A stretch of 64,000 nucleotides of DNA, taken from NCBI GenBank assembly GCA_934746515.1, contig CAKVFH010000002.1, positions 65,576 through 129,575 on the forward strand, in the 5' to 3' direction. The DNA comes from an uncultured Clostridia bacterium (lineage in GTDB: Bacteria; Bacillota; Clostridia; Christensenellales; UBA1242). The position numbers and the translations under genes are program-made. This document shows positions 1 through 64,000 of this stretch, piece after piece; within the stretch, counting starts at the first letter, position 1; each line of letters opens with the position of its first letter. The notes beneath the pieces were generated by a model, which had not been told where the DNA came from, made no database searches, and was given only the letters and a program-made list of their open reading frames with translations.

Positions 1-3000
1 GCTTCTTGTTTAGACATCTTGCTAACATCAGGAATTTCGGTAAGTTTGCCGTTTATGTTTTCCTTTGCAATAATATTTTGTTTTGCAGTTGAAACTATCT
101 TTTCACCATCAGTTTTCATTTCTCTGATGATGTTATCAAATTCTGTCTGATTCAAGTTGTTAAGAACTTTTCTGTTACTTGCTTGAGTTCTGAAATCTAC
201 TGGCATGTCAGTTATCTTTTTGTTTATGTCTTTCAATATATCTGAACCAGAAGAAATAAATCTTGAATAGTTGTTAAACAACCAGTTGTTTCTGTCAATT
301 TCACTAATATTGTCAAGTTCAGAACCATGGTTTTCAGCTTTATACAAAGCGCCAGCCTTTCCTTTGAACTCGTCATTATTCCAAATGAGTGAAGCAACTG
401 ATCTCTGACGCTCAAGTCCACCGTTTGCAATCATGTTTCTGTTTGCAACAGCAATTGCTTGAGCATAAGTCATGCTTTCTGCTTCTCTGTAAAGCTCACG
501 ATTATTTTCTTTGAATGAACTAATAACTTGTTGTTTTCTTTCAACTTCAGTTTTTGCTTCTTTACCTACACCGCTCTTTTCAACAGATTGAATTTGATCC
601 TTTGCTTTTGAGCTTAAATAGCTGTAAATGCCTTCAACAATTGCCTGTTGTTTTTCAGCTTCGGTTAACAATTGAACTTTCCCTGCAGCAGTTGAAATAA
701 CTTTTTCTGCGTTTTCACTATGTGAAGTTTGTTCAAGTTCTTTCTTAACTCTTTCGTTTGAAATAAGCATGCCTTGTTGTTGTTCATAAACTTCAGCACT
801 TTGTTTTGTTGTTGTTTGTTTTTGAAGAAGTGAATAAGCTTGTGAATCAGAAAGTCCGAGTTTTGCAGCATTCATAGCAAACAATGTTTCTGTGATTTCT
901 GAAATAAGTCTTTCTTTCAAAGCTTCGCCAGCTGGTGAATTTAAGAATTTAGAAATCAAATCCATTGAATTTATGTCAACATTGTTATTTTTAAGGATTC
1001 TTGTTGCACCAGTATCTTGAGCTGCAAGTTTTGCAAGAAGTGCATTTTGTTCAGCAATTGAAAGTGTCGCAAAACCATTTTGAGAAGTCTCTTGTTTGAG
1101 TTCCGCAAGTTGTTCTGCTGGAACAGTTTGTCTTAAGAACTCGGCAACTTGACTAGCATTTGTAAATCCTTGAGCTGTTGAGTTTAATTTAGAAATATCT
1201 CTTTCACCTGACAAGTATTGTGCTTTAAGATTATCAATAGCGCGTTCAGCGGTGGTGTTTGTAACTCCGCCAGCTTGCACACCTGATGTATAACCCATTG
1301 CCTGCAATTGCTTTTCAAGTGAAGCCTTTGTTTTGTTTGCTTTTTGCAAAGCTTCAAGCCTTTGAACTTTTGATGATTCTTCTTCAGCAAGTGCTGCTGT
1401 AATATTGATATTTTCAGCCTGTGTTTTACCAGTTTCGTCAAATGTGAAGTATTTTTTATTAACAGCATTTAAGAGTTTTTGATCAACCTTGATGCCTGCA
1501 GAATTTAAAATTTCTTTGTTTTGACCATTGCTATCAATGTATGCCTTCATTGCTTTTTCAGCAGCAACATTTGTGGCTTTGTCGCCACCTTCTTTGTAGC
1601 CGAACGACTCTTTAACTTGATTATACATTTCCGTTTGTTTTGATTTTGCACCAATCAATTCTTGAGCATCTTCGTCTGTCAAATTGCCATAGGCTTCATA
1701 ATCTTCAACAATAGATTGAACTTCAGGCGACTTCGATTTAACGCTTCCGAGTTTCGTGATATTTTCAAGAACACGTTCGTTTACTTGTTTGCCCTTTTCG
1801 CCGCCAGAAATATAAGCATCAATATTCTTATCAGTTTGCTTTCCAAGTATCTTGGCTTTTGAGTAGCCAACAACCACCGAAACAGCTTCATCACTAGACC
1901 AGTCAATATTCTGAATCTTATCTTGCCATGCTTTGTTCTGTTCATTTGAAATAATTTCATCAATAACGGCAGTATAACCCACTGAATCGGTATTCACTTT
2001 GCCATTTTCATGCTCGATTCCAACCGCATCCAAAACGAGTTGATTTGTGATTATATCTTTTTCTTGCTCGTTTGAATTTTGCATTATGGTTTTAACAAAT
2101 TCTTCGTTAGACAAAGACTTATTTGTTGTTTGAGAAAGAGCTGATGTTCTTGAATCGAGTTCTTGTGAGCGACGGTTTGCAAGTTCCCCAAGTTTTTCTG
2201 AAATATATTGTGGACTTGTTTTCTTAACTTGCGAAATATTCATTCCAGCTTCACCAAACATTCTGTTTATAAACATTTGATGTTCAGTGTTGCCATTTAT
2301 AAATTTATCTAATTCTGTGTTAAATTCCAAAGATGCGGAATCTTTTGAAAGAACTTTTGATTGAAGCTCAGAAAGCAACTGCTGTTCTCTTGCAATGTAA
2401 GCTTTGTTATTAGCAATGCCAAGAGAAACAAAAGCTTGTCCAACTTTTTCGCTATCTGATTTTGCCCTTAATTCAAGTTGCGCAACACCAGCTTTCGCTT
2501 GTTCAAATTTTTCTTTCTCTTTAGCTGAAAGTGTCTTGCCTTCGAGACCAACTTCAAGCTTGCTTAATTCAAAGTTTGCTTCACTAAATGCACTTTGAGA
2601 TCTAAAACTTTGAGTTTGTAATTTAGAGTATTTTGCAAAATTATCTTTTTCTTGTTGTGAAATTTCATTTACCAAATCAATTGGAGTATTTTTCATGATA
2701 GATTCAACAACAACAGTGTCTGCAGTGTTGTTTCTGATTGATGCAGAACTAAATTCTTGAGTCTTGCCTAAAATCTTTGCTTTAGCGTAAGCCACAAGGA
2801 CTTCTTCTGGATTATAAAGCGCTTTTTGAGTTAAGTCTGTAAATAATCTTCCGTTTTCGCTGTTTGGATTTGAATTGATTTCAGCAATAAGCTTTTTCGC
2901 TTCGTCTGAATTTATATCAACATTTCCATTTTCACCAAGAATATTGAAATATTTAGCAACAATTTTATTAACAATTTCATCCTTGTTTTCGGTTGACGAA

Positions 3001-6000
3001 TTCATGAATGCTGAAACAAGTTCTTTGTCTCCAAAACTTGCTTCAGAAAGTTGTCTTTCAGTTATTTGTTCTTGCTCTGTTCTTCCGTAAAGATTGCCTG
3101 TTGAAATTGCAGCAATATTTGCAGACAAGTGAGCTGAATAATCCATTTGTTGAGCTTTTGACAACAAATCAAATGCTTGAACTTTGAATGATCCATTTCC
3201 AACATGTTTTGCAGTTACAGCGGAAAGCTCTTTTGCATAATCTTGAGTCTTGATTTGTCCAAGCATAGAATTGCTATCTTTAACACCCTGCTTGATTGAT
3301 TCAAGAATAACATCATCTTTTGTGTCGTCTGTAATACGATATTGCGACTTAAACTCTTTAAGCTTTTCTGGATTATTTTGAAGGTAGAGATAAATTGCTT
3401 CTGCATTGATATCAGCATTGTTTTGTGCTCTATCAAACACAGTTTGATGATAATCACTACCTGTAATATTTCCAGTTGTTTCGTTTTGATAGTTAAGTGT
3501 AAGTGCATAGTTTCCGGCAATTGCTCGAGTTGTGTTGTTTTTGTAACCTGTTCTAACAATTGAATCCACAACAGCATCACTTGAAATGTCTTGATGTGAA
3601 AGAAGTTGAGCAATAGCAACATTTACGCTATCGTCTTTTGCACCTTTTCCGCGCACACTCATATCGTTTACGGTAAAGCCTAACCCCTTTGCACCAATTG
3701 ATATGCCAAGGTTCAAACCAAGACCATTTCTATCTGTGCTATTTTCAATAAGTCTAAGTTGGTCTTTAATTGACATGTTTGCATTTTCTTCAAGTTTTTG
3801 ATTGAATGTGTCAAGTTGTTCACTTGTCATCATTGACTTGTAAATTGCAATTTTTTGTTCATCTGAAATCAAATAGTTTGCGGCATCCAAATTATTAGTG
3901 CCCGTTGCTGTAGCAAATGATGAAAGAACATCAGCTGCAATAACTCTTCCGCCTGTTGTTCCCGACAAGTTTGCAACAGCATTTCTGTAAGCATCATTTG
4001 TGTTTGTGACAAAGTTTGAATCAGAAATTGCTTGATTATTTGCAATTTGAGCAGCAACTGCCATACGGTTTGCACCTTCAAGCATCAAGCCGTTTGCAAC
4101 AGCTTCATCAATCATTTGTTTGATGTTTGCTGGAAGTTGTGCATTATTTATAATTTGTTGTGTTTGTTCAGTTGAAACCACTTGACCAACACTTGGTCCA
4201 GTTGGAGCGGCTGAATAAGATTGGTAACCACCAACTTGCTGATTTCCAGCGTAAGATTGTCCTCCAACACGAGCGCCTGCAACTCTAACCTTTCTATTTT
4301 TAACAAATAGAGCACCGCCAACACCTGCAGCACCAAGTCCTGCAGCAAGTCCAACGCCGCCTATGCCGAGAGTTCCGGCAGTAAATGCAGCTATTCCGGC
4401 ACCTGCTGCAACTTTAAGAGCATTGCCGCCCCATTGCTTGATATATTGTGCTTTTGTTTGATCGTCTGCTGCTCTATATTTTCTAACAAGTCCGACACCT
4501 TTCTTTACTAGGTATGAACCAGCTAGAATTCCGCCAGCAGCAAGCACTCCAGTATTTGGAATTAACATTGCAGCACCAGCAGCCGCGCCAATCAAACCTT
4601 TAGCAATAACGCTGTTTCTTGCTTTCTTGATAGCAATTTTTCCTGCAGCAGCATTTCTTTGCTCTGATGTTAGTTTCCCAGCCATTGCATTTTGAACAGA
4701 CTTGAGCTTGTCACCTTTAAGCTTTTGCTCATCTTTTGTGACTTTGCCATTTTCATCAATTCTATTGATTGTCTGAATGACATTGCCTTTCTTATCTATT
4801 TTAAGATTATCAAAAGTCTGTCCGTCAGCTGTTGTAATTTTGCCATCTTCAAAGAATTGTTCATTCAATTTGGTTTCATCACCACTTTTGATAACATTCT
4901 TCAAAATTTCATTGTTGCTATATTCTGAAACACCATCATTTTTCAGACTTGCTTGATAAACTTCAGCTTGTGCTGCACCAGTTGCAGTAGTTCCACTTGG
5001 AGCAGTGAAAGGTTGAGCAAAACTTGGATTTCTTTCCGAAATTTGAAGTTGCCCTGCAGAAGATCTTCTAACCCTTCTTCTGCTTCTAGCAAACATAACA
5101 CCGCCAACACCTGCAGCACCAAGTCCTGCAGCAAGTCCAACACCGCCCATGCCGAGAGTTCCGACAGTAAAGGCCGCAATTCCAGCACCTGCTGCAACTT
5201 TCATCACTCTTCCGCCAAATCTTCTAATCATTTGGGCTTTTGTTTGATCATTTGCAGCTCTGTAGCGTTTAATTGCACCAGCACTCTTCTTTACTAGGAA
5301 TGAACCAGCCAAAATTCCGCCGGCAGCAAGAACTCCAACACCTGGAATTAACATTGCAATGCCAGCAGCCGCACCAATCAAGCCTTTAGCAATAATGCTG
5401 TTTTTTGCTTTCTTGATAGCAATCTTTCCTGCAGCTGAATTTCTTTGTGCTGATGTCAATTTTCCAGCCATTGCATTTTGAACAGACTTAAGCTCTTCAC
5501 CTTTAAGTTTTTTGCCGTCTTTCATAATATTGCCATTCTTAATTTCAAGGCCTTCAATTGTCTGTCCGTTCGCTGTTGTTATCTTGCCATCTTCAAAGAA
5601 TTGTTCATTCAATTTGGTTTCATCACCATTCTTGATAACATTCTTTAATATTGCACTATTACTATATTCTGAAACTGCATCTTGACCTGATTCAGCATTT
5701 CTTGCATTTGTTTGAGCTGCTTCAGCTTGTGCTGCACCAGTTGCAGTAGATCCTGCAGGAGCTGTCAAAGGTTGTCTCATTGTAGGGTTCATTTGTGCTA
5801 TTTGTAATTGACCCCTGCTAGCTTTTCTTGCCTTTAATTTATTAGCGGCAAATAGAACACCTCCAACAGCAGCTGCACCAAGCAAGCCACCAGTAAGCAC
5901 TCCACCTGCAGCAACTTTAAGAGCATTGCCGCCCCATTTTTTGATATATTGTGCTTTAGTTTGATCGTCTGCTGCTCTATATTTTTTAATAAGTCCTGCA

Positions 6001-9000
6001 CCTTTCTTTGCTAGGAACGAGCCACCTGCAATTGCAAGTGCAATTCCTGGTCCAATACCTGGGATAGCCAGCGAAACTGCAGCTGCAACACCAGCCAAAG
6101 CCTTTGCACCGAGACCGAGCAATGCATTTCGTTTTGCAATCTTACCTTCTGCTGTAGTTCTCTGATTGTCAGTAAGTTTTCCTGCCATTGCAGTTTGAAC
6201 AGCTTTGAGCTTGTCACCTTTAAGCTTTTGCTCATCTTTTGTGACTTTGCCATTTTCATCAATTCTATTGATTGTCTGAATGACATTGCCTTTCTTATCT
6301 ATTTTAAGATTATCAAAAGTCTGTCCGTCAGCTGTTGTAATTTTGCCATCTTCAAAGAATTGTTCATTGAGTTCATCTACATTGCCATTCTTGATAACAT
6401 TCTTTAATATTGCATTATCACTATAAGCAGATGCTCCAGCTTGTGCACCATTACCAGTTCCACCAGTTTGTGCGCCTTGACTTGCATCACCTTCAGCATT
6501 TCTTGAGTTTGCTTGAGCCGCAGCACCAGCAGCTGCACCAGTTGCAGTAGATCCTGCAGGAGCTGTCAAAGGTTGTCTCATTGCAGGGTTCATTTGAGAT
6601 ATTTGAAGTTGTCCCCTGCTAGCTTTTCTTGCCTTTAATTTATTAGCGGCAAATAGAACACCACCAACAGCAGCTGCACCAAGCAAGCCACCAGTAAGCA
6701 CTCCACCTGCAGCAACTTTAAGAGCATTGCCGCCCCATTTTTTGATATATTGTGCTTTAGTTTGATCGTCTGCTGCTCTATATTTTTTAACAAGTCCAAC
6801 GCCTTTCTTTGCTAGGAACGAGCCACCTGCAATTGCAAGTGCAATTCCTGGTCCAATACCTGGGATAGCCAACGAAACTGCAGCTGCAACACCAGCCAAA
6901 GCCTTTGCACCGAGGCCGAGCAATGCATTTCTTTTTGCAATCTTACCTTCTGCTGTGGTTCTCTGATTGTCAGTCAACTTTCCTGCCATTGCAGATTTAA
7001 CAGTTTGGAGATCTTTACCTTTAAGCTCTTTGCCGTCTTGCATGATCTTGCCGTTCTTAATTTCAAGATTTTCGAGAGTTTGTCCGTTTGCTGTTGTAAG
7101 CTTGCCGTTTTCAAAGAATTGTTCATTTAATTTAGTTTCATCACCATTTTTGATAACATTCTTTAATATTGCATTATCACTATAAGCGGATGCTCCAGCT
7201 TGTGCACCATTACCAGTTCCACCAGTTTGTGCGCCTTGACTTGCATCACCTTCAGCATTTCTTGAGTTTGCTTGAGCCGCAGCACCAGCAGCTGCACCAG
7301 TTGCAGTAGATCCTGCAGGAGCTGTCAAAGGTTGTCTCATTGCAGGGTTCATTTGAGCTAATTGCTGTTGTCCCTTATTAGCTTTTCTTACCTTTAGTTT
7401 ATTTGCAGCAAAAATTGTTCCACCAACCAAAGCCGCACCAAGAACACCACCGCCAAACACGAAGCCCGCACCAACTTTAAGTGCATTTCCACCCCATTTT
7501 TTAATGAGTTTAGCTCTTGTTTGATCGTCTGCTGCTCTATATTGTTTAATGAGTCCAACACCTTTCTTTGCTAGGAACGAGCCACCTGCGATAAGCACAC
7601 CAGCAAGTGGGCCACCAACTGCGGTTGCAATTGCAGCAGCTCCCAGAACGCCAGCTTTTCCAGCAAGTCCAAGAAGTGCACCTTTCTTTGAGCTTTGATC
7701 AAAACCTAACAAGCCATTTGCAACTTGACCGAACTTGCTATTTGCAAACCTATCAGGCAATGCGCTTGCTTCTTGAATACCAAATTTAACTCCAGCTTTC
7801 AATTTAGCATTTCTAACAGTTTTGTCATATTTCTTGGTTTGAGCGTCAACATTTCCTTCAGCAATTTCTTGGCTCTTATCAGACATAACTTTCAAAGCTT
7901 CTTTTCTTACTGCAAGACCTGTTCTTCCTTTCTCTTTCTGTTCTGCCATATAAGCATCATAATACTTTAATGCTGACTTTCCAGCTGCAGTGTTTTCAAG
8001 TTCTGCTTTAATCTTATCAGCATCTCCGTCACTTGAAAGGTTATTTATCTTACTCTTTAATTTTTCAGCATTTGCATCTGTTTTTTGTTTATCAGCTTCA
8101 GCATCGTCAAGACCCTTTCTAGAAACTTTTGCAATTTCTTCATTTTGCATTTCTTCAAGAGTTTTCTTTTTCTGTTCAACCTGTTCTTCAGTTCCATCTT
8201 TTATTTCATTTTCAACAGTCTGACCATTTTGGTTATAAGTTTGATTTACTGTTTCACCTGAACCACTATCTTTGCTATTATCAGACATATTAGAAATATC
8301 AGGATTTTGCTTTATGATATTTTCAAGTTCTTCTCTAGCAATTAGACGAATATGTTCATCGTCTGTACCAATGCCGCCTTGATATTCTTCACCATTATTA
8401 TCAACTTCATTTTCACCTGAAGCATTTACTGGTTCTTCCTCGGCATTTTCTCTGTTATTATTTTGAGACTCTTCACCAGTTCGCTGATTTTCTATGTTTG
8501 TCCTAGATTGACCTTCTGGGTTTTCATCCAATGGGCTCTTTGTTTCTTCAGCGGTTTGCCCATCTTTCTTTTCTTCATTTTCGTCTTTACCATTATCACG
8601 GCTGTTGCCTGCAGGTCTTCCACCAGCTGGGCCACCAGGACCACCAGAAGGACCACCACCACCGCCATCGGCGCCAGCAGCAGCACCAGCAGTTGATTCA
8701 ACACCTTCTTTAAATTTCTCGCCACCTTTCTTAACAGCACCAACAACTTTTTTGGCACCATCTATAATGAACTGCGAACCAGGGATAACACCCGGAGCCA
8801 TTGAAACGGCTTCTTTAAAGCCGCTTTTGAGTGATTTTCCGGAAATCATATCCGTTGCACTCTTCATTGTGGTTTTTACATTATTCTTGACAGCTGCACC
8901 GGTTTTATCCAAGCTTTGACCTTTTCCAACAAGACCCTGAACAAATCCAGGAAGCTCATTGATTAAAGTAAATGCAACAAGCAAGAACAAAATGTAAATA

Positions 9001-12000
9001 AGCTCATTGAGCATATTTGCAGTAATTGGCAATTTTTTCAAGAAATAACTTCCAGAATTTGCAATTGCTTCTTCTGTGAAAATAGTGCTTGAAATTTCTC
9101 TAATTGGTGCAAGTAAAACGAAGAATACATTCAGTCCTATCAAAACACCATAGGTTGAAAGCACTTCACCCATAATTTTTTCACGCAAATCGCCAAATCT
9201 TTTGCCATCATCAATAGGCATTGTTGAAGCCGCAACAGGCATTGCGAGATAGTAAAGCGTAATCATATAGAAACGCTTAATTACACCCCAAAGTGCAGAG
9301 AACAAAACTTTGATAATCAGCACTGAAGCAACTAACAACAGAACATAGTTGATTCCACTTGCTGCATAGAATGTTTGAAGTTTTATGTTTTGGTCAAAGA
9401 AATAGTCAAATGTGATACCAGAAACATTGCCAGAATATTTAAAGGTGCTTGAAACAACTGGTGTATCGCTAACCTGTTGAACCACACCTGTTTTAAATTC
9501 AAATATTCCCTTCCACAAATAAATGTTGATTTCTACCAAATAACATCCAAATGTGTTTCTTGAATAATTTTCAATTTGATATCTAAAACATGAAACAGAG
9601 TCTGAAGTTTGCGCGTTTTCATAAAACTCAAGCATTCTAGCTTCCGCACTTTTGAGTTTAACTTCAAGAGTGTTATTAAAGATACCTTTGGCAGTTTCAC
9701 TATCACCCGCAGTTTGGAATGCAGGTCTTGGAGTCATCTTACCTTCATTTTGAATATAGTAATATCTTGTTCCCCAGTTTGAATCAAAATATTTTGTACT
9801 TTTTAAAACATCAAAATTAAGATTATTTAATTGTGCTAAAACTGATTTTGTAAATGTTCCATAAAAATCTTCAGTGTTTTCAAAAATTGAGAATGTATTT
9901 TTTAAAATACTCTTTGCTTCATCTCCAATTTTGTAATCTTTGATTGTATAAGATTTCAAAACCAAATTTTTAGCTTCTTTTGACGCACTTCCGTTCAAAT
10001 AGCATGGATACAAACCTTTACTTGAGTTGTTATAAGTTTTTGATGTATCAACTTGCAAAACTCCATTCACTTCTTTTGTTTTGAAGTAACTCGATGTTCC
10101 ACTTACATAAATAACATAACAAAAACCTTTTTCAGCAGATGCGAATTGATAATATTTAGTACCACCAACAGTTTCGGTTACGCCAGTCCATTTTAATTTG
10201 TATTCACTTTTAAATGGAGAAGATGAAGATAGCGATATAACAATCTCTGATTCCTGCAAATCACTTGTTGAGTCAACATTAACTTTATAAGTTTTTATTT
10301 CTAAATCTCTTTCACCTTCAGCATACAAACTTCCATTGTTGTAGGTTGCCAAATAATTGCTTAATGCTGAATTATAAACAAGTCTTGTGTAATAATCATA
10401 AGTATTTAAAATTAAATCATTGCCATTTTCTTTAACATCATAATAATAACCGCCGTCTGTATCAGTAACAATTGAATCTTTGCCGTTATCAACTGAAGAA
10501 GTATTCTTTAAATATGTTGGGTTGCCATATCTAGCATCAACTGTATTTGTGTCAAATGTACCTTTTGCCCAAACAACACCCTTGTATTCGCTTGCATAAT
10601 AAACTGACTTAAAACAATAGTTTTTATTATCAATTCTAAAATCTTTGCCGTTTACAAGTGGATAGAAATATTCACTTCCTTTCAAGCAAACAATATATCT
10701 TGAACCTGCAAGTTCATCACCTGTGTTGAATTTTGCAGTATAGATAATATCGTTATCGCTTTCAGCTGGCAATGTATAGTTTCCTGCATATTTTGTAAGG
10801 AATGTAAGAACCTTTGAATCATCTTTAAGTGTTGTTGCAACATTACTTACTTGATTTGTTGCAATATTGTAAGATGATTTACCTAAATTACCGATATTTG
10901 GATTTGTTGGATCAGCAACCGTTCCACTTAATTTATTTGAAATCCACTTTGTGTCAACGCAATAACTTGCATCATTATTGCTAGCATCTTTATATTTGTA
11001 GTTCCAATCAATAAGTGGACTTGTTGCATCCATAATGTAGAATGTCAGGTTGTTATCGCACATATAATCAATAACATCAGCCATAACTGAATATTCAGCT
11101 TTTGACTGAACGTTACCAAATTGACCACCATCGAAGTATGAAGCAACTGACTGTGAATTATACATTATTGCACCAGAATAATTTGCAGCGCCAAGATTAA
11201 AATCTGCGAGAGATTGAGTTCCATAACTTGAAATAGCTTGAGATAAGCTGATGCCTGGATTTACGTAGATGAGAGAATAGTTCCAACTATTTCTGCAAAC
11301 AGTCCTAACAGTTTCACTTCCTTGGTGAATATTGACACTAGAAAGATAGGTTCCGTCATATAAAGCACTAAAGTTTGATTCAAGATTCTTCAAGAGTTCC
11401 TTGCCAACATCATCCGACGCCCAACTTGCATTTTTAGTTAAAATTTCCGCACCTAGAACGCATTTTAGATAATAGTAAATGCCTTCAGCTTTATCTGAAG
11501 ATGCCATAACAAAATAATATTGTTTTTTGTCATCTTTATCTTTAGCTCTAAAACAGAAACCATTAAAGTTTGTAATATCCTTTGGAACCAGCGGATCAAA
11601 AATTGAATCAATGGTTATTTTTCTTGCATTTTTTATGACAGAAAGATAACTTTTTCGTCCAGTAACAACTCCGTCATTACAACTATAATCTTGATAATAA
11701 ACATGAGTTTCGTCATCAATACCATCACCGAAACAGATTTGTCTGTGAGCATCATCAAGATAGAATGTTACTTTATCTGAAGTTGGATAATAGGTGTCAT
11801 TATCAACATAGTGTCTGTATTTGTTTGCAGACTGTGCAGAAACTGAAAAGATTTTTCCACCAAAAGTGTCAGACATATCAACACCAACAGCTTTGATAAT
11901 TGAAGCTAAAATTGCATTTGATGAAACAATGCCCATAACAAGCAAAATTGGAAATACAATAACAAGAGCAATTGCTTTTGCTGAAGATCTGAAAATTGAT

Positions 12001-12446
12001 GCTTTTGAATTTCCTTTACTTCCATCACCAGTCATATAGTCCCATTCACTTTTGATGATTGCATAAATTGTGAAAATGATAAGCAAAACAACAAACACTG
12101 CAATCAAAGCTCTGAATACTTTTTGAACCGAGTCAGCATACAAGAATTTAAAAATCATATCTTCTGAAGTTGCTTCAGACAATTTTCTTGCACCATCTTT
12201 GCTGGAATCAAGCCAATAATCAAGACCAATCAGCTTTTGAATGAAATATTGCAGAAAGTCCATAAATGCAAGGAACCATCTACAAATGAAATAGAAAAAG
12301 TTGGCAAGCCCTTCAAGAATTTTTTGGAAAAAGTGTCCAAAAATATAGCTTCCCAAACCCTTTTCTGTTGATGGTAAAATCATCGACAAGATAAAGTTTG
12401 ATACAAATGAATAAATTTTGCTGACCAATGGCATAAATTCCCCCAT
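1..12446 (-). CDS. Giant polytopic membrane protein, >=4148 aa; C-terminus lies beyond the window edge (partial)
   Basis: Manual minus-strand translation from ATG 12446 (or ATG 12434, preceded by GGGGGA) reads MGEFMPLVSKIYSFVSNF... through ...LTEIPDVSKMSKQE at nt 3 with no stop (4148 full codons). It is missing from the ORF track only because it has no in-window stop. Every listed minus-strand ORF in 1-12446 sits in one other frame. Hydrophobic helices at ~12300-11890 and ~9370-8880, plus Gly/Ala-rich hydrophobic repeats at 7720-4290. Confidence 0.85.
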   Translation of the reverse strand, partial: MGEFMPLVSKIYSFVSNFILSMILPSTEKGLGSYIFGHFFQKILEGLANFFYFICRWFLAFMDFLQYFIQKLIGLDYWLDSSKDGARKLSEATSEDMIFKFLYADSVQKVFRALIAVFVVLLIIFTIYAIIKSEWDYMTGDGSKGNSKASIFRSSAKAIALVIVFPILLVMGIVSSNAILASIIKAVGVDMSDTFGGKIFSVSAQSANKYRHYVDNDTYYPTSDKVTFYLDDAHRQICFGDGIDDETHVYYQDYSCNDGVVTGRKSYLSVIKNARKITIDSIFDPLVPKDITNFNGFCFRAKDKDDKKQYYFVMASSDKAEGIYYYLKCVLGAEILTKNASWASDDVGKELLKNLESNFSALYDGTYLSSVNIHQGSETVRTVCRNSWNYSLIYVNPGISLSQAISSYGTQSLADFNLGAANYSGAIMYNSQSVASYFDGGQFGNVQSKAEYSVMADVIDYMCDNNLTFYIMDATSPLIDWNYKYKDASNNDASYCVDTKWISNKLSGTVADPTNPNIGNLGKSSYNIATNQVSNVATTLKDDSKVLTFLTKYAGNYTLPAESDNDIIYTAKFNTGDELAGSRYIVCLKGSEYFYPLVNGKDFRIDNKNYCFKSVYYASEYKGVVWAKGTFDTNTVDARYGNPTYLKNTSSVDNGKDSIVTDTDGGYYYDVKENGNDLILNTYDYYTRLVYNSALSNYLATYNNGSLYAEGERDLEIKTYKVNVDSTSDLQESEIVISLSSSSPFKSEYKLKWTGVTETVGGTKYYQFASAEKGFCYVIYVSGTSSYFKTKEVNGVLQVDTSKTYNNSSKGLYPCYLNGSASKEAKNLVLKSYTIKDYKIGDEAKSILKNTFSIFENTEDFYGTFTKSVLAQLNNLNFDVLKSTKYFDSNWGTRYYYIQNEGKMTPRPAFQTAGDSETAKGIFNNTLEVKLKSAEARMLEFYENAQTSDSVSCFRYQIENYSRNTFGCYLVEINIYLWKGIFEFKTGVVQQVSDTPVVSSTFKYSGNVSGITFDYFFDQNIKLQTFYAASGINYVLLLVASVLIIKVLFSALWGVIKRFYMITLYYLAMPVAASTMPIDDGKRFGDLREKIMGEVLSTYGVLIGLNVFFVLLAPIREISSTIFTEEAIANSGSYFLKKLPITANMLNELIYILFLLVAFTLINELPGFVQGLVGKGQSLDKTGAAVKNNVKTTMKSATDMISGKSLKSGFKEAVSMAPGVIPGSQFIIDGAKKVVGAVKKGGEKFKEGVESTAGAAAGADGGGGGPSGGPGGPAGGRPAGNSRDNGKDENEEKKDGQTAEETKSPLDENPEGQSRTNIENQRTGEESQNNNRENAEEEPVNASGENEVDNNGEEYQGGIGTDDEHIRLIAREELENIIKQNPDISNMSDNSKDSGSGETVNQTYNQNGQTVENEIKDGTEEQVEQKKKTLEEMQNEEIAKVSRKGLDDAEADKQKTDANAEKLKSKINNLSSDGDADKIKAELENTAAGKSALKYYDAYMAEQKEKGRTGLAVRKEALKVMSDKSQEIAEGNVDAQTKKYDKTVRNAKLKAGVKFGIQEASALPDRFANSKFGQVANGLLGFDQSSKKGALLGLAGKAGVLGAAAIATAVGGPLAGVLIAGGSFLAKKGVGLIKQYRAADDQTRAKLIKKWGGNALKVGAGFVFGGGVLGAALVGGTIFAANKLKVRKANKGQQQLAQMNPAMRQPLTAPAGSTATGAAAGAAAQANSRNAEGDASQGAQTGGTGNGAQAGASAYSDNAILKNVIKNGDETKLNEQFFENGKLTTANGQTLENLEIKNGKIMQDGKELKGKDLQTVKSAMAGKLTDNQRTTAEGKIAKRNALLGLGAKALAGVAAAVSLAIPGIGPGIALAIAGGSFLAKKGVGLVKKYRAADDQTKAQYIKKWGGNALKVAAGGVLTGGLLGAAAVGGVLFAANKLKARKASRGQLQISQMNPAMRQPLTAPAGSTATGAAAGAAAQANSRNAEGDASQGAQTGGTGNGAQAGASAYSDNAILKNVIKNGNVDELNEQFFEDGKITTADGQTFDNLKIDKKGNVIQTINRIDENGKVTKDEQKLKGDKLKAVQTAMAGKLTDNQRTTAEGKIAKRNALLGLGAKALAGVAAAVSLAIPGIGPGIALAIAGGSFLAKKGAGLIKKYRAADDQTKAQYIKKWGGNALKVAAGGVLTGGLLGAAAVGGVLFAANKLKARKASRGQLQIAQMNPTMRQPLTAPAGSTATGAAQAEAAQTNARNAESGQDAVSEYSNSAILKNVIKNGDETKLNEQFFEDGKITTANGQTIEGLEIKNGNIMKDGKKLKGEELKSVQNAMAGKLTSAQRNSAAGKIAIKKAKNSIIAKGLIGAAAGIAMLIPGVGVLAAGGILAGSFLVKKSAGAIKRYRAANDQTKAQMIRRFGGRVMKVAAGAGIAAFTVGTLGMGGVGLAAGLGAAGVGGVMFARSRRRVRRSSAGQLQISERNPSFAQPFTAPSGTTATGAAQAEVYQASLKNDGVSEYSNNEILKNVIKSGDETKLNEQFFEDGKITTADGQTFDNLKIDKKGNVIQTINRIDENGKVTKDEQKLKGDKLKSVQNAMAGKLTSEQRNAAAGKIAIKKARNSVIAKGLIGAAAGAAMLIPNTGVLAAGGILAGSYLVKKGVGLVRKYRAADDQTKAQYIKQWGGNALKVAAGAGIAAFTAGTLGIGGVGLAAGLGAAGVGGALFVKNRKVRVAGARVGGQSYAGNQQVGGYQSYSAAPTGPSVGQVVSTEQTQQIINNAQLPANIKQMIDEAVANGLMLEGANRMAVAAQIANNQAISDSNFVTNTNDAYRNAVANLSGTTGGRVIAADVLSSFATATGTNNLDAANYLISDEQKIAIYKSMMTSEQLDTFNQKLEENANMSIKDQLRLIENSTDRNGLGLNLGISIGAKGLGFTVNDMSVRGKGAKDDSVNVAIAQLLSHQDISSDAVVDSIVRTGYKNNTTRAIAGNYALTLNYQNETTGNITGSDYHQTVFDRAQNNADINAEAIYLYLQNNPEKLKEFKSQYRITDDTKDDVILESIKQGVKDSNSMLGQIKTQDYAKELSAVTAKHVGNGSFKVQAFDLLSKAQQMDYSAHLSANIAAISTGNLYGRTEQEQITERQLSEASFGDKELVSAFMNSSTENKDEIVNKIVAKYFNILGENGNVDINSDEAKKLIAEINSNPNSENGRLFTDLTQKALYNPEEVLVAYAKAKILGKTQEFSSASIRNNTADTVVVESIMKNTPIDLVNEISQQEKDNFAKYSKLQTQSFRSQSAFSEANFELSKLEVGLEGKTLSAKEKEKFEQAKAGVAQLELRAKSDSEKVGQAFVSLGIANNKAYIAREQQLLSELQSKVLSKDSASLEFNTELDKFINGNTEHQMFINRMFGEAGMNISQVKKTSPQYISEKLGELANRRSQELDSRTSALSQTTNKSLSNEEFVKTIMQNSNEQEKDIITNQLVLDAVGIEHENGKVNTDSVGYTAVIDEIISNEQNKAWQDKIQNIDWSSDEAVSVVVGYSKAKILGKQTDKNIDAYISGGEKGKQVNERVLENITKLGSVKSKSPEVQSIVEDYEAYGNLTDEDAQELIGAKSKQTEMYNQVKESFGYKEGGDKATNVAAEKAMKAYIDSNGQNKEILNSAGIKVDQKLLNAVNKKYFTFDETGKTQAENINITAALAEEESSKVQRLEALQKANKTKASLEKQLQAMGYTSGVQAGGVTNTTAERAIDNLKAQYLSGERDISKLNSTAQGFTNASQVAEFLRQTVPAEQLAELKQETSQNGFATLSIAEQNALLAKLAAQDTGATRILKNNNVDINSMDLISKFLNSPAGEALKERLISEITETLFAMNAAKLGLSDSQAYSLLQKQTTTKQSAEVYEQQQGMLISNERVKKELEQTSHSENAEKVISTAAGKVQLLTEAEKQQAIVEGIYSYLSSKAKDQIQSVEKSGVGKEAKTEVERKQQVISSFKENNRELYREAESMTYAQAIAVANRNMIANGGLERQRSVASLIWNNDEFKGKAGALYKAENHGSELDNISEIDRNNWLFNNYSRFISSGSDILKDINKKITDMPVDFRTQASNRKVLNNLNQTEFDNIIREMKTDGEKIVSTAKQNIIAKENINGKLTEIPDVSKMSKQE
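4290..7720. repeat. Intragenic tandem repeat array, ~5 modules with a 717-801 bp period, containing near-identical DNA blocks
   Basis: The AMAGKLT-encoding landmark recurs at ~4680, 5464, 6181 and 6982. Near-identical blocks: 4680-4870 vs 6183-6373, 5740-6193 vs 6541-6994, and 6391-6598 vs 7150-7357 (the last with about 1 mismatch). The duplicated antisense peptides in the ORF track (4692.. and 6195..) show the same thing. Confidence 0.9.
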
Positions 12447-12630
12447 TTATTTCTCTTGATTATTGTCTGCAATATTTGCAATATCTTTTGCATTTAGACA
12501 AAATCTGCGAAAAATATATATAATTATAATAAACCATAATTATTATAACATAAGGCATCAAAATATGACAAATAATTTACCGCAGATTTACAAATTATTT
12601 TATTATTTTTTTAGATTTTTTTTATTAAAA

Positions 12631-12662
12631 CAAATATCATACCCTTAAGGGTATGATATTTG
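12631..12662. promoter_or_regulatory. 32-bp perfect palindrome in the AT-rich leader of the giant ORF (operator or attenuator hairpin candidate)
   Basis: CAAATATCATACCCTT/AAGGGTATGATATTTG is perfectly self-complementary. It lies ~185 bp upstream of the ORF start. In minus orientation it is followed by TTTTAAT. Confidence 0.6.
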
Positions 12663-13047
12663 AAAATTTATTTTTATGATTTTATAATCATTTTTTACTA
12701 CTGTTTTTTAGCATTAAATTTTGTATTGATTTTTACCGCTCCGTTTCAGAATTTAAAATTAAAAATTTAAAAAAGTTTATACAATATAACCAAAACTTTG
12801 ACAGTTTTGATAATAAAAAACTCTTTCTAAACTGCAGCAAAATTGTAAAAATAACACGAAATAACCATAAAAATTACAATTAAAAATATCGGCAATTTGC
12901 ATAAAAAAGACTAAAATCACCAATCGAAAATATGTGTTTTTTTAATTTAATTTATTACTTAATTTTTCATTTTTAAGCTATATATCTTTACATTTCACAA
13001 CAACAATTTATCTAAAAAATCAAATAAGCAAAATTAACATAATAATA

Positions 13048-13083
13048 AGCAAAATAAAAAGAGAAGTTTCTTCACTTCTCTCT
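13048..13083 (-). terminator. Rho-independent terminator (second of two) after the pilin-like gene
   Basis: Stem GAGAAGT/ACTTCTC (13061-13080), followed on the minus strand by TTTTTATTTT. Confidence 0.65.
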
Positions 13084-13107
13084 TTATTGTTCTATTGATA
13101 AACTCAA

Positions 13108-13140
13108 AAAAATGCAAAATAAAAACACGCTTGCGCGTGT
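13108..13140 (-). terminator. Rho-independent terminator directly after the 13155 gene
   Basis: Stem ACACGC/GCGTGT (13125-13140), followed on the minus strand by TTTTATTTTG. It begins 15 nt after the stop codon. Confidence 0.7.
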
Positions 13141-13154
13141 CTTTATTTTTTTTC

Positions 13155-13487
13155 TTATTTAAGTTGGTCGCCAAACAATTTTTTAACAGCGCCACCATTA
13201 AGAACTGCAGCAATTACGGCTACGAAAACAATTGCAACCAAGAAACCAATAATGATATTGATAAGTTGTGTTTTTGCTTTCTTTTTGCCTTCATCATCTT
13301 CAGCTTTAGCAAAAGCAATACCTACTTTAACACCTAAAACTACGCCAAGAACAAGCAAGAAAGATGCAATTACAGGTAAAACTACGTTAACAATACCTTT
13401 GAATGTATTGTAAGCTGAATTGAAGATATCGCCTGTTGCTGAAATAACTACAGTATCATCAGCTAATAAAGAAAATAAATCTAACAT
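13155..13487 (-). CDS. Small 2-TM protein, VirB2/TrbC-type pilin-like (paralog 1)
   Basis: 110 aa. Two hydrophobic helices are joined by the charged loop GIAFAKAEDDEGKKKAKTQL, then IIIGFLVAIVFVAV. This is the TM / short charged loop / Gly-containing TM pattern of Gram-positive TrbC/VirB2-like proteins. RBS GGAGAAA precedes the ATG. Confidence 0.45.
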   Translation of the reverse strand: MLDLFSLLADDTVVISATGDIFNSAYNTFKGIVNVVLPVIASFLLVLGVVLGVKVGIAFAKAEDDEGKKKAKTQLINIIIGFLVAIVFVAVIAAVLNGGAVKKLFGDQLK

Positions 13488-13597
13488 GTTGAATTTCTCC
13501 TTTTTCTAATTTTATCTATTCGACTGACCTAATACTAGCACACTAAAAATCATTTGGCAAACAAATTTTAGTGATTTTCTTAATTTTTTTAAATTTT

Positions 13598-13897
13598 TTA
13601 GCCATCAATAAATCTTGCGAGTGGTTCCCTAATTGCATAAATTACCGCAATCAACACAATAACGGTTATTGCACCTATGCAAAAATTAACCAAAACTTTG
13701 TGAAGATTATCCTTTTCGCCTGGATCTTCCGCCTTTGCATACTTAACACCCAAGAAAATTCCCCAAAAGACGCTCAAGAGTAAACAAACAGAAATAGCGT
13801 AAGGCCCAACGAGCGAAATTCCATCATAAAGTGGAGATACAACTTCATCGCCTTCACCTAAAATAAATGCTCTAAATTGTGATAAAAATTCAAACAT
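13598..13897 (-). CDS. Small 2-TM protein, VirB2/TrbC-type pilin-like (paralog 2)
   Basis: 99 aa with the same layout as the 13155 gene. The loop GVKYAKAEDPGEKDNLHKVL is followed by CIGAITVIVLIAV. The shared AKAED motif marks the two as paralogs. Confidence 0.45.
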   Translation of the reverse strand: MFEFLSQFRAFILGEGDEVVSPLYDGISLVGPYAISVCLLLSVFWGIFLGVKYAKAEDPGEKDNLHKVLVNFCIGAITVIVLIAVIYAIREPLARFIDG

Positions 13898-14120
13898 AAA
13901 TAATCACCCCATCAAATCAATTCTATCTTAACAAAATTATGGCTCATTCGCAAGCAAATTTTGTTTGAATTTATTTTTAATTTTATTTTTGACCTATTTT
14001 TTGATAATTTTTAATAGTTAGGCCTCAGAAATTGAATTCTGGAATTGCGAGCTGTACAATTTTCTCAAAATTTAATTAAAGATAAATATTTAATAAATAA
14101 AAATTATTATATAAAATTAT

Positions 14121-14149
14121 TTGCGTGATTTTTTTTAATTTGGTATAAT
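14121..14149 (+). promoter_or_regulatory. Sigma-A-type promoter for the coupling-protein operon
   Basis: TTGCGT (14121-14126), 17-nt spacer ending in TGG (extended -10 TGn), TATAAT (14144-14149). RBS GGGAGA lies before ATG 14191. Confidence 0.55.
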
Positions 14150-14190
14150 TCATCATGTAAAATATTACTCTTTTATTTTGGGAGAAAATT

Positions 14191-16149
14191 ATGTCTGATA
14201 AGAAAAAATCTTTTGGTGAAGTCATTGGAAATTTCATATTTTGGCTGATAGTATTTGCGGTTGGAAGCTATATCGCTGGAATTATTATTGCAAAATATTT
14301 ATTTGGTACAGATTGGTCTTTTAATTCACAAGAGACTTTAACTGCAACATTTATTATATTTTCAGTTTCATTTCTGTTTTATTTGCTTCGCGACAAAAAA
14401 GACGATGTTTCATTCAAAGGTCAAAAAGATATGGAAAATCAGCACTTTGCTTCGCTTTCAGAGCTTGACAAGAATTTTAAGCATTGCAAATTTTCACAGC
14501 TTAAAAATGAAAACATAGTCGGTGTGCCATTTAGATTTGAACTTAAACATGGCGATTTAAACATTCACTTTACTCCACCATGCCACGTTTTAATTGTCGG
14601 TGCTTCTGGTACTGGTAAAACTGCATGCTGGGTTGAACCAACAATGCAAATCTTGACAGAACTAAAAAACAAGCCATCACTTTTTATTACTGACCCTAAA
14701 GGCGAAATTTTCGCGCACCATAGTTTAAAAATGAAAAATCAGGGCTACACTGTTTTACAACTCGATTTAACTCAACCTTATGCAAGCAAGCGTTGGAATC
14801 CACTTGAAAATATTTATGAACAATGGCAAAAAAGAAAGCACATGGAAGAAAATATTTTAAAGCACACCAACGATCCAATCAAAAACTACCCTAACCTTTT
14901 GAAAGCTGGCGATATCAACTCTGCCGAATGGTATGAGTTTATGGGCAAAGCATTTAACACACTTCGTGAAACTCTCATTGAAGTTGATGTTGAAAAACAA
15001 AAAATTAAAGACGATTGTTTGGAAAGTTTGCAAGATATTGCAGGTGCTATTGTTCCAACCGATCCTGATCCAAAGAACAAACAATGGTCTGATGGTGCAA
15101 GAGACTATTTCGAAGCCTGCATGATTGCAATGCTTGAAGATAGTGAAAATGACGCACTTGACATGACAAAAGAAAAATATAATTTCTTTAACGCATACAA
15201 AATTGCAATTAACAAAGATGATGACTATGCTGTTGTTAAAGATTATTTTTCAGGTCGTGACCCACTTTCAAAAGCAAAAGAACTTTCAACAAACATTGTT
15301 CAAACCAAAGCACAAGTTACTCGTGATGGTTATATGTCAACACTGCTCACAAATCTTGCATTGTTCTCTGATAATGGTATCTGTTTCATGACTTCAGCAA
15401 ACGATATTCGTTTCACTGAATTTGATGACAGACCAACCGCATTCTTTATCAAAATTCCTGATGAAAGAGCAACAAGATACAAACTTGCTTCTGTTTGTAT
15501 TTCACAATCCTACAAAGAGTTCGTTCAAAAATCTCGTGCAAATGAACTTGTGAACGATGATAAAATGGCACACTTAAAGCGCCCACTCTTCTATATTCTT
15601 GATGAGTTTGCCAATATGCCAAAAATTGAAGGTTTAAACAGAATTATCACCGTTGCCAGATCAAGATGGATTTATCTTAACATGGCAATTCAGTCTTATT
15701 CGCAGCTTGATGATGTTTACGGCAAAGAAGTTGCCGAAATCGTTCGTGGTCAGTGCCGTTCAACACTTTTCTATGGAACTCCTGACCTTAAAACTCGTGA
15801 AGAGTTTTCAAAAGAACTTGGAAATCACACCATTAAAGTTGATAGCAAAACTAAAAATGAAGGCGATGGAAAAACAAAAGGAACAACTTCAACATCAACA
15901 TCTCTTCAACAAGTTCCACTCATTCACCCATCAGAACTCGACAAATTGCCACTTGGACAAAACATCACAAACAACTTCCAGCAATATCCTTGCAAAGCTG
16001 TTGCAACACCATATTTTAAGTGCTTAAACATATTCAAAATAGGAGCCGTTCCAACAGAATTCATCCCTGGAAGAACATTCAAAGAAAGCGAAGTTTTCTA
16101 CGATATTAGAAAGAGAAACAGCATCGTTCTTGAAAATAATGAAGACTAA
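14191..16149 (+). CDS. Type IV secretion coupling protein (VirD4/TraG/ConQ-type T4CP ATPase)
   Basis: N-terminal TM hairpin. HVLIVGASGTGKT (Walker A) is followed by SLFITDPKGEIF. LFYILDEFANMP is the Walker B. Length 652 aa is typical of the family. Confidence 0.85.
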   Translation: MSDKKKSFGEVIGNFIFWLIVFAVGSYIAGIIIAKYLFGTDWSFNSQETLTATFIIFSVSFLFYLLRDKKDDVSFKGQKDMENQHFASLSELDKNFKHCKFSQLKNENIVGVPFRFELKHGDLNIHFTPPCHVLIVGASGTGKTACWVEPTMQILTELKNKPSLFITDPKGEIFAHHSLKMKNQGYTVLQLDLTQPYASKRWNPLENIYEQWQKRKHMEENILKHTNDPIKNYPNLLKAGDINSAEWYEFMGKAFNTLRETLIEVDVEKQKIKDDCLESLQDIAGAIVPTDPDPKNKQWSDGARDYFEACMIAMLEDSENDALDMTKEKYNFFNAYKIAINKDDDYAVVKDYFSGRDPLSKAKELSTNIVQTKAQVTRDGYMSTLLTNLALFSDNGICFMTSANDIRFTEFDDRPTAFFIKIPDERATRYKLASVCISQSYKEFVQKSRANELVNDDKMAHLKRPLFYILDEFANMPKIEGLNRIITVARSRWIYLNMAIQSYSQLDDVYGKEVAEIVRGQCRSTLFYGTPDLKTREEFSKELGNHTIKVDSKTKNEGDGKTKGTTSTSTSLQQVPLIHPSELDKLPLGQNITNNFQQYPCKAVATPYFKCLNIFKIGAVPTEFIPGRTFKESEVFYDIRKRNSIVLENNED

Positions 16150-16174
16150 AAATTAAATTACATTGGAGATAAGT

Positions 16175-18304
16175 ATGAATAAAATAAAAAAGTTTTTACT
16201 ATATTGCATATCGGGTTTGCTTGCATTTAGTTTTCTTATTTCTCCTTTTCCAAAACCAAACCAAAAAGTTGGCTCGTCTGTCGATATAATAGAAAGTGAG
16301 ATAATTGATGACAATGTTTTGAGTTATGTCACAATCTCAACAAACGGAAAAACTCTCACCACAAATGAGATTAAAACAATTGATTCCGATAATGACGGCA
16401 GAAATGATTCTTCTTTTATATTTGCAAACGGAACAATAACATTAAATTTAAAACCACTTCAATACAACTACAAACTAACCCTTGATGAGAGCTATTATTA
16501 CAAAGAAACAGAAACTGTGTCACTTGAAAAAGACACAGAAACAGGAAATTTCCCTTTATCATTTAAGTTTAAAGGCAAAGATTACAGTTATACAATCTCA
16601 GCTCAAAATATCTTAAATATTACATCAAGCCAAACACCAAACCCAATCGGCGAAAGCGATCTTATCAAAATGACTGACACAGAAAACACAAGAACCTTTA
16701 CAATCACAACCGGTTACACACTCAAAGCCGACGCACCAAATACTAGTTTTAAATTTATAGCAAGCACAAGCAATACAAAAGAATCTAACCAACAATATGC
16801 TTTAAATTTTGAACGCCCAGTTCTTGATTTTAGAACAGATGATGTAACAATGTTCACTTGCGTTGGTCTTGATGTTGGTTCAACTCCATTTGTAAACGAA
16901 AAAATTGAGCGCGAACTTTCTTATGAAAATGTCAAACTACAATTTACAAACAATAACTACACAGAAAACAACCCACTTTATTTTGACATCAACCACAATG
17001 GTTTTGTGTACACATTTAAACTCTACAGCAAAGAAATTAGTTCAAATCAATACTTATTTGTTGAATATTATGACGAACAAAAGCCTGTAAATAACACAAG
17101 TATTGCAACAAAAATCAATTCTAACACGGGAAATATTGATATTCCAGTTTACAAATTTGAAGGCGAAACAACAAACTTCAATATGTTTTCAATTGACTTT
17201 AAGAAGACCGGAAGATATGAAATTTCTGTCTATGACGAAACCTACAATTTAGGTCTAAAAAACAACAATTACTACTCAACTTCATTCTATATTAAAAATA
17301 ACGAAAGTTCTGCATTTGACAACGCTTACGCAATCATGCAAAGTTATGACGACGAAAATAATTTTCTTGATTATATTGTTAGTGAGTCAACACAAAACAC
17401 AAATGTGGAAATCACCATCAAAAACTTAAGCTATTATTTTGAAAATGATGAAGCTATCAAAAATTTTGAACCAACCGAAACACTTTCAGACCTAAATGTT
17501 ATTGAATTTATCAAAACCACCCTTTCAGGAAGTTTAAACATTCCTGAATCAACTTTCTATTCGGTTTCTGACTTGAAAAAGATTCTGGAAAAAAATCAAA
17601 ACTTTTCAATTGACTGCACAGAAGATGCATTTTACGAAATCGTTATTTATCAATTTGATGAAACCGATTATTCAATAAAAGCAAAACACAGCTATCAATT
17701 CACAATTGTTAAACAGCCAAAAATCAGTTTTACTGTTTACAATGTAAATGAAGACAACGATCCAATTTATGACCCAGTAACAAACAGGCCAAAAACAATA
17801 ATTCATGAAGCTGACACACCATACACAACCGTACCGGAAAAATATAAAATCAATATTAACTCTGATATGGAAATTTCAACATTTTTCTCAAGCAGCGCAA
17901 CAAGCACAACTACTCATTTGGAAAAAACATACCTTAATGAATATACCATAAACTATGCTATGCAAGCCGTTAAAATTGATAAAGTTAATGTTACAGTTGA
18001 TGGCAAAAATGTGGAAGCTTTGGGTCTTCAATTCTTTGGTGTTGGCGAAATTGTAGCGGAAATCACAGTAAACTCTGCAACAACAACATTCACCATTAAA
18101 TCTGGCGAAACTTTGTCTTTCACAGAGTATGGAACATATTCTGTTAGAATCACCGACTCTATGGGAACAGTTGGTATTGGCGTGTTTAAGTATGAAAAAC
18201 CTGTCAGTGTATCAGCCATTATATTGATTTCACTTGTAGGCATAATTGCCCTATCAGTCGTATTATTTATCATTTCATCTCGTGGCAAAGTAAAAACCAG
18301 ATAA
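16175..18304 (+). CDS. Large surface protein with an N-terminal signal anchor and a C-terminal TM anchor; beta-rich repeats
   Basis: The ORF-track start (16163) is TTG. ATG 16175 is preceded by GGAGA. N-terminus MNKIKKFLLYCISGLLAFSFLI. C-terminus VSAIILISLVGIIALSVVLFIISSRGKVKTR. Recurrent motifs G-Y-E-I-S-V-Y-D, Y-E-I-V-I-Y and G-T-Y-S-V-R-I-T-D suggest Ig-like beta sandwiches. Confidence 0.7.
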   Translation: MNKIKKFLLYCISGLLAFSFLISPFPKPNQKVGSSVDIIESEIIDDNVLSYVTISTNGKTLTTNEIKTIDSDNDGRNDSSFIFANGTITLNLKPLQYNYKLTLDESYYYKETETVSLEKDTETGNFPLSFKFKGKDYSYTISAQNILNITSSQTPNPIGESDLIKMTDTENTRTFTITTGYTLKADAPNTSFKFIASTSNTKESNQQYALNFERPVLDFRTDDVTMFTCVGLDVGSTPFVNEKIERELSYENVKLQFTNNNYTENNPLYFDINHNGFVYTFKLYSKEISSNQYLFVEYYDEQKPVNNTSIATKINSNTGNIDIPVYKFEGETTNFNMFSIDFKKTGRYEISVYDETYNLGLKNNNYYSTSFYIKNNESSAFDNAYAIMQSYDDENNFLDYIVSESTQNTNVEITIKNLSYYFENDEAIKNFEPTETLSDLNVIEFIKTTLSGSLNIPESTFYSVSDLKKILEKNQNFSIDCTEDAFYEIVIYQFDETDYSIKAKHSYQFTIVKQPKISFTVYNVNEDNDPIYDPVTNRPKTIIHEADTPYTTVPEKYKININSDMEISTFFSSSATSTTTHLEKTYLNEYTINYAMQAVKIDKVNVTVDGKNVEALGLQFFGVGEIVAEITVNSATTTFTIKSGETLSFTEYGTYSVRITDSMGTVGIGVFKYEKPVSVSAIILISLVGIIALSVVLFIISSRGKVKTR

Positions 18305-18357
18305 AATTAAAAATTTGTTTTTTCAAATCTCAATATAACAAATTTAATTAACAATAA

Positions 18358-18392
18358 AAGAACATTGCACCAACTGCATTGTTCTTTTTATT
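18358..18392 (+). terminator. Terminator after the surface-protein gene
   Basis: Imperfect stem AAGAACATTGCA/TGCATTGTTCTT followed by TTTTATT. Confidence 0.55.
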
Positions 18393-18558
18393 ATTCTTTT
18401 GAAAATTTACTCGCTTTACTTTTCATGTAAATAAAATTTTTTGTTTTTTACAGCAACATTTTTGCTAAATATAAAGCAAATCGAAAAAACTCTTCGCTAA
18501 ACTATCTATAATTTTAATCTTTTTTTACGAAAAAGAACTTTCGAGCATATAATTTAGT

Positions 18559-19311
18559 ATGAAAAAAAGATATATTTTGTTTATTGACAGCGGGATTGGT
18601 GGAATCACCACACTAGCAAAAACCATGAAAAAACTCAATGCAAATTTCCTGTATTTTGCAGACAACAAGTTTGCACCATTTGGCAATAAATCGGAAACTT
18701 TTTTGCATGAGCGACTTGCAAAAATCATTCAGGATATCAAACAAAAATACAGTCTAAAAATGGTCGTTTTGGCTTGTAACACCGCAACAACAACATCTAT
18801 TTCATTTTTGCGCTCGCGTTTTCCAAAAATTTTGTTTATAGGCACAGAACCAGCCACAAAAATGGCGCTAGACCGCGATTTTTCTAACCCTGCAATAATT
18901 GCAACTGTTCAAACCATTCATCATTTAGATGCTAAAAAATGCCAAAATTTTACACTAATTGAAATGAAAAATCTCGCCACACAGATTGAAAATGCATTTT
19001 CGTTTGAAAATATTAAGGGTAGATTTGAATTACTTAAGAGTATCTATGAAATTACTGAAAAAACAAAGCACAATGATTGCATAATTTTAGGTTGCACGCA
19101 CTACCCGCTCATCAAATCTAGGCTTGAAAAGCTCACCGGGAAAATCATTTTTGACGGAAACGAAGGAGTTTCTAATAGAATTGTTAATTTATATGACGAT
19201 TTTCACGCAAAAGTCAGCTTAAAAATCATGCTTTCCGCCAGAAAAAAAGGTCTAATTCAAAATTATAAAAAAATATTAAATCAAATACTTGCAAATCAAA
19301 TAAAACTGTGA
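18559..19311 (+). CDS. murI: Glutamate racemase
   Basis: Motifs DSGIGG, LACNTATT and GCTHYPLI. Confidence 0.9.
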   Translation: MKKRYILFIDSGIGGITTLAKTMKKLNANFLYFADNKFAPFGNKSETFLHERLAKIIQDIKQKYSLKMVVLACNTATTTSISFLRSRFPKILFIGTEPATKMALDRDFSNPAIIATVQTIHHLDAKKCQNFTLIEMKNLATQIENAFSFENIKGRFELLKSIYEITEKTKHNDCIILGCTHYPLIKSRLEKLTGKIIFDGNEGVSNRIVNLYDDFHAKVSLKIMLSARKKGLIQNYKKILNQILANQIKL

Positions 19312-19351
19312 TAGAATATGAACGATAATATTGCAAAGGAGCAAATGATTT

Positions 19352-19636
19352 ATGCCAATTATTAAGTCAGCTAAAAAAAGACAAGAAGTAGCAATTAGAA
19401 ACAACGAACGCAACAAAGCAGAACGCAGTGCACTTGCTACAGCAATCAAAAAGTTCAATAAAGCAATCAGTGAAAAGGATGTAGAGTTAGCAGAAAAATT
19501 ACTTCCTGAAACTTTTTCTATTATAGATGCAGAAGTTACAAGAAATATTATTCACAAGAACAAGGCTAACAACAAAAAAGCAGACCTTTCTATTGCACTC
19601 ACAAAACTTAAAGCTGAAATGTCTGAAAAAAAATAG
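19352..19636 (+). CDS. rpsT: 30S ribosomal protein S20
   Basis: MPIIKSAKKRQEVAIRNNERNKAERSAL; 94 aa and basic. Synteny with holA/comEC as in Bacillus. Confidence 0.9.
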   Translation: MPIIKSAKKRQEVAIRNNERNKAERSALATAIKKFNKAISEKDVELAEKLLPETFSIIDAEVTRNIIHKNKANNKKADLSIALTKLKAEMSEKK

Positions 19637-19645
19637 TGAATTTTT

Positions 19646-19675
19646 GAGAGAACCATTCAGTTCTCTTTTTTTGTG
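19646..19675 (+). terminator. rpsT terminator
   Basis: Stem AGAGAAC/GTTCTCT followed by a T-run. Confidence 0.75.
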
Positions 19676-19987
19676 CAATTTTTTACCTTTAATAAAACGC
19701 TTAACATGATTTTAGATTATTTTATCTTTTGTGAAAATAAAAACTGCACACTTCGTGCAATTTCAACTGCCGTTTACTCATTATTAAATGTAAACTTTGC
19801 TTGCTATTACTTACAAATTCAAAACAAGCAAAATTTTCACTTCCCTGCAAAAATCTTTTAATGCTATTTAATATCATAATAACCCTAAATCACATAATAA
19901 CTTTACATTTCATTAAAGCAATTTGATGCGCACCACTCAAAAGTTTCACGAAGCGCAATGAATTTATGGATTTTTTCTAAATATAAA

Positions 19988-20016
19988 AAGCTTAACTAAA
20001 AAATTAAAGTTAAGCT
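19988..20016. terminator. Hairpin terminator at the 3' end of the 20023 gene (possibly bidirectional)
   Basis: Stem AAGCTTAAC/GTTAAGCTT flanked by an A-run and a T-run. It lies between the convergent rpsT and the 20023 gene. Confidence 0.6.
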
Positions 20017-20022
20017 TTTTAT

Positions 20023-21417
20023 TTATTTTTTATCGCTATCTTTTTTCTTTTTTTCTGGTTTTAAAGTTTTGTCTTTCTTTATGTCATTTGCCAAAACCTG
20101 ACCAATCACATTTGCGACATCTTTATCCTTTTCTTCGCTGTCAATTTGATCTGCAATTTTAACCACTGACGACAAAAATTCAACTTCAACATCTGCATAA
20201 TATGATTTTATTGTGAGCTTGTAATAAACCATCATTGCAACGATAATCATCACAATAAATGTAACTGTTGTAACAAAAACAACAAGCTCTTCATTTGCAA
20301 AAATTTCATAGAACCAAGCGGTCTTTTTGTAAGACTTTGAAGCATTTTCTTCAAATTTTTCATCAGAAACGAGAGATTCGATTGCACAAGTTGCCCTATA
20401 CAAATTGTTTGTAATTTCGTTTTCACCAAAAGTTGTTTTGATGTAATCAAGATTATCATTTTCTGTGTATGAAACAACATTGCTACCTGTGTGTTCATTT
20501 CTGCCCATAATTATGCCGGTCTCATACTCGCCTGCAAACATGTTTATTGTTGCAATTCCGCGTTTCATGAATTTGACATTGTCTGAATCAAGACCAATAT
20601 GCGAATAGTTAAGATTTAATTCTGTTTCAACATAAGCAGCCTTGTTTAAATGAATCAAATCAACTTGTTTTGCGAAAGAAGAGCAAACTTTTGAAACATA
20701 TCTCGAATAATTTGTCTCAATCTCGTCCATGTATAAATACATATTTTTGCCGACACCAATTTTATCAATGTTTATCACAGATAGAACATTTTTAGCATCA
20801 TCTTTAGACAATCCGTTAAGATAAAAATTTGAGCCTGCATAAGAATTTTCACCAGCACCAAAGAAAACAAATTCAATGTTAAAATTAGGGCTATATTCTG
20901 GCAAAATTCTTGTTAACATCAACAAACAAGCAACACCAGAAGCACTCACATTCACTGCATCGTTGTCAAAAGAAACAAATTCTTGTTTTTCTTCGTCATA
21001 CTTTAGTGGTGCGTCGTAATTGCAAGCAATTATCAGTTTCTTTTTCGTTTCCGTTGCAGGTTTGTATTCAAAAATAATGTTTTGTGAATTGTTGTACACA
21101 CCTGTATAGTTGTTGATAAACTTGAAATTTTGAACACCATCAACTGTTGATGAATTATTTTTTGCTGTGACAAGTGTTGAATTAGCCAAAATGTAATCTT
21201 TGATATAGTTTGCAGCTTCTTTTTCATTGTCACTGCCAGCAATTCTGGTTTTATAGCTACAAAAGTTTGTTAAAATTGTTTGAACTTCAGCCGAATAGGT
21301 TTCATAAGACAATTTAAAATTCAACGCACTAGCTGAATTTGTGCTAAATGAAAAGCAACCCAAAAACATGCAAAGCGCAAAAATTAAACATAGAAATATA
21401 TTTTTTAATTTTTTCAT
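20023..21417 (-). CDS. M28-peptidase-like membrane protein with apparently degenerate metal and catalytic residues
   Basis: Signal peptide MKKLKNIFLCLIFALCMFLGC and a C-terminal TM. Blocks align with M28 motifs: IIACNYDAP (family H-x-D), VNVSASGVACLLMLTRIL (family GA-DD-SG), FVFFGAGENSYAGSNFY (family F-AEE-GL-GS). The ATG at 21417 overlaps the upstream stop (ATGA). Confidence 0.5.
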   Translation of the reverse strand: MKKLKNIFLCLIFALCMFLGCFSFSTNSASALNFKLSYETYSAEVQTILTNFCSYKTRIAGSDNEKEAANYIKDYILANSTLVTAKNNSSTVDGVQNFKFINNYTGVYNNSQNIIFEYKPATETKKKLIIACNYDAPLKYDEEKQEFVSFDNDAVNVSASGVACLLMLTRILPEYSPNFNIEFVFFGAGENSYAGSNFYLNGLSKDDAKNVLSVINIDKIGVGKNMYLYMDEIETNYSRYVSKVCSSFAKQVDLIHLNKAAYVETELNLNYSHIGLDSDNVKFMKRGIATINMFAGEYETGIIMGRNEHTGSNVVSYTENDNLDYIKTTFGENEITNNLYRATCAIESLVSDEKFEENASKSYKKTAWFYEIFANEELVVFVTTVTFIVMIIVAMMVYYKLTIKSYYADVEVEFLSSVVKIADQIDSEEKDKDVANVIGQVLANDIKKDKTLKPEKKKKDSDKK

Positions 21418-21980
21418 AGTAGCACCGCCCAAATGCTAAACAAAATGTTTATCGCTTCATAGATAAAGATTGGATAGCAGAAATTTTTAAACACAAAATG
21501 CCCCACGATTGTTTCAGAATATGCACTGTTTAGATGTTTAGCATAAAAAATCAGAACAATAAGAGTGACTAGCATATCGAAAAATGTGCTATAGTTATAC
21601 AAATATGGGCAAAGAAAACAAAGATTGTAAATTATGCCCAAAATTACATTTCTAAAAATAAAATAAATTCTTGTTTCAGCCTTAAGACTATCCATTGGCA
21701 CAATAAATGAATAAATTTTATATGACAAAACATATCTATAAATCCAAAACAAGATTTCAAAGCTTATCCAACTGATGGCAGCATCAAAAATTATGCTTCC
21801 AAAAACAACATAAAGATTAGTTTTAGAAAAAATGTCACCAAAACCATAATTAAACGAAGTCACAAATGCTGTGGTTGTTGGATAAATTGACAGCCACACG
21901 AACGACAAAATCAAAAGAGCTATATAAATCCAGCTGTTTTGTCGTGGCTTTCTAGCATACATAAAATTATCTTGATTCAT
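21414..21980 (-). CDS. Polytopic membrane protein, function unknown
   Basis: 188 aa with ~5 hydrophobic helices. Translationally coupled on both sides. Confidence 0.6.
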   Translation of the reverse strand: MNQDNFMYARKPRQNSWIYIALLILSFVWLSIYPTTTAFVTSFNYGFGDIFSKTNLYVVFGSIIFDAAISWISFEILFWIYRYVLSYKIYSFIVPMDSLKAETRIYFIFRNVILGIIYNLCFLCPYLYNYSTFFDMLVTLIVLIFYAKHLNSAYSETIVGHFVFKNFCYPIFIYEAINILFSIWAVLL

Positions 21981-22960
21981 TACTTTCCTCTTAAGTTTAG
22001 TATATTAAAAACAATAGTTTTTATTGCAATGTTTTCTTTCATCTCACCGACTTTAATTTTCCTGTCATAATCAGCAATCATATCAACAATATTCTTAAGT
22101 TGTTTTGCGCCAAAAACAGAAATTTGATTTTTAACCATTTTTATTGCAAACTCTTTAACTCCCAGCATATTTGCTAGCTCTGCCGACGATTTGTCTTTGT
22201 TCACCGCAACAAACAATGCACGGCGATAATTATTGTAAAGCGGTGACAAAATTGTGAAACCCATGCCAGCTTTAATCATTATACTGTCTATAAGTTTATT
22301 TGCGCTATCCGCGTCGCCTTTTGCAATAAATTCAGCAAGCTGAAACACTTGAAATTCTCTGTCTTGAGTCACATTTTTTTCAATAATGTCGCTCGTTAAA
22401 ACTTTTGTATCAAGCACATAAGCTGAAAGTTTTTCAAGCTCCGATGTGATTCTCGCCATATCAAAATTGCAGTATAAAATCAACTTGTCGATAACATCTT
22501 CATTAGATTCTATTTGCTGTTTTGCAAGATAGTTTTTAACGAAAGCTGAAATTGTTTTTGCATCAATCTTTGAGCAGTCAACTGACTCAATATTTTTCAT
22601 ACTTTTGAAAAATTCAGCACCATCAGGGCTAAAAAACACAAGAACTGTTGAAGAAAGTGGTTTGTTTAAATAGTCTTGAATTACTGTGAATGCCTGCTTA
22701 TCTTTGCTTGGATTGAAATTTTTGACAACCACAAGCCTATAAGCATCGCCAAATGGATAAAGATTTGCCGAATCGACAATATCTTTTGCCGAAGTGCTTT
22801 CGCCTGAAATCGTAACCGAGTTCATATCAACAATCGTCAAATTTAAGGCATTTTCAATCTTTTTTAGGGCATCATAACACAAATACCTATCGTCACCAAA
22901 AATGAGATACGCATTTTTTAAACCTTGTTTTAAACTAGATTTTAATTCAATATATTTCAT
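21980..22960 (-). CDS. holA: DNA polymerase III delta subunit
   Basis: 326 aa. N-terminus ...KNAYLIFGDDRYL. Sits directly downstream of comEC in the conserved Firmicute order. Confidence 0.7.
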   Translation of the reverse strand: MKYIELKSSLKQGLKNAYLIFGDDRYLCYDALKKIENALNLTIVDMNSVTISGESTSAKDIVDSANLYPFGDAYRLVVVKNFNPSKDKQAFTVIQDYLNKPLSSTVLVFFSPDGAEFFKSMKNIESVDCSKIDAKTISAFVKNYLAKQQIESNEDVIDKLILYCNFDMARITSELEKLSAYVLDTKVLTSDIIEKNVTQDREFQVFQLAEFIAKGDADSANKLIDSIMIKAGMGFTILSPLYNNYRRALFVAVNKDKSSAELANMLGVKEFAIKMVKNQISVFGAKQLKNIVDMIADYDRKIKVGEMKENIAIKTIVFNILNLRGK

Positions 22961-23016
22961 ATCTTACCCAAAAATATTATAACAAACATAAGTATTTTTG
23001 TCTAGTCCATTTTATA

Positions 23017-24573
23017 TCAAAAAATCATTAAACACACGATTAAACAAACCATAGCACCGGAAATTATCCACTTCGGCTTCTTTTTGATAAACACATAGTC
23101 ACTCATTATAAAAATGGTGACAAGTGAAAGCAATAGCACAATCTCGCTAACATTTTTAACACTAATCACCCAGTTTGCGCTAGCGATAAAACTATTAAAC
23201 TGCAAAACATATTTCATTCCGAAAACAAAAATATTGATAAGTGGAACTGCGATGCAAAAAATTGAACCGAAAATTATTGCAACAATAAGATAAATAAAAA
23301 GCATGCTGACAACTGGAACAGTAATCAGGTTTGCAAAGAATGAAAGCACTGGAATAGAGCCAATGTAATAAAGCTGAAAAGTAGAAACACCAATGCTTGT
23401 TGAAAAACTTAATGCTAGCATTGACGCAAGTTTGTTATAAAATATCTTTGATAGTAACCTTTTGAAAAGTGGCATTAGCAAAATTATTGATAAAACAGAA
23501 ACAAAGCTCAAAACAAACGACATGTTGAATAAGTCCAGCGGATTTATCAAAAGAATTATACAACATGCAAGCGATAGTGCAGATAAGCCGTCATACTCTT
23601 TGTTTCTGTTTGCCGCAAATAGCGCAACAATTGACATTATGCTTGCTCTGATTACTGACGGAGAAAAATTGCAAATATACGCATAAACAATAAGTATTAA
23701 GGAGATAACTGCAAGTTTTAAATGTTTATTCGTCTTTAATTTATTAAGCACAAAAGAAATGAATGCAACAATAATTGAAATGTGAAAGCCGCTGACAGCA
23801 AGCAAATGTGCAATTCCTGTTTTGTAAAAAACTCCACTAACAGAATTATCCAAAATTGTTGAATCGCCAAACAGCATCGCATAGCCAGTGCCTGAATAAA
23901 ACATATCCGTTTTACTTAAAAGTTCATAGACTGCATTTTTGATATTATCCCTAAATCCACGCGAAATTTTATTTTCTATTTTCAAGTTATACGAATAAGC
24001 ATAACCCGTTCCAACAACATCGCGCGAAATAAACGACAGATCTTTTCTATCATTCTTTCCTTCAAGAGACAAAAGCTTTGGCTCACATTTAACTTTTATA
24101 TATTGTCCGCTAACAAGTCTCTCTGTTTCAACACTATTTAGACTCAAACACAAAAAGAAATCGCCATTAAATTCTTGCGTATCTTCTGTGGTTTTTAACC
24201 TGACATCGTCAAGATAAATATAAATTTTATTTTCTTCAGTATTTCTATTTACTTTGTAGATTTTTCCTGAAATATAGCAATTATTTACATTTAAACTCTT
24301 ATTTTGATTGATAAGATTTGTTCTAGAATATATTGAAACAAAAGGAATAACCATAAATAACAAGCTTGCTGAAATCACAAGAGCAAATTTCTTTTTGACA
24401 ATTAAAAAATAGACTAAAACCGCCGCTGTGAAAGTTCCGAAAATACAAATAAAAATTATTCTTGATCTTTGCGAAATAAAAACATTGGTTGCTAAAATGA
24501 TTGAAACAATCATTGAAACAGCCAAGCAAAGTGTTGGTCTAAAATTCATCAATTTCTTCTTTTGCATTTTCAC
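23017..24573 (-). CDS. comEC: ComEC/Rec2 competence channel protein, short form lacking the C-terminal MBL domain
   Basis: Signature GIAHLLAVSGFHISIIVAF. Polytopic. Only 518 aa, with no HxHxDH motif. Confidence 0.8.
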   Translation of the reverse strand: MKMQKKKLMNFRPTLCLAVSMIVSIILATNVFISQRSRIIFICIFGTFTAAVLVYFLIVKKKFALVISASLLFMVIPFVSIYSRTNLINQNKSLNVNNCYISGKIYKVNRNTEENKIYIYLDDVRLKTTEDTQEFNGDFFLCLSLNSVETERLVSGQYIKVKCEPKLLSLEGKNDRKDLSFISRDVVGTGYAYSYNLKIENKISRGFRDNIKNAVYELLSKTDMFYSGTGYAMLFGDSTILDNSVSGVFYKTGIAHLLAVSGFHISIIVAFISFVLNKLKTNKHLKLAVISLILIVYAYICNFSPSVIRASIMSIVALFAANRNKEYDGLSALSLACCIILLINPLDLFNMSFVLSFVSVLSIILLMPLFKRLLSKIFYNKLASMLALSFSTSIGVSTFQLYYIGSIPVLSFFANLITVPVVSMLFIYLIVAIIFGSIFCIAVPLINIFVFGMKYVLQFNSFIASANWVISVKNVSEIVLLLSLVTIFIMSDYVFIKKKPKWIISGAMVCLIVCLMIF

Positions 24574-24653
24574 AGTTCAAGTTTAGTTTTTGTTGGTTCT
24601 TTTGTCAATAGAAAAAAACTTTAAAGCCCAAATAGCCTTAAAGTTCTTTGTTT

Positions 24654-25235
24654 TTATTTCTTTTTACCTAAAAAGTCGTCTTCGCCTAGATCATAGTCGT
24701 CTTCATCTTCTTCGTCATCTTCTTCATCATCATCAGAAACATCAACGACTTCAAAATCATCATCAACTGGAGCTGACTGAATTTCGTCATTTTCTTCTGC
24801 ATCTTCATCTTCCCCAGCAAAATCAATTGGAGCATCATCTTCAACAATGTCGTCTTCCGTTTTGAATGGATCTTGCTCGTCAGTAACATCAATATCACTG
24901 AAGCCTGAATTGTATTTTTCATCTTCTTCGTCGCCATCAATGTCATCTCTTGAACTGGTTAGTGATTCATCATCAGATTCTTCATCTTTCCAATCCTTGT
25001 CAGATCCATTATTTTCCGACTTGCTCTTACCTTTGCATTCATCACACATTGTCTGATCTTCAGTAATGTAGTTTTGACCGCAAATTGGGCAAAGCTCCAT
25101 GTCTTCAATATCAAGCAAATCAACATCATCACTTTCGGTGTGATGTTTCATTTCTGACTTGCAGACATAACAATAGTCTTCTCCTTCTAAAATATAGTTA
25201 AGCTCACATCTTGGACATTTTTTGTATTTTGCCAT
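24654..25235 (-). CDS. Double zinc-ribbon protein with a polyacidic C-terminal tail
   Basis: CPRC...CYVC and CPIC...CDEC motifs, followed by ~120 aa very rich in Asp/Glu (DDDEEDDEEDEDDYDLGEDD). Confidence 0.6.
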   Translation of the reverse strand: MAKYKKCPRCELNYILEGEDYCYVCKSEMKHHTESDDVDLLDIEDMELCPICGQNYITEDQTMCDECKGKSKSENNGSDKDWKDEESDDESLTSSRDDIDGDEEDEKYNSGFSDIDVTDEQDPFKTEDDIVEDDAPIDFAGEDEDAEENDEIQSAPVDDDFEVVDVSDDDEEDDEEDEDDYDLGEDDFLGKKK

Positions 25236-25411
25236 AAATTGCTCCTAATCAAATATTTTTCGTCCATATAGTATAACAAATTCACCAATTTGTAAACTAC
25301 TTTAATTAAAATTTATTGTTTTTTTTACTTTTATATTGTATTAAGATTTAAAAAAAATATACACAAAAAAAAGAAATAGAATTAACTATTTCTTTTTCTA
25401 TTAAATATAAC

Positions 25412-25666
25412 TTATTTTTTGTTTGTATCAATAAATTCAACAACATCTTTGATTGTTTTGATTTGTGGGATTGCTTCGTCTGGGATTGAAATTCCAAATT
25501 CATCTTCCAAAGACATCAAAATTTCAACCAAATCAAGAGAATCAGCACCCAAATCTTCAGCAATATTTGATTCTGCTTTAACTTCTTCAGGTTTAACTGA
25601 AAGTTGTTTAGCGATGATATCTCTTACTTTTTCAAATGTTGCGTTTAACTTTGTATTTTCTGCCAT
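25412..25666 (-). CDS. acpP: Acyl carrier protein
   Basis: [21 protein letters not shown]. The true start is ATG 25666, preceded by GGAGGGT. The track ORF is over-extended at its 5' end. Confidence 0.9.
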
Positions 25667-25754
25667 AATTACCCTCCAAATTATTACGCATATTATAAAC
25701 CAATTTGCACATATTTGCAACTTATTTATGCATCTTTATCAAAGTGTTAACAAT

Positions 25755-27083
25755 CTAGTCAGAAACTGTAACGATTGAACTTGCACTCACTGTAATAAAC
25801 TTTTCACTAACTTCATTTCCGTCAGTTAAATAAATTTTTATATCGCTGCCTTCTTTGATAATAAATGAATAATCGTCAAAAATGTATTGATTGTACATCT
25901 TAACACGAATTGGAGTGTCGGAACCAATTGTGTAAAATTCAATAGACTCAACCATGTCTCCACTGCGAAGTTTTCCGTAAGAAACTGAACCTGGAGTTAC
26001 GCTTTTAACAATAACAGAATAATTGTCGATTGGCCTGTATTGTCCGTCATAGTCAACATATTCAATTGTTTTGCCGTAAGACTCATAATTTTCAAAAGTA
26101 ACGCCCAAATTTACCTTTGTTGGCTTTCTTTGAGTTAAAATTAGTTTCTCAACAACACCGCAAACAATTGAACTTGGAATAGCATAGCTTGTTCCAACAA
26201 CTGTGAAGGTTTCACCACCAGATGTTGCTGTGTGTCGTTTTGCGTTCACAAGTCCAATAAATTTTCCGCTTGAATTAAATAACCCACCGCCTGAGTTTCC
26301 TGGATTGATTTCAGCGGAAGTTTGAAGCGTTCTTGTAAGGTAGGCATTTGAAGCAATTCTAACTTGTGCATTGATTTGAGAAATCAGACCTTCAGTTATT
26401 GAAAGACCTGATGAAAGCGAATTGCCGATTGCAAAAACTTTTTCACCAAATGATGCATAAACACTATCAAAAACCGAAACAGCAGTGCATCCGCCCAAAA
26501 CGCCTTCAAGGTCGTTTGTTTCATATTTTAAAACTGCAATGTCATAATGTGATGAGTATGCCACTGTTGTAACAGAAATTGGTTTTAATGTTGATGGCAA
26601 AAGCACCCATGCATTATCTTCGTGACCGCTGATAACATGGTAGCAAGTTGCAAAATAAATTGTGCCTTTGTTTGAGTCGGTTGAATTTTTAACAACCTTA
26701 TAAATCACACCAGAACCACGACTCAATGCTGATGTGTAAAAACTTGATTCAGTGCTGCAATTTCCACCGGCTGCCACACAAACAGAACTCATCAGCGCGG
26801 AGTTTTTCACTGCAGATGAAACTTCTGAACTCGCCCCCATTTCAATAACATAATTATTGATTGTTCTGGTTTTTGTGTTTTTTATTGTATAAATGCAAAC
26901 CGCACTTAAAATTAAATTTAAAACGACTATAAAGGAAATGATGATCATTGGGAATTTACCCATTCCAAAACCGCCACGACTTGAACCGCCATAGCTTCTT
27001 TGAGTTCTTTCATTTCGAGTTATCGGAATGTCATCGTAAGGTATCTTTGCCCTTGAATCACCGAAGTCATCAAAGTAACTCAT
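25755..27083 (-). CDS. Membrane-anchored trypsin-like serine protease (HtrA/DegP-like, S1C) with a PDZ-like C-terminus
   Basis: Catalytic triad contexts ATCYHVI, YDIAVLKY and NPGNSGGGLFNSSGKFIGLVNA. One N-terminal TM helix. Confidence 0.8.
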   Translation of the reverse strand: MSYFDDFGDSRAKIPYDDIPITRNERTQRSYGGSSRGGFGMGKFPMIIISFIVVLNLILSAVCIYTIKNTKTRTINNYVIEMGASSEVSSAVKNSALMSSVCVAAGGNCSTESSFYTSALSRGSGVIYKVVKNSTDSNKGTIYFATCYHVISGHEDNAWVLLPSTLKPISVTTVAYSSHYDIAVLKYETNDLEGVLGGCTAVSVFDSVYASFGEKVFAIGNSLSSGLSITEGLISQINAQVRIASNAYLTRTLQTSAEINPGNSGGGLFNSSGKFIGLVNAKRHTATSGGETFTVVGTSYAIPSSIVCGVVEKLILTQRKPTKVNLGVTFENYESYGKTIEYVDYDGQYRPIDNYSVIVKSVTPGSVSYGKLRSGDMVESIEFYTIGSDTPIRVKMYNQYIFDDYSFIIKEGSDIKIYLTDGNEVSEKFITVSASSIVTVSD

Positions 27084-27110
27084 ACTTTCCCCCTTATACT
27101 CTTCCTAATA

Positions 27111-28544
27111 CTATTTTACATCATTTTTTCTTGCTTTTACAAGAGAAATCGACAAATAAATGACAATTCCTATACAAAAACATGCAAAAGTTATCCAAAC
27201 TATCAACAAAAACACATCAAATTGCTTTTTTGTCGATGAAATATCAATCGTTGCCGTTGCAGAAAAAGTCTGTTGCTTTGAGTTATGCGAACTGGTTGCA
27301 TTTGCACTGATTTCCAAAGTGGTTGTTCCCTTTTCCTTTCCAGCCACACAAACAAAAAGCACGCCATTTTCTATATAGTATGAGTCAATTTCTGCTTTAT
27401 TATTTGAAAGCGAAATATTATAACCTTCATCCAAAACCAAACCATTCGAGAGTTTAAAAGAAATTGTGATTTTTTCATTATCTTTAATCTTATAGCTTGA
27501 GCCCATAGGAAAACTTCCGAGCGATAGTTCATCGCAAAACAGACTAATGTCTTCGTTTAAAATCAGCTTGTTTGAAAGTGTGCTGCTTTCGTAAAGCTGA
27601 ATTCCCAAATAAAAATAACCTGTTTCACGAAAATAAATTGTGTCGCCAAACTCAAGTTTTGTCGTTACTGACTCTGGGTTTTTTAATGAAAGAGTCCAAA
27701 AGTATTTTCCTGATGAAGCGTATGTTGAAAGGTCATATTTGCCTATATAAAGATATTTAAAAATCTTTGTTGGCGAAACGAGCTTGAAACTATCTCCGAT
27801 ATAAAATGTCTCGCCATAAACAAAATCATCTGCAAATTCATAAAAACTTTTGCTCAATCCATAGATTTTTCCACTATTTTGTTCCTGATTTGCGTTTTTT
27901 GATGCAAAAACATGATAAAACGAAAAACGCTCATTGGTTTTTACATCATATTTTTCATAACCTTCTTCGCCTTCGAAATCTTCCATTTCAGACAAATAAC
28001 TAATTGTCATCAAGTTGTATGTTTGATTGCTAATTTCTTGTCTATTTTCAAAATCACTCAAATTAAGTTGTAAAAATTTCCAACCCACACCCATATCATA
28101 AACCGCTTGAGAATCAAACTGCCAAGTAAGCGTGCTTGAAAGCCCATCGGTTATTGAAATTTTAAGTTTAAAGGTCAGCGCATCAATCAAATAAACCCAC
28201 ATATAAATTGCGTCTGACTTTTCAGCATTATATCCGTTTATTCTAAATGATTTGCTTTTGAATTGCCCACAATCATCAGCTGTTGGTGTCACGCACGCGC
28301 CATCCATTTTTTGTTTTGTGTCAGGATTAAACGGCGTGCAACCATTTTCAACAGAGCCATCAGTGATGCCTGTTGGATTGACAGAAATCAAATCTATTGA
28401 ATCGTCTTTAAAATAAATGTCTTCCATTGTCAAAGAAAAGGTTTGATCGCTTACTTTACTATTTTTTACACACGAAAAGATTGGCACAACAAGTGTCAAG
28501 CTCAAAAAAAACGCACAAAGAATCAAACTTAATCTTTTTTTCAT
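27111..28544 (-). CDS. Secreted or surface protein with a signal peptide (possible lipoprotein) and a C-terminal TM anchor
   Basis: N-terminus MKKRLSLILCAFFLSLTLVVPIFSC. C-terminus VFLLIVWITFACFCIGIVIYLSISLVKARKNDVK. No recognised domain. Confidence 0.6.
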   Translation of the reverse strand: MKKRLSLILCAFFLSLTLVVPIFSCVKNSKVSDQTFSLTMEDIYFKDDSIDLISVNPTGITDGSVENGCTPFNPDTKQKMDGACVTPTADDCGQFKSKSFRINGYNAEKSDAIYMWVYLIDALTFKLKISITDGLSSTLTWQFDSQAVYDMGVGWKFLQLNLSDFENRQEISNQTYNLMTISYLSEMEDFEGEEGYEKYDVKTNERFSFYHVFASKNANQEQNSGKIYGLSKSFYEFADDFVYGETFYIGDSFKLVSPTKIFKYLYIGKYDLSTYASSGKYFWTLSLKNPESVTTKLEFGDTIYFRETGYFYLGIQLYESSTLSNKLILNEDISLFCDELSLGSFPMGSSYKIKDNEKITISFKLSNGLVLDEGYNISLSNNKAEIDSYYIENGVLFVCVAGKEKGTTTLEISANATSSHNSKQQTFSATATIDISSTKKQFDVFLLIVWITFACFCIGIVIYLSISLVKARKNDVK

Positions 28545-29218
28545 TTAATATCTTCAATTCTCCAATCAATTTCTTCCCTGCCATGTTCTTTCAAAAACTC
28601 ATTTGCAAGTTTGAAATGGTTGTTACCAAAAAATCCAGCATAAGCAGAAAGTGGACTTGGATGCACCGACTTTAAAACCAAATGTTTGCTTTTATCAATA
28701 AGTTTTTCTTTTGAAATCGCATTATTTCCCCACAAAATAAACACAACAGGTTTGTCTTGTTTGCTGACTTCTTCAATAACTCTGTCAGTGAACTTTTGCC
28801 AGCCAAATTTAGAGTGCGAATTTGCAAGATGTGCACGCACCGTTAAAGTTGCATTCAACAGCAAAACACCTTGTTTTGCCCATTTCATCAAATAACCATG
28901 ATTTGGTGCAGGATAGCCATATTCGTTTTCAATTTCTTTATAAATATTTTTAAGTGATGGTGGAATATCCACACCAGGCAAAACCGAAAAACTCATGCCA
29001 TGCGCCTGACCTTCTTCATGGTAAGGGTCTTGCCCCAAAATCACAACCTTAACATCAGAAAGTGGACAATTTGTGAGCGCAGAAAAAATCTTGCCGCGCG
29101 CAGGATACACTTTATATTTTGCGTATTCTTCATCAACTTTAGTCAAAAGCTGTTTAAAGTAATCTTTTTCAAATTCATCAGCTAAAGCATCATCCCAATC
29201 ATTATTAAAAAATTTCAT
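28541..29218 (-). CDS. ung: Uracil-DNA glycosylase
   Basis: Motifs ILGQDPYH and HPSPLSA. Confidence 0.95.
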   Translation of the reverse strand: MKFFNNDWDDALADEFEKDYFKQLLTKVDEEYAKYKVYPARGKIFSALTNCPLSDVKVVILGQDPYHEEGQAHGMSFSVLPGVDIPPSLKNIYKEIENEYGYPAPNHGYLMKWAKQGVLLLNATLTVRAHLANSHSKFGWQKFTDRVIEEVSKQDKPVVFILWGNNAISKEKLIDKSKHLVLKSVHPSPLSAYAGFFGNNHFKLANEFLKEHGREEIDWRIEDIK

Positions 29219-29293
29219 TAGTTTTTTTCCTTATAGTATCATTTTAACAAAATTATAAATTTTTCGCAATAAAAAAGGGCTTACGCCCTAGTT

Positions 29294-29815
29294 TTATCTA
29301 TCAAAAGTTCCATATTCTTTTCTACAAAAATCAAATAGAAAATCTACAAATATTTTTCTGTAACCAATAAACTTGCCTTCATCAATCAATTTCTTGATTT
29401 CTTCTTTTGTTGCCCATTTCACAGCCTGCACTTCTTCTTTTTGAAAAACAATATCTTTTGCGTCAATGTCGCAATGAGTAACATAATAGTCATCAAAGCC
29501 ACAGCCAAAATTGATTGTTAAGCTTGGTTGTTTGTGAGAAAAATCAACTTTGAGACCGAGTTCTTCAGAGAGTTCGCGCTCTGCACCTTCATTTGATGTT
29601 TCACCAGCTCTAACGCAACCACCAACAGAAAAATCCCATTTATTAGCGTGGCTAGATTTTTGACTCGCTCTCTGCTGAATCAACATTTCTTCCTTGCTAT
29701 TAAACACAACAATATGAACCACACAGCGATACCTGTTTTCAGGAATCTCACAACCTCTATCAATTGTTTCACCTGTTTTAATTCTGTTAATGTCATATAA
29801 ATCAAATTTTTCCAT
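29294..29815 (-). CDS. Nudix hydrolase
   Basis: Nudix box GGCVRAGETSNEGAERELSEELGL. Confidence 0.85.
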   Translation of the reverse strand: MEKFDLYDINRIKTGETIDRGCEIPENRYRCVVHIVVFNSKEEMLIQQRASQKSSHANKWDFSVGGCVRAGETSNEGAERELSEELGLKVDFSHKQPSLTINFGCGFDDYYVTHCDIDAKDIVFQKEEVQAVKWATKEEIKKLIDEGKFIGYRKIFVDFLFDFCRKEYGTFDR

Positions 29816-29931
29816 TATACTCTCCTTGATTTTATTTTTATCAGCAATGTTTTTTTTGTTGAAATTTTAACAAATTTTCTAAAATTTTTGCAAACAAAAA
29901 CAAGATACAAAATAGTATCTTGCCTTTGATT

Positions 29932-30342
29932 TTATCTCTTGCTGAATTGTGGAGCTTTACGAGCTTTCTTCAAACCGTATTTCTTTCTTTCCTTCATTCT
30001 TGGGTCACGAGTTAAGAGACCAGCTGATTTGATTGTTGATTTGAAAGTTTCGTTTGAAAGAACCAATGCTCTTGCGATTGCATGACGGCAAGCACCAGCT
30101 TGACCTGAAAGACCGCCACCATCAACTGTGATTTCGATGTCATATTTGTCTGCAACTTCAACCAAATTCAAAGCTGTTTTAACTTCGTTTTGCAAAAGTT
30201 CAGATTTGAAATATTCATTAAGTGGTTGTTTGTTTACAAGGATTTCGCCTTTGCCTTCGCAAATTCTTGCTCTAGCAATAGCTTTTTTTCTGCGGCCTGT
30301 TGCCCAGATTTTTTCTACTTTCTTTGTTGTTTTCTTTGCCAT
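29932..30342 (-). CDS. rpsI: 30S ribosomal protein S9
   Basis: ...GGGLSGQAGACRHAIARAL...KKARKAPQFSKR. Confidence 0.95.
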   Translation of the reverse strand: MAKKTTKKVEKIWATGRRKKAIARARICEGKGEILVNKQPLNEYFKSELLQNEVKTALNLVEVADKYDIEITVDGGGLSGQAGACRHAIARALVLSNETFKSTIKSAGLLTRDPRMKERKKYGLKKARKAPQFSKR

Positions 30343-30347
30343 AATTA

Positions 30348-30788
30348 TTACCTTCTACCTTCAAGATTTAATACTTCTGGTTTTTGAGCTGTTTGTTCAT
30401 GTTTGTCATCTTTATAAACTCTCAAGTTTGTGAGCATTTTTCTTCCAAGAGCGTTCTTTGGAAGCATTTTCTTAACTGCTTGATAAACAGCTTTGTCAGA
30501 ATTTTCTGACATTAAGGTTTTATATTGGATTTCTTTAAGACCACCAATATAACCTGTGTGATAACGATAATATTTATCTTCTAATTTGTTTCCTGTCAAA
30601 ACAACTTTGTCTGTGTTGATGATGATAACATGGTCACCACAAAGTTGGTTTGGAGTAAATTCTGGCTTATTTTTACCACGAAGAACAGCGGCAACTTGGC
30701 TAGCCAATCTACCAAGAGGCATATTTGTTGCATCAACAATATACCATTTGCTTGATTTTGCTTCTGCATTTTGCATAAATGTTTTCAT
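30348..30788 (-). CDS. rplM: 50S ribosomal protein L13
   Basis: KWYIVDATNMPLGRLASQVAAVLRGKNKPEFTP. Confidence 0.95.
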   Translation of the reverse strand: MKTFMQNAEAKSSKWYIVDATNMPLGRLASQVAAVLRGKNKPEFTPNQLCGDHVIIINTDKVVLTGNKLEDKYYRYHTGYIGGLKEIQYKTLMSENSDKAVYQAVKKMLPKNALGRKMLTNLRVYKDDKHEQTAQKPEVLNLEGRR

Positions 30789-30945
30789 TTTCTTTACCTT
30801 TTTTAATATATTCTAACAAATTATTGGTGAGCAAAAACTCCCAATCCTATGCTCGTCTATTTTATAACGAATTTGCTATGTTGTCAATAATTTATCCCAA
30901 TTTCTTTGCATAATTTTGATTTTTTTATACAAATTGACTTTATTT

Positions 30946-31689
30946 TTATTGCAAATACTCAACTTTTTTCATGACAAGCGCTTTAGCTGGCATTGTGCGT
31001 CCCGCAAGTGCCCTATTTTTTCCGTTTAAAATCTCTTCAATATCGCTTGGCTTAATTTGACCGTATCCAGCTTTTAAAATCGTGCCAAACATGATTCTAA
31101 CCATGTTATACAAAAAGCCGTTACCCGTCACTTCAAAGGCAAAAAGCCCGTCACCAAGCTCAAGAATTTTTGCATCATAAATGGTTCTAACAAAATCGGT
31201 TTTGCCACTCTTTTGTGACACAAACGAACTATAGTCTTTTGTTCCAATAAAATATTTGCAAGCTTCTTGCATTTTATTTATGTCTGCATAGTCGTTTACT
31301 CTGAACGCAAAGTCATCAAAAAGCGGAAGTGTGAATCTTGAAATGTAAAACCTATACTGATAAGTTTTTCTTTTAACCGAAAATCTTGCATCAAAACTCT
31401 CTGGCACTTTTTCGCAAGAGATAACCGCAACATCATCAGGCAAAAGCCCATTTAAGCTAACCAAGAGTTTCTTTTCATTCACTGTTTGTTCGGTGTCAAA
31501 ATGAGCAACTTGTCCAAAAGCTGAAACGCCTGCATCAGTTCTGCCAGACGCATAAGTTTTCACCTTTTCGTGAAGCAAAAATTCCAAAACTTTTTCAAGC
31601 TCACCTTCAACTGTTCTCTTTTTTGGCTGAACTTGCCAACCACTAAAATTCTTTCCGTTATATTGCACAACGAGTTTTATTCTTTCCAT
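30946..31689 (-). CDS. truA: tRNA pseudouridine(38-40) synthase
   Basis: GRTDAGVSA catalytic-Asp motif. truA-rplM-rpsI synteny. Confidence 0.9.
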   Translation of the reverse strand: MERIKLVVQYNGKNFSGWQVQPKKRTVEGELEKVLEFLLHEKVKTYASGRTDAGVSAFGQVAHFDTEQTVNEKKLLVSLNGLLPDDVAVISCEKVPESFDARFSVKRKTYQYRFYISRFTLPLFDDFAFRVNDYADINKMQEACKYFIGTKDYSSFVSQKSGKTDFVRTIYDAKILELGDGLFAFEVTGNGFLYNMVRIMFGTILKAGYGQIKPSDIEEILNGKNRALAGRTMPAKALVMKKVEYLQ

Positions 31690-31745
31690 AAAAAAATAAT
31701 ATCACAAAATATGTTTATTTTCAATGTATTTAACCAAAATATTAT

Positions 31746-31775
31746 TTGACTTAAAATCAGCAAAAAACATATAAT
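31746..31775 (+). promoter_or_regulatory. Sigma-A-type promoter upstream of PFOR
   Basis: TTGACT (31746-31751), 18-nt spacer, TATAAT (31770-31775). RBS GGAGAA precedes ATG 31830. Confidence 0.5.
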
Positions 31776-31829
31776 GGGATTGTTTAAAAGCGACTAGCTT
31801 TAAAAAACAATTAAAAATGGAGAATAGTC

Positions 31830-34800
31830 ATGGAAAAACAAAAAAACATTACAATTGATGGCAATACTGCAGCGTCAAGCATGGCGTATATGCTGTCAGA
31901 TATGGCGCTAATTTATCCAATCACACCATCATCGCCAATGGCAGAAAACATTGACCAATGGAGCGCCAAAGGCAAAAAAAATATTTTCGGTAACACTGTT
32001 GAAGTAACAGAAATGCAGAGTGAAGCAGGTGCTGCAGGTGCATTGCATGGTGCGCTCACAGCTGGTTCAAAAGCAACAACCTTCACTTCAAGCCAAGGCC
32101 TTTTGTTGATGATTCCAAACATGTATAAAATCGCCGGCGAGCTTTTGCCTTGCGTTATTCATGTTGCAGCAAGAACCGTAGCAACTCACGCACTTTCAAT
32201 TTTCGGTGATCACAGCGATGTTATGGGCGTTAGACAAACTGGTTTTGCAATGGTTGCATCATCTTCGGTTCAAGAAGCTCAAGACATGGCACTTGCAAGC
32301 CACCTTACAACAAACATCACAAGAGTTCCATTTGTGCATTTCTTTGATGGTTTCAGAACATCTCACGAAGTGAACACTATCGCTGCAATTGATGATGAAA
32401 CTGTAAAAAATCTTGCAAATTCTTATGGCAATATTTGGGATAGACCTTGCGAATTCACACCATCAAATCCTATTCAAAAAGGCACAAACCAAGGCGAAGA
32501 TATTTTCTTCCAAAATCGTGAAGCAATCAACAGATTTATTGATTCTGTTCCTGATGCTTTTGACAGAGTTTTGAAAGATATTGAAAACGCAACTGGCAGA
32601 AAATATAGTGCATTTGAATATTATGGCGCAAAAGACGCAACAAGTGTTATCGTTGTTATGGGTTCAGGCGCAGACACAACAATCCAAGCCGTTAAAAAAC
32701 TTGCAGAAAACGGACATAAAGTTGGTGTTATCAAAGTTAGACTATACAGACCATTCTCTGTTAGCCGTTTTGTTAAACTCATTCCACAAACCACATCAGT
32801 TATCACAGTTCTTGATAGAACAAAAGAATGTGGCGCAACCTATGAACCACTTGCCGAAGATGTTATCTCTGCCCTTTCAGATGCCGGCAGAACCGGTATT
32901 CGTGTTCTTGGCGGAAGATATGGTTTGTCTTGCAAAGAGTTTACACACTCACATGTTATTTCTGTTTATGAAAACTCTGTTTCAGCTCGTCCAAAAAATC
33001 ACTTCACTGTTGGTATTGTTGACGATGTAACAAAAACATCTCTTCCTGCAAACAAAATTGATCTTGATTTTACAGACAAAGACATGGTTGAATGCCGTTT
33101 CTATGGTCTTGGAAGCGATGGCACAGTTTCAGCTAACAAAAACAGCATTAAAATTATCAGCGAATATGCTGGCTATTATGGTCAAGGCTATTTTGTTTAC
33201 GACTCTAAAAAATCTGGCGGCCTCACAACAAGCCACTTGAGAATGAGCAAAAAGCCTATCAATATGCCATATCTCACAATTAACCCAGACTTCGTTGCAT
33301 GCCACAACAAAAGCTATGTAAACAAATATGACATGCTTTCTGAAATCAAAACAGGCGGAACATTCCTTCTCAATGCTCCATGGAACGATGCAGAAATGGA
33401 CAATGAACTCCCTGCTTCAATGAAACAATTTATCGCTAAAAAGAAACTTAAGTTCTATGTTATTGACGCAGAAAAAGTTGCTGAAGAAGTTGGCCTAAAC
33501 AGAAGAATCAATGTTGTTATGCAAACTGCATTCTTTGGCCTAGCAGGAATTTTGCCAGTTGACAAAGCAATTGAATATATCAAAGCTGCTGCAGCAAAAA
33601 CTTATGCAAGCAAAGGCGAGAAAGTTATTCAAATGAACATGAACGCCATTGACAAATCACTTGCAAATCTTCGTCAAGTTAAATATCCAGAATCTTGGGC
33701 AAAAGCAACAAGTTCACCAACTGCAAACTTGATTGATGATCCATATTATAAAAACTATATCAAACCAATTGAAATGAAACTTGGCAACGAACTTCCAGTT
33801 TCTGCTTTCGAAGTTACCGGTTCATCACACACCGCAACTTCTGCTTATGAAAAGAGAAACATCGCAACAATGCTTCCAAAATGGATTGCAGAAAACTGTG
33901 CTCAATGCAACCAATGTTCACTTGTTTGCCCACATGCTGTTATCCGCCCATACTTGGTTCCAACCGACAGCGAACTTGCAAAAGAAGTTGGTGCAAAACC
34001 AGCACTTGGAATTCCTGGCTATTCATTCAAAATTCAAATTTCTCCAAAAGATTGCACAGGTTGTGAGAACTGTATTCATGTTTGTCCTGCAGTCAACAAA
34101 GCCCTTGAAATGGTTAAAGCTGAAGAAATTTTAGATAAAGAAGATGCGCTTTACAACAAACTTAAAGATGTTGAAAATCCAAAGACAATCTTCAAAAAAG
34201 AAACCATTAAAGGCAGTCAATTTGAAAAACCTTTGTTCGAATTTTCAGGCGCTTGCGCTGGCTGCGGCGAAACACCATACATCAAGCTTTTAACACAACT
34301 CTATGGTGAAGAAATGATCGTTGCAAATGCAACAGGTTGTTCAAGTATTTATTCAGGCACCGCACCAACCTGCCCTTACACAAAATCTAAAGACGGCTTT
34401 GGTCCAGCTTGGTCAAACAGCTTGTTTGAAGATAACGCAGAGTTCGGTTTGGGCATGAGAAAATCAGTTAAATCAAACCGCAAGCACTTGACAGAAATCA
34501 TCGAAAATGCCGTTAATAACAATGTTTATGACGCAAACTTCACAAACAAACTCAAAGCATGGCTCGCTCAAGATGTAAAAGACAAAGCACTTGCATTGGA
34601 TATTAAAAATGACATCATGAACCTATACAAAACTAACAAATCAAACGAAACAACAAAAGCAATCTATGGCTTGGTTGCATCGCTCTTTGAGACATCTGTT
34701 TGGATTATCGGCGGCGACGGCTGGGCTTATGATATTGGCTACGGCGGTCTCGACCATGTTCTTGCTAGTGGCGAAGATGTAAACATTTTGGTTCTTGATA

Positions 34801-35321
34801 CTGAAGTTTACTCTAACACCGGCGGTCAAGCTTCAAAAGCAACTCCAATGGGTTCAGTTGCAAAATTTGCAGCAGCCGGCAAACAAACTCAAAAGAAAAA
34901 TTTGGGTGCTATGGCAATGCAATATCCAAGCGTTTATGTTGCTCAAGTTGCACTAGGTGCTAACCCACAAGCAACAATCACAGCATTTAAAGAAGCAAAG
35001 GAAAATAAAGGTCCTTCAATCATAATTTGCTACTGCCCTTGCATCAACCATGGAAGCGACATGAGCAACACTCAAGCACAAGAAAAACTTGCTGTTGAAA
35101 CTGGCTACTGGCCAATTTATAGATATAACCCAGTAACCAATAAACTTGTTCTTGATGAAAAACTCCCAACACAAAAACAATATGAAGAGTTCACAAGCAC
35201 ACAGTCAAGATACTTCACACTCGCAAAAACCAGTGCTGAAGAATCAGCAAAACTTATTGGTGGTGCAAAACAACACGCAGCCGAAGTTTTGAAAACTTTG
35301 AGCGAAGAAGCTAATAAATAA
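31830..35321 (+). CDS. nifJ: Pyruvate:ferredoxin (flavodoxin) oxidoreductase
   Basis: 1163 aa. Ferredoxin motifs CAQCNQCSLVCP and CTGCENCIHVCP. TPP motif GGDGWAYDIGYGGLDH. Confidence 0.95.
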   Translation: MEKQKNITIDGNTAASSMAYMLSDMALIYPITPSSPMAENIDQWSAKGKKNIFGNTVEVTEMQSEAGAAGALHGALTAGSKATTFTSSQGLLLMIPNMYKIAGELLPCVIHVAARTVATHALSIFGDHSDVMGVRQTGFAMVASSSVQEAQDMALASHLTTNITRVPFVHFFDGFRTSHEVNTIAAIDDETVKNLANSYGNIWDRPCEFTPSNPIQKGTNQGEDIFFQNREAINRFIDSVPDAFDRVLKDIENATGRKYSAFEYYGAKDATSVIVVMGSGADTTIQAVKKLAENGHKVGVIKVRLYRPFSVSRFVKLIPQTTSVITVLDRTKECGATYEPLAEDVISALSDAGRTGIRVLGGRYGLSCKEFTHSHVISVYENSVSARPKNHFTVGIVDDVTKTSLPANKIDLDFTDKDMVECRFYGLGSDGTVSANKNSIKIISEYAGYYGQGYFVYDSKKSGGLTTSHLRMSKKPINMPYLTINPDFVACHNKSYVNKYDMLSEIKTGGTFLLNAPWNDAEMDNELPASMKQFIAKKKLKFYVIDAEKVAEEVGLNRRINVVMQTAFFGLAGILPVDKAIEYIKAAAAKTYASKGEKVIQMNMNAIDKSLANLRQVKYPESWAKATSSPTANLIDDPYYKNYIKPIEMKLGNELPVSAFEVTGSSHTATSAYEKRNIATMLPKWIAENCAQCNQCSLVCPHAVIRPYLVPTDSELAKEVGAKPALGIPGYSFKIQISPKDCTGCENCIHVCPAVNKALEMVKAEEILDKEDALYNKLKDVENPKTIFKKETIKGSQFEKPLFEFSGACAGCGETPYIKLLTQLYGEEMIVANATGCSSIYSGTAPTCPYTKSKDGFGPAWSNSLFEDNAEFGLGMRKSVKSNRKHLTEIIENAVNNNVYDANFTNKLKAWLAQDVKDKALALDIKNDIMNLYKTNKSNETTKAIYGLVASLFETSVWIIGGDGWAYDIGYGGLDHVLASGEDVNILVLDTEVYSNTGGQASKATPMGSVAKFAAAGKQTQKKNLGAMAMQYPSVYVAQVALGANPQATITAFKEAKENKGPSIIICYCPCINHGSDMSNTQAQEKLAVETGYWPIYRYNPVTNKLVLDEKLPTQKQYEEFTSTQSRYFTLAKTSAEESAKLIGGAKQHAAEVLKTLSEEANK

Positions 35322-35373
35322 AAACAAATTCAAAACAAAATGTATCAATAAAAAATATTGAATATTCAATCAA

Positions 35374-35410
35374 TAAAAAAACTAGGTCTAATTTGACCTA
35401 GTTTTTTTTT
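35374..35410. terminator. Bidirectional terminator between PFOR and the HD-domain gene
   Basis: Stem CTAGGTC/GACCTAG flanked by an A-run and a 9-nt T-run. Confidence 0.8.
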
Positions 35411-35416
35411 ATTTTG

Positions 35417-36505
35417 TTATAATTCACTTTCAATTGTTTTTTGAAATGAATATGGCTTAAATTCAAAATTAAATCCCGTAAATTTTGAACGCTTTAAATT
35501 TTTATATTGCTCTACTTCTTCCTTACAAGAATTATCTATATCAGTTATTCTTGCAACTTTTTCGTCTAATCTAACAAGTGGAACTATATATCTTTTTTTA
35601 CCTTTCACACTTATACAATATTTATCAGTTGCAGGTTTCTCTCCAGCATAAATATTAGTTGCACCAACAAATTGTATAAAGCTTTGTTTTAGATATTCAT
35701 CTTCACAATTTAAAATTAAATTGCAAACATCATCTTCAGACATTTTATACAAATCATCAATACTAATAAAGCCCCTAACATTCATACTTTTCACAATATC
35801 TGCAAAAAATTGCATAACCGTTCTATTCTCATCACTATCATAATGAGCAAAAATTGGAAGAATATTGTGCAAAAATTCTTTACCAATTTCTTTTGTATTA
35901 AACCCCAATTCGTCAATGCCTTCTTCATTTTTCAAAATGGAAATATCATTATAATACTTTGAAATTTCATCTAAATTCCAAGCACCATACGAAAATAATC
36001 CATTTGAAAGAGTATATTCAAATCTATCTGCACTTAATTGTGGGGTCTTGTTGTCAGCAATTGGGTATATGTGATAATCACTTATTTCTTCTACTTTAAT
36101 ATTATCACGATTTAATAAGCTCATTATTTTTTTTGAATTTCTAATTATTTGTTCTGTTCTTTCTTCCGTTGATTCCTGATTTTGGGAATCTCCATTCATA
36201 AAATCAATGCAGTGTTTAAATGATGGAGTTGCTATATCGTGAAAAAGACCTGCAATGGCTTGTTTTTTGTTATGTGTAAAATTCCAAATGATTAAGGCAA
36301 CACCAACACTGTGATCTAATACTGAATTATATGAAAGATAATTATACAATTTTGAATAGTCCGTTCCACAAAGCATACTAATTCCAGATAATCTGCTCAT
36401 TTCTTCTGTATCAATGTAATCGAACAACCATTCAGGAAAAGTTGGTGATAAAATTTCAAAATACTTCTTCCTAAAATCATCTAAATTTTTATAATATTCA
36501 TTCAT
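35417..36505 (-). CDS. HD-domain phosphohydrolase (SAMHD1/dGTPase-like motif pattern)
   Basis: Motifs SRLSGISML...DHSVGVA...GLFHDIATPSFKH...SADRFEY. Confidence 0.6.
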   Translation of the reverse strand: MNEYYKNLDDFRKKYFEILSPTFPEWLFDYIDTEEMSRLSGISMLCGTDYSKLYNYLSYNSVLDHSVGVALIIWNFTHNKKQAIAGLFHDIATPSFKHCIDFMNGDSQNQESTEERTEQIIRNSKKIMSLLNRDNIKVEEISDYHIYPIADNKTPQLSADRFEYTLSNGLFSYGAWNLDEISKYYNDISILKNEEGIDELGFNTKEIGKEFLHNILPIFAHYDSDENRTVMQFFADIVKSMNVRGFISIDDLYKMSEDDVCNLILNCEDEYLKQSFIQFVGATNIYAGEKPATDKYCISVKGKKRYIVPLVRLDEKVARITDIDNSCKEEVEQYKNLKRSKFTGFNFEFKPYSFQKTIESEL

Positions 36506-36585
36506 AAGTTTCTCCAGCTATCAAATAGTGTAATTAGTTTAAATGAAACGAACATCTATGTCATTGCATTTGTATATTATCTCAT

Positions 36586-37218
36586 TTACTTCTTATTTGA
36601 TTTTGAAGAAGAATTTGCGTCTCTTTTCTCTTCAATTTCATCTGAAATTGGTTCTTCGGCAAGTGTTTCGCTTTCAAGATTTGTTTCTTCGGCAACTTCC
36701 ATTCTTTCGTTTAAGTTTGAGTTTAAAAGTTCATCTTCAGCGTCTGCATCTTCAACTTCGTCTTCAATTTCTTTAGATTTTGCTGATTTTTTTGATGTTT
36801 TTTGTGCTAATTTTTCTTCAGTTTTAGCACCGAAAATGCCATATTTTTCTTTTGCTTTCTCTTCTTTTTCCAAAAGGTTTTTGCCAAGTTTTTCAACCTG
36901 CATTTGATGAATACGCTCTTGACTTTCAAGCTTCATGTTTAAAATTTCAAGTTTTCTATCTTCTTGAGCTTTCCTTTTTATTGCATTGCGCTCCTTTTTA
37001 GATTTTGTTTTTGCTGCGCTATTTTCCACAAAAATATCATAAGAATTTTGCACTTGTGTTTTGAAAGTTTTAATCAAAAGACGAACAACAAAACATGTGA
37101 GCCAAACAAGAGCCACAACTGCAACGATAATACAAAATGCCATGCCGATAAATGTAAAAATGCTAGTAAGATCAACTCTTACACTTTTGTCAGCATTGTC
37201 GCATAAAAATTTTAACAT
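36586..37218 (-). CDS. Membrane-anchored coiled-coil protein with an acidic C-terminus
   Basis: The likely start is ATG 37218, after AAGGGGAAGG. One TM (FIGMAFCIIVAVVALVWLTCFVV), then Lys/Glu-rich helix. Confidence 0.55.
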   Translation of the reverse strand: MLKFLCDNADKSVRVDLTSIFTFIGMAFCIIVAVVALVWLTCFVVRLLIKTFKTQVQNSYDIFVENSAAKTKSKKERNAIKRKAQEDRKLEILNMKLESQERIHQMQVEKLGKNLLEKEEKAKEKYGIFGAKTEEKLAQKTSKKSAKSKEIEDEVEDADAEDELLNSNLNERMEVAEETNLESETLAEEPISDEIEEKRDANSSSKSNKK

Positions 37219-37348
37219 ATAACCTTCCCCTTTATTCAAGATACTAGCACAAAGTTAGCACAATATAATGAATTTGTCAAATAAAGTGCCTATTTACCAA
37301 AAAATTAGCAAAAGAAAAACTCCAAACAATTTCATTTCTTCTGGAGTT

Positions 37349-37876
37349 TTATTTCAAACGATTCTCTAAATTTTTAATAACATTATCTTTGATTTCACTA
37401 TAAGTCAAGTTGTCGATATCCAAAACCATATCTGCAAGGTTGTCGCTTATAAATTGTTCAACCAAAACAAGTTCATCAATTGGAAGTGTGAAATATTCCT
37501 TTTCTTCTGGCGACTTGAATGCGATATGCTCTCTTTCGGCAAACTCGCGTTTAAAATCATTTTTTAAAAACATAATAACATTGTTTTCTTTAAGTTGCTC
37601 AAACAAGTCAGCATTTTTGCTGATAATTTTTGTGTCAACAACAAACACAACACCAGAAAAATCTAGCTCATTTTTTAGAATTCCACGCATTTCTTTATCT
37701 GCATAGTCTTCGCCGTTAATTTTTAGCACATCAGTTAAAGTGTAAGGCGCATTGTCAAATGCAAACATATCATACATATCAAAAAATCGCATATCAAACC
37801 TTTCAGCCAAAATACATGCAATTCGTCTTGACAGTGCATAATCGTAACAAATGACAATTATATTTTTTCTCATCAA
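37349..37876 (-). CDS. Shikimate-kinase-like P-loop fold protein with a degenerate Walker A
   Basis: N-terminus NIIVICYDYALSRRIACILAERFDMRFFD aligns with the strand / P-loop / helix pattern of AroK-type kinases. GxxGxGKS is replaced by CYDYALSRR. Confidence 0.35.
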   Translation of the reverse strand: MMRKNIIVICYDYALSRRIACILAERFDMRFFDMYDMFAFDNAPYTLTDVLKINGEDYADKEMRGILKNELDFSGVVFVVDTKIISKNADLFEQLKENNVIMFLKNDFKREFAEREHIAFKSPEEKEYFTLPIDELVLVEQFISDNLADMVLDIDNLTYSEIKDNVIKNLENRLK

Positions 37877-38205
37877 TCTTCTCCCAATTCAATTTTTGAC
37901 AAAACCACACCGACTGCCGCGTCAAAATTATTGTCTGCAAGATTATCACAAAGCTCGCGAACTTCGCTGTCAAAAGCAATATCTTCTTCTGAAAGCTTTA
38001 TAATTTCCTTTTCACCAACAATTTTATCTTCCGCCTTTTTCGGAACATAAATTTCATCACCAAAAACTTTGCGAAGTGCAACTTCAGCTTCAAGCACAGA
38101 CAATGGAACCTTATGTTTTTTCAAATCATCAACAGAAACATTTGTCTTGCTGATTTCTTCTGAAAATTCCTTTTTAAATTTTTTCAATTGGTCATCTTTT
38201 TCCAT
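37873..38205 (-). CDS. Hypothetical small acidic protein
   Basis: 110 aa. 4-nt overlap with the downstream gene (coupled). Confidence 0.5.
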   Translation of the reverse strand: MEKDDQLKKFKKEFSEEISKTNVSVDDLKKHKVPLSVLEAEVALRKVFGDEIYVPKKAEDKIVGEKEIIKLSEEDIAFDSEVRELCDNLADNNFDAAVGVVLSKIELGED

Positions 38206-38207
38206 AA

Positions 38208-39395
38208 CTAATCTTCCATATCATCATTTTTCTTAAGTGAGAGTGCAAGTTCAAGCTCTCTTTCAAGTTCATCTTTTGCTTTGTCTTGTTCAAACTTGTC
38301 ATCGGAAAGTTGTTTTTCATCATCAGCTCTGTCTTGAGCTTCTTGAATGTCAGAATTTTGTTCCATTTCTTCTTCATCATCTTCAAGCATAAGCGCTAAT
38401 AACTCTTCCCTGCTCATTGCATTTTGTTTTTGAGTTTCTTTTTCTTGTTCTTTTCTAACTTCTTCACTTTCTTCAACTTCAGTTTTAATGGTGTCACCAG
38501 CCAAACCATTTGCAAGCACCGCAACACGCTTTGAGCTTGGCAAAAATTCAGATGCTTCATTACAATGCAAATTCTTGTCGATTTCGTCTGAAAGTTCAGG
38601 AGCGTTTTTCTTGATACATTGTTTTACGGAAACATTAAAATTATTTTTAAGTTCTTTCGCAAACTCTGAAATATTCCTTATTCTTCCACAGTTTTTTAGC
38701 AAGTCACCAAGCTCTTCATTTGATTTCGCAATTGATTGAGTTTTTATTTTTGACGCCACAAACAACACACATTCTTTTAAAAAATTATTTTTTATGCTGT
38801 TCACCATAAAATATTCGTCAGGAATAGTCGCAACTGAATATGGAAATGCCAAAACAATCTCATGGATAAAATCCGCATCACAGTTTTTCAAAACTTCGCC
38901 ATTCCACTCTATTGAAAGGTCAAGTTTATCACCAGAAAATGCTAAAAGTTCGCCATTAAATAATTTATAAGTCACACCGCCAGCGCTCGCTGGATTTAAG
39001 TTTAATGTTTTTTCAGAAACATTTTTCGATTCACTCGCAAGCGCAGACGCAAAAACCTTTTTGTCTACCGCTTCATTATAGATGCCCATTTGTTCAAGTT
39101 TAGCACTAATATATTCTATGCGTTTGTTGTTTCTTTGAACAATATCTTCAATTCTGTCTTGCACTGCAAGTTTTTTTATGAGTTCATCTTGCACTTTTTT
39201 CATCTTGCAAGAAAGTTCACCTACTTCTGCATAAGTTTCAGAATTAAGCAGTTGCGATTTAATTTTTTCATACTCATTAAGCTCAAGTCCGCAGTTTAAA
39301 TTTATTGCATTCAAAACAGAGTCAAGCCCGTTTTGGGCAGACTTTGCTAACGCTTTATACAAAATATAATCGCTATCTTGAATCATATTATTCAC
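38208..39395 (-). CDS. Hypothetical protein with an acidic C-terminal tail
   Basis: 395 aa with no recognised motif. The C-terminal ~90 aa are Glu/Asp-rich. Confidence 0.55.
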   Translation of the reverse strand: MNNMIQDSDYILYKALAKSAQNGLDSVLNAINLNCGLELNEYEKIKSQLLNSETYAEVGELSCKMKKVQDELIKKLAVQDRIEDIVQRNNKRIEYISAKLEQMGIYNEAVDKKVFASALASESKNVSEKTLNLNPASAGGVTYKLFNGELLAFSGDKLDLSIEWNGEVLKNCDADFIHEIVLAFPYSVATIPDEYFMVNSIKNNFLKECVLFVASKIKTQSIAKSNEELGDLLKNCGRIRNISEFAKELKNNFNVSVKQCIKKNAPELSDEIDKNLHCNEASEFLPSSKRVAVLANGLAGDTIKTEVEESEEVRKEQEKETQKQNAMSREELLALMLEDDEEEMEQNSDIQEAQDRADDEKQLSDDKFEQDKAKDELERELELALSLKKNDDMED

Positions 39396-39437
39396 CTAAT
39401 TTTATAATACTTTTATTTTTTAGCTCTGTCAATGAAA

Positions 39438-40748
39438 TTACCTTCTTGATTGTTTTGGCTTTTTGACCCTTATGGAAAGAATAACAAAAATCAACGAGAA
39501 AGTTATAATAACACAAAGCAGTCTAAACGAAATTTTGAGTTTCGTTTGTGCATTTTCAGATTCAAGCGCATAAACCAAAACGCCATCAACACTTGAAAAC
39601 TCAATATTCCCATTCTTGTCTGTTCGAAGAAGATAATCATCAGCAAGGCTTGAAACTTTTGCAACTCTCTCAAGGGTTTCTGGCGCAGGGTGTCCGTAGG
39701 TGTTTTTCGCACCTGCCGAAACAATAACAAACTTTGGAAGCACAATATTCAAAAGTTCTGTGCTTGTGCTGTATTTGCTGCCGTGGTGACCCAAAAGCAA
39801 CACATCAACTTTTGCAAGTTCTGTTTTCTCATCATCGGTCAAACTATTGATGAAAGCCATTTCAGAGTAGCCGATGCTGCCATTGGATTCGGTGTATCTT
39901 GAATCACCCATGAATAAATATTTATCATCGAAACAAGTCACAGTAAAGATTGCGGAATTGTCATTTGATGTTGAGCTTGACGAACCAAAACCATCGGTCG
40001 CAAAGCCGAGAGTCTTTGTTGACCATGCAGAAAAATCCATGTCAATATTTCGTTTCAGTGGAGCAAAAAACTCAATTTCATAATTATCGCCACCAATTTT
40101 CAAGCCATCATAAAACACCGTGATTGTGCTTTCAACTTCCGAGCCGCCTTCGGTGTAGGTTTCTGTATAAATATTTTTTATAAATCTTCTGTAAACAGAA
40201 CTGGTAATTTTGCAGACCTTGCTTCTTCCACTTGATTGAACTTGCAATTCATTGTAAGCACCTGCAAGATCTTCATACTCATAAACCGCAGAACTTGCAT
40301 CGCTGGTTGAAAGCGAAATTTGAAAAGGTCTTAAAATATTTTTTATTTCAAAATTTTCAAGCACATAATTAAGCCCACCTATATGATCGGAGTCAGCATG
40401 TGTCGCAATCATATAGTCTATTGTTGTTACATTGTGGTTTGTTAAAAATTCGCCAACGGTTTCGCCGTATTCAACATCTCCGCCGTCGATTAGCATATTC
40501 TTTCCGTCAGGAAGCTGAATATAGCTCGACGCACCCTGCCCAACATCTATATAAGAAACATAGTATGGCTCGTTTTCAATTCGATCAAACCCTGATTGGT
40601 GACTGTCCAGTGTGGTTTTGTAGCCAACCAAAACTTCAAGTTTGTCAGCAAAAACAAGTGCAACTGCAAGCACGCACAACAATAAAAGTGAAACAATAAT
40701 TTTCCATTTTGTTATATAAATCTTTTTATTCTTTTTCATCTTTCGCAA
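39438..40748 (-). CDS. Membrane-anchored MBL-fold hydrolase (ComEC C-terminal-domain-like)
   Basis: N- and C-terminal TM helices. Motifs IDVGQGAS, MIATHADSDHIGG and LLGHHGS. Confidence 0.75.
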   Translation of the reverse strand: MRKMKKNKKIYITKWKIIVSLLLLCVLAVALVFADKLEVLVGYKTTLDSHQSGFDRIENEPYYVSYIDVGQGASSYIQLPDGKNMLIDGGDVEYGETVGEFLTNHNVTTIDYMIATHADSDHIGGLNYVLENFEIKNILRPFQISLSTSDASSAVYEYEDLAGAYNELQVQSSGRSKVCKITSSVYRRFIKNIYTETYTEGGSEVESTITVFYDGLKIGGDNYEIEFFAPLKRNIDMDFSAWSTKTLGFATDGFGSSSSTSNDNSAIFTVTCFDDKYLFMGDSRYTESNGSIGYSEMAFINSLTDDEKTELAKVDVLLLGHHGSKYSTSTELLNIVLPKFVIVSAGAKNTYGHPAPETLERVAKVSSLADDYLLRTDKNGNIEFSSVDGVLVYALESENAQTKLKISFRLLCVIITFSLIFVILSIRVKKPKQSRR

Positions 40749-41598
40749 AATACTTTCCTATTTTCTTTGGATTTAAACTTAACATTTTTATAATTTTTTC
40801 TTTGTTTGCCATGACTGTGTCGTAGCCAATCTGAATCATTTCATCAATGCTGTCAAGCTTTAGTGGTGAAAATGTTTCAAGCGATGGCTCAAAAATCAGG
40901 TCTGCCATTTCAAGCGTTTTGTCAATTTTTGATTGCATCATAATACCGATTGTTGACGAAAGCACACTGATTGTTGAAAGTGAGTTTGTGCCGGTTCCAC
41001 GCAAATGGTTTACATCAATGGCAAACACAACATTTGCACCCATTTTTTTAACAACATCGACAGGCACATTATTTCTTAGTCCCCCGTCAACCAAATGCAT
41101 ACCTTCATGAACAACTGGTGTAAAAACTCCAGGGACGGCGCAACTTCCAGACACAACTTTTGCAACATTGCCGTAATCAAAATCAGCTTCTTTGCCAGTT
41201 TTTAGGTCTGTGCAAACAACTGTCAGCGGAATTTTCATTTCAGAAAACACCATAATGTCGCCATAAACACGATTGAGAAGTTCTTCAAGTCTTTCAGTTT
41301 TTGCAGGCTTGATAAATGGAATTGATCCTTTTGTAACTTCCTTTTTCTTGATGTTTTTTACAATTTCAATCATCTCGTCAGGAGTTTTGCCAAGCGCATA
41401 AAGTGAAGCAATAATGCTTCCAACACTCGTGCCTGCAACATAATCAAATTTAACTCCCAATTCTTCGAAAGCTTTGAGCGCTCCAATATGCCCAACACCC
41501 CTGCAACCACCGCCACCGAGCGCGAGCCCAAGCTTGGTTTTTCTGCAAACATTAACTTTTGATTTATCGCGTTTTTTAAAAAAATTAAACATAGCCAT
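40726..41598 (-). CDS. Patatin-like phospholipase
   Basis: GGGGCRGVGHIGALKA (oxyanion), GTSVGS (GxSxG) and VDGG (catalytic Asp). Confidence 0.9.
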   Translation of the reverse strand: MAMFNFFKKRDKSKVNVCRKTKLGLALGGGGCRGVGHIGALKAFEELGVKFDYVAGTSVGSIIASLYALGKTPDEMIEIVKNIKKKEVTKGSIPFIKPAKTERLEELLNRVYGDIMVFSEMKIPLTVVCTDLKTGKEADFDYGNVAKVVSGSCAVPGVFTPVVHEGMHLVDGGLRNNVPVDVVKKMGANVVFAIDVNHLRGTGTNSLSTISVLSSTIGIMMQSKIDKTLEMADLIFEPSLETFSPLKLDSIDEMIQIGYDTVMANKEKIIKMLSLNPKKIGKYFAKDEKE

Positions 41599-41644
41599 CT
41601 CTTTATATTAGTTTATATTATTACTATAGCATTTATAAGAAATT

Positions 41645-41677
41645 TTGTAAAAGAAAAATCTCAAGATTGCTCTTGAG
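41645..41677 (-). terminator. Terminator after the 41709 gene
   Basis: Stem TCTCAAGA/TCTTGAGA followed on the minus strand by TTTTTCTTTT. Confidence 0.7.
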
Positions 41678-41708
41678 ATTTTCAATTTAATTTTTATTTT
41701 GCTTTAAG

Positions 41709-42689
41709 TTAGGCAGCTGTTCCTTCAGTTTTAGCAATAAGTTTTTCAAGTTCAGCAATTTCTTCATTGTATCTTGCTTTTTCTTGAATCAAGAATTTTG
41801 CCATTTTAACATCATGATCATTCTTTTCTTTGTTGCTATCCAAGAATTCTTCAGCATCTTGAATGCTTGCTTTGAGTTCTGCAATGTGGCTTGTGAGTTC
41901 TTCTTGTTTAACCTTTTTATCTTCGTCAACATTTTTAATATCTGTTACACTATACATAACAAGGTTAAGGTTTGTAAGTTCACTTGCTCTTCTGTCAAGC
42001 ATTTTTTGGTTTCTAGCCTTTCTTCTCTTTGTTCTTTCATAATTCAAGATTGATTTTTCAACTTTGATTAAATCTTTGTTGATTTTATCTCTGTTTTCAA
42101 TAACCTTTTCAAGTCTTGCTTTGTAGTCAAGAAGGTTTGCTGGAGAAATTGGTTCTTCTGGCATATCGTTAACAACAACAGTTTCTTCATTTTCTTGAGT
42201 TTCAACTTGAGTGTCTTGAACTTCTTCTGCTTTGTCTTGAATTTCTTCAGTTGTTTCTGCTACTTCTTCTTGAGATTCAGTTTCTTGTGATTCTTCAACT
42301 TCTTCTACTTCTTTAGTTTCTTCAGCTTCAGAATTTTGAACTTCAGTTTCTTCTTGTTTTTCTTCTTCAACATTTTGTGTTTCAGATTCTTCTTGTTTTT
42401 CTTCTTCAACTGGTTCTTCTTTATCTTCAGCTGTTTCAACTGGTTTTTCTTCAACACCTGCTTGTTCTTCTAGTTTTGCAAGCATGCTGTCAACTGACTC
42501 TTCTTTTGGTTCTTCTTTATTTTCTTCTTGAACATAGTTTTCTGAAGAGAAAATACTTTTAACTTCAGCTTCTTCTTTATTTTCTTCATGTCTAACCGAA
42601 ATTTCAACAATAAACATAATCATAAACACGATTGATGCAATTGTGAAAGCGCCTACAATAGAAAGCAATACAATTTGTAATGTTGTCAT
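41709..42689 (-). CDS. N-terminally anchored protein with a Glu-rich repeat region and a C-terminal coiled coil
   Basis: TM LQIVLLSIVGAFTIASIVFMIMFIV. Then repeats of the type EEKQEESETQNVEEEKQEETEVQN. Then heptad-like Lys/Glu sequence. Confidence 0.6.
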   Translation of the reverse strand: MTTLQIVLLSIVGAFTIASIVFMIMFIVEISVRHEENKEEAEVKSIFSSENYVQEENKEEPKEESVDSMLAKLEEQAGVEEKPVETAEDKEEPVEEEKQEESETQNVEEEKQEETEVQNSEAEETKEVEEVEESQETESQEEVAETTEEIQDKAEEVQDTQVETQENEETVVVNDMPEEPISPANLLDYKARLEKVIENRDKINKDLIKVEKSILNYERTKRRKARNQKMLDRRASELTNLNLVMYSVTDIKNVDEDKKVKQEELTSHIAELKASIQDAEEFLDSNKEKNDHDVKMAKFLIQEKARYNEEIAELEKLIAKTEGTAA

Positions 42690-42923
42690 AATGACTTCCC
42701 CCTGTGATTAAAAATTTCAAGTTAAAAATGTAAATTTTTGCTGATTTTTTACAATTTTCATACATTTTTAACCTGTATTTTTTATTTCTGCAGTTATTTT
42801 AACATAATAGTATCAATTTGTCAATACCCATTTTAAAAAAAATTAAAAAGACTGCCGCAAAACCTGAAATAATCAAACATCAAACAGCTTTTGTAACAGT
42901 CTTTTTTATTTATTCTTTAGTTT

Positions 42924-43508
42924 TTAATCATACACATTTTCATCAAAATATTTGCGCCTAGATTCGAGATCAAGAATGTCATCTACACTAAACAATTTGA
43001 AATAGTGATTGTCCACGCCAACATTATAGCCAAACTTTTTCACAAAAGCACACTTATGAACATGCCCAAACAAATTGTATTCATGCTCCATTTCACAATC
43101 TCTTGGGCAGTGAGTTAGATAATATTCATGCTCTCCAATTTTTAAGTGCATACCCTTTTTGATTACATCCGAAAAACCTTTAGCCAATAAATAGTTTTTA
43201 AACTTTTCAAAATCGCCACCAAATTCACGATTCAAAATTTTATCTTCGTTATTGCCAAGAATTAAAACAACTTTCGCCCTGATTTTTTTGACAAACTCAA
43301 AACACTCGTCGTAGCCAGTGTTATCAAAGCTATTATAGTTTACAAAATCACCCAAATGATATATAACATCATTTTCCCCGGCTTGCTCGTTCCAAATATT
43401 TATAATGCTGTTATTCATTTCTTCAAGTGAACCAAAAGGTCTAAAATCTCTTGGTATAACTGTATTATCTTTTAATGAAAAATGTGAATCTGCGGTAAAA
43501 TATTTCAT
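42924..43508 (-). CDS. Calcineurin-like metallophosphoesterase
   Basis: Motifs ADSHF, LGDFV, GNNED and GHVH. Start ATG 43508 follows GGGGA. Confidence 0.8.
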   Translation of the reverse strand: MKYFTADSHFSLKDNTVIPRDFRPFGSLEEMNNSIINIWNEQAGENDVIYHLGDFVNYNSFDNTGYDECFEFVKKIRAKVVLILGNNEDKILNREFGGDFEKFKNYLLAKGFSDVIKKGMHLKIGEHEYYLTHCPRDCEMEHEYNLFGHVHKCAFVKKFGYNVGVDNHYFKLFSVDDILDLESRRKYFDENVYD

Positions 43509-43516
43509 ATTATCCC

Positions 43517-44605
43517 CTAACAATTTTTAATTTTTTCCCATGGAAATTCTTCTCTGCCAAAGTGTCCAAAACAAGCAGTTGGCTTGTAAATTGGCTTAAG
43601 CAAATCAAGTTCATCAATAATGTTTTGAAGACGGAAACTGAAGTTTGATTTCACAAAGTTTCGAATTTCTTCTTCCGAAACTTTGTTTGTTCCAAATGTT
43701 TCAACATACAAGCTAACCGGCTCTGCAATGCCGATTGCATAGCTTGCTTGAATTTCGCATCTATCAGCCAGTCCGTGTGCAACAACATTCTTTGCAACAA
43801 ATCTTGCATAATATGCCGCACTTCTGTCAATTTTTGTAGCATTTTTAGAGCTAAAGCAGCCGCCACCAACTCTTCCAACACCGCCATAGGTGTCAACAAC
43901 AATCTTTCTGCCCACACAGCCACTGTCACCAAATGAACCCCAAATTGTAAATTTGCCACTTGGATTGATGATGTATTTAATATTGCCAAGATCATAATCT
44001 TTAAAATCAGCCATAACCTTATCAACAACATTTTGTTTGATGTCATTAAAAATTGTGTCATGATCAAGAGCTTCACTGTGCGAAACACTAACAACTATTG
44101 TGTCAACTGAAATTGGCTTATCGTTTTCATAACAAACTGAAACTTGGCTCTTTGCATCAGCAAAATAGCAGTCGGTTGTTCTTCTAAACTCATCATAAGT
44201 TTTCATAAGTTTGTGAGCAATAGTGATTGGAAGTGGCATAAATTCTGCAGTTTCGTTTGTTGCATAGCCATAAACCATGCCTTGATCATTTGCCATAAGT
44301 TCTTGTTTTTCAACAGCCTGATTGATATCTGGGCTTTGGTGTGAAATTTCTTTTGTGATTATAAAGTCATTTTTATAACCAATCTCTTTCAATGTTTCTT
44401 TTGCAATCTTGTCGTAATCAATATTTGCAGAAGTGGTTGCTTCGCCATAAATGAACAATTTGTCGTCTTTTATTGCGCATTCAACAGCCATTTGTGCATT
44501 TGGGTCTTGACGCAAAGCCTCGTCAAGAAATGAATCTGCAATGGTGTCGCAGGTTTTATCTGGATGCCCAATATTGACAGATTCGCTTGTAATAATTTTT
44601 CTCAT
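43517..44605 (-). CDS. metK: S-adenosylmethionine synthetase
   Basis: Motifs GHPDKTCD, GDSGCVGRK and GGGCFSSKNATKIDRSAAY. The true start is ATG 44605 (MRKIITSESV). The track ORF runs upstream through the riboswitch terminator. Confidence 0.95.
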   Translation of the reverse strand: MRKIITSESVNIGHPDKTCDTIADSFLDEALRQDPNAQMAVECAIKDDKLFIYGEATTSANIDYDKIAKETLKEIGYKNDFIITKEISHQSPDINQAVEKQELMANDQGMVYGYATNETAEFMPLPITIAHKLMKTYDEFRRTTDCYFADAKSQVSVCYENDKPISVDTIVVSVSHSEALDHDTIFNDIKQNVVDKVMADFKDYDLGNIKYIINPSGKFTIWGSFGDSGCVGRKIVVDTYGGVGRVGGGCFSSKNATKIDRSAAYYARFVAKNVVAHGLADRCEIQASYAIGIAEPVSLYVETFGTNKVSEEEIRNFVKSNFSFRLQNIIDELDLLKPIYKPTACFGHFGREEFPWEKIKNC

Positions 44606-44631
44606 AAGTTTTTCCTTTTTATTTATTTCCA

Positions 44632-44762
44632 TAAAAAAATCCCACATATAGTGGGATAAAAGTTCTATTCATCCCATAGAATTCAGCCTTTAGCACCTTT
44701 GCGTTTCGCTAGGTTGCTGTGTGGTCAACGGGGCTGTCCCTAACACACTCTTTATGGATAAA
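44632..44762 (-). promoter_or_regulatory. SAM-I (S-box) riboswitch with an intrinsic terminator
   Basis: The minus strand reads ...CCATAAAGAGTGTGTTAGGGACAGCCCCGTTGACCACACAGCAACCTAGCGAAACGCAAAGGTGCTAAAGGCTGAATTCTATGGGATGA. Then comes the hairpin ATCCCACTATATGTGGGAT followed by TTTTTTT. Confidence 0.85.
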
Positions 44763-44833
44763 TAAATCATAGCACTTACATAGATTTTTTTCAAGCGAAA
44801 ACATATAAAAAATTAACTTTTAAATCACTAAAT

Positions 44834-45583
44834 TTAAACATCAATTTCAAGCACAATTGGCGCATGATCGCTGCCTAAAACTTCCGTAAAAATATCAGCT
44901 CTCAAAATTTTATCTTTCAATCTGTTTGAAATCAAAAAATAATCAATTCTCCAGCCTATATTTTTTTGTCTGGCGCTAAAACGATAGCTCCACCACGAAT
45001 ACTTGACCTTGTCACCATTAAAATATCTAAAACTATCTTCAAAACCGCTATCCAAAAGCATTTGCATTTTTGTGCGCTCTTGAACAGAATATCCAGGGTT
45101 ACCTTCGTTCGCCTTTGGATTTTTTATGTCAAGTTCGCATCTTGCAACATTCAAATCTCCGCAGCAAATAACCGGTTTGCTTTTATCGAGCTCTGTTAAA
45201 TACGCTCTCATATCGTCTTCATATTCTTCGCGATAATCTATTCTTTTGAGTTTCTCTTGAGCATTTGGAACATAAGAATTAACAAAGTAAAAGTTGTCAT
45301 ATTCAAGGGTTATTACCCTGCCTTCATCGTTATATTTTCCATTTATGCCATAGCTCACCGAAATTGGTTGTTTTTTTGCATAAATAATCGTTCCGCTGTA
45401 ACCTTTTTTTTCAGCAGAATTCATAAACCTAAAATAATTTGGTCTGTCAATTTCACCTTGACCTTCTTGCATTTTTGTTTCTTGAATAGCGAAAAAATCC
45501 GCATTCTCTTTTTCAAAAAAAGTGGCAAATCCCTTTTCCATGCAAGCTCTTAAACCATTAACATTCCAACTGATAAACTTCAT
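44834..45583 (-). CDS. xth: Exodeoxyribonuclease III
   Basis: Motifs MKFISWNVNGLRA, IQETK and GSDHAPIVLE. Confidence 0.95.
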   Translation of the reverse strand: MKFISWNVNGLRACMEKGFATFFEKENADFFAIQETKMQEGQGEIDRPNYFRFMNSAEKKGYSGTIIYAKKQPISVSYGINGKYNDEGRVITLEYDNFYFVNSYVPNAQEKLKRIDYREEYEDDMRAYLTELDKSKPVICCGDLNVARCELDIKNPKANEGNPGYSVQERTKMQMLLDSGFEDSFRYFNGDKVKYSWWSYRFSARQKNIGWRIDYFLISNRLKDKILRADIFTEVLGSDHAPIVLEIDV

Positions 45584-45768
45584 AACTTTTCTCCTGACAA
45601 AATTATAACAAAACTAGACAAAAAAATCATCTGTTATGGCGGCACAATAAACATATTTTTTACAAAATTTTCAAAACACAAAACTAAAAGATATTAAATT
45701 TAAGCACAAAAAAACTCCGTCTAAAAAACGGAGTTTTAGATTTTTATTTTGTACCTTTTCTGATTCAA

Positions 45769-47007
45769 TTAAGCAAGATACTCTTTGATTCTAACCCAAA
45801 TATCTTTGGTGTCTTCAAATTGTTTGTAGTGTTCTTTAACAAGTGCATCATATTTGTTAAACTCAACCAAAACTTCTTTAAACTCATCCATATTGAAAAA
45901 TGATGAAATCTTTGGAATTGCAATCTCAAGTTTTTCTCTTGTTGTTTGCATAATTTTATCATAATCTTCCATTTGAGTGATGTATGTGTAAAGTGGTTTA
46001 TATCTCACCCAACCTTTGCACGCACGAAGGAATCTATCAATAACTTCATGTGATTTTGTTGATTCAACACGATTAAGTTTTGTTGGCAAAACACCTTTCA
46101 AAAGGTTGTTATACATTGAAAAACCATCGTGGAATGTGTATGTTGGGATAAGTTTAACAGTGCAGTTTGTTATACAAGTGCTTAAGAATGTATCTTCTCC
46201 CCTTGCACCTGGTGGGTTGAAGAATGGGAAAACCTTATTTTTGTTTGTTAAATTTAAACCAAGGTTTCCGCCAGTGATGAATTTTGATTTGTTGACTTCT
46301 TCAACCAAAGATGCCTTTTTGCTTTTTAAGATATCTTTGTTTGCATAAGTAACACCACCATTATTCATAACGCCTTTAATGTAGTCCCAATTCAAAACAT
46401 CGTTGCTCATAGCTTCAATAAATGCTCTGAAATCTTCTTCTTTAACAATGTTGTCGAATTCTACACAAGGAATTGGAGAGATGTAGCCGCAATGATAACC
46501 ATTGGTTACATCGGCATACATAAGCTGTTTGACATGTTCTTCAATAACATGTTGTCCACTCCAAATAGTAAAGTCGGTTGAATCAGTAACCGCCATAGGA
46601 TATTCATCATCGTCCATAAAAATAAGCATATCCATTTTTAGTTTCAATGCGTTATAAAGAACAATGTTTCTTCTTACAGCGTATCCTTCGCCAAAGCAAA
46701 TAGACTTTTCTTTTTCTTTAATGACTTTTTTGTTAACAAGCTCATTCAAGGTTGCTTCAATATCTTCATCACCTATGAATGTGCATGATGTAAATTCTTT
46801 TTTAATTTCTTCATCAAGTGAAACATAATCTTCTTTTGTTGTGCCGAGATATTTCAAATCATAAGCCACAATCAAATGGAGTTTAACATTATTTTCTTTC
46901 AAAAAATGTGTTTCATTCAAGTGATAGATGTAGGTGGAAAGAACACTTTTAAATTGTTTTCTTCCCGTTGCAAGTCCAATTGCTACATTTATTTCTTTTT
47001 CTTCCAT
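45769..47007 (-). CDS. Glycosyltransferase-like protein (DxD type), family not recognised
   Basis: Start ATG 47007 follows GAGGTGA. Motifs LIFMDDDEYP (DxD) and PGARGEDTFLS. Confidence 0.4.
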   Translation of the reverse strand: MEEKEINVAIGLATGRKQFKSVLSTYIYHLNETHFLKENNVKLHLIVAYDLKYLGTTKEDYVSLDEEIKKEFTSCTFIGDEDIEATLNELVNKKVIKEKEKSICFGEGYAVRRNIVLYNALKLKMDMLIFMDDDEYPMAVTDSTDFTIWSGQHVIEEHVKQLMYADVTNGYHCGYISPIPCVEFDNIVKEEDFRAFIEAMSNDVLNWDYIKGVMNNGGVTYANKDILKSKKASLVEEVNKSKFITGGNLGLNLTNKNKVFPFFNPPGARGEDTFLSTCITNCTVKLIPTYTFHDGFSMYNNLLKGVLPTKLNRVESTKSHEVIDRFLRACKGWVRYKPLYTYITQMEDYDKIMQTTREKLEIAIPKISSFFNMDEFKEVLVEFNKYDALVKEHYKQFEDTKDIWVRIKEYLA

Positions 47008-47231
47008 TTTCACCTCGCATGCACACATTATAGCACAAACAAATAAAAATTGCAAATATATGACGACTTTGAAGCCCTTTTAGACCCATTGTAAGGCATA
47101 AAAATACCCATAATCACCGGTTTTATCAGCAATTATGGGTAATAACATGGAATTGATAATTTTTCAAAAAACATGCCTTTTTATGCCGTTTTGCACCAAA
47201 AATTTTTGTGAAAAATGTACAAAAATAATTT

Positions 47232-47933
47232 CTAGAACATCTTATTGCCTTCAATAACAGGATATTTTGACCAGTCGAAATGAACAAATTTTTCTTCTTT
47301 TCCGTCTTTTAAAAACGCCCCATTGTCTTTCAAAACAATAAAATCCTTATCTTTATTTTCACGCCTTTCTCTTAAATAATCCTTATAAAAAAGTGTGTTA
47401 GGAACTCTAAAATCAGATCTTTTTGCATTCTCTATTTCATCACTAAACGGAAATCTATACCTGCTTGCATGAACAAACACAATTTTTGGTATAAAACCAA
47501 ACCCAAGCAATGCATTCTCGCCATAAAGCTCTTTCAAATCAACTGAATATGGCTCTGATTTAAGCGTCCATTCGGTGTCACTTCCCGCAACAATCGCGCC
47601 TGCACTTTGCCCAGCAAACAGCACACCATTTTCAACCAATTCTTTAATTTTTTCAAACTGATTATATTTTTTCAAATAATGAATAAGCTGCGTTGTGTTG
47701 CCACCTTTCACAAAAATCATGTCGAGTTTGTCGGAAAAATCATAATTTTCATCAAGATGGAAAACATTAAAACCTAGATTTTCAAGAAAAACTGTGTTTG
47801 ATTCGGAATAAAAATCACCAAATTCATCTGCATAACCAACCAGCAAACAGTTGTGTTTTTGCGACATATCAAAAAATTTTGGTAAAAATTTTGCTGCTAA
47901 AAATTTAAAGTTTGAACATAAAAATAATCTCAT
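47232..47933 (-). CDS. S51 (peptidase E)-family protein
   Basis: Motifs VKGGNTTQLIHYL, GQSAGAIVAG (nucleophile Ser context) and VFVHASR. 4-nt ATGA overlap with the upstream PIN-like gene. Confidence 0.65.
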   Translation of the reverse strand: MRLFLCSNFKFLAAKFLPKFFDMSQKHNCLLVGYADEFGDFYSESNTVFLENLGFNVFHLDENYDFSDKLDMIFVKGGNTTQLIHYLKKYNQFEKIKELVENGVLFAGQSAGAIVAGSDTEWTLKSEPYSVDLKELYGENALLGFGFIPKIVFVHASRYRFPFSDEIENAKRSDFRVPNTLFYKDYLRERRENKDKDFIVLKDNGAFLKDGKEEKFVHFDWSKYPVIEGNKMF

Positions 47934-48631
47934 AAACTCACCACTGGAAGCTGTATATCTTGCGCATTTTCACCAAATGAAGCAGATTTTAATGCTTCAC
48001 ACATGCCATCATGCGGAGCAAAATAATTATCTCTAAAAAGTTCGAGAAATTGAAAAGATGTGTATGGCGCTGGAACAAATTTGATACCTTCAATATAATA
48101 TGAATAATTTCTAGCTTCATTTATATGCTGAATATCACTCATTCTTTTGCCACTAGCTTGTTTTCTTGAAGGGTTGTAATTTGTAAAATCTCTAACATTG
48201 TTAGTGATTAGCGACAAACCCAAAATCGTTGCTTCCGCCATAATCAAAGCATCTCTCATAGGCTTTCCGCCATCATTATTCATTGCATTTTTCTGAATAT
48301 ATTGGTATGCAAGTGCGCTTACTTTTCTGGCGTAAGCATCTGCGTTTTTAGGCTCATAGACAAAGCAGTATTTTTCAAGAAAGTCCTTCTCTTTTTGAGT
48401 AGTAAAACCTTCTTTTGCCCAGCCTTGTTTAATCTCAAAATAAACTGTTGGAGTGATTATAAATTTAACATGTCCATTTGCAGCCATTCTTTTTATATCT
48501 CTGCAAGACTGTTTAAAACCAAATTTTGCTCCGTGTTTTGAACTGAAATTTTCATCCAAACGCGACATTGTTATAAAGGCATTTGTATCAATTGCAACAA
48601 TTGATTGTTTGTGTTGTGATTTATCTTTCAT
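47930..48631 (-). CDS. PIN-like nuclease-domain protein with a ~80-aa C-terminal extension
   Basis: Acidic quartet contexts VAIDTNAF, VYFEIKQ, RDALIMAEA and LITNNVRDF. Confidence 0.5.
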   Translation of the reverse strand: MKDKSQHKQSIVAIDTNAFITMSRLDENFSSKHGAKFGFKQSCRDIKRMAANGHVKFIITPTVYFEIKQGWAKEGFTTQKEKDFLEKYCFVYEPKNADAYARKVSALAYQYIQKNAMNNDGGKPMRDALIMAEATILGLSLITNNVRDFTNYNPSRKQASGKRMSDIQHINEARNYSYYIEGIKFVPAPYTSFQFLELFRDNYFAPHDGMCEALKSASFGENAQDIQLPVVSL

Positions 48632-48831
48632 TATAACTCACCACCACTAACAACGTTAAACTCGCCATTTTTCAGAGTCTTTTCGTTCTCTTTATAGACT
48701 TTCACCAAAAATTCAGTCATTTGCTTTTCGTCAAGTTTACTCAAGAACTCATCCTGCTCTCTTCTGTCTTTTTCAAGCCGATTTAACCTTTGCATAACTT
48801 CAAGCTCATCTTTTTCTAAAATTTCTTCCAT
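48631..48831 (-). CDS. Small helical protein (antitoxin-like partner candidate)
   Basis: 66 aa, Glu/Lys-rich. Its stop overlaps the start of the PIN-like gene by 1 nt. Confidence 0.45.
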   Translation of the reverse strand: MEEILEKDELEVMQRLNRLEKDRREQDEFLSKLDEKQMTEFLVKVYKENEKTLKNGEFNVVSGGEL

Positions 48832-48940
48832 AACATTCTCCTAATTTTATTATAAAGTAACAAACTCCATTTATCAAGAGAAACATGCAGAAAAGAAAAA
48901 ACATAGATTTTTTAAATAAATCTATGTTTTTTGCTATTTT

Positions 48941-49648
48941 TTATTGATTTTTCAAGAGTTTCTGAAGTATTTTGCACTTTTCTTTGTTCATATCTGGCGT
49001 GTCAGCCAATCTATATGGCAAATTTAATTTTTCATATTTTGGCTTTGCCATTGAGTGATATGGCAAAAGTTCAACCTTTTCAACATTAGGAATTTTTTCT
49101 GCAAACTCCTTTAACATCATCACATGTTCTTCATCGTCGTTGATATTAGGAACAATAACTTGCCTGAGCCACAATTTCTTGTTTAAGTTTTTGCATTTTT
49201 TCAAAAATATATTAAAGTTAGAAATATCTCTGCCTGTGATAAATTTATATTCATCAGCTTTAACAGCTTTTATGTCAAGGATAACAAGGTCAACAAGTTT
49301 TAAAACTTCATCATAGTTTTCACCAACACCTGCGGTGTCAATGGCTGTGTGAATTCCATTTTGCTTTAAAAGTTTGATTGTTTCAAGCACAAACTCGCTC
49401 TGCAAAAGTGGTTCGCCACCAGAAAATGTTACCCCACCAGTTTCACCATAATAATTTGAATACTTTTTATATTTTTCCAAAACTTCTTCAGGTGAAATGT
49501 CATTGGCACCTTCACTTGTCCATGTTTCAGGATTATGACAGTAAAGACAACGAAGCTTACAGCCTGCCATAAACAAAACAAGTCTCATGCCCGGACCATC
49601 AACAAGACCCATGGTTTCAATATCTCTAATCTTTCCTATTTTTGTCAT
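48941..49648 (-). CDS. pflA: Pyruvate formate-lyase activating enzyme (radical SAM)
   Basis: CKLRCLYCHN motif. Adjacent to pflB. Confidence 0.95.
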   Translation of the reverse strand: MTKIGKIRDIETMGLVDGPGMRLVLFMAGCKLRCLYCHNPETWTSEGANDISPEEVLEKYKKYSNYYGETGGVTFSGGEPLLQSEFVLETIKLLKQNGIHTAIDTAGVGENYDEVLKLVDLVILDIKAVKADEYKFITGRDISNFNIFLKKCKNLNKKLWLRQVIVPNINDDEEHVMMLKEFAEKIPNVEKVELLPYHSMAKPKYEKLNLPYRLADTPDMNKEKCKILQKLLKNQ

Positions 49649-49653
49649 AAGAA

Positions 49654-51909
49654 TTATCTCTTTGTGTGGAATGTTCTTGCAATAACTTCTTCTTGATGAG
49701 CTCTGTCAAGCTTGTTGAAGTTTACAGCATAACCAGAAACACGAATTGTAAGGTTTGGATATTTCCAAGGATTGTTCATTGCATCAATCAAAAGTTCTCT
49801 GTTCAAAACATTAACATTGATGTGTTGAGCACCTTGAACAAAATATCCGTCAAGAATTGAAACAAGATTGTTAATTTGATCATTTTCATCTTTGCCCAAA
49901 GCATCTGGAACGATTGAGAATGTGTTTGAAATACCGTCTTGACAGCAACCAAAGAATGGAAGTTTTGCAACAGAGTTGAGTGAAGCAAGAGCGCCACTAG
50001 AATCTCTTCCGTGCATTGGATTTGCGCCTGGAGCGAATGGTTCGCCAGCTTTTCTTCCGTCTGGAGTGCTACCGGTCTTTTTGCCATACATAACATTTGA
50101 TGTAATTGTCAAAAGTGACAATGTTGGCTTTGCATTTCTGTAAAGTGGATGTTTGTCAAGGTCTGCAAAGAATTCTTTGATAAGTTCAACAGCAAGAGAG
50201 TCAACTCTGTCATCGTCGTTACCATATTTTGGGAATTCGCCTTCGATTTTGAAATCTACAGCAATACCTTGTTCATTTCTAATAGGTTTAACTTTTGCAT
50301 ATTTAATAGCTGAAAGTGAGTCAACAGCTGATGAGAATCCAGCAACACCGAAAGCCATCAAACGCTCAACTTGAGTGTCATGAAGAGCCATTTGGCTAGC
50401 TTCATAAGCATATTTATCATGCATAAAGTGGATAATGTTGTTTGCATCAACATAAATTTTTGCAATAGTTTTAAGCATTTCAGAATATCTTGCACGAACA
50501 TCTTCATAAGACAAAACTTCTTCAGTATTCTTTTCTTTGCCTTCAATAACAAGCTTGCCTGAAAGTTCATCATAACCACCATTGATTGCATACAAAAGTG
50601 ATTTTGCAAGGTTGCAACGAGCGCCAAAGAATTGCATTTGTTTGCCTTCTTTCATTGAAGAAACGCAGCAAGCAATAGCATAGTCATGGCCGTAGTGTGG
50701 ACGCATTGTGTCGTCGCCTTCATATTGAATTGAATCAGTCTTAATTGAAATTTTAGCGCAGTATTTTTTGAAGTTTTCTGGCAAACCTTTTGACCAAAGA
50801 ACTGTAAGGTTTGGTTCAGCACTTGAATTAAGGTTAATCAAAGTGTGCAAAAATCTGAATGATGATTTTGTAACCAAACTTCTTGATTCGTTGATCATTC
50901 CGGCAATACTTTCAGTAACCCATGTTGGGTCGCCAGCAAAGAGTTCATCATAATCTGGAGTTCTCAAGTGTCTAATCAAACGAAGTTTAATAACAAATTG
51001 ATCAACAAGCTCTTGAGCTTCAGCTTCTGTGAGTGTTCCATTTTTAAGATCACGCTCAATATAGCAATCAAAGAATGTTGCATCTCTTCCCATAGAAGTT
51101 GCAGCACCATTGTTTTCTTTTGCACCAGCAAGATATCCAAAATAAGCCCATTGAATAGCTTCTTTTGCGTTTTTAGCAGGTTTAGAAATATCACATCCAT
51201 AGCCTTCTGCCATTTTCTTGATTTCTTCCAAAGCTCTGATTTGTTCGCTAACTTCTTCACGAAGTCTAATGTGTTCTTCAATGTTGTCTTCTGCAAGGAA
51301 ATCACCAAGTTTAACAACATCTTTGTGTTTTTCTTCAATAAGTCTGTCGATACCATAAAGAGCAATTCTTCTATAGTCACCAATAATTCTTCCCCTGCCG
51401 TAGCCATCTGGAAGGCCTGTCAAAAGACCGTTGCTTCTTGCTCTTCTGATTGATGGAGTGTAAGCATCAAAAACACCATCATTATGAGTTTTTCTGTAGG
51501 TTGTGAAAGCTTTCAAAACTTCAGGGTTAAGCTCATAACCATGAGCAGCAAGTGCTTTCAAAGCAATTTTTGTGCCACCATACATGTTTACAATTCTTTT
51601 AAGTGGTTTATCTGTTTGCAAACCAACAATAACTTCATTTTCTTTGTCAATGTAACCAGGTTTGAACGCATTGATTCCGCTCAAAATGTTGGTTTCAACA
51701 TCCAAGCAACCACCATGTTTGTTTTCTTCAACCAAAAGTTCTTCACATCTGTTCCAAACTTTCTTTGTTTTTTCGGTTATTGGTGACAAAAAGCTGTCAT
51801 CCCCTGTGTATTCAGTGTAGTTTCTGTCAATAAAATCACTAACATCAATAGAATCTCTCCAAGTGTCACCTTTAAAACCATTCCATTCTTCAATAATATT
51901 TTCTTCCAT
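49654..51909 (-). CDS. pflB: Formate C-acetyltransferase (pyruvate formate-lyase)
   Basis: 751 aa. Glycyl-radical motif [11 protein letters not shown]. Active-site ACCVS. Confidence 0.95.
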
Positions 51910-52105
51910 AATCTCTCCTATAAATTATAACCATTTATTTTAATGATTAAACGAACTCAAAATTTCATTCAAAAAATCACAAAAATAAACCGCTACCTTA
52001 AAAGTAACGGAAATATAATAGCATATAATCTTTTCAATTAAAAGAAAAATGCGACAAATTTTTTATATTTTGTAAAATTTGCATATATATTTATATCAAA
52101 AAATA

Positions 52106-52609
52106 TTAGTAACCATTGAGTGGAATATTTTCATCATCTTCACCTTTGGTTATTGACTTGATTGTGACGAAATATGAATTGTCTTCGCAGACTTTCACAA
52201 GTACCCTGTCACCCACCTTGTGTTTCAAAATAGCCTTGCCAAAAGGCGACTCTTTACTGTAAACACTATGGTTTAAGTCAAGCCTTGTTGTTGTTGAAAG
52301 TCTGATTGTTTCAACTTCGCCAGTATCTTCATACAAAACTTCAACTCTATCAAAAAGTCCAACTTCATCTGGTGCAGATTCTGTGGAGATAACTTTCGCG
52401 GTTTTTATCATCTTTTGCAAAAATCTTATTCTGCTTTCATTTCGTCCAAAAGCACGCCTTGCGCTTCTATACTCCGCATTTTCCGACAAGTCACCAAGTG
52501 AACGAGCTTCCTTCACATCATCTGAAAGTTTTGGTCGAAGCTCAATTGTTCTATACTTTATCTCTTCTTTCATTTTCTTTATATCAACCGGAGTAAGTTC
52601 ATTATACAT
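52106..52609 (-). CDS. greA: Transcription elongation factor GreA
   Basis: SLGDLSENAEYRSAR. The likely start is MYNELTP at 52609. Confidence 0.9.
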   Translation of the reverse strand: MYNELTPVDIKKMKEEIKYRTIELRPKLSDDVKEARSLGDLSENAEYRSARRAFGRNESRIRFLQKMIKTAKVISTESAPDEVGLFDRVEVLYEDTGEVETIRLSTTTRLDLNHSVYSKESPFGKAILKHKVGDRVLVKVCEDNSYFVTIKSITKGEDDENIPLNGY

Positions 52610-52715
52610 AATTTCACCACCTAGCACTTGCCGTTTTTAATAAAAAATAGTATAACCACGAAATGATTTTATGTCAATAAATTCAATTGTCAAATATTGA
52701 CAGCCACACCAAATC

Positions 52716-53354
52716 ATGCTACACTTTTCTTGCCGAGAAGGACGGCTCGCATTTATGAATATTACAGATGATGAAATTACAGATAAATCAAAATTAAACA
52801 AAAAAGTTTTTGAAAAGAAAATAAGACCTTTCAAAGTTTTAAAAAATCTTTTTATGAAACCCATTGATAAATTTAAAGAAGAAAAATTTCAAGATGCTTG
52901 TAACAAAACTTATGATAACTTTTTAAATTATGTCCAAAGAGAGCTTGGAAAACGTGGAACAGAATATATTGAGACAGAATTTGGAACAACCACTGTTTTT
53001 CACACTCAAGGTCAAGGACCAATCGTAAAAGTTCCATTAAACCAAGAAAACTCAAACCATGCAAACAAGCATGGCGAGTCACCTTTCAGAATTATTGGAT
53101 TTTTAAAAGAGCCTTTCAACCACTATATGCTTTATGATTTAACTATTGCAAAAGATATTGAACATTCAAACCCAGCAGACGGGGTCTACGAAGCAAAAGA
53201 CATCTACACAGTAGACGGATATAAAAAAGAATACTTTAAAACTCCTGCAATAAGAATTAGTGAAAAATCTTATAGTAAGCCAGAAATTTTAAAACAAATT
53301 GAAGAATTTGAAAATAAATTTTCACAAAATGGCATTCAAAAAGGCGAAGAATAA
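52716..53354 (+). CDS. Hypothetical protein
   Basis: 212-aa ORF with no recognised motif. The internal ATG at 52755 (MNITDDE) is an alternative start. Confidence 0.45.
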   Translation: MLHFSCREGRLAFMNITDDEITDKSKLNKKVFEKKIRPFKVLKNLFMKPIDKFKEEKFQDACNKTYDNFLNYVQRELGKRGTEYIETEFGTTTVFHTQGQGPIVKVPLNQENSNHANKHGESPFRIIGFLKEPFNHYMLYDLTIAKDIEHSNPADGVYEAKDIYTVDGYKKEYFKTPAIRISEKSYSKPEILKQIEEFENKFSQNGIQKGEE

Positions 53355-53370
53355 AAATAAATTACGCATA

Positions 53371-53400
53371 AAAAAACACTCACAATAATGGGTGTTTTTT
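53371..53400. terminator. Bidirectional terminator between convergent genes
   Basis: Stem ACACTCA/TGGGTGT (one G-U pair) flanked by an A-run and a T-run. Confidence 0.65.
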
Positions 53401-53434
53401 CTTTGAGTTTCAAACACTAAACAACATTAAAAAT

Positions 53435-54547
53435 TTATTGTTTTACAGATTGATTCCCTTCTTTACATTTTTCAATGATATCGTTCATTTTTTCATATTT
53501 CAAAATCATGTCTTGCGCGAGCTTAAGTTGACATCTTGCCCTATCCAAATTATGTTCAGGATAGTTTATTTTAAAATATGTGTCGCCGTTTAAGTAGTCC
53601 GCCAAAAATCTTGAACCACATTCAACTGTCATTGTGATTGCGCCAAGTGGCAGTGTGTCAAGTTCTTCTTTTGTGAAAACATTGCCTGCACCATTCATAA
53701 AACCTTTTGAAAAACTTTCAAATTTTGTTAGGTCTAGCGCAACCTTGTTTAAATCTTTTTCATCTTCAGTTGCAGTGTTTGCAACAAATCTAATTCCGTC
53801 ACCAAAATCAAAACCAGCAAGGCCAGGCATAACAGTGTCAAGGTCAATAACACAAATATGTTTTTTTGTTTTTACATCAAACAAAACATTGTTGCATTTT
53901 GTGTCGTTGTGCGTAACCCTTGCAGGCAACTCACCTGTCAAGTACTGATAATACATTTGCGATGCAGGCTCTTTTAAAGATAAATAGTCTTGAATTAAAT
54001 CTTCAACGCCAGCTCTTCTTGACATTACATCATTTTGAATCGCTGTCTCAAGATCAGCAAATCTGCTTGGTGTGTTATGAAAATTTGGAATAGTCTCAAA
54101 AAGTTTGTTTGCAGGAAAATCTCCCAAAAGTTTTTGAAACTCACCAAAAGCATAGCCGGTTTCATAAATTATTTCTTGATTTTCGGTTATATCGTAAGTT
54201 TCTGAATTGCTAACAAATTCATAACCACGATAAAAATCTCCGTCGACTTCTACAAACCCGAGTCCGTTTTCACCTTTCAAAAATTTTAAACCTTGGGCTT
54301 TTTTGCCGTCCAAGCTTTTGTTTTCAATAAAACTTGTAACCAGCAAAATATTTTGCATGAGTTCATCAGGTTTTTTGAAAACATTTGTGTTAATTCTTTG
54401 CACAATATAAGATTTGTCTTCGCCATTATTTGAAACATCAATCTTAAAAGTAGTATTGATGTGTCCACTAGAAAGAACTGAAACTCCAATAACATCACCA
54501 GAAATTCCAAGTTTCTTACTAATTTCAATAATATCGTTTGTTTCCAT
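53435..54547 (-). CDS. Aminoglycoside-phosphotransferase-fold kinase (sugar/N-acetylhexosamine-kinase-like)
   Basis: Motifs VTHNDTKCNNVLFD and CVIDLDTVMPG. Start ATG 54547 follows AAGGAG. Confidence 0.7.
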   Translation of the reverse strand: METNDIIEISKKLGISGDVIGVSVLSSGHINTTFKIDVSNNGEDKSYIVQRINTNVFKKPDELMQNILLVTSFIENKSLDGKKAQGLKFLKGENGLGFVEVDGDFYRGYEFVSNSETYDITENQEIIYETGYAFGEFQKLLGDFPANKLFETIPNFHNTPSRFADLETAIQNDVMSRRAGVEDLIQDYLSLKEPASQMYYQYLTGELPARVTHNDTKCNNVLFDVKTKKHICVIDLDTVMPGLAGFDFGDGIRFVANTATEDEKDLNKVALDLTKFESFSKGFMNGAGNVFTKEELDTLPLGAITMTVECGSRFLADYLNGDTYFKINYPEHNLDRARCQLKLAQDMILKYEKMNDIIEKCKEGNQSVKQ

Positions 54548-54782
54548 ATTTCTCCTTTCGCGCATGGACATTATACCAAATCTTTCACAAAAAATCAATA
54601 TCCAATGTTTTTGTCATCATATTATATGATTTTTTGCATGATTTTTGTGATAAAAAAAGAAACACTGCTTGCGAAAAAAACCTTCTATGTTTTGAAATTT
54701 ATTTCGAATAAAATGAAAATAAAACGCAAATTTATCCATAAAATTAAGAAATAAACTATAAAAAGACCTAAAAAATAGATTT

Positions 54783-54815
54783 TTAATTAAAAAAGCCAAA
54801 CTAAATTTGTTTGGC
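54783..54815 (-). terminator. Terminator overlapping the stop codon of the 54801 gene
   Basis: Stem GCCAAAC/GTTTGGC followed on the minus strand by TTTTTTAATT. Confidence 0.7.
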
Positions 54816-55514
54816 AATTTCAATATCAACTGCAAAAATTACAGCTATAATAATTGTAAGTATAATGACAAATAAAACATATTGCCACACTTTTTTTGGC
54901 TGAACATTTTTAAGAATTATGCCAAGCACATATACAATAACAAAATCTATGGCAAGTGAAATTACAACACCCACAAATTTCCAAAAGAAACCTGTTTGAG
55001 ATCCTGAAATGATAGAAATTTTAATAACCAATAAAACAACAAGTGCAGCAATAACAACCCCGCGTAAAACAGTTCCAAAAGCATCTAACTTTTTTATCTC
55101 ATTTTCCTTTTTATTAAAGTCTGCAAGAAGTTCATTGTATCTTTCCAAGTCACTTGAAAAAGATTTCTTTTCATCTTCGGAAGCATTACCAAGAGCATTT
55201 TTCATATATTTTTCAATCTTTTTTACATCTTTATCAAGCAATAATGAAAAATCTAAAGTCTCTGCTTTGGCCATACCCAACCAGCAAGCCGAATTATCTG
55301 GAGCAAGCTTGCAAGCATTTTCAAAAGCTTCAAAAGCTTTGTCGTATTCTTCTAACTCAATAAACTTTTCACCAGCATTAAGAAAAGTTACTTCTGGTCT
55401 TTGTATATTTTCATCTGAAAACTCTGAACCACAATTTGGACATTTATATATACCTGTCGATTTTCTAAACTTTAACACAGCACCACAGTTAACACACTTA
55501 TGTTCAATCATCAC
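54801..55514 (-). CDS. Zinc-ribbon / TPR-like / C-terminal 3-TM membrane protein
   Basis: CVNCGAVLKF...YKCPNCGSEF, then a helical repeat region, then hydrophobic helices at the C-terminus. Confidence 0.6.
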   Translation of the reverse strand: MMIEHKCVNCGAVLKFRKSTGIYKCPNCGSEFSDENIQRPEVTFLNAGEKFIELEEYDKAFEAFENACKLAPDNSACWLGMAKAETLDFSLLLDKDVKKIEKYMKNALGNASEDEKKSFSSDLERYNELLADFNKKENEIKKLDAFGTVLRGVVIAALVVLLVIKISIISGSQTGFFWKFVGVVISLAIDFVIVYVLGIILKNVQPKKVWQYVLFVIILTIIIAVIFAVDIEIAKQI

Positions 55515-55663
55515 TTTAACTCCTTTGATTTATATCACCATAAATTATAAAGTCAAATCTCACACTTGTCAATAAATATCACACCAACCTAAAATGTAAA
55601 AATCATCCTTAATTTTAAAAATTTATACAAAAAACGCAATTTCGTACTATTTTTAGCTAAATT

Positions 55664-56179
55664 TTATAGATTTTTATTGATTTTTTTATTTTCCAGCTTC
55701 AAAAGAGCAATTTTATTTCTCACACCGCCGCCATAACCAGTAATGTTTCCATTTGCTCCCATAACTCTGTGACATGGAATAATAATGCAAATAGGATTTG
55801 CACCAACCGCCCCACCAACAGCTTGAGCAGACATTCTTTTTATGCCTTTTTGTGCGGCAATTCTTTGAGCTATTTCTCCATAAGTCATCGTTTCACCATA
55901 GGGAATTTCACTCATAATATCCGTTACACTCCTTCGAAATTCGCTAATATTTTCAAGTTTATATTTTGGGGTAAATTTTGATTCTTCACCAGAAAAATAA
56001 ATATCCAGCCATTTTTTTGTTTCATCAAAAATCGAAAACCCTTTTTCTTTTGCATTCGCACTAAACTTATGCTCATCTTTTGACCCTACAAAGAAAAGCC
56101 CCGTCAAAAATTGCCCGTCACTAATCATCACCATATCATCAAACTCTTTCGGAGTGTTATATAAACATTTATAAACCAT
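55664..56179 (-). CDS. ogt: Methylated-DNA--protein-cysteine methyltransferase
   Basis: IIIPCHRV active-site motif. Confidence 0.9.
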   Translation of the reverse strand: MVYKCLYNTPKEFDDMVMISDGQFLTGLFFVGSKDEHKFSANAKEKGFSIFDETKKWLDIYFSGEESKFTPKYKLENISEFRRSVTDIMSEIPYGETMTYGEIAQRIAAQKGIKRMSAQAVGGAVGANPICIIIPCHRVMGANGNITGYGGGVRNKIALLKLENKKINKNL

Positions 56180-56416
56180 TTTTCTTTACCACTTTCATTA
56201 TATCATACCAACTTTATTTTGTAATAAAATTTCAATCAATTCTTAAACAAAAAATAAATCAAATCTTTCACCCCCCCCTTTTTCAAAGATATGATTTATT
56301 TTTGCAAATGTAATCACAAAAAAATCCCAATTTCATTTGAAACTATCACAAAGCGCCAAGTACAATTTCATTGTAAACAAAAAAGGAAAGCCATTAAGAC
56401 TTTTCTTTTTTTAGTT

Positions 56417-56505
56417 TGGCGCAGAGAACGAGATTTGAACTCGTGATACCTAATTAGTATGCCAGTTTTCGGGACTGGTACATTCGACCGCTCTGACATC
56501 TCTGC
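56417..56505 (-). tRNA. tRNA-Ser (anticodon CGA), class II with a long variable arm and encoded CCA
   Basis: The minus strand reads GCAGAGA TG TCAG AGCGGTCGAA TGT A CCAGT CCCGAAA ACTGG CA TACTAATTAGGTATC ACGAG TTCAAAT CTCGT TCTCTGC G CCA, which folds as a cloverleaf. Confidence 0.85.
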
Positions 56506-56921
56506 ATATTATTTGATAAAACTATTATCGTCTTTTATTTTAAAAATTTTTCAAGCGCTCGTCAAATCAATATTGGGCTATAAATTTATTTTTATTTATT
56601 ATTTATTTTTTGATATTTTATTGTATTATTTTTCTTATATTAAATATTATAAAAACTGCACTATATATTTATGTTTTAAAATTATGCACAAAAATATAAA
56701 ACCGCATAAATTTATCATTATTTAACACATTTTTATGCCAAATTAACTTAATTTTGCGTTTTTTAATAGAATTATAAGATATTATTTTATTAAAAGCATA
56801 TAAGTAGAAGTTAGAAAAAATATGGTTTTTCAATAAAAACAAATATATTTTGCGCTTTTTAAAAAAGACCAGCAAGAATAAATTATTCTCACTAGCCTTT
56901 TTATTTGTTATTTAAAAACAT

Positions 56922-58526
56922 TTAAGCTTTAAAATCAATGGCAGCTTTAACAAAAGATACAAATAATGGATGTGGTTTTGTTGGTCTGCTTTTGAGTTCT
57001 GGGTGAAATTGAACACCAATAAAATATTGCTCTTTATTATTAAATTCAACTGTTTCAACAATATTCTTTTCAGGGTTGACTCCAGAAATGATAAGACCAT
57101 TTTTCACAAGCAAATCTTTAAAGTCGTTGTTAAATTCATATCTGTGTCTGTGACGCTCACTAATTATGTCTGATTTGTAAGATTTATCCATTATTGTTCC
57201 TGGCACAATCTTGCATGGATATGCACCGAGACGCATGGTTCCACCTTTCTTTTTGCCCAATTGGTCTGGCATAAGATCAATCACGAGTTCATTTCCGTCA
57301 CTATCAAACTCTCTTGAACTTGCATTTTTAAGTCCCGCAACATCTCTTGCAAATTCAATAACAGCAATCTGCATACCCAAACATATTCCAAAATATGGAA
57401 CCTTATGAGTTCTTGCGAACTTGCATGCCAAAATTTTTCCTTCAATACCACGAGTTCCAAAACCGCCAGGAACAAGCACACCATGCGCACCTTTTAAAAG
57501 CTTTTCAGCTTCTTCATCGCTTGTGATATCTTCAGCTTCAATCCAGCGAATTTTTACATGCTTGCCATTTTCATAACCTGCATGATTCAATGCTTCAACA
57601 ATTGAAATGTAAGAATCTCGAAGCTTGCAATATTTTCCAACAATAGCAATCTCAACTTCGCCTTTTCTTGATTTCATTTTGTCAAGCATTGCATTCCATT
57701 CAGAAAAATCAATTTTATTATCAGGGAGATTTAATTCACGAACCGCAACTTCATCAAGTTTCTTTTCATGCAAATAACCTGGACATGCATAAAGATCTGA
57801 AAGCGTAACATCGTTAATAACGCAATCGCTTTTAACATTGCAGAACATTGCAATTTTGTTAAGCAAGCCTTCATCAATTTCATTATCACTTCTAGCAATA
57901 ATAATGTTTGGTCTAATGCCCATACCTTGAAGCTCTTTTACTGAATGTTGTGTTGGCTTGGTTTTGTATTCATCAGAACCAGAAATAAATGGAACCAAAC
58001 AAACATGCACAAACAAACAATTTTCAAGCCCAACTTCCAATGAAAATTGTCTAATAGCTTCAATAAATGGCTGGCTCTCAATATCGCCAATCGTTCCGCC
58101 GATTTCTGTAATCAAAATATCAGGATTGTTTGTTTCAATATTTTTTCTAATAAATTTTTTAATTTCATCAGTCACATGCGGAATAATCTGAACAGTTTTG
58201 CCAAGATAATCACCGTCTCTCTCTTTGTTCAAAACATTCCAAAAAACTTTACCACTCGTAAGATTCGAATACTTGTTCAAATTGATATCAATAAATCTTT
58301 CATAGTGCCCCAAATCCAAATCGGTTTCGATTCCGTCATCAGTAACAAACACTTCACCATGTTCGTTTGGATTCATTGTTCCTGGATCAATGTTTAAATA
58401 TGGATCAAATTTTTCCACAAAAACATTATATCCTCTCATCTTCATAAGCCTGCCAAGACTTGCCGCAATGATGCCCTTACCAATACCAGAAACAACACCG
58501 CCTGTTACAAAAATATACTTTGCCAT
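56922..58526 (-). CDS. pyrG: CTP synthase
   Basis: MAKYIFVTGGVVSGIGKGI... and GICLGMQ (glutamine amidotransferase Cys). Confidence 0.97.
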   Translation of the reverse strand: MAKYIFVTGGVVSGIGKGIIAASLGRLMKMRGYNVFVEKFDPYLNIDPGTMNPNEHGEVFVTDDGIETDLDLGHYERFIDINLNKYSNLTSGKVFWNVLNKERDGDYLGKTVQIIPHVTDEIKKFIRKNIETNNPDILITEIGGTIGDIESQPFIEAIRQFSLEVGLENCLFVHVCLVPFISGSDEYKTKPTQHSVKELQGMGIRPNIIIARSDNEIDEGLLNKIAMFCNVKSDCVINDVTLSDLYACPGYLHEKKLDEVAVRELNLPDNKIDFSEWNAMLDKMKSRKGEVEIAIVGKYCKLRDSYISIVEALNHAGYENGKHVKIRWIEAEDITSDEEAEKLLKGAHGVLVPGGFGTRGIEGKILACKFARTHKVPYFGICLGMQIAVIEFARDVAGLKNASSREFDSDGNELVIDLMPDQLGKKKGGTMRLGAYPCKIVPGTIMDKSYKSDIISERHRHRYEFNNDFKDLLVKNGLIISGVNPEKNIVETVEFNNKEQYFIGVQFHPELKSRPTKPHPLFVSFVKAAIDFKA

Positions 58527-58540
58527 AATTCCCCCTTAAT

Positions 58541-58605
58541 TTAAAAAAAATAAAAAAAGAGTTTTTTTTTATGGGCATAGGAATGTCCACAAAAAAACTC
58601 TTTGC
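58541..58605 (-). promoter_or_regulatory. pyrG leader terminator/attenuator hairpin
   Basis: The minus strand reads AAAGAGTTTTTTT-(22-nt loop)-AAAAAAAAACTCTTT followed by TTTTTTATTTTTTTT, immediately upstream of the pyrG RBS (AAGGGGGAA). Confidence 0.55.
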
Positions 58606-59128
58606 TCTCTTTATTTATTCTGACAAGATAATAGCACATCCATTTTCATTTTGCAATAATATTCAATCACAAAATCATATTTGTATATTTTTCACAAAAT
58701 TTAATCATCTTAAACTTTCCACCACCGCACTTAAAAAACCGCAAATTAAAATAAAATCTTTCAACAGATACGCTGCAATTATTTTTAAAAAATTTACACT
58801 ATAAATTGTAATATTTTGCTTTAATTTTAAATAAAAATACATTTTAAATGTAAAATCAAGCAAATTAAAATTTTGTTAATTGAAACAAATTGAAAAAATT
58901 TATAAAAAAATATTTCACTGGTTTGCGCTACTGCCAAATAACCTATGCATTGATATAAAATTAACACAAATTGAAAATAAATTTTACGCTAAAAATATCA
59001 GCAAAATTTTCTCTCTTTTTATAATTGTTTTTTTTGTTTCTAAAAATTTTTTCTTCAATATCATATACTACTTTGTCTTTCCAATATATCTTCACATAGC
59101 AAAAGATAAAACCAATTTTGCCCGTGTG

Positions 59129-59332
59129 TGATATAATTTTAATGATATTGTTCGTTGCACTCTCAATGATATTACTCGCTGCGCTCATAATGATATAATA
59201 TTTCCTTCAATCGTTTTGCTATAGCAAAATATCATTGCTTTAGCAATATCATTCGTGAAACGAATATCATTTCCGTTTGGAAATATCATTGTAAGCAAAA
59301 AGCAAAGCCTTTGCGACTTTGCTTTTGCTTAC
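59129..59332. repeat. Array of the 9-mer AATGATATT (3-4 direct copies, 24-bp spacing) and its complement AATATCATT (4 copies, 17-19-bp spacing), ending in a 16-17-bp-stem hairpin
   Basis: Forward copies at 59141, 59165 and 59189, with a partial copy at 59129. Reverse core ATATCATT at 59229, 59246, 59264 and 59283. Mini-palindromes lie between the reverse copies (GCTTTAGC, CGTGAAACG, TCCGTTTGGA). Hairpin GTAAGCAAAAAGCAAAG...CTTTGCTTTTGCTTAC at 59291-59332. Confidence 0.85.
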
Positions 59333-59333
59333 T

Positions 59334-59387
59334 TGTGTGTATACAACCAAAAGTCTTTTTTTGATTATTTTTCTTTGATTTTGCGAC
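59334..59387. repeat. Direct repeat copy A (~50 bp)
   Basis: TGTGTGTATACAACCAAAAGTCTTTTTTTGATTATTTTTCTTTGATTTTGCGA. A 30-nt core is identical to copy B. Confidence 0.85.
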
Positions 59388-59529
59388 TGATTTTGATTAT
59401 CACACACTTTTTGATTATTTTAGATTTTTTGCTGTTTAATTTTACGACAGCATTTTTTGATTTTGCGAAATCAAAATCATTTTTGTTTTAAACTATCTCC
59501 AACTCATTTTTTTTAATAATTGTGTTCTC

Positions 59530-60129
59530 CTATACATCGTATACAAAAAAATCATTATCTTGCACTCTTGTTATCTTGATATGGTATTCTTTTTCGTAAC
59601 TCAAAACTCTTTCTTTCATTTCATTACTTGTTTTATTCCAATGTGGAAAAAAGTTTATTTTTACAATTCCAAGACCTTTATATGAAGGCAATTCGATATC
59701 ATATTTAGGCTTTGTTCCTTTTTTTAAATCATAAATCCATTTAAGGTCTGTACCAAATATCATTGAGCCTGCGCTCTCGCCAATTATGTTGCCACCATTT
59801 TTCAAATATGTAATAAAAGCACTTTTTAAATCACATTTTTGAATTAATTCAAAGAAAGGTGCGAGATCTCCTCCTGTGATATAAACTATGTCATAATCTC
59901 CCAACTCTTTAATGTTGTTTTCGGTTAATGAAATTTGAGTTACTGACTTTGCTATTTTAGAAAAATTATCTTTTATGATAGGCACGCCTTTTAGATTACT
60001 TCCTGTTAAGGTTGCATTATCGACCAAGAGAACTTTTTTATTTCTAGAAAATGCTTCTATTATTTCATCGCATTCCTTACCTCTTTGTCCGTTCAAATAA
60101 CCACCAGATGTTAATATCAACTTTCCCAT
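59530..60129 (-). CDS. S51 (peptidase E)-family protein, second paralog
   Basis: Motifs ITGGDLAPFFELI, GESAGSMIFG and FFPHW. Start ATG 60129 follows GGAGAG. Confidence 0.65.
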   Translation of the reverse strand: MGKLILTSGGYLNGQRGKECDEIIEAFSRNKKVLLVDNATLTGSNLKGVPIIKDNFSKIAKSVTQISLTENNIKELGDYDIVYITGGDLAPFFELIQKCDLKSAFITYLKNGGNIIGESAGSMIFGTDLKWIYDLKKGTKPKYDIELPSYKGLGIVKINFFPHWNKTSNEMKERVLSYEKEYHIKITRVQDNDFFVYDV

Positions 60130-60257
60130 AAAATATCTCTCCTTTTGCATTATAGCATATTTTTGTTTGTTTTATAGCGTTTATATTATAGTTTATCAAA
60201 AATATTAGTATAATAAACCAATTTATTTTGCTTTCGCTTATAAATTTGGTGTTGTAT

Positions 60258-60292
60258 TCACAATAAAAAGCATTCCATAAATGAAGGCTTTT
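60258..60292 (-). terminator. Terminator downstream of the 60415 gene
   Basis: Stem AAGCATTC/GAAGGCTT (one mismatch) followed on the minus strand by TTTTTATT. Confidence 0.5.
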
Positions 60293-60306
60293 TACTTAGT
60301 TTATAT

Positions 60307-60358
60307 GTGTGTGTACAATCAAAAGTCTTTTTTTGATTATTTTTCTTTGCTTTTGCGA
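60307..60358. repeat. Direct repeat copy B (~50 bp)
   Basis: TGTGTGTGTACAATCAAAAGTCTTTTTTTGATTATTTTTCTTTGCTTTTGCGA. Lies 972 bp from copy A. Confidence 0.85.
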
Positions 60359-60414
60359 TTTCTTTGATTTTTTTAATTCTTTTGATTTATGGTGGTATAA
60401 TCATAAGTTTTCTT

Positions 60415-61362
60415 TTATTCTACAATGTTGCGATTATCACTCATTGAAATAATTTTTTCATATGTTAATTTATCTATATTTATAGGTTTAATTTCTAATA
60501 AGTTATTATTAATTGCTGGCATAAATGTCTGTCTTACTGTCTCAAAATCAGCTTCTGGATTTCTTCTATATTTTACTAAGTCGTGTTCCAATATTGGAAC
60601 AATTAAAATAAGTTTTGCGTTTTTACCTGTTGCCTTTTTGTAAAAGTATATTTTATTAAGAATATAGTAAATCATAAATATACTTGGAGAATACGCTGTA
60701 AATTGCGATTTTATTTCTAAAAAACATTCACAATCATTTTGAACGAAATATCCATCAAATCTAATATTTTTTTCCATAATAGGATCAAAACCTATCATTC
60801 CTTCTTTAAATTGCATATCTTTAAAAATTTTATTTTTATCAATATTTAATTCATTTACTACTTTATCATAAGCATATTTCTCAAAATTTCTAAAAAATAA
60901 TCTTCTATTATGCAAATCGTTACTTAAATCTCTTTCAGCTTCAATTGCATCTTCATCTTTTTGTTCAGATTTATTTTTTTCATCAATATCAGAAGCTTTT
61001 TCAACACCAAGCGATTTTTCATAATCACTACTTAAGATAATATTTTGTGTATTACTTTGCTTTGTTATGAAATTAATTTGTGCTATTAATTGATTTCTTA
61101 AAGTTTCATTCTCCTTTTTTGATCTTTCCAAGTCTTGATCTGTTTCTTTCAGTTTTTTCTTTAAACTGATAAGATTTCCGATACTAAAGCTGTCAAACAT
61201 TTCAGATAAAACAAGGATAATAAGTAATGCAGTACAAATAATAATTCCACCAGTTATTACAAACTTTTGCTCAGAAAGCAAAAATGATATTATTATAAGC
61301 GTAGCAAGAAATAAACTTAAAATTACAATTAAAATTCGTGTAAATATATTTTTATTATTCAT
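60415..61362 (-). CDS. Membrane-anchored coiled-coil protein with a C-terminal PD-(D/E)xK-like nuclease motif
   Basis: Two N-terminal TM helices and a coiled coil (KKKLKETDQDLERSKKENETLRNQL). The C-terminal domain carries FEKYAYD ... IRFDGYF ... CFLEIKS (E / D / ExK spacing). Confidence 0.4.
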   Translation of the reverse strand: MNNKNIFTRILIVILSLFLATLIIISFLLSEQKFVITGGIIICTALLIILVLSEMFDSFSIGNLISLKKKLKETDQDLERSKKENETLRNQLIAQINFITKQSNTQNIILSSDYEKSLGVEKASDIDEKNKSEQKDEDAIEAERDLSNDLHNRRLFFRNFEKYAYDKVVNELNIDKNKIFKDMQFKEGMIGFDPIMEKNIRFDGYFVQNDCECFLEIKSQFTAYSPSIFMIYYILNKIYFYKKATGKNAKLILIVPILEHDLVKYRRNPEADFETVRQTFMPAINNNLLEIKPINIDKLTYEKIISMSDNRNIVE

Positions 61363-61505
61363 ATAACCTCTATGTTTTTGTTTTTTTTTAATTATAACAT
61401 AAAATCCAAAATTATCACATTATTTTACACAAAAATATATATTATTTTTAAACTAATATCAATGCTAAAAATACAACAAATAATTAATTAAAACATAAAT
61501 TTAGT

Positions 61506-62738
61506 TGTTAGCTTGCCTACTTTTGATATCATGATATAATAATAAAAAACTAATGGAACTTCAATGAAAAAGTATACGATCAAATTCAAAGAAATAATTA
61601 TAAAGGAATATAAAAATGGGACAAGTTACAGGGAAATTAAGAAAAAGTATAATGTACCAAAAACTTGTCTTTATGATTGGTTAAAATTATATTCCATAAA
61701 AGTTCATAAAGATGAAAAGATTTTTACATACGAACAATATGAAGATTTGCAGAAAAAGTTTGAAAAAGTATCTAGAGAACTTGAAATTATAAAACTTTCT
61801 CATTGTTTTGCCGACTCTCCAAGGAAACAAAAAGAAGAAGCAATTGAAAAACTAATGGATAAATTCCCAGTAAAAGAAATGTGTAGAGTTTTGAATTTGC
61901 CCACTGGCACATTTTATAACTATCATCTTCGTAGAGTTAAAATCACACAAAATCAAATTCGAGATGAATATCTAAAAGGTGAAATTCTTAAAATTTTTAA
62001 TGAATCAGGTCAACGGTTTGGCACTCCAAAAATAACTGCAAAACTATCAACATTAGGAATAAAAACTACAAAGAGTAAAGTTTCAAATTTAATGAAACAA
62101 ATGAACATAAAAAGTAAACAATGTAAAAAACGAACATTTGAAAAGACTCAAGGTAAACTTCCTTATTGTAGGAATTATCTTAAAAGACAATTTGAACAAA
62201 ACAAACCAGACAAGTTTTGGGTTGGAGATATTACTGCAATTTTTATTAAAAACAATAAGTTTTATCTGTGCGTGATTTTGGACTTGTTTTCAAGAAAAGT
62301 TATCGCATATAGATTATCCAGTCAAAACAATAATAATTTATCTATCAACACTTTTAAAGATGCCTTCGAAATAAGAAATCGTCCTACTGACCTATGTTTT
62401 CACAGCGACCAAGGAACGAATTATACAAGTCATGAATATAGGGATTTACTCAAAGCCTTAAAAGTAAAACAATCATTTTCAAGCAAAGCCAACCCATACG
62501 ACAATGCCGTAGTAGAATCATTCTTCTCAAATTTTAAGCGAGAAGAAATAAATCATCATAGCTACGAGTATTTTGAAGAATTGCAAGAATCTGTTAAGGA
62601 ATATATGAACTATTACAATGATTACAGACCACATTCCAGTCTAAAAAATAAAACACCCAACCAAGTCGAAAACGACTATAAGTTGAGTGTTCTTGCCGAA
62701 CTTTCCGTCTGAAAAGTTATCAGACTTCAAGTCCAACA
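61506..62738 (+). mobile_element. IS3-family insertion sequence (boundaries approximate)
   Basis: Imperfect terminal inverted repeats: TGTTAGCTTGCC... on the left and TGTTGGACTTGAAG... (complement) on the right. An internal extended -10 (TGATATAAT) lies at 61531. Encloses the transposase ORF. Confidence 0.6.
61564..62712 (+). CDS. IS3-family transposase, single fused ORF (HTH + DDE/rve)
   Basis: N-terminal HTH (NGTSYREIKKKYNVPKTCLYDWLK). DDE contexts WVGDITAI, HSDQGTNYTS and NPYDNAVVESFFSNFKRE. Confidence 0.9.
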   Translation: MKKYTIKFKEIIIKEYKNGTSYREIKKKYNVPKTCLYDWLKLYSIKVHKDEKIFTYEQYEDLQKKFEKVSRELEIIKLSHCFADSPRKQKEEAIEKLMDKFPVKEMCRVLNLPTGTFYNYHLRRVKITQNQIRDEYLKGEILKIFNESGQRFGTPKITAKLSTLGIKTTKSKVSNLMKQMNIKSKQCKKRTFEKTQGKLPYCRNYLKRQFEQNKPDKFWVGDITAIFIKNNKFYLCVILDLFSRKVIAYRLSSQNNNNLSINTFKDAFEIRNRPTDLCFHSDQGTNYTSHEYRDLLKALKVKQSFSSKANPYDNAVVESFFSNFKREEINHHSYEYFEELQESVKEYMNYYNDYRPHSSLKNKTPNQVENDYKLSVLAELSV

Positions 62739-62742
62739 CACT

Positions 62743-63107
62743 TGGTGGAGGTGGCGAGGGTTGAACTCGCGTCCAGAAAGAGAACCATTACCCCTTCTAC
62801 ATGTGATAGTTTGTTTTGTGATTTCATTAGAGTGTTTAAACAAACAAAATTCAATCTAACTATTTGATTTTATCTCGAATTTTGACGCATCAAAATCATC
62901 AGAATTCATCCCACATAGTTTAACAACAACGCATGGTCTGTGAGAAACCATGAATTGCCGTGTAGCTTAAATTAAGCTGCAATTGCTGCATCAGCAGCAA
63001 CAAAATCGCTTTCTGCGTTTATTTTTTTCCAATTTTTAATGTAGTTTGGGCTACACACATGCTTATAAATAATGTTTCTGTCTCCCTGTCGAAACCGAAA
63101 CACCCCC
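62743..63107 (-). ncRNA. ssrA: tmRNA (ssrA)
   Basis: 5' end GGGGGTGTTTCGGTTTCGAC. 3' end GCGAGTTCAACCCTCGCCACCTCCACCA. The tag reading frame ends ...GCAGAAAGCGATTTTGTTGCTGCTGATGCAGCAATTGCAGCTTAA (AESDFVAADAAIAA*). Adjacent to smpB. Confidence 0.9.
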
Positions 63108-63120
63108 ATGAATGAAATAA

Positions 63121-63567
63121 TTAACCTTGTTTAATTTGTCTTTCAGCATATCTCTTCAAATCTGACTTCATCAAATCTTGGCGTTTATCATACAAATGTT
63201 TTCCTTTTGCAAGCGCAATTTCAACTTTGACTTTATTTTTATCGTTAAAGTACATTTTTGTTGGAATAATTGTAAGACCTTGCGTTTTTATTTTCTTTTC
63301 AAATTTGAAAATTTCTGAATTATTCAAGAGAAGTTTTCTTGTTCTTCTTTCGTCTGGAGCAAATGAAGATGTTTTTTCGAATTGCGAAATAAACGCATTC
63401 AAAAGATACGCTTCACCGCCACGAATAACAACATAGCTATCTTTTAAGTTGCATTTTCCTGCACGAAGTGACTTAACTTCACTGCCCACAAGCACAATTC
63501 CCGCTTCAGTAAACTCTTCCAAAAAATAGTTATGTTTTGCTTCTCTATTTTCAGTTATTATTTTCAT
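63121..63567 (-). CDS. smpB: SsrA-binding protein
   Basis: NREAKHNYFLEEFTEAGIVLVGSEVKSLR. 148 aa. Confidence 0.95.
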   Translation of the reverse strand: MKIITENREAKHNYFLEEFTEAGIVLVGSEVKSLRAGKCNLKDSYVVIRGGEAYLLNAFISQFEKTSSFAPDERRTRKLLLNNSEIFKFEKKIKTQGLTIIPTKMYFNDKNKVKVEIALAKGKHLYDKRQDLMKSDLKRYAERQIKQG

Positions 63568-63694
63568 ATAACCATATTAACACAGTTTATGCAATAAATC
63601 AAGAATTTACAATAAAAATAAAAAGGTTAAAAAGCTATTGCAATTATGTTGAATTTGTATTATAATATAACTATAAAGTCTAGGGAGGAGTTTT

Positions 63695-64000
63695 ATGAAA
63701 AACACTGGAATTGTAAACAATAGACGCGTGGGAGCTGGATACACATGGGCTCAATTGAGACCTGTTTTAGAAACAACTTTTTACACCAACGCAAATTTTG
63801 ACTCAACAAAGTCATTTATTTTGCCATTTTCAAATGATTATGCAGATTATTCAACTGGAATTCCTAGAATTTTCCATTTCCAAGTAATCAAAAATGAAAA
63901 CATAAAAATTACAAAAGCCAACGGAATTTTGGATTTAGCAATACCTATTCTCCCTGTTGGTTGGGACACTAATTCAAAACAAGACATGGATGATTTTGTA
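63695..64000 (+). CDS. Hypothetical protein, 5' part only (open at the window edge)
   Basis: A strong RBS (AGGGAGGAG) lies 6 nt before ATG 63695. 102 codons without a stop (MKNTGIVNNRRVGAGYTWAQLRP...). Missing from the track because it has no in-window stop. Confidence 0.6.
   Translation, partial: MKNTGIVNNRRVGAGYTWAQLRPVLETTFYTNANFDSTKSFILPFSNDYADYSTGIPRIFHFQVIKNENIKITKANGILDLAIPILPVGWDTNSKQDMDDFV

Follow-up and report, generated by a model that had tools for sequence, protein, structure and literature searches.

A giant VirB6-like protein encoded at a type IV secretion system locus of uncultured gut Clostridia

The locus and its giant gene

The window, i.e. the whole 64,000-nucleotide stretch of DNA analysed, derives from an uncultured, low-GC (~33%) lineage of gut Clostridia and opens inside a minus-strand gene, hereafter giant1, whose reading frame runs through 4,148 codons without a stop (window 3-12446, by translation). 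The features of the locus, with the evidence for each in parentheses, are:

3..12434, minus strand: giant1 CDS (partial), extended VirB6-like type IV secretion system (T4SS) membrane protein (unbroken frame, orthologue P0001, dN/dS, NF045848)
11799..12338, minus strand: N-terminal half of the VirB6-like (MMCAP2_0566) domain, aa ~37-216, three strong transmembrane (TM) segments (hydrophobicity, AF2, paralogue profile match)
9414..11798, minus strand: ~800-aa insert splitting the membrane domain, aa ~217-1011, predicted extracytoplasmic (composition, AF2, K+R flanks, contiguous Onthoplasma profile)
8907..9413, minus strand: C-terminal half of the VirB6-like domain, aa 1012-1180, three TM (NF045848, invariant columns, AF2)
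7737..8906, minus strand: Lys/Gly-rich juxtamembrane tail, Gly/Pro hinge and acidic, low-complexity or coiled region, aa 1181-1570 (composition, K+R, pLDDT)
4257..7736, minus strand: five tandem Gly/Ala-zipper modules, aa 1571-2730 (DNA repeats, copy number, K+R flanks, pLDDT)
3..4256, minus strand: helical C-terminal region, aa 2731-4148, to aa 4572 in the orthologue (AF2, tail sequence, family conservation)
12542..12571, minus strand: promoter-like site TTGTCA, 18 nt, TG-TATAAT, ~100 nt upstream of giant1 (11/12 consensus matches; a consensus match only)
13053..13149, minus strand: two terminator-like hairpins after the second pilin-like gene, separating the pilin-like genes from giant1 (terminator scan)
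13155..13487, minus strand: pilin-like protein B, 110 aa, two TM helices, VirB2/T4SS_pilin-type (NF045849 and PF18895, both just sub-threshold)
13598..13897, minus strand: pilin-like protein A, 99 aa, two TM helices, paralogue of B (NF045849, E 7e-5)
14191..16149, plus strand: VirD4-like type IV coupling ATPase, divergently transcribed, with N-terminal TM helices (NF045973, Pfam, motifs)
16163..18304, plus strand: unk713, whose ~650-aa Asn/Thr/Tyr-rich ectodomain lies between a signal/TM segment and a C-terminal TM anchor (sequence features)

Because the other five frames carry between 168 and 460 stops each over 1-12446, giant1 is not a chance ORF. Its orthologue P0001, encoded by an unbroken frame on an independent 1.17-Mb contig, ERZ27287382 k141_236978, is 98% identical and 4,572 amino acids in length, and the window therefore misses ~430 C-terminal residues; the true end of giant1 lies about 1.3 kb outside the window. 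Translation probably starts at ATG 12434 rather than at the alternative ATG 12446, since P0001 and the family consensus open with MxxV (MPLV), with five consecutive G located 5 nt upstream of ATG 12434. dN/dS was ~0.12 along the whole gene (0.07-0.15 in all seven regions, compared with L007) and the same locus was present in at least seven independent assemblies or contigs. giant1 is a real gene under selection, with a full-length product of ~4,570 residues. That it should be a pseudogene, an assembly chimera or an ORF without translation we regard as a negligible prospect: the repeat region is difficult to assemble and scaffold gaps fall inside the repeats in L001 and L008, but the frame is intact in the window and on the separate contig, the dN/dS value holds throughout, and ~1,500 cluster representatives are homologous to giant1. 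Apparent gene splits in L001 and L008 were rejected as N-run scaffold gaps.

A sequence-only reading of the same DNA had picked out this 12.4-kb stop-free frame, blamed its absence from the ORF list on its running off the window (the sole cause that we also found), proposed searching for the stop beyond the window, where P0001 now places it, and named a pseudogene or chimera as its refutation, against which stand the dN/dS values of every region and the independent assemblies.

Pilin-like protein B fell narrowly short of the cut-offs of both NF045849 (Mbov_0395 pilin-like; E 1.3e-9, 37.6 bits, cut-off 40) and PF18895 T4SS_pilin (22.8 bits, cut-off 26.6), while protein A is kept at the same position in all related loci; their Mycoplasma counterparts have been described as VirB3-like in the literature. 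The coupling ATPase scored 251 bits against NF045973 (CD1115 family; cut-off 250), also matched PF02534, PF10412 and PF12696, and has intact Walker A and Walker B motifs. Co-oriented with VirD4 and adjoining it across loci at 24-52% identity, unk713 had no family or PDB match (profile searches; phmmer against PDB) and is a candidate surface or adhesin component. Terminator-like sites numbered eight versus 0.6 expected.

Beyond the window, the orthologous contig continues with a coiled-coil protein (unk781; no match among PDB sequences by phmmer), VirB4 and a second giant VirB6 paralogue (giant2). Over its full length this VirB4 matches the Mbov_0397 model, with a score of 566 bits that is just under the equivalog cut-off of 590. 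The neighbourhood of Mycoplasma integrative conjugative elements (ICEs), i.e. pilin-like protein, TM protein, VirB4 and VirD4, is present with one extra gene, unk781, between giant1 and VirB4. Neither a VirB1-like hydrolase nor a VirB8-like protein was recognized at the locus, though the presence of murI suggests a walled organism.

Domain architecture of giant1

Judged by profile matches, the two TM clusters of giant1 together make up one VirB6-like membrane domain of the conjugal-transfer kind, each being half of it. NF045848 (MMCAP2_0566 family conjugal transfer protein) matched giant1 in two stretches (91.3 bits, cut-off 90, E 6.7e-26), the best of which (aa 1012-1180) corresponds to profile positions 165-319 of 322; giant1 paralogues match positions 2-182 at aa ~42-233, and an 815-aa Onthoplasma homologue matches positions 5-321 contiguously. 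Taken over these proteins, both halves of the profile are present and collinear. The N-terminus of giant2 is homologous to that of giant1 (26-34% identity). A further profile, NF045889 (Mbov_0396 ICE TM protein), gave 48.7 bits, below its equivalog cut-off of 70. Mycoplasma conjugative elements have MMCAP2_0566/Mbov_0396 as their VirB6-like protein, CDS16 being named the likely VirB6 (PMC12857230).

Strong N-terminal hydrophobic helices were located at aa 47-65, 113-131 and 158-176, with a weak one at aa 6-24, and a second hydrophobic cluster at aa 1035-1053, 1059-1078, 1095-1113 and 1144-1162 (nt 9344-8961). The first three TM were modelled by AF2 as helices of 35-40 residues, and this N-terminal half is the best-conserved part of the family. 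With six TM and an insert between TM3 and TM4 that is predicted to lie outside, giant1 has the topology by which TrbL/VirB6 proteins are recognized (at least five TM and a big central extracytoplasmic loop). A W1053-G-x-x-x-R1058 motif, invariant in the family, occurs at the predicted cytoplasmic end of TM4. Canonical VirB6 has a conserved Trp in its central cytoplasmic loop (PMC7648143); comparing W1053 with the A. tumefaciens Trp without an alignment does not establish positional equivalence.

The tie to canonical VirB6 is indirect. Canonical TrbL/VirB6 (PF04610) was not matched by giant1 at E up to 1 in the Pfam search, and PHROGs and Pfam otherwise returned only noise; against PDB sequences, the family profile matched no VirB6, TrwI or DotA chain and nothing else relevant, and phmmer with the 4,572-aa orthologue gave no match. 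Two AF2 models were built, one of the core (aa 36-1235; a moderate pLDDT of 67) and one of aa 2290-3489 (overall pLDDT 61). Foldseek of both against PDB and BFVD returned nothing with E <0.03, with TM-scores all <0.1; from the core monomer model there was no significant match to a solved VirB6 (R388 TrwI), and a TrbL/VirB6-annotated viral-metagenome protein appeared at a non-significant E of 0.35.

The insert region (aa ~200-1010) is rich in Ser (10%), Tyr (9%) and Asn (8%), holds 13 of the 14 Cys of the protein and has an alpha/beta, then beta-rich fold in AF2 secondary structure (pLDDT ~70-85 in many blocks). K+R is low at both of its flanks, and the alternation of K+R density across 32 homologues places the insert outside and the C-tail inside; by the positive-inside rule, they are predicted to be extracytoplasmic and cytoplasmic respectively. 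Foldseek against PDB and BFVD gave no significant match for the insert or for the helical domains of the extension, which leaves both unclassified.

Following the membrane domain is an extension of ~3,400 aa of unrecognized fold, and some 85% of giant1 is without a recognizable family. The cytoplasmic extension is predicted to start within aa 1181-1570, where the Gly/Pro hinge GGGGGPSGGPGGPAGGRPAG (nt 8607-8666) precedes an acidic region (aa 1276-1570; 65 D+E versus 44 K+R) and AF2 pLDDT is <50 from aa ~1190 onward. The zipper modules (DNA period 717-801 nt, 60-94% identity, nt 4292-7638) each consist of two Gly/Ala-zipper hydrophobic segments bordered at either end by basic stretches, with a Pro/Ala/Thr linker and a small beta domain behind them, the segments being modelled at pLDDT ~24 and the beta domain at ~78. 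Zipper segments scored 1.5-2.1 on the Kyte-Doolittle scale versus 2.0-3.2 for true TM helices, and the repeats have a dN/dS of 0.15. Five copies occur in giant1 and P0001, three in the 91%-identical P0002 and none in many homologues. Within the helical C-terminal region, which has no PDB relative by Foldseek and no TM segment or sorting signal up to aa 4572, domains at aa ~2751-3134 and ~3264-3439 were confidently modelled (pLDDT 80-92). Family conservation of this region is partial (aa 2600-3250 and 3760-4148), and the extension diverges fast between species.

Family members range in length from 736 to ~7,300 aa; 44 of the 194 retrieved have at least 4,000 aa, and those of Ca. Onthoplasma only 736-815 aa. 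Extended VirB6 proteins are those with central or C-proximal hydrophilic domains (PMC12857230), a definition that giant1 fits with its central insert and C-terminal extension, and the Rickettsiales-type pattern of two to three tandem paralogues by VirB4 with strain-variable C-terminal repeats is found here as well. We describe giant1 as a previously undescribed, monoderm variant of the known extended-VirB6 type. A phage tape-measure-like protein was rejected, with no support from PHROG or BFVD, as were the Hodor megaplasmid giants as kin (unrelated proteins with S-layer/MBG domains and signal peptides).

Much of the layout drawn by the sequence-only reading stands: a single continuous, very large polytopic membrane protein with three to four N-terminal TM helices (three strong segments and one weak), a ~830-aa Tyr/Asn/Cys region, likely extracytoplasmic, a Gly/Pro hinge followed by an acidic/coiled stretch, five Gly/Ala-zipper modules and a long helical C-terminal tail. 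For its second TM cluster, given as four to five helices, we count three to four hydrophobic segments. The AlphaFold and Foldseek check that it suggested, run here on two segments, found no structural relative. Pfam and NCBIfam agree with it that there is no catalytic signature, but it overlooked the VirB6-like identity, the T4SS context directly upstream (pilin-like genes and VirD4) and the abundance of such giants, represented by ~1,500 clusters.

Conservation and inheritance of the locus

The gene order holA-M28-murI-unk713-VirD4-pilins-giant1-unk781-VirB4-giant2 was kept in ~15 species-representative genomes, some species having a third giant paralogue. One such gene had been called unusual for a compact genome, which is fair, but in this lineage two to three in tandem are the rule. 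Over the same genomes, VirD4 (52-92% identity) and VirB4 (50-83%) are more conserved than the adjoining housekeeping genes (murI, 29-53%; M28, 28-57%), and VirD4 identity tracks housekeeping identity (Spearman 0.68-0.82). The locus has a fixed place by murI-rpsT-holA-comEC, and fba, gap, mnmA, trpS and proS adjoin it at the far end. Linkage of the giants to VirB4 and VirD4 was invariant over ~30 loci, with two to three paralogues bracketing VirB4. Searches of the locus and of its two ends detected neither a relaxase nor an integrase; the T4SS core was found on none of the 72,556 plasmids of PLSDB, and the best plasmid VirB4 was only 28-32% identical.

The T4SS locus looks chromosomal and vertically inherited rather than carried by a mobile element, because it has housekeeping flanks, a fixed position in species of 30-50% housekeeping identity, no relaxase or integrase, and no core on plasmids. 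That giant1 instead belongs to an ICE or plasmid integrated here by chance and serving its own transfer is an idea in keeping with the conjugation-type families of every recognizable component, the Mycoplasma ICE origin of the closest named families and the retention of a VirD4 coupling protein. It is largely refuted, and we give it very little credence: the chromosomal site and flanks are the same in species with 30-50% housekeeping identity, divergence of the locus tracks that of host genes, VirB4 and VirD4 exceed their housekeeping neighbours in conservation, and neither integrase or relaxase, nor boundaries, nor a variable location was found, nor a plasmid with the core. Self-transfer of a mobile element is thus an unlikely role, and DNA transfer by the T4SS is possible because a relaxase may sit elsewhere in the genome.

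Functional interpretation and known systems

The closest analogue of giant1 is the array of extended VirB6 paralogues of Rickettsiales; Anaplasma phagocytophilum has VirB6-1 to VirB6-4 in its rvh T4SS, with a VirB6-4 of 4,322 or 9,935 aa (PMC7648143). Both systems are chromosomal and vertically inherited, have tandem VirB6 paralogues by VirB4, duplicated VirB2-like genes and no relaxase at the locus, and combine classical-VirB6 similarity limited to the TM core with an enormous C-terminal extension of tandem repeats that vary in number by strain. They differ in that rvh is a P-type system (VirB8-11) of diderm Alphaproteobacteria that are obligate intracellular pathogens, whereas giant1 belongs to a monoderm Bacillota lineage of gut commensals (known from MAGs) with Mycoplasma-ICE-like components. 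Sequence similarity between the two sets of VirB6 proteins is not detectable, and giant1 adds the ~800-aa insert in the membrane domain and the Gly-zipper modules.

In family terms the best match is the Mycoplasma ICE module CDS15/CDS16/CDS17/CDS5, i.e. Mbov_0395 pilin-like, Mbov_0396/MMCAP2_0566 TM protein, Mbov_0397 VirB4 and VirD4 (PMC6030558, PMC12857230), by membrane domain (above cut-off), VirB4 (full length) and pilin-like proteins. Gene order is the same, and VirB1 and VirB8 are unrecognized in both. The Mycoplasma TM proteins, however, have ~300 aa and reside on mobile ICEs with a DDE transposase in wall-less hosts, whereas giant1 is 15 times larger, at a chromosomally fixed locus of a host with peptidoglycan genes, and its VirB4 scores 566 against the cut-off of 590.

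The chromosomal monoderm T4SS of Patescibacteria (PMC12102498; PMC12857230) is likewise conjugation-derived, vertically kept across a reduced-genome lineage, equipped with VirB2-like pilin genes and without evidence of element self-transfer; its essentiality has been shown experimentally (PMC12102498; PMC12857230). Giant VirB6 proteins are not reported for it in either source (PMC12102498, PMC12857230). It belongs to another phylum and has recognizable VirB1, VirB3 and VirB8 homologues. The 'conserved pilin' cluster of TANB77 (PMC11680825) was rejected as kin, being a Tad/Flp pilus (CpaF, TadE).

Shared by giant1, MPF_FA-type VirB6 and TraG is an N-terminal domain that is polytopic and VirB6-like, supplemented by hydrophilic domains. 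The TraG of the F plasmid has this domain plus extra hydrophilic domains. Gram-positive VirB6 homologues of MPF_FA type measure 700-900 aa (PMC12857230), a range that includes the Ca. Onthoplasma members. In contrast to giant1, MPF_FA VirB6 and TraG are plasmid- or ICE-borne, five to six times smaller, and show no sequence match, mid-domain insert or tandem paralogues.

We consider it likely that a conjugation-derived T4SS has been fixed in the chromosome of this lineage as a vertically inherited organelle, with giant1 as the leading member of its two or three tandem subunits of extended-VirB6 type. In solved T4SSs the central stalk, which sits above the VirB4 ATPase, consists of VirB6 oligomers; by analogy, the translocon would be made of the membrane domain, and the outward-facing insert would lengthen the stalk across the Gram-positive wall, where it might offer the pilin-like proteins a platform. 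The extension would begin at the cytoplasmic side, with the five basic-flanked Gly-zipper modules as re-entrant or peripheral membrane anchors, and the new-fold helical domains would build a large scaffold at the machine base, docking substrates or ATPases; alternatively, the extension might be fed through the channel. Such a system would most likely pass DNA or protein to another cell on contact, within the normal biology of the organism.

A possible though doubtful reading keeps the same T4SS subunit and has its extension exported via or along the machine, to be surface-displayed or delivered to a target cell where the zipper modules insert in the membrane, as has likewise been proposed for Anaplasma VirB6-3 and VirB6-4. 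There, trypsin reaches the C-terminal repeats on intact cells, at odds with the classical C-in topology, and the repeats vary in copy number between strains (PMC7648143). Module copies are strain-variable here too (five versus three), the extension diverges quickly between species, and the zipper segments are less hydrophobic than true TM helices; low hydrophobicity has been described for translocated TM effectors (PMC12981334). Against export, the positive-inside pattern assigns the beginning of the tail to the cytoplasm, basic stretches adjoin each zipper segment at either end, the repeat dN/dS carries no diversifying signal, many family members lack the modules, and no cleavage site or secretion signal was found.

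That giant1 should be a huge adhesin or envelope protein anchored in the membrane, with incidental T4SS proximity and a Mycoplasma-family match arising from generic polytopic composition, we consider very improbable: there is no canonical VirB6 match in Pfam or structure, most of the protein lies outside any recognizable family, and gut Firmicutes often have giant surface proteins (e.g. the unrelated Hodor giants), but NF045848 clears its curated cut-off (E 7e-26) collinearly in both halves, the order pilin-like, TM protein, VirB4 mirrors Mbov_0395, 0396, 0397, and the VirB4/VirD4 linkage is invariant with VirB4 bracketed by paralogues.

According to a 2025 review (PMC12857230), the Gram-positive T4SSs known so far are nearly all conjugation machines, no VirB2-type pilins are known in them outside Patescibacteria, and it is not understood what extended VirB6 domains do. 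The present locus is a vertically inherited T4SS, relaxase-less at the locus and with pilin-like genes, in prevalent human and animal gut Clostridia. Its giant1 family comprises the largest VirB6-type proteins so far seen in monoderms and offers a second, independent case after Rickettsiales of VirB6 gigantism tied to chromosomal fixation of the machine. The length series is a natural one for dissecting extension function and, in practical terms, ~1,500 clusters of 'hypothetical' giant proteins gain an annotation. The locus suggests that an uncultured gut lineage possesses an unrecognized system for cell-cell interaction. More tentatively still than the export of the extension, we suggest that the lineage may depend on its domesticated T4SS for contact with a bacterial partner or host cell, with pentamers of the two to three giant VirB6 paralogues forming a wall-spanning conduit and the extension a new cytoplasmic basket or a translocated membrane-inserting module. 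If so, this would be the Bacillota counterpart of the T4SS of Patescibacteria epibionts and of the Rickettsiales rvh system, and the first lineage-wide non-conjugative T4SS among classical Gram-positive bacteria.

Reading frame and segments of giant1

The minus-strand ORF at the left end of the window (giant1) is unbroken on translation, positions 3-12446 reading as 4,148 sense codons uninterrupted by a stop, with 168-460 stops in each of the other five frames across the same span. As the sequence-only reading had proposed, it is missing from the ORF list solely because it leaves the window at the left end. A full-length orthologue (P0001, 98% identical and 4,572 aa in length) is encoded on a 1.17-Mb contig of the same species (L007), so that about 430 C-terminal residues of giant1 fall outside the window. 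At least seven independent human-gut assemblies contain the locus. Between giant1 and P0001, dN/dS was 0.12 overall and 0.07-0.15 in each of seven regions, repeats and helical tail included; on these sequence comparisons, giant1 is translated and evolves under purifying selection. The unbroken frame, the low dN/dS and the seven-assembly recurrence reject the pseudogene or chimera that had been named as the refuting case. Splitting into several ORFs in two related loci of other assemblies (L001:2930-3029 and L008 ~14440) reflects assembly gaps rather than frameshifts, since stretches of N within the repeat region lie at the breaks; the Gly-zipper repeats are evidently troublesome for short-read assemblers.

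Translation probably starts at ATG 12434, as supported by MxxV being the first residues of both the orthologue and the family consensus; a G run lies 5 nt 5' of this codon. A promoter-like site of consensus-like sequence (TTGTCA, 18 nt, TG-TATAAT) is found ~100 nt 5' of giant1. The segment map drawn from sequence alone was essentially borne out by hydrophobicity, composition and DNA repeats; the second membrane cluster is present, with three to four hydrophobic segments in place of the four to five originally counted.

Segments of giant1 (minus strand), from N- to C-terminus
aa 47-65, 113-131 and 158-176: strong TM helices of the N-terminal cluster; a further, weak helix lies at aa 6-24
aa ~200-1010: Ser/Tyr/Asn-rich region containing 13 of the 14 Cys
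aa 1035-1162: second cluster, three to four hydrophobic segments
nt 8607-8666: Gly/Pro hinge
aa 1276-1570: acidic stretch
nt 4292-7638: five tandem modules of 717-801 nt each
aa 2731 onwards: helical region, >1,400 aa inside the window

A split VirB6-like membrane domain

Residues 1012-1180 of giant1 aligned with positions 165-319, in the C-terminal half, of the 322-position NCBIfam model NF045848, 'MMCAP2_0566 family conjugal transfer protein' (91.3 bits, curated cut-off 90, E 7e-26); giant1 fell under the cut-off of the related NCBIfam model for the Mbov_0396 ICE transmembrane protein. The N-terminal half of NF045848 (positions 2-182) was matched by paralogues in related loci at aa ~42-233, the N-terminal bundle of giant1 is homologous to these paralogue halves, and an 815-aa homologue from Candidatus Onthoplasma spans positions 5-321 contiguously. 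The two TM clusters thus make up a single membrane domain, half in each, into which, as judged from these alignments, the ~800-aa Cys/Tyr/Asn region is inserted. The Mycoplasma ICE counterpart of this domain, CDS16, is named as the likely VirB6 of that system in a 2025 review, which applies the term 'extended VirB6' to proteins with five or more hydrophobic helices and, in addition, hydrophilic domains of unknown role in a central or C-proximal position (PMC12857230). ICE transfer in M. agalactiae needs CDS15, 16, 17, 19 and 5.

AlphaFold2 modelling of the core (aa 36-1235, 26-sequence MSA; pLDDT 67, pTM 0.60) gave, in order, three helices of 35-40 residues, a shorter helix, an alpha/beta plus beta-rich insert and three to four long helices. 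The model of aa 2290-3489 (pLDDT 61) did not resolve the zipper segments (pLDDT ~24) and contained a small confident beta domain between zipper modules; helical domains were also modelled confidently, at aa ~2751-3134 (pLDDT 80-92) and ~3264-3439. Foldseek returned a significant neighbour for neither model in PDB or BFVD, and the PDB likewise yielded no relative by sequence or profile. Loop charge over 32 homologues is compatible with six TM helices and predicts an N-terminus on the inside, an insert on the outside and an extension that begins in the cytoplasm.

Median K+R density of giant1 loops over 32 homologues, with side inferred from alternation
TM1-TM2 loop: 0.09, out
TM2-TM3 loop: 0.21, in
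Insert flanks: 0.03 and 0.07, out
TM4-TM5 loop: 0.13, in
TM5-TM6 loop: 0.07, out
C-terminal tail: 0.15, in

Every zipper segment carries strongly basic stretches on either side (the inter-segment linker has 9 K/R vs 2 D/E), a pattern that suggests segments inserted from a single face, re-entrant or peripheral, rather than true spans.

With aa 5-1204 as query, HMMER found 1,506 matching proteins at E <=1e-3 among 1.84 billion representatives, and 846 at E <=1e-10. Among 194 retrieved family members the median length was 2,590 aa and the maximum 7,309 aa, 44 being at least 4,000 aa long. The best-conserved stretches are aa 10-675 and 940-1250, with weaker islands at aa 2600-3250 and 3760-4148. 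The zipper modules are accessory to the family: giant1 and P0001 have five copies, a 91%-identical strain has three, some relatives have three that differ in sequence, and many others lack them.

A vertically inherited T4SS locus

Directly upstream of giant1 lie two paralogous two-TM proteins (99 and 110 aa) that matched the Mbov_0395 pilin-like and Pfam T4SS_pilin models slightly below cut-off. Divergent from these is a VirD4-type coupling protein of the CD1115 family (251 bits, cut-off 250); Walker A and B motifs are intact in both VirD4 and VirB4.

Further features of the locus
Window 12447-13154: unusually long (~700 nt) AT-rich intergenic region between pilin-like gene and giant1
Window 16163-18304, plus strand: unk713, 713 aa; signal/TM segment, Asn/Thr/Tyr-rich ectodomain (~650 aa), C-terminal TM anchor
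L007:23762-26107: unk781, a 781-aa Lys/Glu-rich soluble coiled-coil protein between giant1 and VirB4
L007:26195-28885: VirB4, 896 aa
L007:28909-33719: giant2, just past the window's left end and after VirB4, called product 3,689 aa

The intergenic region contains several promoter-like sites and three terminator-like hairpins (one a perfect 14-bp palindrome, 12631-12662), which stand between giant1 and the genes upstream; it matched no Rfam family. Co-transcribed with VirD4 and kept in all related loci, unk713 matched neither a family model nor a PDB structure and is a candidate adhesin or wall-spanning partner. unk781 is 26-67% identical across loci, with zero family matches. A 321-aa coiled-coil protein is encoded upstream of a short VirB6-like gene in Ca. 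Onthoplasma (L044:7776-8741). The alignment of VirB4 to the Mycoplasma 'VirB4_plasma' model is full-length (566 bits against a cut-off of 590). Two TM helices at the N-terminus of VirB4, aa 24-42 and 45-63, could reflect a fusion of VirB3 to VirB4. The N-terminus of giant2 is a VirB6-like bundle 26-34% identical to that of giant1, followed by a long stretch rich in Tyr, Asn and Trp in which a motif of the form 'D/N-S-x-T-W-T-x-x-D/Q-x-x-I/L-I-Y-E/L-Y' recurs; related species encode a third VirB6-like paralogue (944-1,314 aa) after giant2.

Scanning one genome per GTDB species yielded 39 loci, hosted by uncultured 'Clostridia bacterium' MAGs (human, ruminant, deer and rabbit guts) and Ca. Onthoplasma (Christensenellales in NCBI). 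The order holA-M28 peptidase-murI-unk713-VirD4-pilinA-pilinB-giant1-unk781-VirB4-giant2 is kept in ~15 of these.

Identity to the window protein in order-keeping species
holA: 42-84%
M28 peptidase: 28-57%
murI: 29-53%
VirD4: 52-92%
VirB4: 50-83%

VirB4 is better conserved across species than the adjoining housekeeping genes, and VirD4 and housekeeping identities correlate (Spearman 0.68-0.82, n=11). The far end of the locus adjoins fba, gap, mnmA, trpS and proS. Family-model searches found no integrase and no relaxase among the locus genes, the giant1 core is encoded by none of 72,556 PLSDB plasmids, and the closest plasmid-borne VirB4s, from Spiroplasma, Mycoplasma and B. thuringiensis, reached only 28-32% identity. 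Kept order, tracking identities, housekeeping flanks and these negatives lead us to conclude that the T4SS is chromosomal and vertically inherited; the fixed order and flanks, with the integrase, relaxase and PLSDB results, reject an ICE.

The window is ordinary bacterial chromosome (~33% GC), carrying PFOR, PFL, PyrG and HtrA genes.

Other features of the window
43517-44647, minus strand: metK
44671-44760, minus strand: SAM (S-box) riboswitch, directly 5' of metK
56417-56505: tRNA-Ser(CGA)
62743-63107: tmRNA
23017-24573 and 39438-40748, both minus strand: ComEC-part genes
27111-28544, 35417-36505, 38208-39395 and 45769-47055, all minus strand: ORFs of 362-477 aa, no NCBIfam match at E <=1e-10

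ComEC is apparently split, the 'Competence' channel domain gene adjoining holA and a second gene, of 436 aa and matching the metallo-beta-lactamase part of ComEC (profile positions 439-527), lying 15 kb off.

Possible function and relation to known systems

In R388, the central stalk above VirB4 is a pentamer of VirB6 (PMC12857230). By analogy, the membrane domain of giant1 could act as translocon or stalk, the outward insert would lengthen the stalk across the wall and perhaps offer a platform for the pilin-like proteins, and two or three paralogues might build a composite structure. We favour a role for the ~3,400-aa extension as a membrane-tethered cytoplasmic scaffold, which would sit at the ATPase base. 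That the extension is instead exported, and then surface-displayed or delivered into a target cell, seems to us less likely; protease shaving of Anaplasma VirB6-3 and VirB6-4 supports this reading (PMC7648143). DNA and protein are both possible substrates, since VirD4 is kept.

Anaplasma phagocytophilum encodes four virB6 genes in tandem after virB3-virB4 and 8-15 virB2 copies, its VirB6-4 being 4,322 or 9,935 aa long with strain-variable 3' repeats (PMC7648143). This giant VirB6 pattern recurs here in a monoderm Bacillota lineage; unlike in Anaplasma, however, the parts are of Mycoplasma-ICE type, sequence similarity to the Anaplasma proteins is undetectable, and giant1 adds the mid-domain insert and Gly-zipper modules. 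Patescibacteria likewise retain a monoderm T4SS vertically (PMC12102498, PMC12857230). Gram-positive extended VirB6 proteins known so far are 700-900 aa long (PMC12857230), and our literature search found no description of this Clostridia T4SS. Giant VirB6 proteins as such are already known from Anaplasma; what is new here is their monoderm Bacillota setting, the insert and the zipper modules.

Follow-up and report, generated by a model that had tools for sequence, protein, structure and literature searches.

A chromosomal type IV secretion gene cluster with giant VirB6-like proteins, probably domesticated, in an uncultured Clostridia lineage

The system closest by sequence to the cluster described here is the mating apparatus of the mycoplasma ICEs (MICE), whose parts are CDS5 (VirD4), the pilin-like CDS15/Mbov_0395, the VirB6-like CDS16/Mbov_0396, the VirB4 CDS17/Mbov_0397 and CDS19 (PMC12857230, PMC6030558). 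The T4SS of Patescibacteria (CPR) is proposed to be a co-opted MPF-FATA conjugation machine (PMC12102498, PMC12857230), while the rvh T4SS of the diderm Rickettsiales has several tandem VirB6 paralogs, RvhB6a-e, of 674-1,154 aa (PMC2653234). Extended VirB6 proteins of MPF-FA systems measure 700-900 aa (PMC12857230), and ConG (ICEBs1), TcpH (pCW3), Orf15 (Tn916) and F-plasmid TraG are channel subunits of polytopic build that carry additional hydrophilic domains.

Here, a ~40-kb type IV secretion gene cluster is reported from an uncultured low-GC lineage of gut and rumen Clostridia; positions 1-18304 of the window, the 64,000-nucleotide stretch that was analysed, are its right-hand half. It is probably a vertically inherited, domesticated T4SS, and it looks like a conjugation machine made into a permanent cell organ. 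The surface protein forms one unit with VirD4; the units divergent from it comprise 2-4 VirB2-type pilin-like genes, then the giant G1, a soluble domain of ~780 aa, VirB4 and two further large proteins, G2 and G3. The full gene set was assembled from relatives, one ~90% identical and the others more distant, and the left part is predicted from them for the window's own genome. The features of the window are as follows.

3..12434, minus strand: giant G1, an extended VirB6-like protein (open frame; NF045848)
3..4193, minus strand: helix-rich hydrophilic C-terminal region of G1 (aa 2752-4148+), poorly conserved between species
4194..7766, minus strand: five tandem repeats of 239-267 aa (717-801 nt) each, by repeat analysis
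7767..8741, minus strand: low-complexity Gly/Glu/Asn-rich linker (aa ~1236-1560), from the translation
8742..9419, minus strand: VirB6-like module, C-terminal half (aa ~1010-1235), by NF045848, homolog search and Foldseek
9420..11864, minus strand: large loop of about 815-830 aa inserted in the module, by alignments A1 and A3
11877..12350, minus strand: VirB6-like module, N-terminal half (aa ~33-190), by hydropathy and homology to G2/G3 N-termini
12542..12571, minus strand: putative giant operon promoter, TTGTCA-18-TATAAT with extended -10 (TGnTATAAT), by scan and conservation
12631..12662, no strand: perfect palindrome with a 14-bp stem between the pilin and giant units, by scan and comparison with L007
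13053..13149, minus strand: two intrinsic-terminator-like hairpins right after the second pilin gene, by scan
13155..13487, minus strand: pilin-like 2-TM protein, 110 aa (PF18895 22.8 bits; NF045849 37.6 bits)
13598..13897, minus strand: pilin-like 2-TM protein, 99 aa (PF18895 14.4 bits; NF045849 22.4 bits)
13925..13953, minus strand: candidate pilin promoter, TTGCGA-17-TGtTAAGAT, read from the sequence
14121..14149, plus strand: candidate VirD4 sigma-A promoter, TTGCGT-17-TATAAT, 42 nt before the ATG
14191..16149, plus strand: VirD4/TraG-type coupling ATPase, 652 aa, by profiles and motifs
16175..18304 (alternative start 16163), plus strand: surface protein, 709 aa, with signal/TM and C-terminal TM
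18559-19311, right flank: murI
19352-19636, right flank: rpsT
23017-24573, ~5 kb right of the cluster: comEC

The cluster shares ancestry with the MICE apparatus, whose families NF045849, NF045848/NF045889 and NF045975 match it at or near their curated cutoffs. In both, a small 2-TM protein, a polytopic TM protein, VirB4 and a further large TM protein follow one another in that order, VirD4 is separate and a surface protein is required for contact, and neither has a VirB1 or VirB8 homolog or a recognised relaxase (PMC12857230, PMC6030558). However, MICE are mobile, multi-copy, randomly inserting elements of wall-less hosts that carry a DDE transposase, whereas the cluster is single-site, vertical and transposase-free in a peptidoglycan-making Clostridia lineage, and loops interrupt the compact module of ~320 aa, which is also triplicated and fused to extensions of thousands of residues. 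On the best reading its conceptual nearest neighbours are the Patescibacteria and Rickettsiales systems. Like the former it is monoderm, chromosomal, lineage-wide and mostly without relaxase (PMC12102498, PMC12857230), with tandem divergent VirB2-like pilins detected by PF18895; Patescibacteria loci differ in having VirB1-, VirB3- and VirB8-like genes and in a VirB6 not reported as giants, and their T4SS has demonstrated essentiality while the present cluster is known from its genes. Like rvh it is chromosomal and vertically conserved, with several tandem VirB6 paralogs in which a conserved core TM domain is flanked by large regions that diverge strongly (PMC2653234), but rvh has VirB8-11, its VirB6 proteins match PF04610 where those of the cluster do not, and the extensions in the cluster are 3 to 6 times longer. 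ConG, TcpH, Orf15 and TraG resemble the giants in architecture but lie on mobile elements beside a relaxase, a VirB1 hydrolase and VirB8, and no sequence or profile link between them and the giants was found.

VirD4 is the most conserved component of the cluster. It has two N-terminal TM segments and all the motifs named in the original prediction, GASGTGKT (aa 137-144), DPKGE (168-172) and LFYILDEF (466-473), and it matches PF02534 (153.8 bits), PF12696 (102.7), PF10412 (101.7) and NF045973 (251.3; cutoff 250). Its neighbour had been described as a doubly anchored surface protein of 710 aa; the two hydrophobic ends are present (signal at aa 8-26, TM at aa 686-704), but the protein is one residue shorter and may be a cleaved type I protein. 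It is fast-evolving (34-58% identity across species) yet syntenic in 17 loci, has no match in Pfam, NCBIfam or PHROGs, and is a candidate adhesin. The two 2-TM proteins predicted upstream of the giant are indeed paralogs (26% identity), and both types are kept in every relative. A VirB2-type profile, PF18895, matches 24 of the 26 pilin family members (best E 8.7e-9), though both window copies score below the curated cutoffs of PF18895 (26.6) and of NF045849, the Mbov_0395 pilin-like family (40). Comparable small proteins of mycoplasma ICEs have been termed VirB3-like (PMC12857230).

The G1 frame is open from 12446 to 3 (4,148 codons) and exits the left end of the window. Translation probably starts at ATG 12434; this start is served by a GGGGGA ribosome-binding site and matches the gene calls in the closest relative, L040, and the same-species contig L041, giving at least 4,144 visible codons. 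G1 is called as 4,572 aa on L041 and continues 432 aa past the window's end in the ~90% identical P0027, and the stop is expected some 1.3 kb beyond the left edge of the window for a full length of about 4,572 aa; in L040 it has 3,839 aa. The first ~1,190 aa were originally assigned a VirB6-like topology, and the TM clusters and intervening loop stand, the first ~1,200 aa scoring 91.3 bits against NF045848, the mycoplasma-ICE VirB6-like family (cutoff 90), but the classical Pfam TrbL/VirB6 profile does not match G1 and a PDB profile search found no VirB6. By hydropathy, the N-terminal cluster covers aa 113-176 (helices 113-131 and 158-176) with a further hydrophobic helix at ~33-72; this half shares homology with the N-terminal ends of the G2 and G3 proteins of relatives, which match positions 2-160 of the MMCAP2_0566 profile. 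The second cluster covers aa 1035-1167 (helices 1035-1053, 1059-1078, 1095-1113 and 1141-1167), NF045848 positions 165-319 align to aa 1012-1180, and the C-terminal half matched 1,123 cluster representatives at E<=1e-3. The best Foldseek matches, R388 TrwI/VirB6 (E 0.28) and DotA, are not significant, and structural support for the VirB6 call is weak because that top E value was obtained on a low-confidence model. The assignment draws on the borderline NCBIfam score together with topology and gene context.

The inserted loop, rich in Cys, Tyr and Asn and probably extracellular, is kept among orthologs over its first ~480 aa and variable in the remainder; an AF2 model of aa 195-690 (pLDDT 60.7) has a mixed alpha/beta fold without a PDB match. 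The 10-15 extra Gly-zipper segments anticipated from the sequence fit the 10 uncharged Gly/Ala blocks (24-37 aa each) of the five repeats, each of which has two such zipper blocks flanking a KYRAADDQTKA loop and a small hydrophilic domain. Repeats occur in the close clade only, with copy number varying from 1 to 6 among close relatives (three in P0027), and in assembly L003 an N-gap stands in for the collapsed stretch. For the C-terminal region a single distant homolog was found (P0013, 38% identity) and orthologous giants match weakly. G1 has no plasmid match in PLSDB.

The absence of relaxase, VirB4 and integrase noted earlier holds for positions 1-18304, but VirB4 is missing there because the window edge cuts the cluster: it follows G1 in every locus extending that far, as in L040, where the order is G1, p781, VirB4 and G2 (3,689 aa). 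The VirB4 proteins of relatives align from one end to the other with NF045975, the family of the Mbov_0397 ICE ATPase (596 and 567 bits; cutoff 590). The adjoining conserved soluble domain of 780/781 aa stands alone in the window's clade, and other clades have it fused to G1; it has no Pfam or PDB match and could conceal a relaxase. G2, of 2,000-3,700 aa, is a second VirB6-like giant (NF045848, 98 bits), and G3, of 800-1,200 aa and seen in more distant relatives only, is a third paralog (110 and 99 bits; cutoff 90 for both), so that in all three large proteins the module is interrupted by loops of 300-1,600 aa. The trio of pilin, membrane protein and VirB4 matches the NCBIfam mycoplasma ICE families Mbov_0395/0396/0397, in the same gene order. 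In the L002/L024 lineage an SSB gene lies inside the cluster, beside an unrelated sporulation deacetylase gene. Relaxase and integrase Pfam families are absent among all called genes of the clusters in window and relatives, as is any transposase within the cluster; no oriT was found in it, nor a VirB1-type hydrolase or VirB8-like protein, yet the host makes peptidoglycan (murI present). A relaxase could sit elsewhere in the genome, and since mycoplasma ICEs conjugate without a recognised one, the lack of it is compatible with DNA transfer.

On the right the cluster runs into murI and rpsT as first described, followed by an M28 peptidase, holA and comEC. Comparison across relatives supports a core, vertically inherited rather than mobile cluster. 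It is bounded by murI-rpsT-holA-comEC and by fba/gap in relatives showing each side, with G3 preceding fba/gap in three of them, and the order holA-x188-M28-rpsT-murI-surf-VirD4, with pil-pil-G1 divergent, is found in the window; of the 12 GTDB species loci extending to the murI-rpsT flank, 11 share it. VirD4 co-diverges with its flanking genes: its identity correlates with that of M28 (r = 0.97, Spearman 0.84) and murI (r = 0.89), and its tree has 5 of 9 splits in common with the M28+murI tree (permutation P = 0.0005). Its conservation (77-92% across species) is at the level of ribosomal protein S20 (rpsT, 74-95%), against only 42-57% for murI and M28. Plasmid VirD4s in PLSDB are at most 30% identical to that of the window, and GC3 in the cluster is native (0.20-0.28 against 0.283 +/- 0.023 in housekeeping genes).

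The region had been read as either the edge of an ICE or a domesticated or novel envelope-spanning machine, and the evidence supports the second. An ICE that inserts site-specifically beside rpsT/murI and spreads horizontally among species would account for the conjugation-type character of every component, for nearest named families that are those of mycoplasma ICEs and for a VirD4 far more similar across species than its flanks, a pattern that recent horizontal spread could yield. It is nonetheless very improbable, given that VirD4 distances follow host distances with congruent trees, that the surface protein, pilins and G1 N-terminus have diverged as much as host genes, and that GC3 is native with conserved housekeeping genes on both sides. 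No canonical ICE lies just outside, the cluster stopping at fba/gap in relatives without relaxase, integrase or (DDE) transposase, and the IS3 transposase in the window (61564-62712) is 43 kb distant. Still less credible is a competence T4SS that takes up DNA in the manner of Helicobacter ComB, paired with the nearby comEC: the comEC-holA-rpsT arrangement is ordinary Firmicute synteny, and ComB systems are not known to have a VirD4 coupling protein, whereas VirD4 stands out for conservation here. T4SSs as such are able to import DNA (PMC12857230). The great length and hydrophobic Gly-rich repeats of the giant might recall a phage tape-measure-like or tail protein in a prophage remnant, but Pfam gave only weak noise (Phage_GPL, E 0.084; XkdW, E 0.27), no PHROG family matches it, and its neighbours in every relative, including VirB4 and VirB6-like giants leftward, are T4SS and housekeeping genes and never head or tail genes; this reading is refuted by gene context.

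A chromosomally fixed but still conjugative apparatus, exchanging chromosomal DNA within the lineage with an unrecognised relaxase or none, has parallels in mycoplasma chromosomal transfer and mycobacterial distributive transfer. It draws on homology to the machinery with which mycoplasma ICEs bring about chromosomal transfer (PMC12857230), on the TrwB_AAD_bind and TraG-D_C domains retained by VirD4 and on the ~780-aa domain, which could be a novel DNA-processing enzyme. The SSB gene would also suit it, but belongs to one sub-lineage and adjoins an unrelated gene; neither relaxase nor oriT was found, and it would be unusual for a system serving gene exchange alone to have a VirD4 conserved like a ribosomal protein and three hyper-extended VirB6 paralogs. 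We consider it rather unlikely. In the preferred reading of a domesticated T4SS, the system would not be a self-transferring element and would more likely serve contact-dependent transfer between the bacterium and other cells. By analogy with Patescibacteria and Rickettsiales it may quite possibly be a partner- or host-interaction system; relaxase-independent exchange of chromosomal DNA, as in mycoplasma chromosomal transfer, is a tentative second candidate, and a function other than these two is unlikely. A membrane-anchored VirD4 hexamer would select the substrate and VirB4 would power assembly and translocation, while the three VirB6-like paralogs might build a membrane channel or stalk whose large, fast-evolving loops and extensions cross the wall as a contact structure. 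The pilin-like proteins could line or extend the conduit, with the surface protein as adhesin.

The pilin-like genes have their own candidate promoter and terminators, which suggests high expression. A generic scan missed that promoter, but other species have a comparable GTTGC...TTTG-TAnnAT block in front of their first pilin gene. It also missed the sigma-A-type promoter originally proposed to drive VirD4, which is plausible and whose block is conserved across species. Upstream of the giant, the motif ATTTAT-TTGTCT-N13-TATG(T/A)TATAAT, a sigma-A promoter with an extended -10, occurs in 14 of 17 loci, followed by a conserved leader of ~100 nt, in a region ~90% conserved down to L007. The region contains 8 terminator-like sites, where shuffled sequences would give 0.6. 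The palindrome between the pilin and giant units resembles a bidirectional terminator or an operator, and its stem is maintained in L007 by compensatory changes.

[quoted passage not shown] Its features are as follows.

3-12446, minus strand: giant gene G1; the frame stays open for 4,148 codons and continues past the left end of the window
4194-7766, minus strand: five tandem repeats in G1, 717-801 nt each, with ten uncharged Gly/Ala blocks in total (repeat search)
12631-12662: palindrome with a perfect 14-bp stem, CAAATATCATACCC-TTAA-GGGTATGATATTTG
13155-13487, minus strand: pilin-like ORF with two transmembrane (TM) segments, 110 aa, paralog of the 99-aa ORF
13598-13897, minus strand: pilin-like ORF with two TM segments, 99 aa, paralog of the 110-aa ORF
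14191-16149, plus strand: VirD4, 652 aa (PF02534, 153.8 bits in a profile search against a curated cutoff of 20.1)
16163-18304, plus strand: surface protein, 709/713 aa, with a hydrophobic segment at each end

The 652-aa protein is, from its sequence, unambiguously a VirD4/TraG type IV coupling protein, with further matches to TraG-D_C (102.7 bits), TrwB_AAD_bind (101.7 bits) and NF045973 (CD1115 family; 251.3 bits, cutoff 250). Hydrophobic N-terminal segments lie at aa 7-25 and 48-66, and the ATPase motifs quoted in the original prediction are all present in the translation, namely Walker A GASGTGKT (aa 137-144), DPKGE and Walker B LFYILDEF (aa 466-473). The surface protein of about 710 aa noted after VirD4 and the two paralogous two-TM proteins of about 100 aa noted upstream of the giant were likewise found, and the murI/rpsT right flank was confirmed, continuing into an M28 peptidase gene, holA and comEC. 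The remaining window is housekeeping, including PFOR, PFL, metK with a SAM riboswitch, pyrG and tmRNA.

G1, the giant VirB6-like gene, likely starts at ATG 12434, judging from the GGGGGA ribosome-binding site before it and gene calls in closely related contigs. In its product two TM clusters, at aa 113-176 and aa 1035-1167, are separated by a loop of ~830 aa (~815 aa inside the module). This arrangement agrees with the VirB6/ConG-like topology predicted for the first ~1,190 aa. G1 has a borderline match to NF045848 (MMCAP2_0566 family conjugal transfer protein; 91.3 bits, cutoff 90) and no match to PF04610 (TrbL/VirB6) at E<=1. G1 also falls below the cutoff for the equivalog NF045889 (Mbov_0396 ICE TM protein; 48.7 vs 70 bits). 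In relatives, NF045848 scores 98 bits (L002) and 62 bits, below cutoff (L027), on the paralog G2, and 110 and 99 bits on the paralog G3. The N-terminal TM cluster of the paralogs aligns with the first half of the 322-position NF045848 profile and G1 aa 1012-1180 match its second half, indicating that in these proteins a very large loop interrupts the compact mycoplasma module. As the split MMCAP2_0566 module occurs in G2 and G3 as well, the cluster has three extended VirB6-like paralogs. Proteins of the G1 type are polytopic with a large loop, and in relatives VirB4 lies directly downstream of their genes. The mycoplasma Mbov_0396 type is ~300 aa and belongs to mobile ICEs that carry a DDE transposase, whereas no transposase occurs in the relatives' clusters and G1 departs from the compact form by its ~815-aa insertion and by more than 2,900 aa after the module. 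This long extension, predicted to hold some 10-15 Gly-zipper segments, contains the five repeats with their ten Gly/Ala blocks.

Structural comparison gives a weak hint of VirB6. The AF2 model of G1 aa 1-1200 (12-sequence alignment; mean pLDDT 42.6) is too poor for firm fold claims; its best Foldseek matches among 350,542 PDB chains are R388 TrwI/VirB6 (8rtd_L, 8rt9_F, 7o3v) and Legionella DotA, all weak (E 0.28-4, TM-score ~0.3). A profile of the C-terminal half of the module found no VirB6 among PDB sequences. The conserved part of the loop (aa 195-690) is modelled with moderate confidence (pLDDT 60.7) and has no PDB match in Foldseek (best E 0.29); no hidden wall hydrolase was detected in it by AF2 and Foldseek.

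The gene set beyond the window's left end is inferred from the closest relative (L040) and from L041 and L003 of the window's species, which is not a GTDB representative. G1's own protein is absent from the word-indexed protein database and a metagenome scan with the G1 C-terminus gave no match. The window's species is present on several metagenome contigs, and on one of them, from a Hadza gut, the gene call for G1 gives 4,572 aa, in agreement with an independent estimate from a scaffolded contig. P0027, the G1 protein of L040, runs 432 aa beyond the window's end. Its 327-kb scaffold carries holA, x191, M28, rpsT, murI, surface protein and VirD4 and, divergently, pil99, pil110, G1, a 781-aa protein, VirB4 (896 aa) and a second giant of 3,689 aa; the next relative has the identical gene order. 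In more distant relatives the first giant measures 1,661-4,719+ aa with VirB4 immediately after it, and the 781-aa protein is the counterpart of the last ~780 aa of these fused giants. In three relatives VirB4 is followed by G2 (1,967-2,240 aa) and G3 (811-1,055 aa), and the cluster ends at fructose-bisphosphate aldolase and GAPDH genes. The VirB4 proteins match NF045975 (Mbov_0397 family ICE element conjugal transfer ATPase) over the entire length, at 596 and 567 bits (cutoff 590), while CD1110-family scores are much lower (155-170 bits). The order pilin, TM protein, VirB4 is therefore that of Mbov_0395-0396-0397. The original prediction saw no relaxase, VirB4 or integrase: relaxase and integrase are indeed absent from 1-18304, but VirB4 is present in relatives beyond the left edge.

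The 780-aa domain, conserved, soluble and directly upstream of VirB4 (L040:21563-23908; L007:15165-17507), is encoded by its own gene in the clade of the window and forms the giants' C-termini in L012, L013 and L016. Among its invariant residues are His, Arg, Lys and Tyr. Neither Pfam nor the PDB has a homolog of it, separate or fused, and it may supply a missing enzymatic function. No Pfam families were recorded for the remaining cluster genes. In one sub-lineage (L002:7566-8987, and L024), genes for a PdaB-type sporulation polysaccharide deacetylase and a PRK05813-type SSB lie between VirD4 and the pilins.

Whether the cluster is core or mobile, a comparison already proposed with the original prediction, was assessed by scanning a single genome for each GTDB species, which gave 19 loci, all from uncultured gut/rumen "Clostridia" MAGs. 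The flank holA, x188, M28, rpsT, murI, surface protein and VirD4 is constant in the window and in 11 of the 12 loci reaching that side, the exception (L023) having extra genes in the flank and lacking rpsT and the surface protein. Pairwise identity of VirD4 follows that of the flanking M28 (Pearson 0.97, Spearman 0.84) and murI (0.89), and the neighbour-joining tree built from VirD4 has 5 of 9 splits in common with that from M28+murI (label-permutation P = 0.0005). Between species VirD4 is 77-92% identical where murI and M28 are only 42-57%, a conservation at the level of ribosomal protein S20 and above that of holA. Three other components diverge at the pace of host genes or faster: identity is 34-58% for the surface protein, 45-75% for the pilins and 36-56% for the G1 N-terminus. 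This argues against recent horizontal spread. Cluster GC3 is that of housekeeping genes, and the higher GC of the repeat region is due to Gly/Ala codons. Taken together, these comparisons lead to the conclusion of vertical inheritance and strong purifying selection on the cluster.

Of the two readings originally offered, the edge of an ICE or a domesticated or novel translocation machine, the latter is retained. Conjugation-type components whose nearest named families are those of mycoplasma ICEs speak for an ICE; the patchy distribution, foreign composition and host-incongruent phylogeny expected of one are replaced by conserved synteny, native GC3 and congruent trees, and the cluster has no recombinase or relaxase, a fixed site and vertical descent. 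Nor, to judge from relatives, does a complete canonical ICE lie just outside: the relatives' clusters are bounded, and no relaxase, integrase or transposase family was found on their called genes. Among PLSDB plasmids G1 has no match and VirD4s are at most 30% identical to the window's. Gut megaplasmids of the Hodor type carry giant proteins of 7,309-7,704 aa (PMC12934698), but such an origin was rejected because rpsT, tmRNA, holA, pyrG and metK mark the window as chromosomal. A phage tape-measure or prophage reading of the giant was rejected too, as PHROGs gave nothing and the neighbours are T4SS and housekeeping genes in the window and in relatives, where the leftward sequence holds this context instead of phage head/tail genes.

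By sequence, the nearest known system is the mycoplasma ICE machinery. By concept it is the chromosomal, relaxase-less, pilin-array T4SS of Patescibacteria (PMC12102498); the cluster is likewise chromosomal, lineage-wide and relaxase-less with VirB2-like pilin arrays. The duplicated, extended VirB6 proteins recall the Rickettsiales rvh system (PMC2653234). No account of a comparable system in Clostridia turned up in full-text literature searches. The known Gram-positive T4SSs are, with few exceptions, conjugation machines carried by mobile elements. The use of monoderm T4SSs for other ends is a long-standing question according to a recent review, which names the Patescibacteria system as the sole one with VirB2-like pilins (PMC12857230). 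Clostridia from human and animal guts would, with this locus, add a second and independent case. A fixed chromosomal site, strong constraint, pilin-like genes and the lack of a relaxase characterise this T4SS, and its channel subunit is triplicated and has grown to thousands of residues. With this cluster the poorly understood ICE machinery of mycoplasmas also gains a relative that is not mobile, and cell-cell interactions of these uncultured bacteria become open to testing.

The component set, homology, synteny, conservation pattern and transcription signals were established by computation, and from them we infer a mechanism. VirD4 and VirB4 would energise a channel made of the three VirB6-like paralogs, whose loops and extensions would form a surface or contact structure; the pilin-like proteins would line or extend the conduit, and the surface protein would mediate adhesion, as CDS14 does in mycoplasma ICEs (PMC6030558). 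Since the cluster cannot be self-transferring, its role would be a host-cell function. A partner- or host-interaction system of the Patescibacteria/Rickettsiales kind is the likeliest single role, though short of even odds, relaxase-independent chromosomal DNA exchange of the mycoplasma kind is less likely, and other roles take up the remainder. Members of the VirD4 cluster were found on a 1.17-Mb (1,169,107-bp) contig, and reduced-genome, possibly partner-dependent Christensenellales are known from animal guts (PMC12306168); the lineage may be connected with UBA1242, a family of reduced genomes (PMC12306168). A wider reading, unlikely as a whole, would see in the system the Firmicute equivalent of the essential T4SS of Patescibacteria, a conduit between cells that defines the lineage and that gut Clostridia with small genomes and a dependence on partners could not do without. 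In it, three hyper-extended VirB6 paralogs (members to 7,309 aa) would form a wall-spanning filament, perhaps inserting into the target membrane; the pilins would be true VirB2-type pilins in a Gram-positive cell, and the minimal machine of mycoplasma ICEs a mobilised, stripped-down offshoot.

The window's pilin-like copies score just under the cutoffs of PF18895 (T4SS_pilin; 22.8 and 14.4 bits, cutoff 26.6) and NF045849 (Mbov_0395 pilin-like; 37.6 and 22.4 bits, cutoff 40), and PF18895 is matched by 24 of 26 orthologs at E<=0.01 (best E 8.7e-9). In the ortholog alignment they are ~100 aa with two TM helices, a short charged loop between them and a T4SS gene context, and relatives have 2-4 such genes per locus. 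A pilin profile searched against the PDB gave only noise, and the small two-TM proteins may instead have a VirB3-like role. The loop between Gly-zipper blocks (KKYRAADDQTKA; giant aa 1635-1650 and repeats) looks like the pilin inter-helix loop (KYAKAEDDEGKK; 13155-13897), KYRAADD in the repeats resembling KYAKAED in the pilins. A reading of the repeats as fused pilin hairpins found no support in hhalign (probability 2.9%).

The Gly-zipper repeats gave nothing in Pfam and are invisible to TRF, their unit exceeding its 500-nt period limit; another repeat search detected them. They are restricted to the window's close clade in 1-6 copies, suggesting that the extensions are a fast-changing, lineage-specific part on a conserved channel core. 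There are five copies in the window and three in P0027 (~90% identical, 3,839 aa), and in the same-species scaffold the array is a 100-N gap (L003:2930-3029), which together indicate strain-level variation and a recurrent assembly breakpoint; database entries for giants of the G1 family are therefore probably often cut short. The module's C-terminal half matches 1,123 cluster representatives at E<=1e-3, of which 97 reach E<=1e-30, defining a large unannotated family. For 145 newly fetched proteins among the best 150 of the 1,123 matches the median length is 2,314 aa, with 85 above 2,000 aa and 19 above 4,000 aa, which provides a functional context for many giant "hypothetical proteins" in gut metagenomes. 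The longest among the matches listed is the ortholog-type protein P0062 (7,309 aa), and P0057 has 6,969 aa. The length of P0062 equals the lower size bound of the Hodor giant protein (PMC12934698); this may be chance, or the two may be one protein.

A separate, near-consensus promoter with an extended -10 precedes G1, and its sequence, ATTTAT-TTGTCT-N13-TATG(T/A)TATAAT, lies upstream of G1 in 14 of 17 loci. The G1 leader is ~90% conserved and the rest of the spacer unalignable. Conserved sigma-A-type promoter blocks also occur at VirD4 and the pilins, and these signals fit ordinary housekeeping-sigma expression. Two terminator-like hairpins close the pilin genes; the separate promoter and double terminator suggest high expression, and pilin output is probably separate and higher. 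The stem of the palindrome at 12631-12662 is kept in L007 by compensatory paired changes (CC/GG to AT/AT). Roughly 200 nt upstream of the giant (12447-12640; L007:4180-4403; L040:9780-10000) are about 90% conserved between species and may be an operator or RNA leader structure. An inverted repeat, AAATCTGCG...CGCAGATTT, flanks the G1 promoter, and GTCT...AGAC repeats occur in the 5' leader.

Elsewhere in the window, the SAM riboswitch (44671-44760, minus strand) lies upstream of metK (43517-44647), and an IS3-family transposase gene (rve, HTH_21, HTH_Tnp_1) at 61564-62712 (plus strand) adjoins the tmRNA gene (62743-63107, minus strand) in a GC-poor stretch (0.24 at 60-62 kb). Conserved chromosomal ORFs of 188-477 aa without Pfam matches lie at 21414-21980, 24654-25235, 27111-28544, 38208-39395 and 45769-47055 (all minus strand), those of 188 and 193 aa being syntenic across the lineage.

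Follow-up and report, generated by a model that had tools for sequence, protein, structure and literature searches.

Mosaic Gly/Ala-rich modules in the C-terminal extension of a giant VirB6-like protein from an uncultured Clostridia bacterium

Extended VirB6 proteins and the setting of the giant gene

Extended VirB6 proteins are defined by at least five hydrophobic helices together with large central or C-terminal hydrophilic domains, and the function of the extensions in Rickettsiales is unknown (PMC12857230). VirB6-4 of Anaplasma phagocytophilum joins a polytopic VirB6-type domain to a huge extension (4,322-9,935 aa), whose large repeats depend sharply on the strain in number and pattern and led the first assembly of the genome astray (PMC3556328, PMC7648143). 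In the Mycoplasma ICE, the VirB6-like component is taken to be CDS16, and transposon mutants show that ICEA transfer requires it (PMC12857230, PMC6030558).

The stretch of DNA analysed here, referred to as the window, comprises 64,000 nucleotides from an uncultured Clostridia bacterium and contains most of one giant gene (Table 1). The open reading frame runs past the window start by another 1,297 nt; in full it occupies positions 64279-78021 of contig C2 and encodes 4,580 aa with 0 stops. A hydropathy scan places the strong hydrophobic helices of the N-terminal domain at aa 113-131, 158-176, 1035-1053, 1095-1113 and 1144-1173. The protein thus has the layout by which extended VirB6 proteins are defined, namely five helices, a central loop of ~850 aa that splits them and an extension of 3,400 aa past the N-terminal membrane domain. 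The C2 locus holds three paralogues of 4,580, 3,690 and 1,016 aa.

The giant protein scores 95.3 bits (cutoff 90) against NCBIfam NF045848, the MMCAP2_0566 family conjugal transfer protein, over aa 1012-1180 and a second stretch, and 51.5 bits against the equivalog model NF045889, below the cutoff of 70; it is therefore treated as a family member and not as an equivalog. Its sequence places it among the extended VirB6-like membrane proteins of T4SSs, in the Mycoplasma-ICE CDS16 family; membership in the VirB6 superfamily rests on the NCBIfam family and the literature assignment. Searching the whole protein against Pfam at E<=0.1 returns nothing beyond two weak, unrelated matches, and no TrbL/VirB6. 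The C-terminal region is 30-41% identical to orthologues of other species, gives 0 matches in Pfam and PDB, and has two weak, unrelated matches only in PHROG.

Gene order at the locus is ICE-like, with pilin-like genes, the giant gene and, two genes downstream of it, a VirB4-like ATPase gene (VirB4_plasma, 566 bits, below the cutoff of 590); a VirD4-like gene lies opposite and scores 251 bits against the NCBIfam CD1115 family (cutoff 250). This arrangement resembles that of Mycoplasma ICE CDS16 (MMCAP2_0566/Mbov_0396 family), with pilin-like Mbov_0395, the CDS16-like gene, VirB4 (Mbov_0397 family) two genes on and VirD4 nearby. The profiles of that family cover ~310-320 positions, whereas the helices here are split by the long loop and followed by the giant extension. 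All 21 genomes of the genus contain the locus, which therefore looks like a vertically inherited part of the chromosome and not like a mobile ICE. The N-terminal membrane domain is found in 20/20 other genus genomes and in most of the family.

The protein shares with Anaplasma VirB6-4 and other extended VirB6 proteins of Rickettsiales a membrane domain with a giant extension, tandem paralogues and strain-variable repeats. It differs in the character of the repeats, which in Anaplasma are hydrophilic and acidic, with a pI of about 4, whereas those described here combine a folded alpha/beta domain with two Gly/Ala-zipper segments that are uncharged and have basic residues on either side. The host system is also distinct, being a Firmicute-type, Mycoplasma-ICE-like minimal T4SS, and no sequence similarity to VirB6-4 is detectable.

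Table 1. Positions in the window of the giant gene, its parts and modules, and the neighbouring genes
Feature	Position	Strand	Basis or detail
Giant VirB6-like gene	3-12446	minus	ORF call; 4,148 codons inside window
Polytopic membrane domain, N-terminal, aa 1-1200	8847-12446	minus	hydropathy scan
Spacer, Gly/Pro-rich, acidic, coiled-coil-like, aa 1201-1585	7692-8846	minus	translation
M1	6933-7691	minus	T1 7356-7682, L1 7185-7355, short S1 unit 6924-7184
M2	6132-6932	minus	T2 6597-6923, L2 6426-6596, long S2 unit 6123-6425
M3	5415-6131	minus	T3 5796-6122, L3 5667-5795, short S3 unit 5406-5666
M4	4629-5414	minus	T4 5037-5405 (second hydrophobic segment 37 aa), L4 4923-5036, long S4 unit 4620-4922
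M5	4149-4628	minus	only T5 (4260-4619), then distinct Gln/Gly/Tyr linker into conserved C-terminal region
Start of C-terminal region, mostly helical, aa 2767-4580	3-4148	minus	conserved across species orthologues
Pilin-like two-TM gene, Mbov_0395 family, upstream of giant gene	13155-13487	minus	NCBIfam NF045849 E=1.3e-9; Pfam T4SS_pilin E=9.5e-5
Second, more divergent pilin-like paralogue	13598-13897	minus	NCBIfam NF045849 E=7e-5; alignment
VirD4/TraG-type coupling ATPase, divergent transcription	14191-16149	plus	Pfam T4SS-DNA_transf E=9e-45

Anatomy of the module array

Five repeat modules lie between positions 4149 and 7691 of the window, all within the one uninterrupted reading frame. Each contains a T unit, in which two Gly/Ala-rich uncharged segments are separated by a conserved basic helix connector, YRAADDQTKAQYIKKWGGNALK. 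An earlier note on this DNA described about five modules of three parts each; five T units are indeed present, but the low-complexity linker (L) and the soluble domain (S) of ~90-100 aa accompany only four of them, M5 having no soluble part. The motif YRAA[DN]DQT accordingly anchors 5 copies (aa 1636, 1889, 2156, 2395 and 2657) and NEQFFE anchors 4 (aa 1774, 2027, 2280 and 2528). Module periods are 759, 801, 717 and 786 nt, in agreement with a repeat search; Tandem Repeats Finder is silent on the array because these periods exceed its 500-nt limit.

Two further descriptions of the module parts hold in part. The connector, which had been called a conserved amphipathic stretch, is conserved and basic but clearly amphipathic in its C-terminal half only. 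Short and long forms of the soluble domain both exist, but the long form, which carries a duplicated K-x-G-N/K-V/I beta-hairpin, adds a net 14 aa and not 26 aa. Gly makes up 15% of the repeat region and 6% of the remaining protein; for Ala the figures are 18% and 8%. GC3 is equal in the repeats and in the remainder of the giant gene, so the codon usage of the repeats is native. No known family is matched by the module sequence.

Sequence exchange and copy number

The patchy identity between modules that the earlier note had reported is reproduced by measurement. Positions 6391-6598 and 7150-7357 differ at 1 of 208 nt (99.5% identical), 5740-6193 and 6541-6994 are 96.0% identical (~95% had been claimed), and 4680-4870 is 96.9% identical to 6183-6373; randomly paired 200-nt stretches taken from non-repeat parts of this gene are 27.5% identical on average and 42.5% at most. 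Over columns 0-370 M2 tracks M3, after which it tracks M1 (Fisher p=2e-22); from column 641 onward it tracks M4 (Fisher p=8e-23). M2 is therefore a three-way mosaic that is M3-like, M1-like and M4-like in succession. An M2-like patch is also found inside the M5 connector (p=3e-7).

Comparison with other strains of the species adds a second line of evidence. Although the flanks of the array in strain S2 are 98.8-99.3% identical to those of this genome, L1 is only 87.7% identical to its strain S2 orthologue and 99.4% identical to L2 of its own genome, so L1 has been recently overwritten by conversion. Divergence from strain S2 is 3.1% in the repeats and 1.3% outside them, and at 53/109 orthologous differences both alleles are also found in paralogous units, where ~20% would be expected by point mutation (p=1.4e-11). 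T3 and T2 are 96.3% identical, and their between-strain site patterns, which are mixed and partly complementary, suggest exchange between these two units. Strain S3 contains a chimeric T unit and has no spacer from ~aa 1312, the deletion extending through T1 and L1 to ~aa 1754.

The number of modules varies as well. This genome has 5 T and 4 S units, whereas a third strain of its species (flanks 97.4% identical) has only 3 of each, with every S unit in the short form; orthologues in related species have 1-6 T units. Within the genus, T units are restricted to 3/21 species, the orthologous protein being present without them in 18/21. The sharp mosaic breakpoints, the homogenisation of L1 with L2 and the strain differences bear out the proposals of ongoing intragenic recombination or gene conversion and of copy-number variation, and they show that modules swap sequence by homologous recombination, through short-patch gene conversion together with unequal crossing-over that changes their number. 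The word 'cassettes', which had been applied to the modules, is too strong, as silent donor copies are not found elsewhere in the genome. The pattern resembles the concerted evolution known from intragenic repeats of bacterial surface and secretion proteins, with patchy conversion, unequal recombination and repeats of several hundred bp, but this unit stands out by its unusual length (717-801 bp) and its composite make-up, the T, L and S parts having separate histories. Paralogue comparisons give dN/dS values of 0.14-0.61 and dS values that reach 1.4, which makes the modules old and subject to purifying selection; dN/dS stays <1 throughout, with no sign of diversifying selection.

Proposed membrane hairpins and the alternatives

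The hydrophobic segments of the T units are runs of 24-37 aa with no charged or amide residues, except for the first segment of T5, which is broken by one Asn and has a longest uncharged run of 16 aa. Each segment flank examined carries a net charge of +2 to +6, apart from the upstream side of that interrupted segment. There are 6-10 small-xxx-small zipper motifs per T unit. A 16-row alignment from four species (this one, G002 and those of P0005 and P0011) shows an invariant Gly-Gly at the centre of the second segment and a nearly invariant central Gly in the first; segment length and Lys-Lys boundaries are conserved across the same species. The helix breaks of an AlphaFold2 model fall exactly at these central glycines, at a low confidence (T-unit pLDDT 30-55), and the S4 domain is modelled at pLDDT 83-89. 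Mean Kyte-Doolittle values are 1.5-2.2 for the T segments and 2.0-3.2 for the N-terminal TM helices.

Profile searches give no family for these segments. Isolated T units match none of the Pfam glycine-zipper families (Gly-zipper_Omp, Gly-zipper_YMGG, Rick_17kDa_Anti) even at E<=10; the T unit, the whole module and the spacer give no PHROG match at all, and no tape-measure profile of PHROG or Pfam is matched. The best match in a PDB profile search, ATP synthase subunit c, is non-significant (E=0.32). The VirB2-type/Mbov_0395 pilin-like genes of the locus, considered as a possible origin of the T unit, show no profile-profile similarity to it (hhalign probability 0.7%). The segments resemble glycine-zipper helices and hydrophobic hairpins such as those of ATP synthase subunit c and pore-forming colicins in their small-xxx-small runs, uncharged lengths of 24-37 aa and central turn. 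They match none of these significantly by sequence or profile, and differ in that the putative hairpins are repeated ten times in one giant polypeptide.

The reading preferred here, at a probability of roughly 0.6, is that five ancient coding modules form a genuine array in the C-terminal extension of an extended VirB6-like channel or platform protein, that they recombine with one another and that their T units act as hairpins at the membrane. Judging from their sequence features, we infer that the Gly-zipper segments are membrane hairpins. Each T unit would form two marginally hydrophobic Gly/Ala-zipper helical hairpins around the conserved central Gly or Gly-Gly turn and, all flanks being strongly basic, these would in all likelihood enter the membrane of the producer from its cytoplasmic side without crossing it. 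There they may pack helix to helix and tether the long extension repeatedly beside the VirB6-like core, with the conserved basic connectors and the S domains, which are small alpha/beta folds, as spaced interaction sites. The second segment of M1-M3, at only 24 aa, could equally be a single membrane-spanning helix, in which case alternate soluble units and the C-terminal region would lie outside the cell.

It is unlikely that the modules are real but act in the membrane of a partner cell, the extension or its fragments being exported via the T4SS-like machine and the cationic hairpins inserting post-translationally as a pore or conduit. Analogies for such insertion are the hydrophobic hairpins of pore-forming colicins, glycine-zipper toxins and the hydrophobic segments of phage tape-measure proteins. 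The segments are only marginally hydrophobic beside the protein's own TM helices, which would suit this role, as would the basic residues on all their sides and the density of zipper motifs; the middle of the protein also evolves fast and varies in copy number while VirB4 is 80-91% identical across species, and no function is assigned to the VirB6 extensions of other systems (PMC12857230). Against it, toxin, tape-measure or bacteriocin homology was not found, cleavage motifs and an immunity gene were not identified, the modules show no dN/dS above 1, and they are covalently attached to a polytopic membrane domain.

Quite unlikely is a reading in which the Gly/Ala-rich segments stay out of the membrane as flexible or elastomeric spacers, so that the array would be a length-adjustable stalk or ruler, on the surface or in the cytoplasm, with repeat number tuning its reach. 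The Gly and Ala enrichment, the low AlphaFold2 confidence for T units and the variation in module number among strains and species are all consistent with it, and the hydrophilic repeats of Anaplasma VirB6-4 are also length-variable (PMC3556328). Packed helices fit better than disordered spacers, however, given the geometry conserved in four species, the long runs free of charged and amide residues and the purifying selection on the T units (dN/dS 0.17-0.61).

Further still from being favoured, and to be regarded as very doubtful, is a scenario in which the gut Clostridia of this family, with reduced genomes of about 1.1 Mb, retain on their chromosome a Mycoplasma-ICE-like T4SS for contact between cells, and the VirB6-like giant of one subclade has gained a new, recombining array of cationic glycine-zipper hairpins. 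The hairpins would insert into the partner membrane and build or widen a conduit, with module number and sequence being shuffled to match different partners.

The warning of assembly trouble was justified for other assemblies, in which the P0016 contig begins inside L3 and the G006 orthologue has N runs within its repeats. This assembly contains exact repeats of 169, 164 and 127 nt, and strain S3 one of 242 nt. Even so, a short-read artefact, with near-identical segments collapsed, expanded or mis-joined, is highly improbable as the source of the array or of its copy number and order, because the reading frame is open across all modules and the layout of 5 T and 4 S units recurs in the same order in an independent 1.169-Mb MEGAHIT k141 contig (about 3% sequence differences, longest internal exact repeat 140 nt) and also in a third protein variant on four contigs. 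Since the 169-nt repeat does not interleave with the 164-nt one, the assembly graph allows one order only, and nothing but extra tandem traversals could hide; as both repeats exceed typical short-read length, the module number here is a minimum.

The machine to which the giant protein belongs is a chromosomally conserved T4SS-like system of uncultured gut Clostridia. The modules are not essential to it, since most species of the genus do without T units. Under the preferred reading of membrane hairpins in a recombining array, the number of modules would set the number of anchors and binding sites on the extension.

Anatomy of the repeat array

The repeat modules lie within a giant gene for an extended VirB6-like protein, which in the full genome contig C2 (where the window is 65576-129575) is 4,580 aa long with zero stops. 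Its longest ORF begins MGEFMPLVSK, and the database entries for the protein and its relatives begin MPLVSK, four codons later. YRAA[DN]DQT occurs five times and NEQFFE four times in the translation, and a motif-anchored segment alignment resolves four full modules and one partial module (M1-M5).

Features of the giant gene, its locus and its relatives (window coordinates unless another locus is named)
Feature	Position	Strand	Basis or remark
T4SS-like locus	1-18304 and contig C2 45500-65575
Giant gene	3-12446	-	open past window start
Giant gene start	12435-12446	-	longest ORF
Acidic/coiled-coil spacer	7692-8510		aa ~1312-1585
Repeats	4149-7691
M1	6933-7691	-	motif-anchored alignment
M2	6132-6932	-	motif-anchored alignment
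M3	5415-6131	-	motif-anchored alignment
M4	4629-5414	-	motif-anchored alignment
M5	4149-4628	-	motif-anchored alignment; partial module
ORF antisense to T4	4953-5297	+	114 aa, TTG start
713-aa protein	16163-18304	+
781-aa protein	locus L002, 11892-14237	-
N runs in G006 orthologue	locus L023, 14400-15640
G002 orthologue	locus L026, G002:C46:38500-54538		5,151 aa

Every module opens with a T unit, in which an uncharged Gly/Ala-rich segment of ~30 aa is followed by a connector, a second such segment (24 aa in M1-M3, 37 aa in M4-M5) and a basic tail. The connector, KKG.GL.KKYRAADDQTKAQYIKKWGGNALK, is conserved and basic; it is the stretch described as amphipathic in the earlier note, a description that holds in part only. 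In M1-M4 the T unit is followed by a Gln/Ala/Gly/Thr/Pro linker (L) and then a soluble unit (S). About five modules of three parts each had been proposed, and five T units are indeed present, but the soluble units number four rather than five. The proposed short and long soluble forms both exist, at 87 aa (M1, M3) and 101 aa (M2, M4), with the long form being more exactly a net 14-aa hairpin duplication. Three near-identities pointed out between modules were checked directly and hold, with 1 difference over 208 nt, 96.0% identity over 454 nt and 96.9% over 191 nt; random 200-nt pairs from the giant gene average 27.5%. The repeat-module observation as a whole is confirmed.

The repeats have a GC content of 0.43, compared with 0.35 over the remainder of the gene, at equal GC3 (0.22 versus 0.24). 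The rise is due to amino-acid composition, specifically Gly/Ala codons, and with GC3 unchanged a foreign origin of the repeats was rejected. The plus-strand ORF antisense to T4 was judged spurious, being without support, and most likely results incidentally from Gly/Ala codon composition.

An array of this kind could in principle be created by short-read assembly. Exact repeats reach 169 and 164 nt in this assembly and 242 nt in the same-species strain S3, and the expected assembly trouble is visible in the contig of the related protein P0016, which begins within L3, and in N runs inside the repeats of the closest-species orthologue (G006). An artefactual array is nonetheless unlikely. The reading frame is unbroken through the modules, and in a second same-species strain, S2, the longest internal exact repeat (140 nt) is shorter than the assembler k of 141 while the module order is identical. 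A third variant, P0013, present on four contigs, also has the identical layout, with its M3 connector differing by one residue (Lys for Gln, matching M2). Extra tandem traversals could hide in the exact repeats, and the copy numbers are therefore minima. In the G006 orthologue, two N runs fall exactly in repeated segments and the gene seems split into ORFs of 1,489, 364 and 1,724 aa; this split is an assembly or masking gap and not natural.

Mosaic structure and strain variation

Mosaicism was evaluated using sliding-window identities and ordered informative-site patterns (Fisher test at the best breakpoint), and the two approaches agree. M2 tracks M3 across the T unit and then M1 from the linker (p=2e-22), before shifting to M4 at the long soluble insert (p=8e-23). 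M3 shifts from M2-like to M4-like (p=4e-24), and M5 has M4-like ends and an M2-like connector patch (p=3e-7). The patchy pattern described in the earlier note resolves into sharp breakpoints, and the T, L and S parts therefore differ in history. Paralogue dS is 0.9-1.4 in the oldest pairs and about 0.02-0.1 in homogenised patches, with dN/dS of 0.14-0.61 throughout. The modules are old, constrained protein units that have been locally homogenised of late, and not a recent simple duplication.

A protein search provided two full-length relatives from the same species, and the DNA of both was compared with that of this genome; a scan of JGI metagenome contigs for more strains found none. Strain S2 (P0003, 4,572 aa, on a 1,169,107-bp MEGAHIT contig with flanks 98.8-99.3% identical to those here) has the same five T and four S units as this genome, with the short/long pattern unchanged. 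Strain S3 (P0004, 3,839 aa, on a 327-kb scaffold with flanks 97.4% identical to those here) has three of each in the order S-T-S-T-S-T, all S units being short, which supports the suggested variation in module number between strains. Residues ~1312-1754 are absent from strain S3, which removes most of the acidic/coiled-coil spacer along with T1 and L1 and leaves a Gly/Pro-rich hinge abutting a soluble unit directly. The species can thus do without this spacer.

Segment matrices show that L1 of this genome is 99.4% identical to its own L2 and 97.1% to L2 of strain S2, but only 87.7% to its positional orthologue, L1 of strain S2. In this genome's lineage, L2 overwrote L1 after the split from strain S2. 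T2 of this genome is 99.1% identical to T3 of strain S2 versus 97.2% to T2 of that strain, and the T2 and T3 sites of the two strains show mixed, in part complementary patterns. Within strain S3 the three S units share 90-97% identity with one another, and none of them exceeds 88.5% against those of this genome or strain S2, a case of concerted evolution. The first T unit of strain S3 is T2-like with a 14-site T1-like patch.

This genome and strain S2 diverge by 3.1% in the repeats versus 1.3% elsewhere in the gene, with a peak at L1-S1 of 29 differences per 300 nt. At 53 of the 109 orthologous module differences, both alleles are found in paralogous units, compared with ~20% expected from random mutation (p=1.4e-11). 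Together with the breakpoints and the overwriting of L1, these shared-allele sites support the earlier proposal of ongoing recombination or gene conversion. All module matches in the genome fall within the giant gene, with none outside it. Exchange is thus purely intragenic, and a donor-cassette system is ruled out because the genome has no silent copies elsewhere.

Distribution and predicted structure of the module

An exhaustive HMMER scan with M2 as the query returned only 8 matches at E<=1e-3 among 1.84 billion representative proteins, which makes the module a new family. All five large matches have N- or C-terminal regions in common with the giant protein; of the three short ones, two are module-region fragments (237 aa, 93 aa) and the third is a 647-aa protein without a T-unit profile match. 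Sequence or profile searches of Pfam, NCBIfam, PHROGs and the PDB found no significant match to a T unit, an S unit, a whole module or the C-terminal region. The T-unit profile detects five units in this genome, five plus one partial in the orthologue of sister species G002, at least two in that of G006, three each in the related proteins P0005 and P0008, one in P0011 and none in the other 18 species of the genus. The module originated in one subclade. It always follows the VirB6-like core and precedes the conserved C-terminal region.

The T units of the G002 orthologue lie ~370 aa apart within ORF aa 1634-3276. Ahead of its first full T unit, acidic AENVENAENAE-type repeats replace the NEQFFE soluble domain, and the T unit may therefore pair with different spacers.

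AlphaFold2, run with a 16-row module alignment, models the S unit of M4 confidently (pLDDT 83-89) as a domain in which two helices precede four strands and two more helices follow. Compared with the PDB by Foldseek, the module model had no significant neighbour, and with a best E of only 0.16, an Sm-like or PWWP small-barrel fold was not accepted. The T unit is modelled at low confidence (pLDDT 30-55). Both runs break the helix of the first segment at its IPG.G turn, and the T-unit run also breaks that of the second at its central Gly-Gly. Across the 16 rows, which cover four species, this Gly-Gly is invariant, and a Gly of the first-segment turn and the Lys after the first segment are nearly so. 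Flanks of the hydrophobic segments carry a net charge of +2 to +6, except at the interrupted first segment of T5. Kyte-Doolittle means of the T units are marginal at 1.5-2.2 versus 2.0-3.2 in the N-terminal membrane helices.

Under the positive-inside rule, basic flanks stay on the cytoplasmic side, and the C-terminal part of A. tumefaciens VirB6 reportedly begins there as well. If the extension here starts in the same way, the simplest reading is that the T units would be helical hairpins entering the membrane from the cytoplasmic face, and a membrane-hairpin function is plausible. Alternatively, the 24-aa second segments of M1-M3 could span the membrane, which would place successive soluble units on alternating sides. 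Derivation of the T units from the neighbouring pilin-like genes is ruled out (hhalign probability 0.7%).

The T4SS-like locus and its giant VirB6-like protein

A Pfam search of the giant protein found nothing. In NCBIfam, its membrane helices match the MMCAP2_0566 family conjugal transfer protein (95.3 bits, cutoff 90) and, below the cutoff of 70, the Mbov_0396 ICE transmembrane protein (51.5 bits). The two small genes upstream match the Mbov_0395 pilin-like family (E=1.3e-9 and 7e-5), the 922-aa protein encoded two genes downstream matches VirB4_plasma (Mbov_0397; 566 bits, cutoff 590) and a divergent gene matches VirD4 of the CD1115 family (251 bits, cutoff 250). CDS16 of Mycoplasma ICEs, the family of the giant protein, is needed for transfer (PMC6030558) and is taken as the VirB6-like component (PMC12857230).

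The locus comprises three VirB6-like paralogues (here 4,580, 3,690 and 1,016 aa), two pilin-like genes, VirB4 and VirD4, and is present in 21/21 genomes of the genus. The 713-aa and 781-aa proteins have no Pfam or NCBIfam family match, and in all related contigs retrieved the gene for the latter comes immediately downstream of the giant gene. The N-terminal domain of the giant protein is found in 20/20 other genomes of the genus and most of the family. The length of the orthologous giants varies from about 3,300 to more than 7,400 aa. Across species, VirB4 retains 77-91% identity, whereas the giants share just 31-57% with this protein in the N-terminal domain and can scarcely be aligned in their middle parts. 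The host genomes are MAGs of about 1.1 Mb, recovered from uncultured Clostridia of the human, mouse and ruminant gut. In these bacteria the locus resembles a core machine passed on vertically and not a mobile ICE.

The closest analogue is VirB6-4 of Anaplasma phagocytophilum, which joins a VirB6 core to an extension of 4,322-9,935 aa. Its large repeats vary markedly from strain to strain, and the first genome assembly got them wrong (PMC3556328, PMC7648143). Tandem VirB6 paralogues occur in Rickettsiales as they do here. Unlike the VirB6-4 system, the machine here is Firmicute-type and Mycoplasma-ICE-like, the repeat is a hydrophobic Gly-zipper with a folded domain, and there is no sequence similarity to VirB6-4. 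Strain-variable repeats in a giant VirB6 thus have precedent, while the repeat family is new. With the giant gene, a second and independent case of a VirB6-like giant whose repeats vary by strain comes from outside Rickettsiales. The repeat region is a strain-identity marker and a known hazard in short-read assembly of these uncultured gut Clostridia. The role of extended-VirB6 extensions is an acknowledged open question (PMC12857230). The parts of this repeat, namely two putative Gly-zipper hairpins, the conserved basic helix and a domain of ~90 aa that can fold, are separately expressible and testable, making the giant gene a tractable handle on these unexplained VirB6-like extensions.
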